Source of the DNA: Psammoneis japonica
Taxonomy: Eukaryota
Length of the DNA stretch: 34,127 bases
NCBI GenBank assembly: GCA_008632985.1
Contig: QPGO01000391.1
Coordinates: 1-34,127 of the forward strand
Reading direction: 5' to 3'
Both the position numbers and the translations under genes were made by a program. Positions 1 through 34,127 of this stretch are shown here, in pieces. Within the stretch, counting starts at the first letter, position 1, and the number at the start of each line of letters is the position of its first letter. The notes beneath the pieces are model-generated. The model did not search any database. It was not told the origin of the DNA and worked only from the letters and a program-made list of their open reading frames with translations.

Positions 1-538
1 TCCAAAGAGAGAGCTTTTGCAATGTCGAGTTGGTTGCGAGTGCCGTTGCGAGCGCTTCTGCACTGTCATCACCAATTTGGTTGACGCCAAGATGGAGCTC
101 TTTCAATGTGGAGTTGGTTGCAAGTGCCGTGGCAAGCGCTGTTGCACCAACGTCACCGATTTGGTTGCCACCAAGATGGAGCTCTTTCAATGTCGAGTTG
201 GTTGCGAGTGCCGTTGCGAGCGCTCTCACACCGGCGTCACCAATTTGGTTGCGGCCAAGACGGAGCACTTGCAATGTCGAGTTGGTTGCAAGTGCCGATG
301 CGAGCGCTTTTGCACCGTCGACACCAATTAAGTTATCGCCCAGATCTAGCCATGTCAATGTGGAGTTAGTTTCGAGTGCCTTTGCGAGAGCCCTTGCACC
401 GTCGTCATCAATTTGGTTGTTCCGAAGATTGAGCCTTGTCAATGTGGGATCATTTTCCCGGAGACGACGGCAGGTTTCGTCGAGTTTCACGGGACCATTT
501 ATTTCCGGGAGAAAACGGAAGGCTTGCTCGAGCATCAT
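1..538 (-). CDS. Leucine-rich repeat protein, ribonuclease-inhibitor-like/NLRC3-like 28-aa repeats (5' part; runs off the window start)
   Basis: Manual minus-strand translation from ATG 538 (in-frame TGA upstream at 554-556): MMLEQAFRFLPEINGPVKLDETCRRLRENDPTLTRLNLRNNQIDDDGARALAKALETNSTLTWLDLGDNLIGVDGAKALASALATNSTLQVLRLGRNQIGDAGVRALATALATNSTLKELHLGGNQIGDVGATALA... Open to base 1, so absent from the ORF track. Confidence 0.9.
   Translation of the reverse strand, partial: MMLEQAFRFLPEINGPVKLDETCRRLRENDPTLTRLNLRNNQIDDDGARALAKALETNSTLTWLDLGDNLIGVDGAKALASALATNSTLQVLRLGRNQIGDAGVRALATALATNSTLKELHLGGNQIGDVGATALATALATNSTLKELHLGVNQIGDDSAEALATALATNSTLQKLSLW
17..450. repeat. 84-bp coding tandem repeat (about 5 LRR units)
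   Basis: caatgt(c/g)gagtt motif recurs in units starting near 17, 101, 185, 269, 353 and (degenerate) 437; 84 bp = 28 aa. Confidence 0.9.
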
Positions 539-1004
539 GCTGCTGTTGCAAAATCACGCATGCATCCGCACACGCAACCAAACACGAAGAGCCAAGCACA
601 ACAGCAACACGAATGGATTGTTTGCAAGTGTGGTTGCTTTTTCCAAAGGGAGTCAATGTAATGCAAGCAACGAAATGATGCACGAATGTGGAGACAGCGA
701 CAACAACGATGCTTTGTGCAAAAAAGAACAACAGCAATCGACGATCGATCCGCGACTCCTCGCTCTTGATCGTGCTTTTCCATTTTTTTCGAAATTTTTG
801 ATTTTTGGATCCAAAAGATCGCAACCATAAGTGTCCCTTGAAGTTCAGGTTAGTACAAAATCACGTTCAAACGCACGTAGGATTCAGAAGGAAGCCGAGC
901 GAAGTTCGAGATCGTCATCGTCCGTGCGTGTGTGCTGAAGACCGTTTCTTCCGGATTCATTGACGGAAGCAAAGCATGACAGTTGCAACAAGCAGCGCCG
1001 GTCG

Positions 1005-1063
1005 CAAGAGTTGCAGCAGCACTCGCAAGAGCTGCAGCAGTGGTGCAAGAGTTGCAGCAGTCG
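1005..1063. repeat. Short 20-21 bp tandem repeat, 3 copies
   Basis: caagag(t/c)tgcagcag at 1005, 1026, 1046. Confidence 0.7.
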
Positions 1064-3402
1064 CAACTGCACTGCAGCAGCAGTCACACTTGCATGCCCC
1101 ATGGAACATGCTGGTGACAACTGAAGTCAGAAGCAGCACCATCACATGGAGATGAGCTCGCGGCAAAAGTGGCGACTGCAACACAACAAAATCATGATGA
1201 CATCAATGGAAGATGATCACAGAATGCTGCCACTGCTGCTTTCACTGATGGCAAGCCAAGCATGCTCATTTTTGAAACTCTTTGTCTGGGTTCTGCAGTT
1301 GTTTGAGCTGCCCAGCTGCTCAAACACCGCCAACTCCCATGCCGCACAGCTGCTCCAGCTCCATCTGCTCCCTGGTGTGCCGCCCAGCTGCAAAATTTCA
1401 ACAATCTGAGCTGCCTTTGAGGGCTTGTAAACTCTGTCACAATGCCCACCACCCCCTTTTTTGTCAAACATTCATCATTTTTGCTGGCGGCAAGCCTGAT
1501 GTTTGCATTCCTGCTTGTTGCTTGCAAGCTCAAATTTGCACAGACATGCTCCAGAGTGTGTCTGTTTATTTTTGCACCTTTTGCAACAGTCACATTGCCA
1601 GGTGATGTTGTTTGCCAGCCCTGACATGCTCTTTTGAAGACACAAAATGTTTGCCATGCCTGCGGGCTTGGTGGAGAAAGGTTGGGGGCACATTTTGCAG
1701 GCGCAAACATCGCGCAGCAGAATTTAAAGTGTCTCTGGAGGGGGTCTGTGCATTGGGCAGGGACATCTGGACATTGACACACACTGCATTTGGCAATCAA
1801 TGCCAGTGTGTTACATTTTTTCAATGACAACATGTGAAAAATGCACATGCTCAGCATGTCAAGCACTGCTCAACATGAAGAACCCACACGCGGCGGCACA
1901 CCTTCAGACAAAAATGTTTGACATTTCAAATTTTTGACAACTTGTTGAAGTGTGCTCCATCAACAACTGTGAACTCATCATGACACTGACGTGCATCTTG
2001 CAATCAGTTTCACATGTGTGTGCAGCTGAGATGTTCAGTTTTTGCCCATCGCTTTTTGACCACATGAGTCAACAATGAGCCGTCACACTCTCACATGTCA
2101 TTTTCTGCCATGCACAAGTTCACAAGATGTGACATGTTGTTGATTGTTGTGGCTCTTCAAGGTGGCCTGACACTGTTGAGAAAACTGCAACAGCAGAGTT
2201 GCCATGGTGAGGTTGTTTCTGTGGCTTCAGGCTGCAGCATGCAAGTGACAAATTTGCACTGAATCTGAGTTGTGCTTGTCAAGTTGCCATGGCTGCTGCT
2301 TTGTGCATCATGTGCCCACCATTCTTGGTGGCAGGGCTGGCAGCAAAAAATCATAATTTGGCAAAAAATGCTGAGGTTGCAATGGAAATTTGGGTGTCTG
2401 CAGCAGTTGAAAGCACTCCTGTTCTTGGAAGTGCAAATCAACACCTCACCGGGAAGTGACCTCTTGGTTCTCATTGGCCATCTCAATGTGGCAACTTGCC
2501 TTGTTGCAACATGGCAAGAGACAACATTGCCACAGTTGATGGCAACAAAAATGAGCTTGATGGGGGGCTCAAATTTTCTGCAGATGTGATGCAGTTTTTT
2601 GGCATGCATTGCAAAGTGAGACCTGCAATGGAGACAGGTCTGTTCTGCAAGGTCTGGCAAACAAGTTGGTCATGAAACTTGACAAGAGCAAGGTTCTCCT
2701 ACATCAGAAGTCCGTGGTGATCTGGGAAGAGACTGCCTGGACCAAAGTTGTGCCAGACACAAGCCTGCAGCTCTTTTTTGAACAAGTTGTCCTTGTTTGC
2801 ATCTCCTCAGCCCATTGTGTGTGACCTCTTTCCCAGTCAGCCCTGCTGCAACACGGCCAAACAAAGATGCAGTCTTGCTCCCCTGCAACTTTGCTCCAAG
2901 CGGCACATGGCAATCATTTTTGGATCGGACAAAGCAGGCCATCTTGACTGCATGCCAACAAATTTGTGGTTCAAAGAGCCTCAATGTGTCAGGTCTTTGT
3001 CATCATTTTCTCCCCTCCCACTTCTTGCAACATGAGAAACACACTGTCAAAGTGACTTTTCTGTTGTTTCAAAGCCATCCAATCACCAACCAACAAACAA
3101 AGCCAGCAACAATGAAGTGCTCTCACTTTGCCAAACACCACTGGCCAATTGGAGGCTGCATCGATGTCCACTTTTCCAAAAGGTTTGTGAAATTGCTAGC
3201 CTCAATGGCCTTTTGGGCCTCCCTTGTTGGAGCAAGATAAGGATGGTGATGGCACATGGCACCCATGCCATTGCCAAAAGTGAGTTTTTGTGCCAGACCC
3301 GACATGGCTGTGATGCTGCCAAGGTTTGGCAAAGTCAGCATCTGCAAATTTGTTGGAGCCAAAGGGTTGCCTTTTTTGCCCAGTTTGGCAAGTGTCATCT
3401 TT

Positions 3403-3781
3403 TGCACTGTGCTCGAAGAACGAGTGTAAACGAAAGTAGAATGAAGTTCAAAAAGTGAAAATTATGAGAATTGTTTCTGCGCAATCATTTTGGGTTTCTC
3501 CGAACGGGTTCTCAACAGCCTAAACCTTTTGTGCTGCTCCCACAGACAAAAGGCCTTTTGGAGAATGTGATCGTGACAACAGATTGTCCGGATACGATTG
3601 ACATTGACACACAAGATGTCAACATCATCGCACGATCGCATTTGCGATTCTCGACATCCGATCACTTCTGTGTGATTGATCTGTACTTCGTACGAACCCA
3701 CGATTGACGTGCGATTGAAGTGTGCTTTCATTTGATGTGTGGACACACACACACAGCATGCACATGACAACGCACATTGCA
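3403..3781 (-). repeat. Gypsy 3' LTR (379 bp)
   Basis: Aligns end to end with 8200-8577. Confidence 0.95.
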
Positions 3782-3792
3782 TTCGCCTCCCT
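3782..3792 (-). other. Gypsy polypurine tract
   Basis: AGGGAGGCGAA on the minus strand, directly abutting the 3' LTR. Confidence 0.85.
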
Positions 3793-3807
3793 AATTGCAC
3801 ATTAGAG

Positions 3808-6800
3808 TCAGTTGTCAAACGGTGTTGTTCGACGAATGTTGACAGTGTCAATGACGTTGCCGCATTTGATCTGCACTGTGCCATTGGCATGCACCGTTGT
3901 TGTCACATGCGGTCCAACACAGGGCTGTTCTAATTTTTGCGAGTCTTTCTCAAGTGGCATCTTTTCTCCTGCTCTGCACGTGCAAGGAGTGCGTCGAGCA
4001 TTCTCTCGAGCGTTGTTTTTATTTATGATTTCTTGTTTTCGCTGCTGGATTGATTTCCAGTCCGCGACATGTTGGACGTTAAATGTCATGTCTCCATTGA
4101 AGACTGGTTGTCCTGGTGTGGCTTGCGCAGTGGCATGACACGCAGAACGTGCCGCAAATGCCACTGCTGACAGTGTTCCAGCGAAAGGATCCTCAGCATC
4201 TAGAGGTGTGTGTTGCAAATCAAATGTGCGGAGCATGTTCCCCAGTGCTTGATGTGCGCGTTCAACAATTGCGTTTGCTTGTGGATTTCATGCAGTTACA
4301 GGCTTGACTTTAATGCCATGATCATCTTGCACCATTTCTCTAAATTGGTGTCCGATGAACTCACTTCCATGGTCATGTGTAATTGACGATGACCAAGGAC
4401 ATCTACTTGGCCATGTTCGTTCTAACAGTCCAGCTGCAGTTGTGGACTCCTCATTTGGGATTTCCACAACTTCAAACCATCCGGTTGCTGGATCGATCAT
4501 AGTTAAACATTTCAGGACTAGGGGTTTTTTCTTTCCCTTACGACGTATTTTGTATGGCCCAACAAGGTCCACACATAGTCGTTCCCATGGTGCGGATTCT
4601 GCGCACTTAGGAGGTAAATGTCCATATTTCTTGTGTTTCTTTTTGAATTTTTGGCACGTCTCACATCTCGACACGTATTTTCGTATGTCTTCACGTAAGG
4701 TGGACCACCATAGGTGTTGTGAGATTGTTTCTTCTGTTCGATTTATGCCAGGGTGAAGAAGGTATGCATGATACCAATCTATCACTGCCTTTTGTAACGT
4801 CCTCGGGACGACAATTTTATCCTTATGACATATGAGCAACCGGTCTCGCTCGCCTCCACGAAAAGTCTTCGTATGAAACGTCTTATTTGACAATTGGGAG
4901 AGAATGTCTTTATCCCGTTTTTGTTCATAATCAAGAACTTTGTAATTTAACGGAAAGACATTGTCGTAGGATTTTGGTAGGACCTTTTCAGCTAGCTCTT
5001 CTGTGCTGAGGGTTTCCATAGGTTCTATTTTCTTCATAGTAAGTCGGCTAATCGCGTCTGCGACAATATTTGCCTTGCCCTCAAGGTATATTATTTCGGG
5101 ACTGTATTCTTCTATTATTAGACGCCAACGCATGACTCTGTCCGTTGTGAAATTTTTGTGTGTGAGATTTTTGTGATCCGTATATATATTTATCTGTTGG
5201 CCAAACAGTATATTTCGGAACTCTTTTAACGTCTCCACTATGGACAATAGCTCTTTTTCCGTTGTAGTATAACGCGTCTGCGCTCCATTCAGCTTGCGGC
5301 TGTAGAAGGCAATTGGTTGGTTTTTCTGAGTAATAACCGCCCCCAATTGAGATTTACTAGCATCGGTATATATCTCAAAGGGTATATTAAAATTCGGGTA
5401 TGATAATAGTATATCTTTGGAGATGATGCGCTTCATATTTTCGAAGGCTTTTTGTTCTGTTTCGGTCCATTGCCACTTTACTTGGGTAGAAGTGAGTTTG
5501 GCTAAGGGAGCTAAAACATGAGATCGTCGAGGCCACATGTCTCGACAGCAGTTGATCATACCGATAAAGCGTCGCAATTCCTTGCGAGTTTTAGGAGTTG
5601 CGATCGCGTGAATCGCTTCTGCTTTTTTTGGAATCGGACTGATGCCCTTGCGGGTGATATGAAAGCCTAGATAGTCTACTTCGGGTTTAGCGAAAAAGGA
5701 CTTCTCGGCGTTGACCTTCAATCCGGCTTGTTCTAGGCGTAAGAACACCGTTTCAAGCTTCTTGAGGTGGTCTTGAAAATCACCTTTTGTGAGACACAAC
5801 ACATCGTCAATGTGAGTTCTGACGAACTCCAGACCTGCCATGAGCTCACTCATGTGCTCTTGGAAAATATCTGGAGCTCCACAGATTCCCATCGGGAGTC
5901 TACAGTACTCACATTTGCCCCAAGGCATGACAATCGTGCACAAGCGACGTGCATGCGGCGTCAATTCGACATGATAGCACCCCATGTTTAAATCTAGGGA
6001 CGTCGCATGCATGAAGCCTTCGAGCTTCTGTAGCATATCCTGAATATTGGGTAGAGGAAACGGAGTACGAATTAACCTCTTATTTAGCTCACGAAAGTCG
6101 GATGAGAACCGAACTCTGCCATTTTTCTTGGGTTGAATAAAGGTTGGAGCCGCCCATTCAGAACAATTTATTTTTCTTAAGACTTTCAACTTGCATAGTC
6201 TTTCAACCTCCTTACGAGTAGTCGCCTCCAAGGCTTGTGGTGCGGGAAATGGTTTGGCATGACACGGACTCACGCCCGATTTCAACTTTAAATCCACCGG
6301 TTTCCCGGTCCATTTGCCCAGAGAACCATCGAAAAGGTTTTCAAATCTTTTTAAGAGGAAGTTCAGCTGCTTCTGCTCTTCAGGAGTTAGATGAGTAGCT
6401 GCTGCGGTCACATTATTGAGGTTTGCAGCGTGACAGTCTGAGTCAAGGATCCGATTGACCCTGTCATTAAGACCAATCACTGCATGAGATTCCTCAATGT
6501 GATCGGCAATCAACTTAAAAACATCGGCATCGAAGAGTGCACCAACATTCTTCATAGGAGTAGTTGCATCTTCCCATTTAATTTCTTCATTCGAGAAGTC
6601 CAACATCATCCCAAGACTTGACATTAAGTCGCGTCCCATGATCACATCATAACGACTCGAAGAAGAAGGGGAGTTGTCAACACACACCGTTGTTTCAATC
6701 ATCTTATGTTTGTCAAATTCGGGTAAGGAGAATTGGATCTTACATCGACTGTCAGTCGTGAAGAGCCCTCCTTTGGTTTCCCAGAGTTTGGTGGCGGATA

Positions 6801-7008
6801 CTTTTGTTCTGAGTTTCCGCGTGAATTTGCGCAAAATTATGGTTGACGATGTTCCGCCATCGAGGAGAACGCGCAGAGGCTTATTTTTCGCCTTACCTAA
6901 TGAAGTGTTCATATGGGCGACGACTGCTGGACTAGCATGAATTACTTTGGCCCTTTTTCTGGGCTTCCTAATGTCCAGTAGAGCGCAAGACTCCTCTTGC
7001 GGTGCAAG
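3808..7008 (-). pseudogene. pol: Gypsy pol (protease, RT, RNase H, integrase) with one internal TGA
   Basis: LLDGGTSS (PR); WAAP, DFRELN, LPMG, HIDD (RT); TDAS, EKELL, TDHKNL (RH); HPG..C..C, CVDLVGP, DHGSEF (IN). TGA at 4288-4290 sits in TA*NPQANAIVER and the same frame continues to 3808 with a GPH (GPY/F-like) motif. Confidence 0.95.
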
Positions 7009-8163
7009 TCATTCCTCGGAATCACTGCGCGTCATTTTTTCAAACTGATGATTTTCCTCGTCAAGGGTGTCAGAATCACAATCTTTGCTCTTGTGTTTTT
7101 TGTCATTGTTCGAAGAACTCGCTTTGAGCAATTTTTGAACTGCTTGGATCGCCACAGCATTCAACTCTTCTTTGCGAGCGGCGTTGTCGTTATCGCGACG
7201 AGACCACGTGCGATTGCCATTTGAACGGTGCCGTTTCGGGTCGGGTTCATAGTTCCCACGGCGTTCTTTCGCAAGTCTTTTGATCGACCAGCACTTGTCC
7301 GTGTTATGAGTGGATTTCTCGCATGAAATGCACCACTTCTCGGACTGAGATTTTTCGGCACCATGTTGGTGACCATTTTTGGAACCACGTTGGGAACCAC
7401 TCTTGGCTTTTGATGCAGCACCGCCACTGCCATCAGCCTTGGCATGAATGCCATCAAATGTGTCTTCTGCGACCTCTAGGCGCTCCAAGAACTCAACCAG
7501 CTCGTCACAGGTATGTTTCAAAATTTCGAAACCCTGGACGGTCGACTGACGCTGCCACTTTCGAGGTGCAAGGTTGAAGAGGATGTCCTTGAGCTCGTCG
7601 TCCTCGATCTTCTGTTCCTTCCCAAAGGGAGGATAGAACTTGAGGTCTTCGTTGACTTCTTGGACCCAAGCAGCAATTTCGCGTACTTTCATGGACTCCG
7701 GCTTCTTGAGATCACGACGCAAACAACGTTTCTGCACCGAAAGTGCGTTCTTGGGAAACACATGCCTCGTGAGATGTTGTGGGCATTTCTCGAAGCTTCC
7801 TTCCGCAGATTCGTCTTCAAGGTTCGCTGCCGCATTCTCGAAAGCACGTAGAGCGTCTCCTTGGAGTAACACACGCATGAGACGAAACTCATCAGATTGC
7901 TTCCTGATGTTCTGGCCCACTGAAAGTTGATCGTAGCTCTTGAGAAATTCGATGAACTTGGGGACACCTTGTTTCTTGTAGTGCTCAACATTGATGGTGT
8001 GGGTGCGGCTGTCCTTCTTCTCGGGATGAAAACGTTGCTCCATCTTGAGGTGCTGGCTCGGTTTGAGGCTCTTCGGCTCGGAGTTCGATTCCAGCGGTTG
8101 AGGGACGATTTTCTCCTGCCTTGACGAAGTTTTGGCGTTGGTTGCATGAGGTGAAAGCTTCAT
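7009..8163 (-). CDS. gag: Gypsy gag
   Basis: ORF between the 5' LTR and pol, ATG at 8163 (MKLSPH...), CX2CX4HX4C knuckle CISCEKSTHNTDKC. Confidence 0.9.
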   Translation of the reverse strand: MKLSPHATNAKTSSRQEKIVPQPLESNSEPKSLKPSQHLKMEQRFHPEKKDSRTHTINVEHYKKQGVPKFIEFLKSYDQLSVGQNIRKQSDEFRLMRVLLQGDALRAFENAAANLEDESAEGSFEKCPQHLTRHVFPKNALSVQKRCLRRDLKKPESMKVREIAAWVQEVNEDLKFYPPFGKEQKIEDDELKDILFNLAPRKWQRQSTVQGFEILKHTCDELVEFLERLEVAEDTFDGIHAKADGSGGAASKAKSGSQRGSKNGHQHGAEKSQSEKWCISCEKSTHNTDKCWSIKRLAKERRGNYEPDPKRHRSNGNRTWSRRDNDNAARKEELNAVAIQAVQKLLKASSSNNDKKHKSKDCDSDTLDEENHQFEKMTRSDSEE

Positions 8164-8199
8164 CTTGAACTCATTACCTTCTGTGGTGTGTGTGCACAA

Positions 8200-8577
8200 T
8201 GCACTGTGCTCGAAGAACGAGTGTAAACGAAAGTAGAATGAAGTTCAAAAAGTGAAAATTATGAGAATTATTTCTGCGCAATCATTTTGGGTTTCTCCGA
8301 ACGGGTTCTCAACAGCCAAACCTTTTGCACTGCTCCTACAGACAAAAGGCCTTTTGGAGAATATGATCGTGACAACAGATTGTCCGGATACGATTGACAT
8401 TGACACATAAGATGTCAACATCATCGTACGATCGCATTTGCGATTCTCGACATCCGATCACTTCTGTGTGATTGATCTGTACTTCGTACGAACCCACGAT
8501 TGACGTACGATTGAAACATGCTTTTATTTAATGTACAGACACACACACATGGTACGCACATGACAACGCATGTTGCA
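8200..8577 (-). repeat. Gypsy 5' LTR (378 bp)
   Basis: Direct repeat of 3403-3781. Confidence 0.95.
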
Positions 8578-9160
8578 CTTTAGTGGCAAACACATGAGCG
8601 CAAACAGGACAAATGGGAGAACACAGCATGATGACCAGCTGCCCCTCCTTGAGCGTCACTCTGTGCTGCTTTTCCTGGGATGTTCAAAAGCACACCACCA
8701 CAAAGCTCACAAGTCAATGGCCCGCTCATCATGCACGCCCTTTTTTCCTTCTCTGCAGCTTTCAACATTTTTTGTTGGCTGCTGCCCACATTTTTTGGTG
8801 CTCAGGAAGAACTCTTTTTTGATGCTGGTGCTCAATGTGTCAAATGGAAAGTCTTTTTTGAGGTCCTTGACATCAATGACAGGTGTGTCGTCACAAAGAA
8901 AGGAGGGCGTCATTCTGCTTGCACAGCAATTGGTGTGCTTGCCAGCAGCACACTTGTGCTGATTGACAAAGTTTGTGCCAGCATTTCTGCGCGGAGCATG
9001 CAAGGTCAACAAAGTGAAAAAAATAAAAAAGAAGAGCAGCCAAAAGAAATGACTTGCTGTGACAAATGCTCTGGGGTCGCACGCAAGACAGAGAGCCCCA
9101 CAAGGCTGTGTGGTCATTTTCTGCCAGGCCTCTTGCACAAAGGTTGCAGCAATTTTGATG

Positions 9161-9182
9161 CCCCCCCCCCCCCCCCCCCCCC
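9161..9182. repeat. C22 homopolymer
   Basis: Read directly from the sequence. Confidence 0.9.
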
Positions 9183-10083
9183 TTGGCAGAATTTTGGAAA
9201 ATGACAGCACAAATGATTGCATGAAGGTGCTCAGCCAAGCCAAACAAAGGGGCAAAGCTGCTCACAGGTGCCAAACTTTGAAGGTCTGCACCAGCAGCAT
9301 GGTCACACAAGCAGCAACTGCTTTGTGTTGACACCATCATTGGCTCTTGTTCTTGCTTGCTGAGTTTTGGAGTGGTTGAGTGAGAAGGATGGCAGTCATG
9401 CCACCACCCAGGAACAAACTTCCACTCAGGTCCACACTGCAATTGATCAATGGTTTGTCACAATGCTCCAAGCAAGTCCACGCATTGAAAGCACCCAACT
9501 CAGAGAGCCCAGCATCATTCACAGCAGCAGCAAAGAGTGTCTTTGCTTGTGCCTGACTGGCTCACTCTGCTTGTGCCAACTTCTTCTTTGTCAACTGCCT
9601 CCATCCACCTGCAATGTGCGCATCTGCAAAACTTGCTGGGTGGCACCCCCAAATTGCCTCAGGAGCATTTTAAGAAAGCAGTGCTGGCAATTGCGCTGCA
9701 CTGCAGTGACAAGACTGGCCCTGGCCATGGTGATCAACACAGAGAGAGCTCACAAATGATGAGCCTGCCACTTTGTCATTTGAGTTTCTCATCAGTGCCA
9801 ATCGCACACTGGCAAACAACAGGCGCTCTGCGGTGCGTTTGCCATCTTCGAGCAGCTCGGAGATGGAGGGTGGGGGCAGAACCAAGCAGAGATGAATCCA
9901 ACTTTTAAACATGTGTTTTCTTTAGACAAAAAAATCGTTGTCAACATGCATGCCAAGTTCTTGTGTTTGTGGTGCGAACTTGACTACGGAGTGGTGTCGT
10001 TTCCCCATTGCGTTGTGCCAAGACAATAAAAATGCCATCTGCGCAAGGCAGAGCGACCTGCAAGAACTCCAACCACTCCATTT

Positions 10084-10253
10084 CTAGTCCTTTGGGCGAC
10101 AGGTGGCTGTGAGGAGAAGGGGTTGATGATCGAAATCCATGGCATCAGAAAAGTGCATCATGGCTTTTGTGCAGCAGCCCGCACTCCAGCCGTGCGTGAC
10201 GCACTTTTGGAATTTGCTCTCGAATTTTTGGCCCGAGTTGAGGGGCGGCGATC
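10084..10253 (-). pseudogene. C-terminal fragment of the EEP-family gene interrupted by Copia-1
   Basis: RSPPLNSGQKFESKFQKCVTHGW...FSDAMDFDHQPLLLT* carries the terminal DH-P EEP motif and joins in frame to 16560-17541 once the element and one TSD copy are removed. Confidence 0.85.
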
Positions 10254-10478
10254 TGTTGCAACATCCAGAGAACAGACAACAGACAGAGTGTGTTGACATC
10301 ACAATGGACATGGGGCGATTCTAGGTGCCAGTGCCACAGCTGCTGAAGAGAAAATTGTGAGGAGAGGAGATGCTCTTCGTCTGCTCTCCCAGTTTCCCGA
10401 GTGACGTTTGCACTGATGACGCAAGTCTTTGCAACGGCGGGTCACAATGACTGTCTTGATGATTTGACAATCTTCACA
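10254..10478 (-). repeat. Copia-1 3' LTR
   Basis: Direct repeat of 16335-16559. Confidence 0.95.
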
Positions 10479-10487
10479 CTCCCTCTC
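10479..10487 (-). other. Copia-1 polypurine tract
   Basis: GAGAGGGAG on the minus strand, abutting the 3' LTR. Confidence 0.85.
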
Positions 10488-10515
10488 ATTGTGTCTTGCA
10501 AGTTAAAGTCTGAAC

Positions 10516-13500
10516 TCACCAACCCATCACCAGAGGACGTAAGGTCTCTAGGATCTCAGCCGCAACCGGCTTGGTGAGACAATCCGCCAGTTGGTCCTTG
10601 GTGTCGATGTCGTGCATCGAAATTTCTTTTCGAGTGACACAGTCGCGAAAGTGGTGCAACTTGACATTCAAGTGCTTGGTTCGTGGTCTGCACTTGTGCA
10701 CGCGCGCCATCTCTAGCGCCCCGCCATTGTCTTCAAACACTTTGCAATGGATCTTGGGCGCAGACGTCTTGACAGGGAAGCTGTGTCACTTGAGTTCATT
10801 CAGCATTTCCATCAAGGGTGTGGCTTCTCGTAGAGCGTGCGACAAGCCTGTGCATTCAGATTCTGTGCTGCTTGAGGCCACCTTGGTTTGCAATTGAGAT
10901 TTCCAAAGAATGGGACAGCCCGCGCAAGAAATGACACAACCGTGTCGAGAACGTGCTGCATCTCGGTCTTGGCTTGCCTCTCGTGGGTCCCAATTCCCGC
11001 TAAAATCTGCATCCACGTAAACCTCCAAGTCCTTTCCCTTTACAGGTTTCAGGATTGCACCCTTGTCTCTGGTCTTGCACAAATGTCTGCCAAGCCACCG
11101 CATGGCTTTGGCGTGCTCAACCTTGGGAGCTGCAGTGAACCATGCGCATTGGTGGGTGATGTACGCCATGTCGCTTCGAGCACATTTTTCCAAGCAACTC
11201 AGCTTGCCAACAACCGATCGGCAGTTGAAGGAATCATCAAACGGTTCCGAATCGGAGTGCCTTAACAGCATCTTGGAGGATGCCGCCGGAGCATCCTTGG
11301 GTGCGGCACTTGGTGAATCCAGTCGTAAGTCCTTGAGCATCTGATCGATTGAGTGTGGTTGCGTCAAGTGGACCGTGCCATCGTTCTTCCTCACGATGTT
11401 GATGCCGAGAAAATCCTGTGTGTCCCCTTCCACAGTAATGTCGAGTTTTGCCTCCTTGAGTTCCTTGATGATCTGATTAATTTCTCTCTCATCAGGACCG
11501 GCAATCAGCGAGTCGTCTGTGCATGGAAGGCAAATGGTTTTCCCGTGATAGAACATGCACTCATCAACCTTGGACTGCTCGAAACCAAGCTTGTTGACGA
11601 GCTTGTTGACCAGATATTTGTTCCAAACTCCACCAGCCTGTTTTTGACCGTGTGCGTTTCGATGGAGCTTCAGGACATAATCCTTGGTGTTGCCGTCGAC
11701 TAACTTGAAGCCCGCTGGCATTTCCATGTAGAGCTCCTTGTCTACCGGCGCTTGAGGGAAGGCCAAAACGCAGTCCAATTGCTTGGAGTGCCACCCGTTC
11801 ATTGCTGTCAGGGTGAGCAACATTTGAATTGAGTTTCGTGATGCTACCGGTGCGCACGTCTCTTCATAATCCTTTCCTTTCCTCATTTTTGAACCGTCGA
11901 CATTCAAGCGAGCCTTCCACTTCTTGACCTTGCGAGTCTTAATGTCGCGCTTGCGCTTCATCTGCCACACCGCTGGTAGCACCTTGCTGTCTCTTTTCAC
12001 CTGTGATCGTGGAACAATGGAGAAATTGCCATTTTCCATTTGATCCGTTACCTCCTTTTGCATGGCTTTCAGGAACTGCACGCGATCCGGTTCCTTCATA
12101 GCCTGGTGCATGTACATGGTGTCTGGATCTGCTGATGCTTTACAGGCAAGGAGGGGATTCTTGTCTTCTCTAAGTTCTTGTGAGTCTTGGGGATACATTG
12201 CTGCCAAACACAACATCTCACCCTCGACATCGTTTCTTGTTTCGGAACTGATTTCGGCCGTCACAGCTTCTATCAGTCTGCTGACCGGTCGGCTCTTTCG
12301 CCCTGAGCGAGTCACTTTTGGTGCATCGGTGCCGTTTCGTGTCTCGTCAGACTCGCGCTCTCCTGGAGCTACTTCTAGAGATTCAGTCGCTGGCGTAGGT
12401 CCACCCTCGTCTTCCTGAGGTTGTACGTGTGGACTATCTTGCCTCGACGCCACTTGGCCAGTGGCTACTGCAGTGTTTCCGCTCTGTTGCGGTCCCGGAT
12501 TTAGGTCAGCCCATTGAACTCATTTTTGTCGTTTCTTGCCTCGCCTGGCTCCCTCTGAATTTGCTTTCCGCTTCTTCGTGGTTGGAGCTGGTGTGGATGC
12601 CGTTTTGGCTGCTCCACTAGTGTCAGCTTTCGTTGCCTCCCTCTGAGCTACAAAGCCGGCTTTGATTTGCCATTGCGAGTCCAGCTTGTCTTGCCGCACC
12701 GCATGGAAGGAGGGATCAAACTTGACATGGAATTGTGGGCTAACTAGAGCAGTCGCTCGATCCAGCACGAGCGCCACATTCTTTCCATGCATTGGGCTTT
12801 GGCCCAGATAGACTCCGACCCTTGATCGTTGCTTCCATTTGTGGTGTGGCAGGTTGGATTGCAAGGCGCTGTCAAGAACGTACACTGGGCATCCGAAGGG
12901 TTTCCAGTGTTTTGGGTTGGCAGAGACTCGGGTCTTGGAGAATGTTTGCATGGGGGACAACCTGTCCTTGTTTTGGAAACTCGGCACGTTGTTAATCGCG
13001 TCGTTGGCCATCCTTGTTGCATGAGGCCACAGATTCGCTGTGATTGCTTTCTTCCACCGGCTTTGAGTGTGCACTGACATGCTCCCAGCGAGTTCTTGGA
13101 GCTCGCGCATGCGACGCTCGGCCAAGCCATTCTGGTGGTGAGCGCCTGCCGCTGCGAAGGTGAGCCGTTGTCCTTGTGATCGACATGCAAACACCCAGTC
13201 GTTGGCCTTGAAGACACCATTGTCTGCATGGCAGGCTTCGACTGTAACGCCACACGTCTTGGCGCATTGCTCGAAAGCTTGTTTCCCTTCTGACGTCTCC
13301 GCTGCCGATGCCGTCTTTTGTAGATGCACACATCCCATTTTGGAGCATTGATCAACGTACACCGTAGCATGCTTGTGCCGTTTGGTGGTCAGCCATCTGG
13401 TCATTTGAGCAATCAACCCCGGTGCAGGAGATGCAAGTTGGTCTGCGGAGACGACTTGGCCTGGGCGTGTGGGTTTTTCCGTCGGTTGCTGGTTGCGTCG

Positions 13501-14991
13501 TGTCTTGTCTCGCCACTTGCGCTCAGCAGCCTTGGCACACAAGCATGCAGAGCAGACGGGTGCATTGCATTTTGCCAGCTTCTTTGGCGGCATGCCCAAT
13601 CTTGCCATCCATTGCAGTTTTGCAAAACTCATGTGGCCGAATTGTTGATGGCATCGCAGGAGCAGTGATGCCTCGGCAGAGCCTTGGTGATCCTCTTCAT
13701 CTTCCACCACTGCTGGTGGCTTGACGGCTGCTCCCTCTGAGGTGGAACTTGGCATGGTGCCCATGTCTCCCTCTTGCTTGCCATCCAACGGTGGTCCGTC
13801 TAAGTTGAAATCTGCTGCCGTTGACCCGTCAATTTCCCCAGGTGCCGACCCTGAGTCTTGCGACTGGCCTTGGTTCATTGGTTGCCATTCATCACGCGGC
13901 GCATCAGCATCGCACTCAACCTCAGCATCATCATCTTGATCCTCATCGTCGCTCACGACTGCCGCCTCATTGGCCAGCACAGGATCCTCGACTTCTTCTG
14001 CTGGGTCGACATCCGCCTCCGCACAGAATGCTTCGTGCTTTTGGCATCCGGGTGCTGGATGAAATGCAGCCACGTTGGTCATTTCACTCAGCGGCATTGT
14101 CAGCCGGTGTTTCTTCTGGTTCCAACAGAGGGTCACCTGCCTTGAGTCAGTCTTGCCACCCGTGCCTTCCTTGGGTTTGCTGTCCCTTTGGGTCTTAGCC
14201 CAGTGTTGAGGGCTCAGCAACCTGACCTTCCCACTTGGTGCGTAGAACGAATTGGGCATCTTGAACTTATGCGTCCCACCCTCGTCGTCGTTCCATCTCC
14301 ATGGCAGGGTGCCGATCTTCACCCCGGTGGTTTTTGAACCGCCAAAACCTTTTGTGGTTCTGTTGCAGTCTCGCAATTCACCAACAAAGTCTTCCGCGCA
14401 ATCGGACATGCAACCTGTGGCCCGATTGTCAACCCCGACTGGTCCTGAGTCAGTGTCGAAGGTCACCGCATGCTCCATGATGCTCTTGTTTTGAGCCTGC
14501 ATTGCGACCACCACCACAGCCAGTGCTGCGGCATGGTGTCGTGTTCGCCTGGGTCTCTTGAGTTCATCCATAGATTGGTGGAGTCTTCGAATTCTTCCTC
14601 TTCTGGACGAGTCGGTGTTGGTGTCGATCGCTTCAATGAATTGTGCCGCTTGTTCTCCGACCTGGCACATCTTGCTGGTCAAGCAGCGGCAACCCTTCCG
14701 CAGCTTGTGCCATCTTTTCTTCTTGGGTGCGCAGTGCGGGGAGTGTCCTGGGTTGTCGTTGTAGTGGAACACAAGGCAGATGATTGGGACCGCGGCGGAT
14801 GGAGAGCAGTGAGCGCAGGCCATGGTGCGATCTGCGATGATGAGTGCTAAAACAATGTTTGTGCAATTGCAGGCTGTCGCCTGCCATGCGAATGTAGCCG
14901 TTGCTTCAACAAAAGCGCAGCACAACATTGTAAGGTCGCCAATTGCATGTCCATCATCACAGCAGTCACAACTGTGGCCGTGCTCTAGGAG
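10516..14991 (-). pseudogene. pol: Copia-1 pol with two internal TGA stops
   Basis: FDTDS..VDNRAT (PR); HQQFGH..CSAC, ADQL, HADNG, QNGLAERR (IN); KARLNVDG, AFPQA, GQKQAG, CTDD (RT); YVDADF, STESE, EDN (RH). ORFs 12520-14928, 10786-12453 and 10516-10740 share one frame. Confidence 0.95.
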
Positions 14992-16305
14992 TCATTCGGA
15001 TTCGTCGTCCGATGGCTCCTTGTCGACTGCTGCCTCGTATGCCTTCGTAAGCTTGAGACGTCGTTTGCTGTCTTGTTTGCGGTGGAACTTCTTCTCCTGT
15101 TCGTTTCCGCTCTTGCCATTGGCCGCTCTCTTCTTGTTCTTATCCGGGTCACATGAACAATTCTCCGGAGTGTGCTTGCGCCACTTTCCAGGGCATTTCC
15201 CTCCGACGTCCTTGTGGCAGTGGCAGCATTTTACACCGTTCCAGTGCCCAGGCTTGGAGATCACATCCTTGGTTGGGCGCAAGTTGTCCTTCATCCATTT
15301 GGGCATGTTTCGCTTGTCACCATCCTTTCCTTTCCCACGCTTGTCGTCCTTTCTGGTGTTCTCAGCAGATTCGTGCTTCTTAGCTCTTTTCTCAATGCCT
15401 TCGACTTTGGCTTCCAGAGCAAGTGTCTTCTCTTCTTCCTCGCTAGGCACGTTCCACTTCTTCTTCTGAACCAAATTCTTGCACTTGTTGTCCGCAAGCG
15501 TCATGAGGTGATTTGGCGCAATGTCCTTGCCGTCCTCGCATTCCTCTTGCTTGTTGCCAATGTGCTTGGCAAAGTTCTTGTCCGAAGCAGCGAGGTGTCC
15601 TTTGAACAAATTCGTCAGGAGATCCTCTGTGGTTTCGCCACGAGACCTTAGCGCAGCGAGAAGGAGAGCCACGTGCTGATTGAACTTCGTGATGTCGTGA
15701 CCGATCGTCGGCAAGCATTGGTCAAGCTCAGCGAGTTTCGTACGGATCGTGCTCGTGGTTGCATTCGTGTCTAGGTGCGACTCTTGAATGATGACCTTGA
15801 GGAGCAAACATCCAGAGATCTTGTCTCCGATCTTGTAGGACGCATCGTGGACACATGCCTTGTCCTTCCCAGCCTTGGAGATTGAGTTGATCAGACAGTG
15901 TCCGAGCATGGTAGTGTCTTGAGCTGCACGGCATGGATTCCTGATGTACGACTCCTCGTGTCTCTTGATGCGTTCCATGCTGATCTCACCATGGCCAGTG
16001 AGCAAGTTTGAGTGCGTCGTGTCCGGATCTTCAGGGTCTTCAGGTGTCACAAGGATGCCTGTCGTTGGGTCATTCCATCCGAGCAGGCTGGCCCTGGTTT
16101 CAACATTCTTGAGGAACTGAAAGAGTTCGCCTGGAGTGCAGTCGAATGCATCTCCACTTGATGCTTCCGAGCCATTTTCGAACAGCTTTTGTCCAGCACT
16201 CTTGCGAAAGTCAACTGCTCCCGCAACAGCTTGAGCTGGAGCAAGGGCAAACGGAATGTCCTCATCGGACGTTGAGGACGATGATGCACTTGAAACGTCC
16301 GACAT
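14992..16305 (-). CDS. gag: Copia-1 gag
   Basis: 437-aa ORF starting 30 bp after the 5' LTR, with a C-terminal Cys/His motif CCHCHKDVGGKCPGKWRKHTPENC. Confidence 0.88.
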   Translation of the reverse strand: MSDVSSASSSSTSDEDIPFALAPAQAVAGAVDFRKSAGQKLFENGSEASSGDAFDCTPGELFQFLKNVETRASLLGWNDPTTGILVTPEDPEDPDTTHSNLLTGHGEISMERIKRHEESYIRNPCRAAQDTTMLGHCLINSISKAGKDKACVHDASYKIGDKISGCLLLKVIIQESHLDTNATTSTIRTKLAELDQCLPTIGHDITKFNQHVALLLAALRSRGETTEDLLTNLFKGHLAASDKNFAKHIGNKQEECEDGKDIAPNHLMTLADNKCKNLVQKKKWNVPSEEEEKTLALEAKVEGIEKRAKKHESAENTRKDDKRGKGKDGDKRNMPKWMKDNLRPTKDVISKPGHWNGVKCCHCHKDVGGKCPGKWRKHTPENCSCDPDKNKKRAANGKSGNEQEKKFHRKQDSKRRLKLTKAYEAAVDKEPSDDESE

Positions 16306-16318
16306 GATTTTTCTTCTT

Positions 16319-16334
16319 TAGTGCAGAGGAAGCG
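16319..16334 (-). other. Putative primer-binding site complementary to the tRNA-iMet D-arm
   Basis: Plus strand tagtgcagaggaagcg(tg) resembles eukaryotic tRNA-iMet (U)GGCGCAGNGGAAGCGUG; abuts the 5' LTR. Confidence 0.55.
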
Positions 16335-16559
16335 TGTTGTAACATCCAGAGAACAGACAACAGACAGAGCATGTTGACATCACAATGGACATGGGGCGAT
16401 TCTGGGTGCCAGTGTCACAGCCACCAAAGAGAAAATTGTGAGGAGAGGAGACGCTCTTCGTCTGCTCTCCCAGTTTCCCGAGCGACGTTTGCACTGATGA
16501 CGCAAGTCTTTGCAACGGCGGGTCACAATGACTGTCTTGATGATTTGACAATCTTCACA
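16335..16559 (-). repeat. Copia-1 5' LTR
   Basis: Direct repeat of 10254-10478. Confidence 0.95.
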
Positions 16560-17541
16560 GCAATCTGATGAATTTCGTGATGGTGTCACAGGCCTCCCGC
16601 GGGATGGCATCTCTGGGTGGGTGCCACGCCTCCACTAACATCTTTTGCTCTTCCACCGTGTAACTGTCCGCGTGTGGACCATTGAGGTCACCCGTCACCG
16701 CGATGGACGACGCCTCCTTGTCACCGGACACGAATTCCTCCATGCACTCCACAGCACGTTTGGCCTGTTCGACACGGGACTCTTGATCATTGTTCTCCAG
16801 ATGGGTCATGAACACGTACCCGACGTCCTTCATCTGAATACCAATCAGGGTCCGGGCCTCGTCATAGGGGGGGTCCTTACCACCGGGCTTGTTTGTGGTG
16901 GTGGGTAGATTCCACATGGCCGCCCTGGTTGGTTTTTGTTTCGTGAGGATGACATTGCCCCAATTGCTGCCCCACGGACACGGTTTGGGATTGCTGAACA
17001 AAAGGTGACGGAAACCCAATTCGCACAGATGCTTGGCCCAAGGGAAGGTCACCTTCTTGGGCTTTCCATTGTTTTTCTCTAATTTCTTGTGGTGGCAATC
17101 TGGCCAAACGTTCGTCCCGTGCGGTTGTTCAAAGACGTTGTCGGCCTTGGCGTCCGGGTGCAACTCGATCATGTGGCCGGGATTCTTGGCCGATTCTTCG
17201 GCAATGTCGTTGGGCACCAATGTCTCTGACAAGCACAAAATGTCGGCCCCGGTTGTTTGGAAAATGCCAAAGACCTTTTCCGGACAACGAAGGAATCCAC
17301 CACCATTGAGATTGTGGGCCATCAATGTTTGGTGGTGCTTTTCTGTTTTCGAAGAGTTCTTCTGGAGTTGCTCCAGCACCGTCACGTCATGGGCCTCGTG
17401 CTTTTCAACGCAGAGCTTTTCGGTCATCAAAGCACAGGCTCCTGGATTCAACAGTCCCTCCTTCTTGGCGTGTTTCACATCGTCCACGCTCTGGTGCATT
17501 GCAAAGAACGGCGGTTCCAGAAAAAAGGACTGAGACGCCAT
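16560..17541 (-). pseudogene. Endonuclease/exonuclease/phosphatase (EEP) family gene, N-terminal portion
   Basis: Motifs LMAHNL, ADILCLSE, WGNVILTK, VFMTHLE, VTGDLN; the ORF runs into the Copia-1 LTR. Confidence 0.88.
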
Positions 17542-17694
17542 TGTTGTTGACAGTTAAGGCAAGTTTTGATGCAATCTGTGGTTGGTTTTGTGTGAACAAA
17601 AAATGTCGGAGACCGGCGGAGCAACCACAAGCACGAATGAAACAAAAATCAAAGGCAACACCAGGCCTTCGCGCGAAACGTCAAAATGCGCGAC

Positions 17695-17918
17695 CAAGTG
17701 AATCCAGCTGCCGAGTGGCTCAGCCACTCACAGCACTGGTGTGACAACAATCTAATGATCCAAAGATGCTCTTAGGCCTGTTGCAACTGCTCGTAACAAG
17801 TGAGCGCCATTGGAGGGAAAAACAACGCTTCCCTCCGACAACACGTCACAACGGTTGACTCAGCACCAGCCGTCACCAACAGTGCTCTAACTAAATCTGA
17901 TACATCGGATTTCTTTCG
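17695..17918 (-). repeat. Copia-2 3' LTR
   Basis: Direct repeat of 24015-24238, preceded on the minus strand by AAGGGGAC (PPT-like). Confidence 0.92.
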
Positions 17919-18087
17919 GTCCCCTTGAAATGTTTCTAACAAGCCAAGGGCGTGCTTGACAGACACAATTCAACCAATGCAATCAACCACATTGACACTC
18001 CGTGCTGGCCATGGTGTAAACCCTCACTGGGGAAGAAAATCACCACCGACCCGATTCCCAAAAATCTAAACCCCATTTGCCGCCAAT

Positions 18088-21000
18088 TCAACAAGCGAAC
18101 TTGTCCAACAGGAAATTGCGACGAATCGAAGTCACAACCTTCGTGAACAAATCCGCGAGGTTAGTTTCCGTATCCTCCTTTGCCAAGCGAACAGTCCCCG
18201 CAGCAACAGCTTCCCCATTGCGATGGCATGCAATGGAGTGATGCTTCTTCTTGAGAGCAGACTCTGGGATGGAGCAATTCTTGTGCACTGCTTCATTGTC
18301 ACAGAACACGTTCGTAGAACCTTCAACAGGAACTCCAAACATTTGAAGCTTGTGCCTCAGACCTTCAACAAGTTCCACCGCGACCTTGAGTGCCACGATC
18401 TCGGCGCCAAAAGTGCCAGTCTCCACGGTGTTCTGTCTCTTCGAATGCCAGATTGTGGGTGCTCGGCATGGGAATGTCAGAATGCCTGTGTGACTGCGGC
18501 GAGTTGAAACGTCACCAGCATGGTTGGCATCCACGAAACAATGAGTGGACACAACGTCGCCTCGAGGTGGTGGCATGTTGGGGGGAATGGCCTCTTGCGC
18601 GTCTCGGCAGAAGTCGAGCCAATCGCACTCCTTGAACCTAGACTCGTCGATGACCGGATGTGCAGGATCGAACGCCACCCGACGCTTTGGGACCTGTTTG
18701 GGGCATGCAAAGACATGCAACACCTGTTCCAAGTGACCAATGTGCGGCAAGGCAAGGTGAGCCGACACATTTGACACTTCCAAAATGATGTCGACCCCAC
18801 CCAATTCCACGGCCCAAATCAAAACGCCAATCAGCTCTTGGCAGCAGTTGAGGCCTTCTGCATCCAGTTCGCCCGAAGTGTCCAACTCCGGCTTGCATCC
18901 GCTGCTTGAAGGTGTGCACGCTTTACTCGGTGGCCGTTTTCCTTCCTTGGCCAATTTGTCCTCAACGTTCCAGACCGCTGCCTTGCAGCATTCTTCTGCT
19001 GACATTGTCCAGCAGGCAGTGCCGTCAGCAAGGTCCATCTTCGACAATTTGGTGCCCAAGCAGGATTCGGGTTCCACTGCTTTATCGTCTTTGAGCTTGA
19101 ACTTCGACTTGATGCCATCCACAGTCTTCATCGGCTCATGACTGATCGACAGCAAGTCGTCAACGTACACCAAGATGCACTCGTAGTGCTCGAATCCGTC
19201 TGGCTTCACTGCAGGCCTCATCCAAACGTCGGGATCAGCCTTGCTGGGCTTGCATCCTAGATCATAAAGCGTCTCCGCCAGGAAGGCTCTGAATGCCGCG
19301 CCAGAGCTCTTCAATCCGTAGAGTGCCCTGACTGCAGTCACAATCTCACCGCGTTCCACGCCAAACTCTTCACCGGCACGAGTCCAAATTTTCTCTCGGC
19401 ACGGCGCTGTCAAGCAGGCATTCTGGGTGTCACAGGCAAAGACTTGTGAGTCATCAAGCGCGGCAAGTGCAAGAGCAATCCTTGCCGAATCCCTGGAAAC
19501 AACTGAGGAGCAGGTGATGGCAGTTGGGGCATCGGTCATGTGACCACCCACAACCATCCTGCTCTTGCGTCGAAAGTTCTCTCCCAACTTGATGTCAAAA
19601 ATCATGTGACAGTCGATTTGTTGGCACCCAGGAGGCAGTTCCGTTTCGTCCCCCTCGAACTTGTCGAACGCAACTCGAACATTCTTCATTTCCAAGCAAA
19701 TGGCGTCATGCCGTGAGGTGTTGCCGTTCGCACGATTGAGCTCCAGTGCCTCCTTCACAGTCTTGGGAATTCGTGTGCCAAATTTGTGGGTTCTCAACCA
19801 ATGCTTCGACTCAACCTTCGCAGTGGAACGCTTGCGGGTCCTCATCACGTGCGGAACCCACCAAGCAAACGCCGGCTCCTTCGAGATCTTGCGTTGGATG
19901 GCGAACTCGGCGACCTGGACAGGGAATCCTTCCTTTGCGTCCTTCAGGTCAACCCAAGCAGCACTGCCATCCTTCCATTGGAGCAAGAGTTCCCATCCTT
20001 TCGTGGTCCTGCGTCGCCTCTTGTTGCCTTGCTCAGTTTCAAAGAAATTGGATTCCGGGACGTCCCCATTCGTGCAGAAGTCCACAATCTCGTCGAACAG
20101 AACATGCCGATTTCCGTCCTCGTCAATCTGTGCGAACATGTTCATGGCAATGGAGTTGGCTGAGAGTGCTGCAGTGTGACCATCGGGATGCTCCACCTGA
20201 CACATTCGAGTGTCTGGGATTGGGTTGTCATTGGCTGTCCCAATGGGAATGCCGTTCGCATCCCTCAACCTCTTCGTTACGCGCGCGAACTCGGGACCAT
20301 CATCATCTCTTGGCAAAGCCAATTCCATGTTGAGATGGCCCCAATCCGCCACTTCCGGGGAGGCTTCCTCGTCTTTCTTGTCGTCGTCCTTGTTTGACAC
20401 ATCTTCAGAACTGATGACGCGATCGCACTCGTCGAGGAATTCATCGTCGTACCCAAGATGGTCCTTCCAGTCTTCGGGGCTGATCCTGCGCTCTTCGTCT
20501 TCGGGAAAATCTTGGTCACAAAGTCTGCGCTGGATCTCCTCGTCAAAAGCCTTGAACCGATCTTGATTCTCTTGAGTGCCAGCTTCCAAGTTGGTGACTC
20601 ACTGAACAGATGTCCGTGACATGACACGACCGGTTTGCGTCAACACGTAATGTGACATTAGACTGCCAATCCGGTGGGACACTCCGAGCCACCTGCCGAG
20701 CTTCTGGTCACCAAGACCAGCATTCTCCCTGTGCCAAACCCGATCGTAGAATCCGAAGTCAAGGCACTCTGAGATGTCAACAGTTTTGCCAAGTGTTTCT
20801 TCCAGAGGAANNNNNNNNNNNNNNNNNNNNNNNNNNNNNNNNNNNNNNNNNNNNNNNNNNNNNNNNNNNNNNNNNNNNNNNNNNNNNNNNNNNNNNNNNN
20901 NNNNNNNNNNNNNNNNNNNNNNNNNNNNNNNNNNNNNNNNNNNNNNNNNNNNNNNNNNNNNNNNNNNNNNNNNNNNNNNNNNNNNNNNNNNNNNNNNNNN

Positions 21001-22287
21001 NNNNNNNNNNNNNNNNNNNNNNNNNNNNNNNNNNNNNNNNNNNNNNNNNNNNNNNNNNNNNNNNNNNNNNNNNNNNNNNNNNNNNNNNNNNNNNNNNNNN
21101 NNNNNNNNNNNNNNNNNNNNNNNNNNNNNNNNNNNNNNNNNNNNNNNNNNNNNNNNNNNNNNNNNNNNNNNNNNNNNNNNNNNNNNNNNNNNNNNNNNNN
21201 NNNNNNNNNNNNNNNNNNNNNNNNNNNNNNNNNNNNNNNNNNNNNNNNNNNNNNNNNNNNNNNNNNNNNNNNNNNNNNNNNNNNNNNNNNNNNNNNNNNN
21301 NNNNNNNNNNNNNNNNNNNNNNNNNNNNNNNNNNNNNNNNNNNNNNNNNNNNNNNNNNNNNNNNNNNNNNNNNNNNNNNNNNNNNNNNNNNNNNNNNNNN
21401 NNNNNNNNNNNNNNNNNNNNNNNNNNNNNNNNNNNNNNNNNNNNNNNNNNNNNGCGTCTTCGAGTTCCGAGCCGATCGTCTCAGTGGCCGCGATCTGAAC
21501 ATCCGCTTCCACCTGGACCAACGCCATCAATCTTGATTGAACTTGGTCCACACCGCAGACAAGTCTCCCATCACAACAGTCCCCGGACTGAGGGTTGCCA
21601 TGATCAGGATCCTGACTGAACGCGCAGCTGGGGCTTGACCGAACACTTGCAACTGACCGAATCAACTCCATTTCCTCCTCCACAGAACGTCGAGGTCTGG
21701 ACTGCTTAAACTTGACGTTGTGTGGATCCCAAGGTTGTTGGGAGGTCAACTGGATGTGTGGGCACTCTTGGAGCTCCCTGTCAGTGGGGGTCCGAGTGGC
21801 CGCAACGACACCAGTTCCCATCAACTCGAGAGGCAGCATAAATCCCTTGTCCTCCGTAAGGACACACAACGGCGACTCGGAACAGGGGTTGTCCTGAACC
21901 GTGATGCCGAAATGCCTCATCTGATTTGGGTTGAGGAGAGAATTCTCCATGGAATCTGCCATCCAAAGCCCCTCATGGAACACTGGGATGTGCGTTGCTC
22001 CCGTCGCCGGTGAGGTCCACGCAGTGGCCGCCGATGCGATTGGGACACTCTTGATGGCTTCGCATCCCTCGTCACAAGGCGACACGTCGCACTCTCTTCT
22101 TTTCGTGAGTGGCACGCGTGTTGGTCCGTGCCGCAGAGACTCGTCATGTAGAAGCAGCAATTTCACAAATGCAACAACAGTCCCCATGAACCAACGTTTC
22201 TTTCGAATGATGCGGCTGGCCCCCGCCCCAATGAAGCAGCCACAATGCAAACTGGATGAGGCTACAAAGCAGGGTCCAGCTCAGGAG
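18088..22287 (-). pseudogene. pol: Copia-2 pol (stops at 22144-22146 and 20599-20601, apparent deletion/frameshift at the protease active site, integrase core lost in the gap)
   Basis: SLLNPNQMR (PR region), DISECLDFGFYD..GRWLGVSHRIG, KGWELLLQWKDGS, SSVVSRDS, ALYGLKSSGA, YVDD and RNase H motifs. Confidence 0.92.
20811..21453. other. Assembly gap
   Basis: Run of N. Confidence 1.
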
Positions 22288-23709
22288 TCAGCTGCGTCGC
22301 TGACGCTCCTGGCGTCCCCCAAATGCGTCTCCGGCATTGTTGCCGCCTTGACCGCCAGTTCCTGTGCCAACGTTTCCGGAATCGGTGCCGGCAGTGGTCT
22401 CCAAGGAAGAAACAGTGCGGTTTGCTTGCTCAAGCTGGGACGTCAGCTTCCGATTCTTCTTTTTAAGTGATCTGACGGATGCAGCGCGGCGCTTCGGGTT
22501 ACCCGGCCTCTTCTTGAGTCCCAAACGCACACACTTGTCCATGACCTTCTTCTTGTCTTCCTTGCTCAATTGATGCCAATGTTTGTGAAATCCGGTGTCA
22601 ATGGACCCATCTTCTTTGTAAATGGAATCACCTTCCTCACTGACGCCGGATGCAACAGAGGAAATCGCACGACGGTGCGCAACTGTTTCCGGGAAGGTGG
22701 CAACTTTAGCGGCAAGATGGTTGCACGCTGCAGCAAAACTGGTCCCTCCTCCGAACTCATTCTGCGCCTTCAGGGTCTCTGCTGCGTTCTGCAACTGCTG
22801 GTGTTGCACCTTGTCGAATGGCAATCGCAGCTTCTGAGCCTCCGTCTTGGGTTCATCATTCTCTTCGAAAATGTTGGACATCTCCTGAAGCTTGTTCACG
22901 AACGTTTCGAACGTCATGGAGCGTTCACTCCTGCAGTGCAGAGTGTTTTCCAAACGCTCAGCTTCCGAGATACGACGGGTGGCATTGCCCTCGCCCTGAC
23001 AGTGGTTCTCCAAAGATTCGCAGCAGAGACGACCGTTCTGGCTGTCACGGTGCTCTTTGATCCACTGCTCGCTTGGGGCACCTTTCGTGAACAAAACGAT
23101 TAGCTGGCTGACGGTGCGAGAATCAGCTTCGAAAGCTGGACCCTCGAGTGGAGCGCATGCAACCGACTTCTGCACAAAAGTCTCATGCCCTTCAGGCTCG
23201 GGCTCCTCGTTCTCGCGCATGACACAAATCAACGGAATGCCGTCGACTCCCAGCATCGTGCCAAGCATGTTCTTGAAAGCGGTGCTCCATTTTACCCAGA
23301 CCTTTTCGCTCTCCAAGAGTCCAGGGGATGCCTCACGAGCAATGGACTCGGGTTGATCCCTCATCTGGCTGCAAATGTCGGCCCTTGACAACGCAGTGGA
23401 CAGCGCATCGAGAAAACGCGCCTGATCCAAACCGTCGATGGTGGGATTTTCACTGACGCGTTGGAAGTCATGTGCCCAATGAATGAGGGACTTGAGGCAA
23501 CGGGTGCGAGCCAATCCAAAGTGGAAACGCCTCTCAGCAGCAGTCCTCCTCGAATGAGACTGCGCGAGCGCATCAATGTCCGATTCCTTCACATCGACGA
23601 CATCGTCAAACGCAGCGACATCAGTCACAATCGCGTTGCGCTGAGCAGGCAACTGGAAACCGATCCAAGCAAGGGCCGTTTCCATCGGGTTCGGGGGGTT
23701 TGCCGCCAT
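22288..23709 (-). CDS. gag: Copia-2 gag
   Basis: 473-aa ORF between the PBS and pol, homologous in layout to the Copia-3 gag (G..PL.CV.R, L.G.AF..D, HC.GEG). Confidence 0.88.
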   Translation of the reverse strand: MAANPPNPMETALAWIGFQLPAQRNAIVTDVAAFDDVVDVKESDIDALAQSHSRRTAAERRFHFGLARTRCLKSLIHWAHDFQRVSENPTIDGLDQARFLDALSTALSRADICSQMRDQPESIAREASPGLLESEKVWVKWSTAFKNMLGTMLGVDGIPLICVMRENEEPEPEGHETFVQKSVACAPLEGPAFEADSRTVSQLIVLFTKGAPSEQWIKEHRDSQNGRLCCESLENHCQGEGNATRRISEAERLENTLHCRSERSMTFETFVNKLQEMSNIFEENDEPKTEAQKLRLPFDKVQHQQLQNAAETLKAQNEFGGGTSFAAACNHLAAKVATFPETVAHRRAISSVASGVSEEGDSIYKEDGSIDTGFHKHWHQLSKEDKKKVMDKCVRLGLKKRPGNPKRRAASVRSLKKKNRKLTSQLEQANRTVSSLETTAGTDSGNVGTGTGGQGGNNAGDAFGGRQERQRRS

Positions 23710-24000
23710 GGTGAAACTTGAGTCATTGTGGCATCACAAGACAAAGCAGTTGTGTCAGAAGAAGCACATCAAAACTTTGACGTTCACAAAATCGCGTTGA
23801 CGACACGCGCAGGCCTCAAGAGTGCGGAGACACGGCCTTGTCTCCCACTGCTTTGCACGTGCACTGATGCGAAGGCATCACTCAATGGTGAACACCCTCA
23901 GGTTAGTCGGCATTCGTCGTCAAAACCGCGCCATCGTGACACAACCGTCACAATCACATCATTCATCGTTTTTCATCGCCAAACCGCGGAGTGCGGACTG

Positions 24001-24014
24001 TGGCTCTGATGAAG
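24001..24014 (-). other. Copia-2 primer-binding site, tRNA-iMet 3'-end type lacking TGG
   Basis: CTTCATCAGAGCCA directly after the 5' LTR; compare canonical TGGTATCAGAGCCA. Confidence 0.75.
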
Positions 24015-24238
24015 CAAGTGAGTCCAGCTGCCGAGTGGCTCAGCTGCTCACAGTGCTGGCATGATGACAACCCAATGATCCAAAGATGCTCTCAGGCCTG
24101 TCACAACTGCTCGTAACAAGTGAGCGCCATTGGAGGGAAAAACAACGCTTCCCTCCGATGACACGTCACAACGGTTGACTCAGCACCAGCCGTCACCAAC
24201 AGCACTCTAACTGAATCCGATGCATCGGATTTCTTTCG
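24015..24238 (-). repeat. Copia-2 5' LTR
   Basis: Direct repeat of 17695-17918. Confidence 0.92.
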
Positions 24239-24242
24239 CGAC

Positions 24243-24645
24243 TGGCTGTGTCGTTGCACGAAAATTGATTTTTTGTCATGCACCACATCGACAAAAGTGA
24301 GATGGCAACTCGCTGTCAATGAGGTCACTGCTGACAATGGGCACAACTGCAAGACCACATTTATCGTCCAGATTTGCAGAGTCTTTTGTTTGAGGAAATC
24401 GGTGTGGCACTCACAATGAAAAGTGCGGATTTGCACACATTTTGTTGAGTTGAAAACAACGGCACGTCAACACATCAGTTGTTGTCGCTGTCAACAAGCG
24501 CCACGTCACATGTCATTTGCTTTGCATCCATTCTTTGTTTGTGTGGAAAGTTAGTCACAATGTTGGTCTGTCTAGATTTCAATTTGATGGAGGCAGAATC
24601 ACGTCGTCAGGGACTGCGGGTTGAAGACCCCCATTTTTCAACACC
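24243..24645 (+). repeat. ~400-bp dispersed repeat, copy 1 (its start lies at ~17662-17694, split off by Copia-2)
   Basis: Aligns with 26622-27019. Confidence 0.9.
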
Positions 24646-25959
24646 ACAAACAAAAGAAGAGCACAGCAATGAAAGGTCCATCTGTGCCTCATGTTGATGA
24701 CAGTTTCCATTGCAACTCCATGTCTGCCACCTGGACTTGTGAGATCCTTTGTTTGTGATGGGTGGCACCAAAATTCACGAGGAAAAGTGAGGAGTTGCAC
24801 ACACATCGGTTCGAGAGGTGTGCCTGCTCAAATCCGTTGGCGCTGACAGTTGAAAAAGGCTCTGCTGCACCTGTTGTTCACACTGAGTCTTCTCTTTCTT
24901 AACACAGGAAGTCAATCACAATGTTGGTCCATCCTGATGTAAACTTTGCAGAGGAGCAATCACATTGTCAGGGCCTTTTGGTCGATGGTGATTCTTTGAA
25001 CAAGAACAAGAGCGACAACAACTCCACTCGATTTGGAGGCATCTGTCATGATGGCATCAAAAAAGCAAAAGGATCTCATCATGTGAGTTGTGGACATTTT
25101 ACATTGCTGCAGACAGTCACTTTTGCAATCAATGGAAGACACACAATGAGCACCCGTGGCACCCGGTGGGAGAAACTGGTGCTGAACTGCAGAGTCCTTT
25201 TTTCTGGCTTTTAAATTCAGCAAAGACACATTTGGTTGTGTGTTGGTCTCTGTCACACTGCCTGCAGTCATGTCAGCAACTGATTTGCAATTGAAACATC
25301 CAGCCCCCAATCATTCCTGACCCGTGCTTCCAACTCACTTGCCAGCAGTGGGCTGGGGTTCAGATCTTCCCGTTCTGCAGCTGCATGCTGACACCACCAC
25401 AAATTGCCTCACACAAAAATTCATCAATTGCATTGAAGACTTTGTCAAAAGGCTGCACGCATCAATGGCCAGCTTGGTTTAGAAATGGCTTTGATCACAA
25501 ATGCACATGGGAGACCTGAGCTAGGTTTGGAATCCTGCAACAACTGGAGCAAGTATTTGGAAGAATGCAGACATCTCTTTCAGTTCATCCTTTGTGTGCT
25601 TGATGCCAGAGATTTCTTGGCCATTGTTGTTGGATGGGGCCTTGGAACAGCAAGGAGCAGACCTGGGTGGAAAGGTTTGCAGTTTGTTGCACCCTCTTCC
25701 TTTCACACATTTTCAGTCAAATCCCAGCTGGAGGTGGAGGATGTGGACACATCAGTCACGTCACCACTCAAAAGGGAATGATGCAGATTGGTCCTTGCTT
25801 GTCCAACAAAACACAGATTGAGCCATGCGCTTCTTGGAAGCAGCCATTGCCGCTTTTTTGTTTTCATTGCTCAACCTCTTTGCTTCAGTTGGCCAACCAG
25901 TGTGCTTGATTTTTTTCTTTGGAGGCATTGTGGGCACTTGCATCAATTTTCTGTGCTGA

Positions 25960-26292
25960 AACAAAGAACAGATTTGATGCAAAAAAATGTGAGGTGAGGC
26001 TTGTCAATGACAACAACAACTGATTTGTTGGTGCACCTGCTCTTTCAAGCCAATGAAATGCACTCAAATTCACACTTTTCTTTGTGAGTGCAGTGCCAAT
26101 TTCCTCAAACAAAAGACCCTGCAAGTCTGGATGAGAGATGCAGACTTGCAATCATGTGCATTGCACTCACAGTGGCAGCGCAGATTAAGTGCTGTTGTCT
26201 GTCACATTTGCAAGGTCATGGGTGATGGGAAAAAATCTTTTTCTTCATGTGAATGATGCCGCTGTGCATTTTGACGTTTTGCATGAAGGCCT
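25960..26292 (-). repeat. Diverged inverted copy of the ~400-bp repeat
   Basis: cacttttctttgtgagtg..tttcctcaaacaaaagac matches the reverse complement of ~24380-24425; cattttgacgttttgcatgaaggcctg matches the reverse complement of 17662-17688. Confidence 0.75.
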
Positions 26293-26604
26293 GCAATGGG
26301 GCATCTTCCAATCTTCACCAGTGAGTTGCAAACAAACCCACATCATCCACGCATCTTCCCAACATGAATGAGATTCACAAAAAATCATCATTGGTGGTTG
26401 ACTGCAAACACATTGTTTTTTGTGCAGGACAAATTGACAGCACTGTTGACTCCTCATTGAAAATTTCTGGATCTGCCACAACACACTCACAACAGCTCAA
26501 GGTTGAGAAATGATGCTGACCTTCAAGGTGCTGCAGTCAACATGGATTGCATTCCCATCCTAAATTGTGAAAGTCCAGACAAAAAACAAAAGGAGCCATG
26601 CTTG

Positions 26605-27019
26605 ACATCAAAATGCGTGGCTGGCTGCGTCATCACACAAATTGATTTTTTGTCATGCACCACATCAACAAAAGTGAGATGGCAACTCACTGTCAATGAG
26701 GTTGCTGCTGACAACAGGCACAACTGCAAGACCACATCTGTCGCCCGGATTTGCAGAGTCTTTCGTTTGAGGAAATCGGTGTGGCGCTCACAATGAAAAG
26801 TGTGGATTTGCACACATTTTGTTGACTTGAAAACAATGGCACATCAACACATCGGTTGTTGTCATTGTTGACAAGCTCCACCTCACACGTCATTTGCTTT
26901 GCATCCATTCTTTGTTTGTGTGGAAAGTTGGTCACAATGTTGGTCTGTCCAGATGTCAATTTGGTGGAGGCAGAATCATGTTGTCGGGGACTGTGGGTTG
27001 ATGACCATTTTTTCAACAC
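26605..27019 (+). repeat. ~400-bp dispersed repeat, uninterrupted copy
   Basis: Aligns to 17678-17694 joined to 24243-24645. Confidence 0.9.
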
Positions 27020-27040
27020 AAACAAGCTGCCGCGCACAAG

Positions 27041-27222
27041 CGAGTAAATCTGGGTGGAGCGGTCAGTCCCTGGTCCGGGGCTGATGCGCACGATCTGGTG
27101 GTTTGTTCTTTCCCACAATCTCACACGATCTAATCGACGTGGGGTTCTCTTTGGTTTGTCACTGCCACTCTTGGGCTTGAGGCACTGTCATTGCCCCACG
27201 CGGCTGCATCGGCATTCATTCG
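27041..27222 (+). repeat. Copia-3 5' LTR
   Basis: Direct repeat of 33693-33874. Confidence 0.93.
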
Positions 27223-27236
27223 CTTTGTCAGAGCCA
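27223..27236 (+). other. Copia-3 primer-binding site, tRNA-iMet 3'-end type lacking TGG
   Basis: CTTTGTCAGAGCCA directly after the 5' LTR. Confidence 0.75.
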
Positions 27237-27671
27237 TTGATGAAAAGCTGAACGAAACGGACAAGGAAACAACTCGTTGCAAACGGTTGATTGTTGTGAT
27301 TGTGTGCATGGAACGAGCAGCTGTAGAAAATGTGCTGATTCGCATGCGCAGCGTCGAAAGGGGGTTGTCGCGTGCAGCGTGTGCTCTGCATCGCGTGTGA
27401 CGACCAAAGGAAACAGCTTGCAACGGAAAATGCTCGCAAAATGGTCACCATCTCCACATTGTTGATGGGTGTGGAACGACTGCGGCATTGGGCAGTGTGC
27501 CCGAGCGTGTGCTCACGATGGAAACTACACGGGATTGATCACCCCGAAGTCGGTTGGCTGCGTGAACCCGTCATCACGGGCACCGGTCGGTGCAGCCTCC
27601 TGTGCCATGCACACTCACACCAAATTGCGACCCATTGCATGGGTCATTGCCTCCATTTCTCTTGTTGTGGG

Positions 27672-29196
27672 ATGGCAGCGGCACCAGCAGTGGCACTTGC
27701 GGCTTTGGCCGCGGCGGCTGACGCAGACGCGGCATTGCAGGTTTGTGGTGTTGTTGACCAAAACGCTGGGGGCGAGGCTTGTTTTCTATGAAGGGTTTGC
27801 TGCTCTTGAGAATGTTGCTGTCATGGAAACGGACCATGATGTTGAGGATCTAGCCCAAAGGGCGGCTCGTCGTACAGCAGCCGATGGACGCGTGACGCTG
27901 GGGACGATGCAGATTAAGAACTTGCAGGCGTTGGTTTGGTGGTTGAGAGATTTAACGAAATGGAGCCAGCCACTGGTCGCGGCGAATTTTAACATTGCAG
28001 CCATGGCGGCGGCTGGGGACGGCAGGTGCATTGAAAAGGAGTTTGCGGAATCCACTGCAACGGTTGACAGCCTCACCAAATTCAAAGCGGAAGATTTTGA
28101 CGTGTGTGAAGACGCTTTCTTGAACTTGTTGGCGCAGAAGCTTGGTGTGCTTGAGGAGCCGTTGAAATGTGTCGCGAGGAGGATGCCTGCACCGGCGGAG
28201 TTCGCGGACAATCAGGAGGAGCGCATGTGTCAGCTGCCGCTTGCCGGAGACGCGTTTGATGTGGACAATCGTCACGTGCATCGCATGTTAAAAGAGCATT
28301 TGATTGATGCGGCTGGTTGGGCTTGGATTGAACCATGCGACGCAACAGAGAATGGATGCGAAGCATTCTGGGCCTGGGTTGACCATTGCAATGGCGAAGG
28401 CGAATTGAGCAAGCGAGTTCATTTGGCCAAGGCCAACATCGAAACGTCACTCTACAAAAAGGAAGGTGCACTTGCGTTTGAGAAATTCACGGAGAAACTC
28501 ACCAGTGCCTTTGCCACTTTGGACAAGGTTCCAGATGAAAGCATGTCTGCTCGGCAGAAGGTTGAAACATTACAGAAGGGTGTCAAATCGGAGGATGCCC
28601 ATCTTGTGGTGGCTACGGCCGTTGTTGGCAACCAGTGCCCTCGTGACTTTGCGGGGGCGTGTGCTCATTTCTCATCCGAAGTCTCTCGTTTGCATGCAGG
28701 TGCTCAGTTGGAAGCCCGGCGTCACACGAAGCGCAAGATTTCTCAGATCAGCCGAGGTGGCAGTGGTGGCCGAGGTTTCCATCGTGGCGGTCGTGGGCGT
28801 GGCGGCAGATTTGGCCGCAGTGGAGGACGCAGAGGACATCAAGGAAGGGGCGGTGATCGCACAACTGTGATTGACGGAGTCGATGTGTCGGATCCTACGA
28901 GGACATTTGCCGACCAGGAACGGGACAGATTGCGCTTTGACGGAGGTCTCAATTGTGTTTTTCAAGCTCGTGAAAGGATGCACGGACGCGGTGGTCAAGG
29001 AAACCCTGCAGGAAGAGGCGGACGCGACGGAGGCAATGGGCAAGCAGCCGAAGCTCAGGTTCAAGACCATCAAGGTCAAGGGCAGCAAGGTCAAGCGCAA
29101 GGTGAAAACGGTGGCCGTGGTCGCGGAGCTGACCGTGATCGTGGTGGCAGGAATGGGTGCGCTTTCAGTCGAGGGGCCTGTCAAGGTCATGTTTGA
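27672..29196 (+). pseudogene. gag: Copia-3 gag with a probable +1 frameshift in the G-run 27768-27772 and an RGG-rich C-terminus
   Basis: ATG 27672 (MAAAPAV..ALQVCGV) joins ARLVFYEGF.. if one G is removed; ends at TGA 29194-29196. Confidence 0.85.
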
Positions 29197-32100
29197 CTGA
29201 TCGGGGTGGTTTCAACTGCGGGAGCGTTGGCGCATTTGGCACACATGTCATTTGCATTCATGTTGCTCATCATGTTGTCAACCAAACCCCACCCAACATT
29301 TCATTTGCAAGAGAAGGTAACGAAAAGGCGCATTGCTGTGACTTCGAAATGTGTGACAAGGTCAACGACTGCCACCGCGATGACGAACTTAACGACACCC
29401 GGCTTCATGGCGAGGAACGAATGTGACACTCATGCGGGTGCTTGTTGTGCTGGCGCTAACTGGAAACTTGTGGAATTGACGAATGAAGTCTGTGAAGTGC
29501 ACCCGTTTCTAGATTCGTGTGAGCTGGTTAAACAGATTCCTGTGGCGCGTTGTTGCACAGCATGGACGGATCCGGGAACGACTCGCGAGTGCTTGCTGGT
29601 TGGAGACCAAATGCCATGGTTTGGAACTGACATGCAGCATTCATTGTTGAACCCCAATCAGTTGCGAGCATGCAATGTGCCCGTGCACGACAACCCTTGT
29701 GACACTCGAAATGGGTTTGGAGTCGAAGCTGATGAAGCTTTCACACCTTTCAATTCCACGGGGACAATTGTGTCTTTCAAGTCTCGTGTTCCGACGGATT
29801 GGGAGGAGAAGAACTTGCCAGTGACACCGCTAACAGGAGACGCATGGAGTCCAATGGAAGTCGACATGGGTTTGCCACAGCNNNNNNNNNNNNNNNNNNN
29901 NNNNNNNNNNNNNNNNNNNNNNNNNNNNNNNNNNNNNNNNNNNNNNNNNNNNNNNNNNNNNNNNNNNNNNNNNNNNNNNNNNNNNNNNNNNNNNNNNNNN
30001 NNNNNNNNNNNNNNNNNNNNNNNNNNNNNNNNNNNNNNNNNNNNNNNNNNNNNNNNNNNNNNNNNNNNNNNNNNNNNNNNNNNNNNNNNNNNNNNNNNNN
30101 NNNNNNNNNNNNNNNNNNNNNNNNNNNNNNNNNNNNNNNNNNNNNNNNNNNNNNNNNNNNNNNNNNNNNNNNNNNNNNNNNNNNNNNNNNNNNNNNNNNN
30201 NNNNNNNNNNNNNNNNNNNNNNNNNNNNNNNNNNNNNNNNNNNNNNNNGACGGCGACCCAACCAATGTCAAGGAGAGTTAGGGTGGATCACTTGGACCTG
30301 CATCGGAAAAGATTAAAAGGGACATGGTTTGTGGACACGTTAACATCCAAGGTGAAGTCTTTGCTCGGCAACACTTGTGCCAATGTTTGTGCTCAGGGCA
30401 AGTTCGTAAAGGTTGTGCCAATGACCGCAAGGTCGGAGGCAGGTTTGTCTCTCGTTGACTTTACAGACGATGTGGGAGTGCCGGAGCATCTCACATCGGA
30501 TGGTGCTGGAGAGTTCACAGGACGAAGTGCCGAGTTTGTGAAACACGCACGTCGAATGAGGATCCAACTCAGGACAACGGAACAAGGTCGTAAGAATCAG
30601 AATCACGCAGCAGAAAGAGAGATCGGGTTCTTGGCCAAGCGTTGGCGCCTGTGGATGACGAGGAAGAAGGCACCGAAACGATCATGGGATTTTGGTCTAG
30701 TTTGTGAATCGGAACTTGTATCTCATATGGCAAGAAGCCGCGACAAACGGACTGGGTGTGAAGAGGCAACTGGTCAGACACCCGAAACAGGCGAGTGTTT
30801 GGACTTCGGTTTCCATGATCTGGTCTGGTGGTGGGATAGACACGACAAGCCGAATGTAACAGATGACCCGAGGAGGCTTGGACGATGGCTTGGTGCATCT
30901 CACAAGGTCGGATCGGACATGTGTCATTGGATTGTCACGGAATCCGGGAAGATGGTTTCGAAGACTTCGGTCGAGCATGCAACGCAGGCCGACATGGTGC
31001 AGCCAGACATTCGTGTGAAAGTTGACAAGTTTAACAAACAACTGGAGGCACGGTTAGATGACACCAATTTCGTTTTACAAGGCGACGAAGCGGCACCAGC
31101 ATTTGCATTGGATGATTTGGCGATCGACGGCAACCCCGGCGTGGAACATGAAGGCGGTGTGACACCAACCGATGAGGAATGCGGGGACGTGTCATTGCCA
31201 GGAGAACGACCCGAGGACGACGACGAACAGGCAATTGATCAATGTCTTGGAATGGAACTTATGTTTGATGTTGGGACCAACGCTGAATGGTGAGGAGTCG
31301 CAGTCAAGCGGGCACGAGGTCAGGATGGGCAACCGATTGGAACCCGGCATCAGAATCCATTGTTTGACACCCGCGAATGTGAGATTGAACACACAGACGG
31401 CACCAGAGATGAGTGTGCTGCCAATGTGATCGCGGAGAACATGTTTGCTCAAGTTGACAGCGAAGGCAACCAGCACTCCATTTTACAGGAGATGCAGGAT
31501 CACGAAAAGACCGGCGAAGCTGTGCCGATCCAGGAAGGAATGGTTCAGACAGCTGACGGGAACGAACATAAGAAGACAACCACGAAAGGATGGAACCTGT
31601 TGGTCGCATGGAAGGACGGCAGCTCGTCGTGGGTGAAACTCAAGGATCTGAAGGAGTCTGGCCCAATTGAACTTGCTGAGCATGCTGCAGCGAACAGGCC
31701 AACCGAAGAACCGGCGTTTGCTTGGTGGGTCACGCATGTTTTACGCAAGCGGAATCGCATCATCTCGAAGGTTAAGAAGAAACATTGGCGCACTGCCCAC
31801 AAGTTCGGCATGCATTTACCCAAGTCTACGGAAGATGCTTTGAAGATTGACCAGGAAACAGGGACGGACTGTTGGGCTCGCGCAATTAACAAGGAGATGA
31901 ACAAGGTCAAGGCAGCGTGGTGCGAACATGAAGCTGAAACCCCTCAAGTCGTCCGGGAAGGCAAGAGCACAACTTTGCGTGGTTGTCAGGAGATCAGGTG
32001 CCATTTGGCATTCGACGTCAAGATGGATTTCACTGGGAAGGCCAGATTTGTTGCAGGAGGTCATGCTGCAGAAACACCATCATCGATCACACACTCAAGT

Positions 32101-33609
32101 GTTGTTTCAAGGGACAGCGTGCGGTTGGGATTCCTGCTGGCAGCATTGAATGGAGTGGACATTGCGGCTGTCGACCTGGAGAACGCGCATTTGAATGCCC
32201 CGTGTGTGGAGAAGATCTGGTTCGAAGGTGGCAGGGAATGTGGAGAGTGCCAAGGCAAGGTTCTAGTTGTGACTCGAGCGCTGTGCGGTTTGAAGAGCTC
32301 TGGACACTCTTGGAGGTCCGCATTGGCATCGGTTTTACGGAACATGGGTTTTGAATCAACGAAGGCGGATCCCGACGTTTGTGTTCGTGCGGCGACTCGT
32401 GACGATGGGCGTGAGCATTATGAAATGCTTTTGGTTTGTGTTGACGACATTCTGATCATTTCTCATCAAGGAAAATCTGTTGTCGAGAGCACAGGTGAAT
32501 CATTTGCTGTCAAACCTGGGAGTGAAGGAGAGCCATCGTCATGCCTTGGAGCCGACGTTGAGAAGGTTCAGACCGAAGATGGGCGTGCCATTTGGGCAAG
32601 CTCACCGAAGTCGTGTGTCAAGTCGGCGATCAAGACGGTGGAAGGGCCATCAGAAGAGGATGGTGATGGAGCAGTCTTGAAGAACAATGTGAGGGACCCA
32701 CTGCCTTCTAAGCACAAGCCGGAATTAGACGTGACGGACGAGTTGGGACCCGATTTGGCAGACAGGCATTTGCAGTTGATTGGCATTTGTCGTTGGGCGA
32801 TCGAGTTGGGCCATGTCGACATCTTGCATGAAGTTTCCATTCTCTCTCAATGTCAAGCCAACCCAAGGAAAGGGCACCTCGAAGCGTTGCACCATGTGTT
32901 CGCGTGTGTGAAGAAGCATTTGAATGTCGGTCGCATTGGCTTTGACCCGAAGATGCCTGTGATTGACGAATCTGTTTTCAATTCTGCTGCGGACTGGACG
33001 GAGTTTTACGGGGACGTTGAGGAGGAGTTGCCGCCACGGATGCCCAAGCCCCGTGGCAACCCGGCAAATGTGTCTGCATTTGTTGACGCTAACCATGCGG
33101 GAAACGTTGTCACTCGCAGATCGCATGGCGGGATTTTGACATTCGTGAACAATGCTCCGATCATTTGGTTCAGCAAGTGGCAGAACACAGTGGAGTCGGT
33201 GACGTTTGGCAGCGAATTGGTTGCGATGCGCATTTGCAAGGAGCTGATTGTTGCTTTGCGTTGCAAACTTCGTATGTTTGGAGTGCCGATTGAAGGCCCT
33301 GCCAATGCATTTTGCGACAACCGCGGCGTGGTGAAGAACGTCAGTGTTCCGGAATCTGTGTTGCACAAGAAGCACAATGCTGTCAACTGTCATTTGGTTC
33401 GTGAAGCGGTTGCGGCTGGTGTTGTTCGCGTCGGGAAGGAGGACACCGACACGAATTTGGCGGATTTGTTTACGAAGGTGACGACGGGAGAGCGGCGTTG
33501 GAAACTTTGCTCTTGTGTCTTTTGGCAGAGCCCCGACACCAAGGCCAGACACCTGCGGCTCGCGCCCACGTGTTTTCGGCCTCCCAAGCCAGCATTGCTG
33601 GTGGTCTGA
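29197..33609 (+). pseudogene. pol: Copia-3 pol with an internal TGA at 31291-31293
   Basis: ECDTHAGACCAG (PR); WFVDT, SDGAGE, QNHAAEREI (IN); KARFVAGGH, GLKSSG, CVDD (RT); FVDANHAGN, CDNRGV, NLADLFTK (RH). Confidence 0.95.
29882..30248. other. Assembly gap
   Basis: Run of N. Confidence 1.
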
Positions 33610-33692
33610 ATTTGGGTTTTGTGTTTGCCTCTCTATGAGAGGATGTTCTAGGTTTAGACGAATCGGCGTTGTCACTGCCGTTTTGCGGGGAC

Positions 33693-33874
33693 CAAGCAAA
33701 TCTGGGTGGAGTGGTCAGTCCCTGGTCCGGGGCTGACGCGCACGATCTGGTGGTTTGTTCTTTCCCACAATCTTGTGCGATCTAATCGACACAGGGTTCT
33801 CTTTGGTTTGTCACTGCTGCTCTCAGGCTTGAGGTGCTGTCATTGCCCCACGCGGCCACATCGGCATTAATTCG
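33693..33874 (+). repeat. Copia-3 3' LTR
   Basis: Direct repeat of 27041-27222, preceded by GCGGGGAC. Confidence 0.93.
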
Positions 33875-34127
33875 CAAGAAGTCTGGAATGCCAAAAAAGT
33901 CTGGAATTTCGCGCACGCGCATGTCGTCGTTTTTCAGTCTTGCAAATTGAATTTTTAAGTCTTGAGAATGATTTGAATCGGCAGTCGCTGCAACGATGAT
34001 AATTTGCGACAGCTTTCGCTTCGACAACGCCGCACAATTTCAGCAAAATGGAGCAGACGCCACTCAGCAGAGAGTCACTGTTGCCTTCTGGCAAGCGTCG
34101 CAGCACGTTGCAAGCTGACCGACAACT

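Follow-up and report, generated by a model that had tools for sequence, protein, structure and literature searches.

A retrotransposon nest from Psammoneis japonica carrying a signature of hypermutation at TpA

TpA loss and structure of the nest

The stretch of Psammoneis japonica DNA analyzed here (contig QPGO01000391.1, 34,127 nucleotides, hereafter the window) raises the question of what removed most of its TpA dinucleotides. An earlier note, made from the letters alone, had proposed a DNA-level A-to-G process. In the whole window we counted 400 TA (observed/expected [obs/exp] 0.21), while 200 mononucleotide shuffles gave 2007 ± 31, with a minimum of 1928. As the note had claimed, TG and CA were in excess (obs/exp 1.44 and 1.57); CG stood at 0.81, and neither AA (1.27) nor TC (1.12) was depleted. 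The span 950-33874 contained 388 TA (rho TA 0.20, rho TG+CA 1.46), and the count of fewer than about 10 TA made by eye for 960-3400 was borne out, with exactly 8 TA versus 288 TG and 295 CA. By 1-kb windows, TA obs/exp was lowest in 2001-3000 and 26001-27000 (0.03) and highest in 5001-6000 (0.82). The depletion had been described as region-wide, which is true across the window apart from the middle of a Ty3/Gypsy element, where this highest value lies.

Structurally, the window consists of LTR retrotransposons, one Ty3/Gypsy and three Ty1/Copia, that form a nest within unclassified repeat DNA. It begins with 5.2 copies of an 84-nt tandem repeat (11-445; rho TA 0.16 over 1-445), whose unit-to-unit differences are too mixed for a spectrum, followed by unclassified backbone DNA (446-3402), where TpA loss is at its most extreme (rho TA 0.07, TG+CA 1.79, CG 0.41). 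The Ty3/Gypsy element (3403-8577, minus strand) has LTRs at 3403-3781 and 8200-8577 that are 93.9% identical, and it is flanked by the 4-bp duplication CTTT. Its pol frame (4288-7008, minus strand) harbors RVT_1, RNase H and integrase domains, and the upstream frame (7009-8244, minus strand) is without Pfam match. Further backbone DNA (8578-10253; rho TA 0.08, rho CG 0.34) leads to the first Copia element (Copia-1, 10254-16559, minus strand; rho TA 0.22), which has LTRs at 10254-10478 and 16335-16559 (95.1% identical) and the flanking duplication CGATC/CAATC. Its minus-strand frames, 14992-16317, 12520-14991 (gag-pre-integrase, SH3) and 10786-12519 (RVT_2), are split by TGA stops only. In a contig of run X2, position 10250 is followed directly by 16563, indicating that a copy of the backbone free of Copia-1 exists.

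After another backbone stretch (16560-17694; rho TA 0.14) comes Copia-2 (17695-24238, minus strand; rho TA 0.13), a member of the Ty1/Copia lineage with polyproteins of about 1,900 aa. Its LTRs (17695-17918 and 24015-24238) are 90.6% identical, and it shows a 5-bp duplication (GCGAC), RVT_2 within 18088-20598 and an assembly gap at 20811-21453. A repeat-rich noncoding block (24239-27042; rho TA 0.06, rho CG 0.34) contains two direct repeats (24242-24644 and 26621-27019) with 89% identity, as well as a copy in inverted orientation at about 25959-26163. Copia-3 (27043-33875, plus strand; rho TA 0.16) has LTRs at 27043-27223 and 33695-33875 (89.5% identical), plus-strand frames at 27466-29196, 29197-31293 and 31294-33609 (RVT_2), each ending in TGA, and an assembly gap at 29882-30248. 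Since the loss of TpA removes TAA and TAG stops, long false open frames arise. A Pfam scan of the frames revealed no recognizable host gene in the window, single-copy genes included. In all four backbone regions, no significant match was found among 66 stop-to-stop frames (62 + 4) of at least 70 aa, a set that leaves out frame 350-658 (plus strand).

CpG is also depleted in three backbone stretches, 446-3402, 8578-10253 and 24239-27042 (rho CG 0.34 to 0.41), and the TG/CA excess there hence stems partly from CpG decay. This decay represents a second process in these subregions, one absent from the earlier account.

Direction, timing and strand symmetry of the changes

The earlier note had read conserved Tyr residues as having become Cys or His. 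The four longer peptides that it quoted were located in the window: GCYH (5971-5982, minus strand), GKCEY (5905-5919, minus strand), MCQVEHPDG (20179-20205, minus strand) and THSSVVSRDS (32089-32118, plus strand). The claim also holds in bulk, since among 89 columns in which outside homologues conserve Tyr, this residue was kept in only 26 and replaced by Cys in 36, His in 20 and other residues in 7, versus 1395 of 1721 columns kept for the other conserved residues (Fisher p = 1e-24). Copia-1 kept 7 of its 19 conserved Tyr (9 Cys, 3 His), Copia-2 kept 3 of 25 (12 Cys, 6 His), Copia-3 kept 2 of 18 (8 Cys, 7 His) and the Gypsy element kept 14 of 27 (7 Cys, 4 His, 2 Phe). The reverse change, from a conserved Cys or His column to Tyr, was found in 0 of 61 columns when the four elements were compared with outside homologues. 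Overall, 113 of the 389 changed conserved columns are explained by a single TA>TG (72) or TA>CA (41) step; the remaining transitions comprise 23 attributable to CpG decay and 51 others. These comparisons show, at the level of sequence, that TpA loss has destroyed conserved Tyr codons as well as TA-containing Ile, Leu and Val codons.

Base composition is in line with these changes. Compared to the median of 70 environmental relatives, Copia-1 has fallen from 46.3 to 11.6 TA per kb (-34.7), and its sense strand has gained 19.3 TG and 16.1 CA per kb, a sum of 35.4 that matches the TA loss. Moreover, rho TA lies between 0.34 and 0.90 in 80 of 80 environmental relatives (median about 0.67), compared to 0.13 to 0.22 in the three Copia elements, and GC is 0.53 to 0.54 in these elements versus a median of 0.46 in the relatives.

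We also considered that CpG methylation decay alone had made the TG/CA excess, the TA deficit being unrelated. Besides the low CpG of the three backbone stretches, mismatches between the direct repeats at 24242 and 26621 speak for it; these are dominated by CpG decay (17 CG|TG or CG|CA), a real and additive source of TG and CA. However, CpG decay cannot remove TA, and in Copia-1 the TA loss is balanced by the TG and CA gain. As sole cause it is refuted by the CpG kept in the Copia elements (rho CG 0.78 to 0.95 at the low rho TA given above) and by the 113 polarized changes at TpA versus 23 at CpG, and we give it next to no probability.

The two LTRs of one element are normally identical at insertion, and their differences date from afterward. 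In the four elements, 73 LTR columns were mismatched, of which 61 were TA|TG, TA|CA or TG|CA, 7 were of CpG type and 5 were other. At 22 sites, one copy carried TG and its partner CA, indicating that an ancestral TA was mutated independently in each copy; CpG cannot have supplied these sites, because 47 CG|CG sites remain and only 7 have decayed. By maximum likelihood, the TpA loss per copy was 0.56 for the Gypsy element and 0.88, 0.79 and 0.90 for the three Copia elements, estimates that assume equal TG and CA outcomes and draw on few sites (9 TA|TA, 20 single and 26 double differences in five repeat pairs). This implies, as far as the LTR sequences can tell, that 56 to 90% of TpA was lost per copy after insertion, and 79 to 90% in the older Copia elements. 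Non-TpA sites had accumulated 0.0015 to 0.0054 substitutions per site, so that the TpA rate was 285 to 876 times higher.

The earlier note had named error-prone repair of the pol-eta type (WA motif) as its second candidate; on this view, repair synthesis would give A>G in repeatedly repaired heterochromatin. Pol eta does form T:G mispairs, and in somatic hypermutation it causes A:T>G:C changes at WA hotspots. Nevertheless, it fits poorly here: WA covers AA, which is overrepresented in the window, and the LTR and repeat pairs hold only 2 A/G differences in AA context versus the 20 single and 26 double TA-class sites. Furthermore, A>G outside TpA accounts for just 11 of the 389 polarized protein changes, compared to 113 changes at TpA. 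We therefore consider this mechanism highly improbable.

Another possibility is editing coupled to retrotransposition, either by a UA-preferring RNA adenosine deaminase or at the cDNA stage, in which case the elements would have arrived mutated. A U before the edited A is preferred by ADAR and in fungal A-to-I editing, and Tyr>Cys, the sense-strand A>G outcome, exceeded Tyr>His (36 versus 20, p = 0.044). However, such editing predicts one-sided changes, and the opposite strand holds 20 of the 56 Tyr losses and 41 of the 113 polarized changes. Single LTR mismatches were 10 TA|TG versus 10 TA|CA, the TG and CA gains of Copia-1 were nearly even, and in 8 of 9 regions, runs tests on the order of TG and CA showed no tracts coordinated by strand. 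The about equal and interleaved outcomes point to the resident DNA as the substrate and not to RNA or cDNA. Editing of this kind is also at odds with the 61 TA-class differences between LTRs, including the 22 TG-versus-CA sites, and with the backbone and tandem repeat, which are not retroelements and whose depletion (rho TA 0.06 to 0.16) equals or exceeds that of the elements. As the main cause, RNA or cDNA editing is thus disfavored and very unlikely, although a minor strand-biased component may act in addition.

Two independent polarizations, by homologues and by LTRs, and the interleaved TG and CA outcomes support the note's proposal of an A-to-G process that acts on DNA after insertion and, with TpA being a palindrome, can hit both strands. 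On this evidence, a TpA-specific DNA process acting after insertion is very probably responsible.

Comparison with known systems

Repeat-induced point mutation (RIP) of filamentous fungi converts CpA to TpA and produces AT-rich DNA. Like the process in the window, it makes dinucleotide-specific transitions at the DNA level on both strands, ruins transposable elements in place and leaves a strong skew; its direction is the opposite, however, as the window loses TpA and its GC rises relative to the relatives. Deamination of 5-methylcytosine in silenced transposons yields the same TG and CA products and is active in three stretches of the window, but it consumes CG rather than TA and explains neither the Tyr>Cys/His changes nor the TA loss. 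APOBEC-type deamination of cytosine in retroelement cDNA is likewise a hypermutation of LTR retroelements inflicted by the host, but it acts on one strand during reverse transcription and gives G>A or C>T, whereas the window is polarized toward A:T>G:C. Finally, A-to-I editing of the ADAR or ADAT type, including the hyperediting of repeat RNA, gives A>G with a U or T before the edited A, as here, but acts on RNA and hence on one strand, while in the window both strands are hit about equally and the LTRs diverge after insertion.

The TpA signature itself has already been described for Bigelowiella natans (Mettrop et al., a preprint of 2026, bioRxiv 10.64898/2026.01.13.699255). In mutation-accumulation lines, two regions of integrated viral DNA gained 231 de novo mutations, of which 230 were A>G or T>C; each of these lay at TpA and gave TpG or CpA, and the rate was about 1000 times background. 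TpA-poor clusters rich in CpA and TpG were enriched for reverse-transcriptase domains, and an ADAT-type deaminase, also a candidate of the earlier note, and a defense against mobile elements and viruses were proposed; the preprint also states that ADAR prefers an upstream U. The process resembles that of the window in the restriction of A>G/T>C to TpA, the strand-dependent TpG or CpA outcome, the rate (about 300 to 900 times in the window) and the footprint, in which TpA is depleted, CpA and TpG are gained and sequences with reverse-transcriptase domains are enriched. It differs in its targets, an integrated giant virus in single copy and an integrated virophage rather than LTR retrotransposons and surrounding repeats, and this single-copy main target also sets it apart from RIP, which is induced by repeats. 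In addition, it was observed live, while that of the window is deduced from sequence alone, and the depletion is mild in B. natans (rho TpA 0.45, NCLDV region) and far advanced in the window (0.06 to 0.22).

Probable targeting and proposed process

The Gypsy element is a mosaic in which 4500-5450 is nearly unmutated (77.9 TA per kb, 11 of 12 conserved Tyr kept) and the remainder is strongly TpA depleted. The family is high copy, with roughly 125 copies and a summed contig depth of 7,000 to 12,000 versus about 60 for single contigs, and the middle block may reflect chimeric assembly of this family's copies rather than true local sparing.

This block bears on the possibility that TpA is avoided genome-wide, by mutation bias or selection, and that the transposons drifted to the composition of the host. 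The window holds no recognizable host gene to contradict this, TpA is to our knowledge somewhat underrepresented in all eukaryotes, and the environmental relatives are themselves below 1 in median rho TA. However, the TA content and the Tyr residues of the Gypsy block are unexpected for a high-copy family long resident in a genome whose every TpA mutated several hundred times faster than other sites, and residues conserved in catalytic domains were ruined, which indicates decay and not adaptation. Moreover, the remainder of the B. natans genome shows an ordinary AT-biased spectrum (bioRxiv 10.64898/2026.01.13.699255). Genome-wide avoidance thus seems most unlikely to us. With the Gypsy block and the environmental relatives as basis, it is fairly likely that selfish or silent DNA, and not the whole genome, is targeted.

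A sequencing or assembly artifact, with a heavily modified TpA base misread as TG or CA, was weighed against the contigs of run X1, 5,346 of which aligned to 3000-20800. Modified bases do mislead some long-read base callers, the platform of run X1 is not on record, and the window differs by about 1 to 4% from the X1 contigs of single-copy depth that were shown. Nevertheless, X1 contigs at about 60-fold word depth are equally TpA poor and 852 of the 5,346 are at least 99% alike, while the assembly has N gaps of set size, as scaffolds from paired short reads or Sanger reads typically do. The B. natans mutations, in turn, were called on Illumina reads of separate lines. An artifact therefore has only a very slim chance of being the explanation. 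Between the X1 contigs and the window there were 926 transitions and 96 transversions, and only 57% of sampled Copia-1 31-mers were found in run X1, which together with the 1 to 4% divergence makes this run a close relative or another haplotype of the assembled genome.

Because TpA is palindromic, damage to its A and damage to its T lead to the same sequence outcome. A TET/JBP-type enzyme could thus have damaged the thymine in place, with 5-hydroxymethyluracil or a derivative mispairing with G or being misrepaired to give T>C; the about equal, site-by-site TG and CA outcomes suit either base as target. In dinoflagellates, much thymine is replaced by 5-hydroxymethyluracil, preferably at TpA and TpC and with a link to repeats. 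TC, however, is undepleted in the window, unlike what this preference would predict, and the authors of the B. natans study prefer adenine deamination, though likewise with a candidate gene only. We regard thymine damage as unlikely, and adenine deamination as a tentative choice at somewhat less than an even chance.

As read from the sequence, the LTR retrotransposons inserted first, and their chromosomal copies were then hypermutated at TpA only. Sites were mutated singly, about equally on the two strands, by A:T to G:C changes turning TA into TG or CA, while non-TpA sites changed some 300 to 900 times more slowly. For the chemistry, we propose an adenine deaminase that acts on DNA and is guided to selfish sequences under silencing; it would deaminate the adenine of 5'-TA, and the resulting inosine would be read as G. 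We have good confidence in this reading as a whole, the TpA hypermutation of an LTR nest after insertion, with the deaminase as its putative agent.

Since the named relatives of the Copia elements come from diatoms, the window probably adds a second lineage, besides B. natans, in which the signature occurs, now on retrotransposons. By analogy, the process may serve as a defense against mobile elements and viruses.

Loss of TpA in the retrotransposons and their surroundings

TA occurs 400 times in the window, an observed/expected ratio (rho) of 0.21, and TG (1.44) and CA (1.57) are in excess. Shuffling the mononucleotides of the window 200 times gave an expectation of 2007 ± 31 TA, and the depletion pointed out in an earlier note, which had worked from the sequence alone, is thus real. 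Its estimate by eye for 960-3400 was also correct (8 TA against 288 TG and 295 CA), and the four longer peptides that it quoted as carrying Cys or His in place of conserved Tyr were found in the window at the kind of place claimed. AA, AT and TT were not depleted (1.27, 0.93 and 1.27, respectively), and GC-biased gene conversion was rejected on this ground.

Four elements of the window have the features of LTR retrotransposons, namely, paired LTRs, a target-site duplication (not clear in Copia-3) and a pol region with the domain order of its family. A repeat search and pairwise BLAST placed the LTRs of the Gypsy element (3403-8577, minus strand) at 3403-3781 and 8200-8577 (93.9% identity), those of Copia-1 (10254-16559, minus strand) at 10254-10478 and 16335-16559 (95.1%), those of Copia-2 (17695-24238, minus strand) at 17695-17918 and 24015-24238 (90.6%) and those of Copia-3 (27043-33875, plus strand) at 27043-27223 and 33695-33875 (89.5%). 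The target-site duplications are CTTT for Gypsy, CGATC/CAATC for Copia-1 and GCGAC for Copia-2; no clear one was seen at the ends of Copia-3. Pfam recognized reverse transcriptase (RVT_1), RNase H and integrase in the Gypsy pol (4288-7008, minus strand) and RVT_2 in Copia-1 (10786-12519, minus strand), Copia-2 (18088-20598, minus strand) and Copia-3 (31294-33609, plus strand), and a gag-pre-integrase domain in Copia-1 only among the three Copia elements. Assembly gaps lie at 20811-21453 and 29882-30248. All named Copia homologues are from diatoms (Fragilaria crotonensis, Cylindrotheca closterium, Chaetoceros tenuissimus and Fistulifera solaris). In the Atlas, Copia-1 has mostly Bacillariophyta as its nearest clusters, and Gypsy has Oomycota and Bacillariophyta. 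Judged by these mobile elements, the host is most likely a diatom or a near relative of one.

Between the elements lies unclassified backbone DNA (446-3402, 8578-10253, 16560-17694 and 24239-27042), which includes a fifth direct repeat pair (24242-24644 and 26621-27019, 89% identity). No Pfam match above the family cut-off was obtained in 66 of the 67 listed stop-to-stop frames of the backbone (all but frame 350-658 on the plus strand), nor in four transposon frames scanned with them, and no recognizable host gene was found within the 34,127 bases. At the left end of the window (11-445), an 84-nt unit is repeated in tandem in 5.2 copies, which are about 79% alike. The array is TpA-poor and translates through as a 275-aa open frame of 28-aa repeats without a family match. 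The differences between its units (5-424) are too mixed in type to be sorted into classes.

The depletion was deepest in three backbone stretches, with a rho TA of 0.07 in 446-3402, 0.08 in 8578-10253 and 0.06 in 24239-27042. Among the elements, the ratio was 0.22 in Copia-1, 0.13 in Copia-2, 0.16 in Copia-3 and 0.69 in the 4500-7000 part of Gypsy. All four retrotransposons have retained CpG (rho 0.78 to 1.01), which is at 0.34 to 0.41 in the same three backbone stretches, where TG+CA reaches 1.7 to 1.8. The repeat pair 24242/26621 differs mainly at CpG (17 CpG-type columns), which suggests decay of methylated cytosines in the oldest repeat DNA. Methyl-CpG decay would be a second, local source of TG and CA in these three stretches rather than the explanation of the TpA loss.

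Because TAA and TAG both contain TA, they are depleted as well, and long open frames are a by-product. On the two strands together we counted 261 TAA, 198 TAG and 1411 TGA, and TGA accounted for 11 of the 12 long-frame stops checked. The window harbors 72 stop-to-stop frames of at least 120 aa, many of them overlapping and meaningless. The neighbors of the surviving TA were tallied over 446-34127 minus 4301-6999 and the assembly gaps. ATAT, ATAC/GTAT and ATAG/CTAT are nearly lost (1 to 2% of the xTAy+xTGy+xCAy pool), and survival is best in CTAG, the commonest, CTAA/TTAG and TTAA (6 to 8% of the same pool). ATAT, with ATAC/GTAT among the rarest contexts, makes up 6 of the 612 sites of the ATAT+ATGT+ACAT pool, which hints at a wider sequence preference in which an A preceding the T, or a T following the A, would favor the reaction.

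Direction and strand symmetry of the changes

We aligned the translated elements with outside homologues (35 of 120 listed for each of Copia-1, Gypsy and Copia-2, and 23 of 150 listed for Copia-3) and retained columns with at least 60% agreement among homologues and a residue present in at least 70%. Only 26 of the 89 conserved Tyr columns of the four elements still held Tyr, 36 having become Cys and 20 His, compared to 1395 of 1721 unchanged columns for the other conserved residues (p = 1e-24). The reverse was not seen: across 61 columns with conserved Cys or His, no change into Tyr had occurred, against 56 changes from Tyr to Cys or His. The 389 changed columns comprised 72 one-step TA>TG and 41 one-step TA>CA changes (codon-border steps included), 23 cases of CpG decay, 51 other transitions, 104 single transversions and 98 multi-step changes; the last two classes probably represent ordinary divergence of each family from its consensus. 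Thus, 113 polarized changes fell at TpA; outside it, A>G accounted for 11 and T>C for 6. Taken together, the one-way loss of Tyr and the steps at TpA indicate that TA is the ancestral state and that TG and CA are derived.

Copia-2 and Copia-3 aligned poorly with 60 homologues of the Copia-1 type (identity in 150 of 531 columns and in 135 of 471, respectively). They belong to other lineages than Copia-1, and each was therefore tallied against its own homologues. The Copia-1 tally with these 60 homologues agreed with that from the 35-homologue set. At the DNA level the elements represent different families, and aligning them with one another gave only two short matches, between Copia-2 and Copia-3 (66 to 77% identity); comparison of copies was accordingly confined to the LTR pairs.

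The direction is the reverse of that of fungal RIP, which changes C to T at CpA and thereby makes TpA and AT-rich DNA. Likewise, the GC content of the three Copia elements (0.53 to 0.54) is above the median of their relatives (0.46), the opposite of the AT enrichment caused by RIP. RIP is, in addition, triggered by duplicated sequence. Judged from contig depth, present-day copy number ranges from about 1 to 2 (Copia-1 and backbone) to about 125 (Gypsy family), and it may differ from the copy number at the time of mutation.

We recovered 80 loci related to Copia-1 from public metagenome contigs, which by their names come from marine and other aquatic samples. Their rho TA ranges from 0.34 to 0.90 with a median of about 0.67, and none of the 80 was as TpA-poor as the window, in a search whose patterns held the conserved Tyr and were thus biased against mutated copies. 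Two of these loci, L051 and L065, rank at or near the bottom in rho TA (0.34 and 0.47, respectively). In both, CpG is low (0.09 and 0.38) and TG+CA is high (1.56 and 1.44), and they may stem from another organism in which similar processes have caused partial decay. Compared to the 70 relatives of at least 2.5 kb, Copia-1 has lost 34.7 TA per kb and, on the sense strand, gained 19.3 TG and 16.1 CA, together 35.4. The gain matches the loss and is nearly symmetric.

This symmetry recurs in the five repeat pairs (the four LTR pairs and 24242/26621), which hold 10 TA|TG, 10 TA|CA and 26 TG|CA sites. The excess of Tyr>Cys over Tyr>His (36 versus 20, p = 0.044) amounts at most to a mild sense-strand bias. 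A-to-I editing of the element RNA, copied back into DNA, would confine the changes to the sense strand and fix them before integration. We found instead that the opposite strand carries 41 of the 113 polarized changes and 20 of the 56 Tyr losses, and that the TpA differences between LTRs arose after insertion. The arrangement in which TG and CA follow one another also argues against editing of RNA or single-stranded cDNA, and against a processive enzyme moving along long single-stranded stretches, since strand-coordinated tracts of TG or CA were absent from eight of nine regions, in a test of limited power because most TG and CA are ancestral. The exception was 24239-27042 (z = -3.3), a region with inverted repeats. 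A process acting on the DNA itself, on either strand, fits these observations better.

Timing, rate and patchiness of the changes

On insertion, an element normally carries two identical LTRs. The four LTR pairs mismatch in 73 columns, of which 72 show transitions and 61 belong to the TA class, i.e., 17 columns with TA opposite TG or CA and 44 columns (22 sites) with TG opposite CA; the remaining columns comprise 7 of CpG type and 5 of other kinds. For TG to stand opposite CA, the ancestor must have been one step away from both states, which is either TA or CG. CpG is mostly kept in these LTRs (47 CG|CG versus 7 decayed) and would supply well under one such site, so that the 22 sites represent TpA struck independently in each LTR. 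The LTR pairs thus offer good support for an action after integration. In a simple likelihood model, which assumes equal TG and CA outcomes and draws on few sites, the TpA loss per copy was 0.56 for Gypsy, 0.88 for Copia-1, 0.79 for Copia-2 and 0.90 for Copia-3. The other sites changed at 0.0015 to 0.0054 per site per copy, giving a rate ratio of 285 to 876. Together with the polarization by homologues, the LTR pairs give good support to the central proposal of the earlier note, a DNA-level A:T>G:C process specific for TpA and acting on either strand after insertion.

In Gypsy the changes are unevenly distributed. Conserved Tyr was retained in 11 of 12 columns at 4554-5400, and 8 of 11 were lost to Cys, His or Phe (7 to Cys or His) at 5547-6435. 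There are 77.9 TA per kb in 4500-5450 versus 25.8 per kb elsewhere in the element. This block of about 1 kb (4500-5450) is almost unmutated; most TpA is gone from the remainder of Gypsy, and the Gypsy LTRs imply a 56% loss. Contigs of the Gypsy family reach a summed depth of 7,000 to 12,000, versus about 60 for single contigs, which marks the family as high-copy, and the clean block may thus reflect a chimeric assembly, a tract of gene conversion or genuine patchiness. Along with the metagenome relatives, this block gives an indirect hint that ordinary genes may be spared.

Contigs from three public sequencing runs, X1, X2 and X3, were compared with the window. X1 yielded 5,346 aligned contigs, 852 of them at least 99% alike, which covered all 30 bins of 3000-20800 and showed 926 transitions and 96 transversions relative to the window. 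Since X1 contains only 57% of the sampled Copia-1 words and its single-copy-depth contigs shown differ from the window by about 1 to 4%, X1 represents either a different haplotype of the assembled genome or a close relative. Among its listed differences, TG stands opposite CA at 9080-9081, 9381-9382, 11524-11525 and 14565-14566. A single-copy-depth contig of X1 at 3000-3392 has five differences in 393 bases, two of which are TA in the window and TG or CA in the contig, as would be expected if TpA is still changing among close haplotypes or strains. X2 gave four aligned contigs and X3 none. In a 1,413-nt contig of X2, about 7% diverged from the window, position 10250 is joined directly to 16563 without Copia-1, so that either the backbone itself is repeated or an empty-site copy exists.

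Precedent in Bigelowiella natans and implications

Fungi (RIP) and animals (APOBEC) provide well-established cases of genome defense by mutation, both through deamination of cytosine. For a counterpart directed at adenine or thymine in TpA, a single preprint is so far the only report, on viral inserts of one alga, Bigelowiella natans (bioRxiv 10.64898/2026.01.13.699255). According to that preprint, 231 of 302 nuclear point mutations in mutation-accumulation lines lay within regions of giant-virus and virophage inserts, and 230 of these 231 were A>G or T>C, all at TpA and giving TpG or CpA (bioRxiv 10.64898/2026.01.13.699255). The rate, observed in some lines only, was about 6e-7 per site per generation, approximately 1000-fold that of the rest of the genome. 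The preprint also describes 124 clusters poor in TpA and rich in CpA and TpG, and an enrichment of reverse-transcriptase and DDE domains among TpA-poor coding sequences. As the proposed agent, its authors name an adenine deaminase of the ADAT2 type that would act on DNA in defense (bioRxiv 10.64898/2026.01.13.699255).

The window shares with B. natans a near-exclusive restriction to A>G and T>C transitions (72 of 73 LTR mismatches being transitions), a confinement to TpA (113 changes versus 17 A>G or T>C outside), the action on both strands with TpG and CpA as products, and a rate orders of magnitude over the local background (285- to 876-fold here, from few sites). Unlike in B. natans, where the mutations were seen arising de novo in culture, the process is read here from sequence alone. 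When diatoms and other algae were searched for in connection with the signature, in a literature with few subscription journals covered, only the B. natans preprint came up, and a term search in the main text of the principal article on the diatom Copia (CoDi) elements (PMC2806351) gave no mention of dinucleotide or hypermutation effects.

The kind of process is thus already known, since the preprint demonstrates it directly. What the window adds is near-saturating loss of TpA on LTR retrotransposons and the repeats surrounding them, evidence from LTR pairs for its action after integration and, probably, a second host lineage. We consider it an evenly balanced question whether TpA-directed A:T>G:C hypermutation extends beyond one chlorarachniophyte and its integrated viruses to a stramenopile (diatom-type) genome, where it would have run near completion on LTR retrotransposons and nearby repeats, erasing 79 to 90% of TpA per Copia copy.

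The loss of TAA and TAG creates long false open frames and the changes inflate LTR divergence, so that gene callers and LTR-based dating of insertions are misled. If the process is confirmed, both its host range and its target range would be wider than reported, affected regions would have a simple compositional marker, and there would be a natural source of a candidate DNA-acting, TA-specific base-changing activity. Its footprint would be mappable in any assembly as a rho TpA of at most 0.2 with a matching gain of CpA+TpG. Overall, marine protists would then possess a widespread RIP-like silencing by mutation, opposite in direction and aimed at selfish DNA generally.

Follow-up and report, generated by a model that had tools for sequence, protein, structure and literature searches.

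Structure of the gypsy element

The analysed stretch of DNA from Psammoneis japonica (contig QPGO01000391.1, 34,127 nucleotides, hereafter the window) was a transposon nest throughout and did not contain a host gene. The sequence, a draft scaffold, is interrupted by two N runs. On its minus strand we found a Ty3/gypsy retrotransposon bracketed by a 4 bp target duplication, CTTT, which was read directly on both sides (3399–3402 and 8578–8581). Assignment to this class is based on an LTR pair with TG...CA ends, the short target duplication, a polypurine tract and the order reverse transcriptase (RT), RNase H, integrase. Given this orientation, the LTR termed left in the initial annotation is the 3' LTR (3403–3781, 379 nt) and the right one is the 5' LTR (8200–8577, 378 nt). 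The polypurine tract adjoining the 3' LTR (3782–3794) is purine-rich on the minus strand and was assigned from its position.

The pol frame (4288–7008, minus strand) encoded 906 aa with matches to the Pfam domains RVT_1, RT_RNaseH, Integrase_H2C2 and rve, that is, RT, RNase H, the zinc-binding domain of integrase and the integrase core. It terminates within the integrase core at a TGA (4288–4290), where 55 of 60 homologues encode Arg, and this stop is a private CGA to TGA change of the gypsy copy. The remaining integrase frame lies 3' of the in-frame TGA (3795–4287, minus strand), and there all four Tyr-consensus codons with a Cys, His or Tyr state were Cys or His. The RT motif YxDD was present as HIDD, with the His codon at 5814. 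A gag-like frame without a Pfam match (7009–8199, minus strand) shares its reading frame with pol, and a single TGA divides the two.

Differences between the paired LTRs

The two LTRs were 94% identical and differed by 22 substitutions, all of them transitions with zero transversions, and by a 1-base indel at 3521. At ten sites the right LTR retained TA, while the left LTR showed TG (3473, 3567, 3711, 3734 and 3739) or CA (3541, 3612, 3631, 3729 and 3757). In five doublets (3532-3, 3721-2, 3740-1, 3754-5 and 3775-6) TG stood against CA, and the remaining differences were one CG/TG site (3759/8555) and one other transition (3720/8516). Our recount thus gave numbers identical to those of the initial annotation. 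A scheme of TA, TG and CA fits 20 of the 22 substitutions. Six TA and 21 CG were common to both LTRs, 7 TA remained in the left LTR, and only one CG was mutated in the pair. The 16 TA remaining in the right LTR make up 8.5% of its positions but accounted for 10 of 12 single-site differences (binomial p=1e-9).

Changes made in RNA or during reverse transcription end up in both LTRs of a retroelement. Since the paired LTRs differ within a single CTTT duplication, the process acted on DNA after insertion, as had been argued before, with gene conversion possible for part of the differences. It acted on both strands, and the strand symmetry that had been claimed for it holds: five TG were found next to five CA in the left LTR, and over two elements conserved Tyr codons were changed to Cys in 23 cases and to His in 12, a difference that is non-significant. 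LTR divergence overestimates age here, again as anticipated, with raw divergence at 5.8% (22/378) as against 0.5% (2/378) without TA-type changes, and LTR dating is inflated about tenfold in this element.

The distribution of hits was uneven. All ten single hits fell in the left LTR and none in the right (two-sided p=0.002), so the asymmetry that was described in the initial annotation is real. Its attribution to a positional gradient toward a more degraded flank, on the other hand, is unsupported, because TA was essentially absent from both flanks alike (two TA in 3001–3400, none in 8601–9000). The interior beside the right LTR, i.e. the gag-like frame with a TpA observed/expected ratio (o/e) of 0.16, was also depleted at least as much as the interior beside the left LTR (0.27, 3782–4399). 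Within the left LTR, 15 of the 22 substitutions and four of the five TG/CA doublets were located in a hot stretch of 71 bases (3711–3781, counterpart 8507–8577). Each of the five hits visible in the right LTR was matched by one in the left LTR, and no right-LTR hit occurred by itself (p ~0.02-0.05 under equal site rates). This indicates either unequal rates among sites or sub-regions, or gene conversion in part of the 3711–3781 cluster; as the alternative to unequal rates, the donor might have been another of the roughly 100-300 copies of the family. Along pol, the least-mutated block (4500–5450) retained nine of ten conserved Tyr codons and had the highest TA density of the element. Its enrichment in retained Tyr was significant (Fisher p=0.001) for a block picked after viewing the data, and a runs test for clustering of Tyr hits along pol was non-significant (12 runs, P=0.18), so that TA loss inside the element is at most suggestively patchy rather than graded.

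Direction of the change

The direction was polarised against 60 pol homologues, using columns with Tyr in at least 60% of them. At the 33 such columns the gypsy copy encoded Tyr 13 times, Cys (TGY) 10 times, His (CAY) 5 times, Phe 4 times and Leu once, while its other conserved columns were unchanged in 487 of 605 cases (Fisher p=7e-7). Where all 60 pol homologues encode Tyr, the gypsy copy had TGY or CAY. A copia element at 10786–16317 showed the same tendency at its 33 Tyr-consensus columns (11 Tyr, 13 Cys, 7 His, 1 Phe and 1 Trp). Tyr was thereby replaced by Cys or His in 15 of 33 columns of gypsy and in 20 of 33 columns of copia. A single TA loss explained 35 of 138 replacements at conserved columns in gypsy and 54 of 142 in copia; CpG loss explained 6 and 10, respectively. 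The change of conserved Tyr codons to Cys and His identifies TA as the ancestral state, which had been proposed for this locus, and the direction is opposite to that of repeat-induced point mutation (RIP). Carried over from the coding region, this polarity suggests that TA was ancestral also at the ten LTR sites.

TpA depletion across the window

TpA was depleted 5- to 10-fold, not enriched. Its o/e was 0.21 in the window, with the other 12 dinucleotides between 0.81 and 1.27, and reached 0.08 in both flanks of the gypsy element. The three copia elements had values of 0.15-0.22, and the centre of the gypsy element one of 0.67. TG and CA had o/e values of 1.2-1.8 in the compared regions. Older elements were close to saturation, with a TpA o/e of about 0.1. 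Among stops in the six frames of the window TGA occurred 1411 times, TAA 261 times and TAG 198 times, and the frames of the elements were not littered with TAA or TAG. The named homologues of the copia element were from diatoms (56-62% identity).

The TA-type pattern was seen in each of the window's five LTR pairs, which represent at least four families. The four younger pairs together had 73 substitutions, 61 of them TA-type (17 single sites and 22 doublets), 7 CpG-type and 5 other; the ratio of the 61 TA-type to the 5 non-TA, non-CpG substitutions gives only an indirect indication of the rate. These pairs had 47 CG in common and 7 with a single hit, which predicts about 0.13 discordant double hits as against the 22 doublets seen, and a CG ancestor therefore cannot account for the doublets. 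A slower CpG decay is a minor second process in the window, with 17 CG-vs-TG/CA sites in the LTR pair 24242/26621 and a CpG o/e of 0.34-0.5 in the flanks.

Sequence context appeared to matter, as ATAT survived at only ~1% of its density in the young element and other contexts at 20-54%. As to which base of the TpA is the target, asymmetries of the flanking bases were contradictory (ATAn to ATG 18 times and to ACA 7 times; nTAT to TGT 14 times and to CAT 8 times) and are biased, as only some codons reveal hits.

Copies of the gypsy family

Contigs from three sequencing runs were aligned to positions 3200–8800. The only run listed as containing the window sequence, with no RNA run among the listed ones, may be the source of the window's own assembly and is in that case not independent. 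Sequencing depth (5,000-25,000, compared with 60-80 in the flanks) indicated about 100-300 copies of the family. The alignment contained 754 variable places. Among the 40 listed, which did not include the ten LTR sites, there were eight where the family majority had TG or CA and the gypsy copy TA. This is consistent with a master lineage that had lost TA, as outgroups confirmed for three coding sites (4025, 4520 and 4832): the family majority was CA, while the gypsy copy retained a TA codon backed by outgroups. As the derived states at these sites are common to most copies, mutated copies were propagated by transposition. The initial annotation had taken a family consensus of TG or CA as evidence that TA would be derived; such a reading would mislead here, because the majority CA is itself the derived state at these three sites.

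An exact 24-base word from the LTR had no match in metagenome contigs. A protein-guided scan of metagenomes recovered five related loci of only 45-64% identity, with a TpA o/e of 0.53-0.96.

Comparison with known systems

In the marine chlorarachniophyte alga Bigelowiella natans (Mettrop et al., bioRxiv 10.64898/2026.01.13.699255), mutation-accumulation lines have revealed TpA-only A:T to G:C hypermutation of integrated viral DNA. According to this preprint, the two hypermutable regions carried 231 mutations, of which 230 were A to G or T to C, all these at TpA, with a rate of ~6e-7 per site per generation, ~1000 times background. The targets were two viral inserts, one from a giant virus (186 kb) and one from a virophage (25 kb); hypermutation was limited to regions that are foreign or silent, while the rest of the genome had an ordinary mutation spectrum, and TpA-poor coding sequences were enriched for reverse transcriptase and DDE domains. 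In the same text we found no analysis of LTRs, retrotransposons, sequence context or trinucleotides. A search of a limited library for a second report of TpA hypermutation returned only papers on RIP or on unrelated subjects.

The process in the window resembles that of B. natans in being near-exclusively A:T to G:C (all 22 substitutions of the gypsy LTR pair were transitions, and outgroups polarised Tyr to Cys and His), in being confined to TpA both in this pair and in the four younger pairs, and in giving rise to TpG as well as CpA in the left LTR and at Tyr codons. A further resemblance is that DNA already integrated is struck in place, as the differing LTRs of one insertion show here, with gene conversion possible for a part. 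TpA depletion accompanied by a gain of CpA and TpG is likewise shared with B. natans, where the process is regional. Unlike here, where LTR retrotransposons have reached an o/e of ~0.1, the inserts of B. natans were described as mildly depleted in TpA (Rho 0.45) or not depleted.

Similar to RIP of ascomycete fungi, dinucleotide-specific transitions at the DNA level kill transposons in place, cause copies and paired LTRs to diverge quickly and distort LTR dating. RIP, however, consists of C:G to T:A changes, mostly CpA to TpA, and creates TpA, stops and AT-rich sequence, whereas here TpA was destroyed, stops were removed and G+C increased; neither C:G to T:A change with a preference for CpA to TpA nor TpA enrichment was found. 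Footprints of APOBEC3 and ADAR in vertebrate retroelements are comparable in that LTR elements there carry clusters of deaminase-type transitions and a certain base is preferred next to the target; ADAR, according to the B. natans preprint, prefers a U before the edited A. Those changes are made on cDNA or RNA before integration, on one strand, and appear in both LTRs, whereas in the gypsy element both strands were struck and the LTRs differ. Decay of 5-methylcytosine at CpG also turns a palindromic dinucleotide into TpG and CpA on either strand, but the source here was TpA.

Proposed explanation and alternatives

The gypsy element is very likely eroded by in-place hypermutation of TpA to TpG and CpA, of the same kind as the process in B. 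natans. The retrotransposon would have landed in an older, already TA-free part of the transposon nest. After insertion, a DNA-level A:T to G:C transition on either strand would convert the palindromic TpA to TpG or CpA, at a rate well above that of any other substitution. TG and CA would be end states because neither contains TpA any more, and old elements would consequently become nearly TA-free and rich in TG and CA while TAA and TAG stops vanish. The TG/CA doublets may then represent ancestral TA struck independently in each LTR on opposite strands. The agent might be a putative adenine deaminase of the TadA/ADAT type. In the natural tRNA substrates of these enzymes a U directly precedes the edited A. 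The process might be a form of defence aimed specifically at foreign or repeated DNA.

In a possible but less likely variant the chemistry would be thymine-based: the T of TpA would carry a modification akin to 5-hydroxymethyluracil or base J, mispair with G and give T to C. TpA being palindromic, T to C cannot be distinguished from A to G on the opposite strand, and the LTR and Tyr data fit equally well; some protists also carry hydroxymethyluracil preferentially at TpA. Mettrop et al. favour an ADAT2-like adenine deaminase, only from the presence of a homologue. It is improbable that the changes were instead made before insertion, by RNA editing of the ADAR or ADAT type or by cDNA deamination, with LTR differences introduced later by gene conversion with edited copies. 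The numerous family copies could have served as donors, mutated copies did spread, the cluster of LTR differences within 71 bases is a possible conversion tract, and the mild, non-significant excess of Tyr to Cys corresponds to A to G on the sense strand. Editing of RNA or minus-strand cDNA is one-stranded, however, while the TG and CA sites are interleaved in one LTR. The pattern also recurred in every LTR pair of the window, the non-coding flanks were the most TpA-depleted of all, and the signature is reported to arise de novo in integrated single-copy DNA of B. natans. We thus rejected ADAR-type RNA hyperediting fixed by retrotransposition, given differing LTRs and hits on both strands.

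An artefact of sequencing or assembly, in which heavily modified bases at the TpA of silent chromatin were wrongly called as G or C, seems very improbable. The window is a draft with N runs and the sole run containing it may be its own source, but the derived states at the three coding sites occur in most family copies and were thus inherited as real sequence. States also vary site by site between LTRs and between copies, and in B. natans the same signature was called from Illumina data against an ancestor. Least credible is cytosine deamination (RIP-like CpA to TpA, or 5-methylcytosine CpG to TpG or CpA), by which TA in the right LTR would be derived and the doublets would stem from CG. Each transition can formally be read as C:G to T:A in one copy, and the slower CpG decay and the private stop in pol are of this type. 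Against this, conserved Tyr turned into Cys and His, TpA was depleted, no litter of TAA and TAG stops was found, CG stayed nearly intact in the gypsy LTR pair (21 to 1), and CG ancestors would yield far too few doublets. Outgroup polarisation refutes cytosine deamination as the main process, and it survives only as the minor second one.

Implications

With in-place TpA hypermutation as the preferred reading, several practical consequences follow for this window. Gene finders will report long open frames in dead elements, as in the gypsy pol, which is open over 906 codons despite HIDD. LTR-divergence ages are about tenfold too old here, and what the majority of a family has as its consensus can itself be derived. 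The window displays the saturation state of the process, with a TpA o/e of ~0.1, TGA-only stops and long false open reading frames on both strands.

A mutator that specifically destroys TpA would join fungal RIP as a second system of this sort, with a different mechanism, and has until now been based on one 2026 preprint. New here are LTR retrotransposons as targets, with the paired LTRs as a built-in before/after control. Tentatively, and with some doubt, the mutator might even extend beyond the viral inserts of a single chlorarachniophyte and be a general transposon-killing system, RIP-like but opposite in direction, that saturates gypsy and diatom-related copia elements, removes ATA and TAT first and acts in patches of sub-kilobase to kilobase size.

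The gypsy element and its surroundings

A direct repeat pair at 3403-3781 and 8200-8577 (94% identical) bounds a 5.2-kb element whose long frames lie on the minus strand. They comprise a gag-like frame of 411 codons (8244-7009) without a Pfam match and a pol frame of 906 codons (7008-4288) with Pfam matches in the order RVT_1, RNase H, integrase zinc-binding domain and integrase core. The LTRs start with TG and finish with CA, a 4-bp target duplication, CTTT, flanks both (3399-3402 and 8578-8581), and a purine-rich tract adjoins the 3' LTR on its internal side. The element is a Ty3/gypsy insertion, and its left LTR is the 3' LTR. Gag and pol share one frame, with a single TGA between them (7009-7011) that may serve read-through or may have arisen later. 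The CGA to TGA change behind the stop at 4288-4290 is private to the window copy when compared with family copies.

The window as a whole is a nest of transposons, with four further LTR pairs. Three pairs bound copia-type elements with RVT_2 matches (10254-16559, 17695-24238 and 27043-33875), inside which runs of N represent scaffold gaps (20811-21453 and 29882-30248); the first of these causes the low G+C at 21-22 kb in the composition profile. The fourth pair (24242-27025, LTRs 2.4 kb apart) lies just past the right end of the second copia element (24238). Two tandem arrays were also seen, at 11-445 (84-bp unit, 5.2 copies, 79% matches) and 992-1060 (21-bp unit, 3.3 copies).

Differences between paired LTRs

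Independent tabulation of the gypsy LTR differences matched the counts of the initial annotation exactly. The two LTRs differ by one 1-base indel and 22 substitutions, every one a transition. At ten of these sites TA on the right faces TG (5) or CA (5) on the left; the others are five TG-versus-CA doublets, a CG/TG site and one further transition, and the LTRs share six TA and 21 CG. Although just 8.5% of right-LTR positions lie within TA, these account for 10 of the 12 single-site differences (p=1e-9), and the derived state at all 10 TA sites is confined to one LTR (p=0.002). Wherever a hit is visible in the right LTR, the left LTR has been hit too, which suggests hot sites or hot stretches, with 15 of the 22 differences falling within 71 bases; a conversion tract is the alternative explanation.

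Among the four younger pairs pooled, 61 of 73 substitutions were TA-type (17 single sites of TA versus TG/CA and 22 TG-versus-CA doublets), 7 were CpG-type and 5 other. CG ancestry of the doublets was rejected, as 47 shared CG and 7 hit once predict about 0.13 doublets versus 22 seen; doublets are expected to be common because TA loss is near saturation. LTR ages are inflated, as the initial annotation had proposed (5.8% raw divergence between the gypsy LTRs versus 0.5% without TA-type sites). The pair at 24242-27025 is the oldest, with 9 transversions and 17 CpG-type differences (CG versus TG/CA). Stretches at 1001-3400, 8578-10253 and 24001-26000 are both CpG-poor (o/e 0.34-0.5) and TA-free. 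These observations suggest a second, slower CpG to TpG/CpA decay in the oldest DNA of the window.

Direction of change

We aligned the gypsy translation with 60 pol homologues (52-60% identity; first 60 of 120 listed), and columns were considered conserved where at least 60% of the 60 agreed. At 33 Tyr columns the element showed Tyr 13 times, Cys 10 times (all TGY), His 5 times (all CAY), Phe 4 times and Leu once, whereas 487 of 605 other conserved columns were unchanged (p=7e-7). Columns with Tyr in 60/60 homologues were also changed; the RT motif YxDD has become HIDD, with the His codon at 5814. For the copia element 10786-16317, comparison with 60 homologues of its own gave Tyr 11, Cys 13, His 7, Phe 1 and Trp 1. 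Single TA losses account for 35/138 (gypsy) and 54/142 (copia) replacements at conserved columns, CpG losses for 6/138 and 10/142. Because conserved Tyr became Cys or His in both elements relative to these outgroups, TA is ancestral and TG/CA derived, in agreement with the earlier proposal, which depends on this point; the change is the reverse of RIP. Action at the DNA level, after insertion and on both strands, was likewise borne out. Tyr to Cys (23) and Tyr to His (12) changes in both elements together did not differ significantly, and strand bias of TA loss is weak.

Family copies of the gypsy element

Read depth of the gypsy family was 5,000-25,000 versus 60-80 in unique flanks (contigs of one run), corresponding to roughly 100-300 copies. 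Transitions dominate variation among these copies, with A>G at 184 places, T>C at 206, C>T at 137 and G>A at 139, compared with 68 transversion places. Site-by-site reading covered 40 of 754 variable places, and at 8 of these 40 TA in the window copy stands against TG/CA in most of the family. At three well-aligned codons (4025, 4520 and 4832) the TA codon of the window copy is backed by 47-54 of 60 homologues. The majority state of the family is therefore derived, and copies that had already mutated continued to multiply. At position 4563, by contrast, the window copy alone has lost a TA, the family's codon being backed by 56/60 homologues; 7724, where only 4 homologues align, looks like another such private loss. 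At 7049-50 (His in the window copy, Cys in the family) and 7780-1 (CCA and CTG, respectively) the paired states resemble the outcomes of hits on opposite strands of a single ancestral TA codon. One contig on each side of the element carries transitions relative to the window in the unique flanks, at 3238, 3243, 8736 and 8751 (one TA/CA, one CG/TG, two others), which may be strain or allele variation.

TpA depletion and its context

TpA o/e was 0.21 for the whole window, 0.08 in each gypsy flank, 0.15-0.22 in the three copia elements, and 0.16, 0.27 and 0.67 in the gypsy gag, 3' internal end and centre, respectively. TG and CA reached o/e 1.2-1.8 in window regions outside the gypsy centre. Five related metagenome elements showed ordinary TpA (o/e 0.53-0.96). 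A proposed gradient of loss towards the most degraded flank did not hold: both gypsy flanks are equally TA-free, and gag adjoins the better-preserved LTR, yet is among the most TpA-depleted parts. Conserved Tyr in pol were lost at 6/6 columns in 3909-4401, 1/10 in 4500-5450 and 8/11 in 5547-6435. TA loss within pol thus looks patchy, with a runs test for clustering of Tyr loss along pol not significant (P=0.18) and the 4500-5450 block picked for testing after data inspection.

In old DNA, surviving TA were rarest in ATAT (1% of young-centre density), low in ATAN/NTAT (5-8%) and highest in GTAC, CTAG and CTAA/TTAG (32-54%). Surviving TA with A before or T after made up 13/66 in copia versus 79/158 in gypsy. 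This suggests an ATA/TAT preference of TA loss, in a comparison of different elements for which a codon-based test is biased.

Of the 1870 stops in the six frames of the window, 1411 are TGA, because TAA and TAG were erased. On either strand, dead elements retain very long open frames; in 10786-16317, for example, every in-frame stop is TGA. Gene finders would over-call such frames.

Relation to known TpA hypermutation

A directly matching report concerns mutation-accumulation lines of Bigelowiella natans (bioRxiv 10.64898/2026.01.13.699255). Of 231 mutations recorded there in an integrated giant-virus region and a virophage region, 230 were A>G or T>C. Each of the 230 lay at TpA; the rate was about 6e-7 per site per generation, and only some lines were affected. 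TpA-poor CDS were enriched in reverse transcriptase and DDE domains, and an ADAT2-like deaminase was put forward; the enzymology of the process is inferred. The preprint text contains no LTR, retrotransposon-copy or flanking-context analysis, and our full-text literature search found no second report of a TpA-directed process. The B. natans process agrees with the window on every feature testable here, but its targets are viral inserts, whereas those in the window are LTR retrotransposons at near-saturation. Named homologues of the copia element are from diatoms (56-62% identity). The TpA process in the window belongs to this recently described kind, and the window extends it to LTR retrotransposons at near-saturation.
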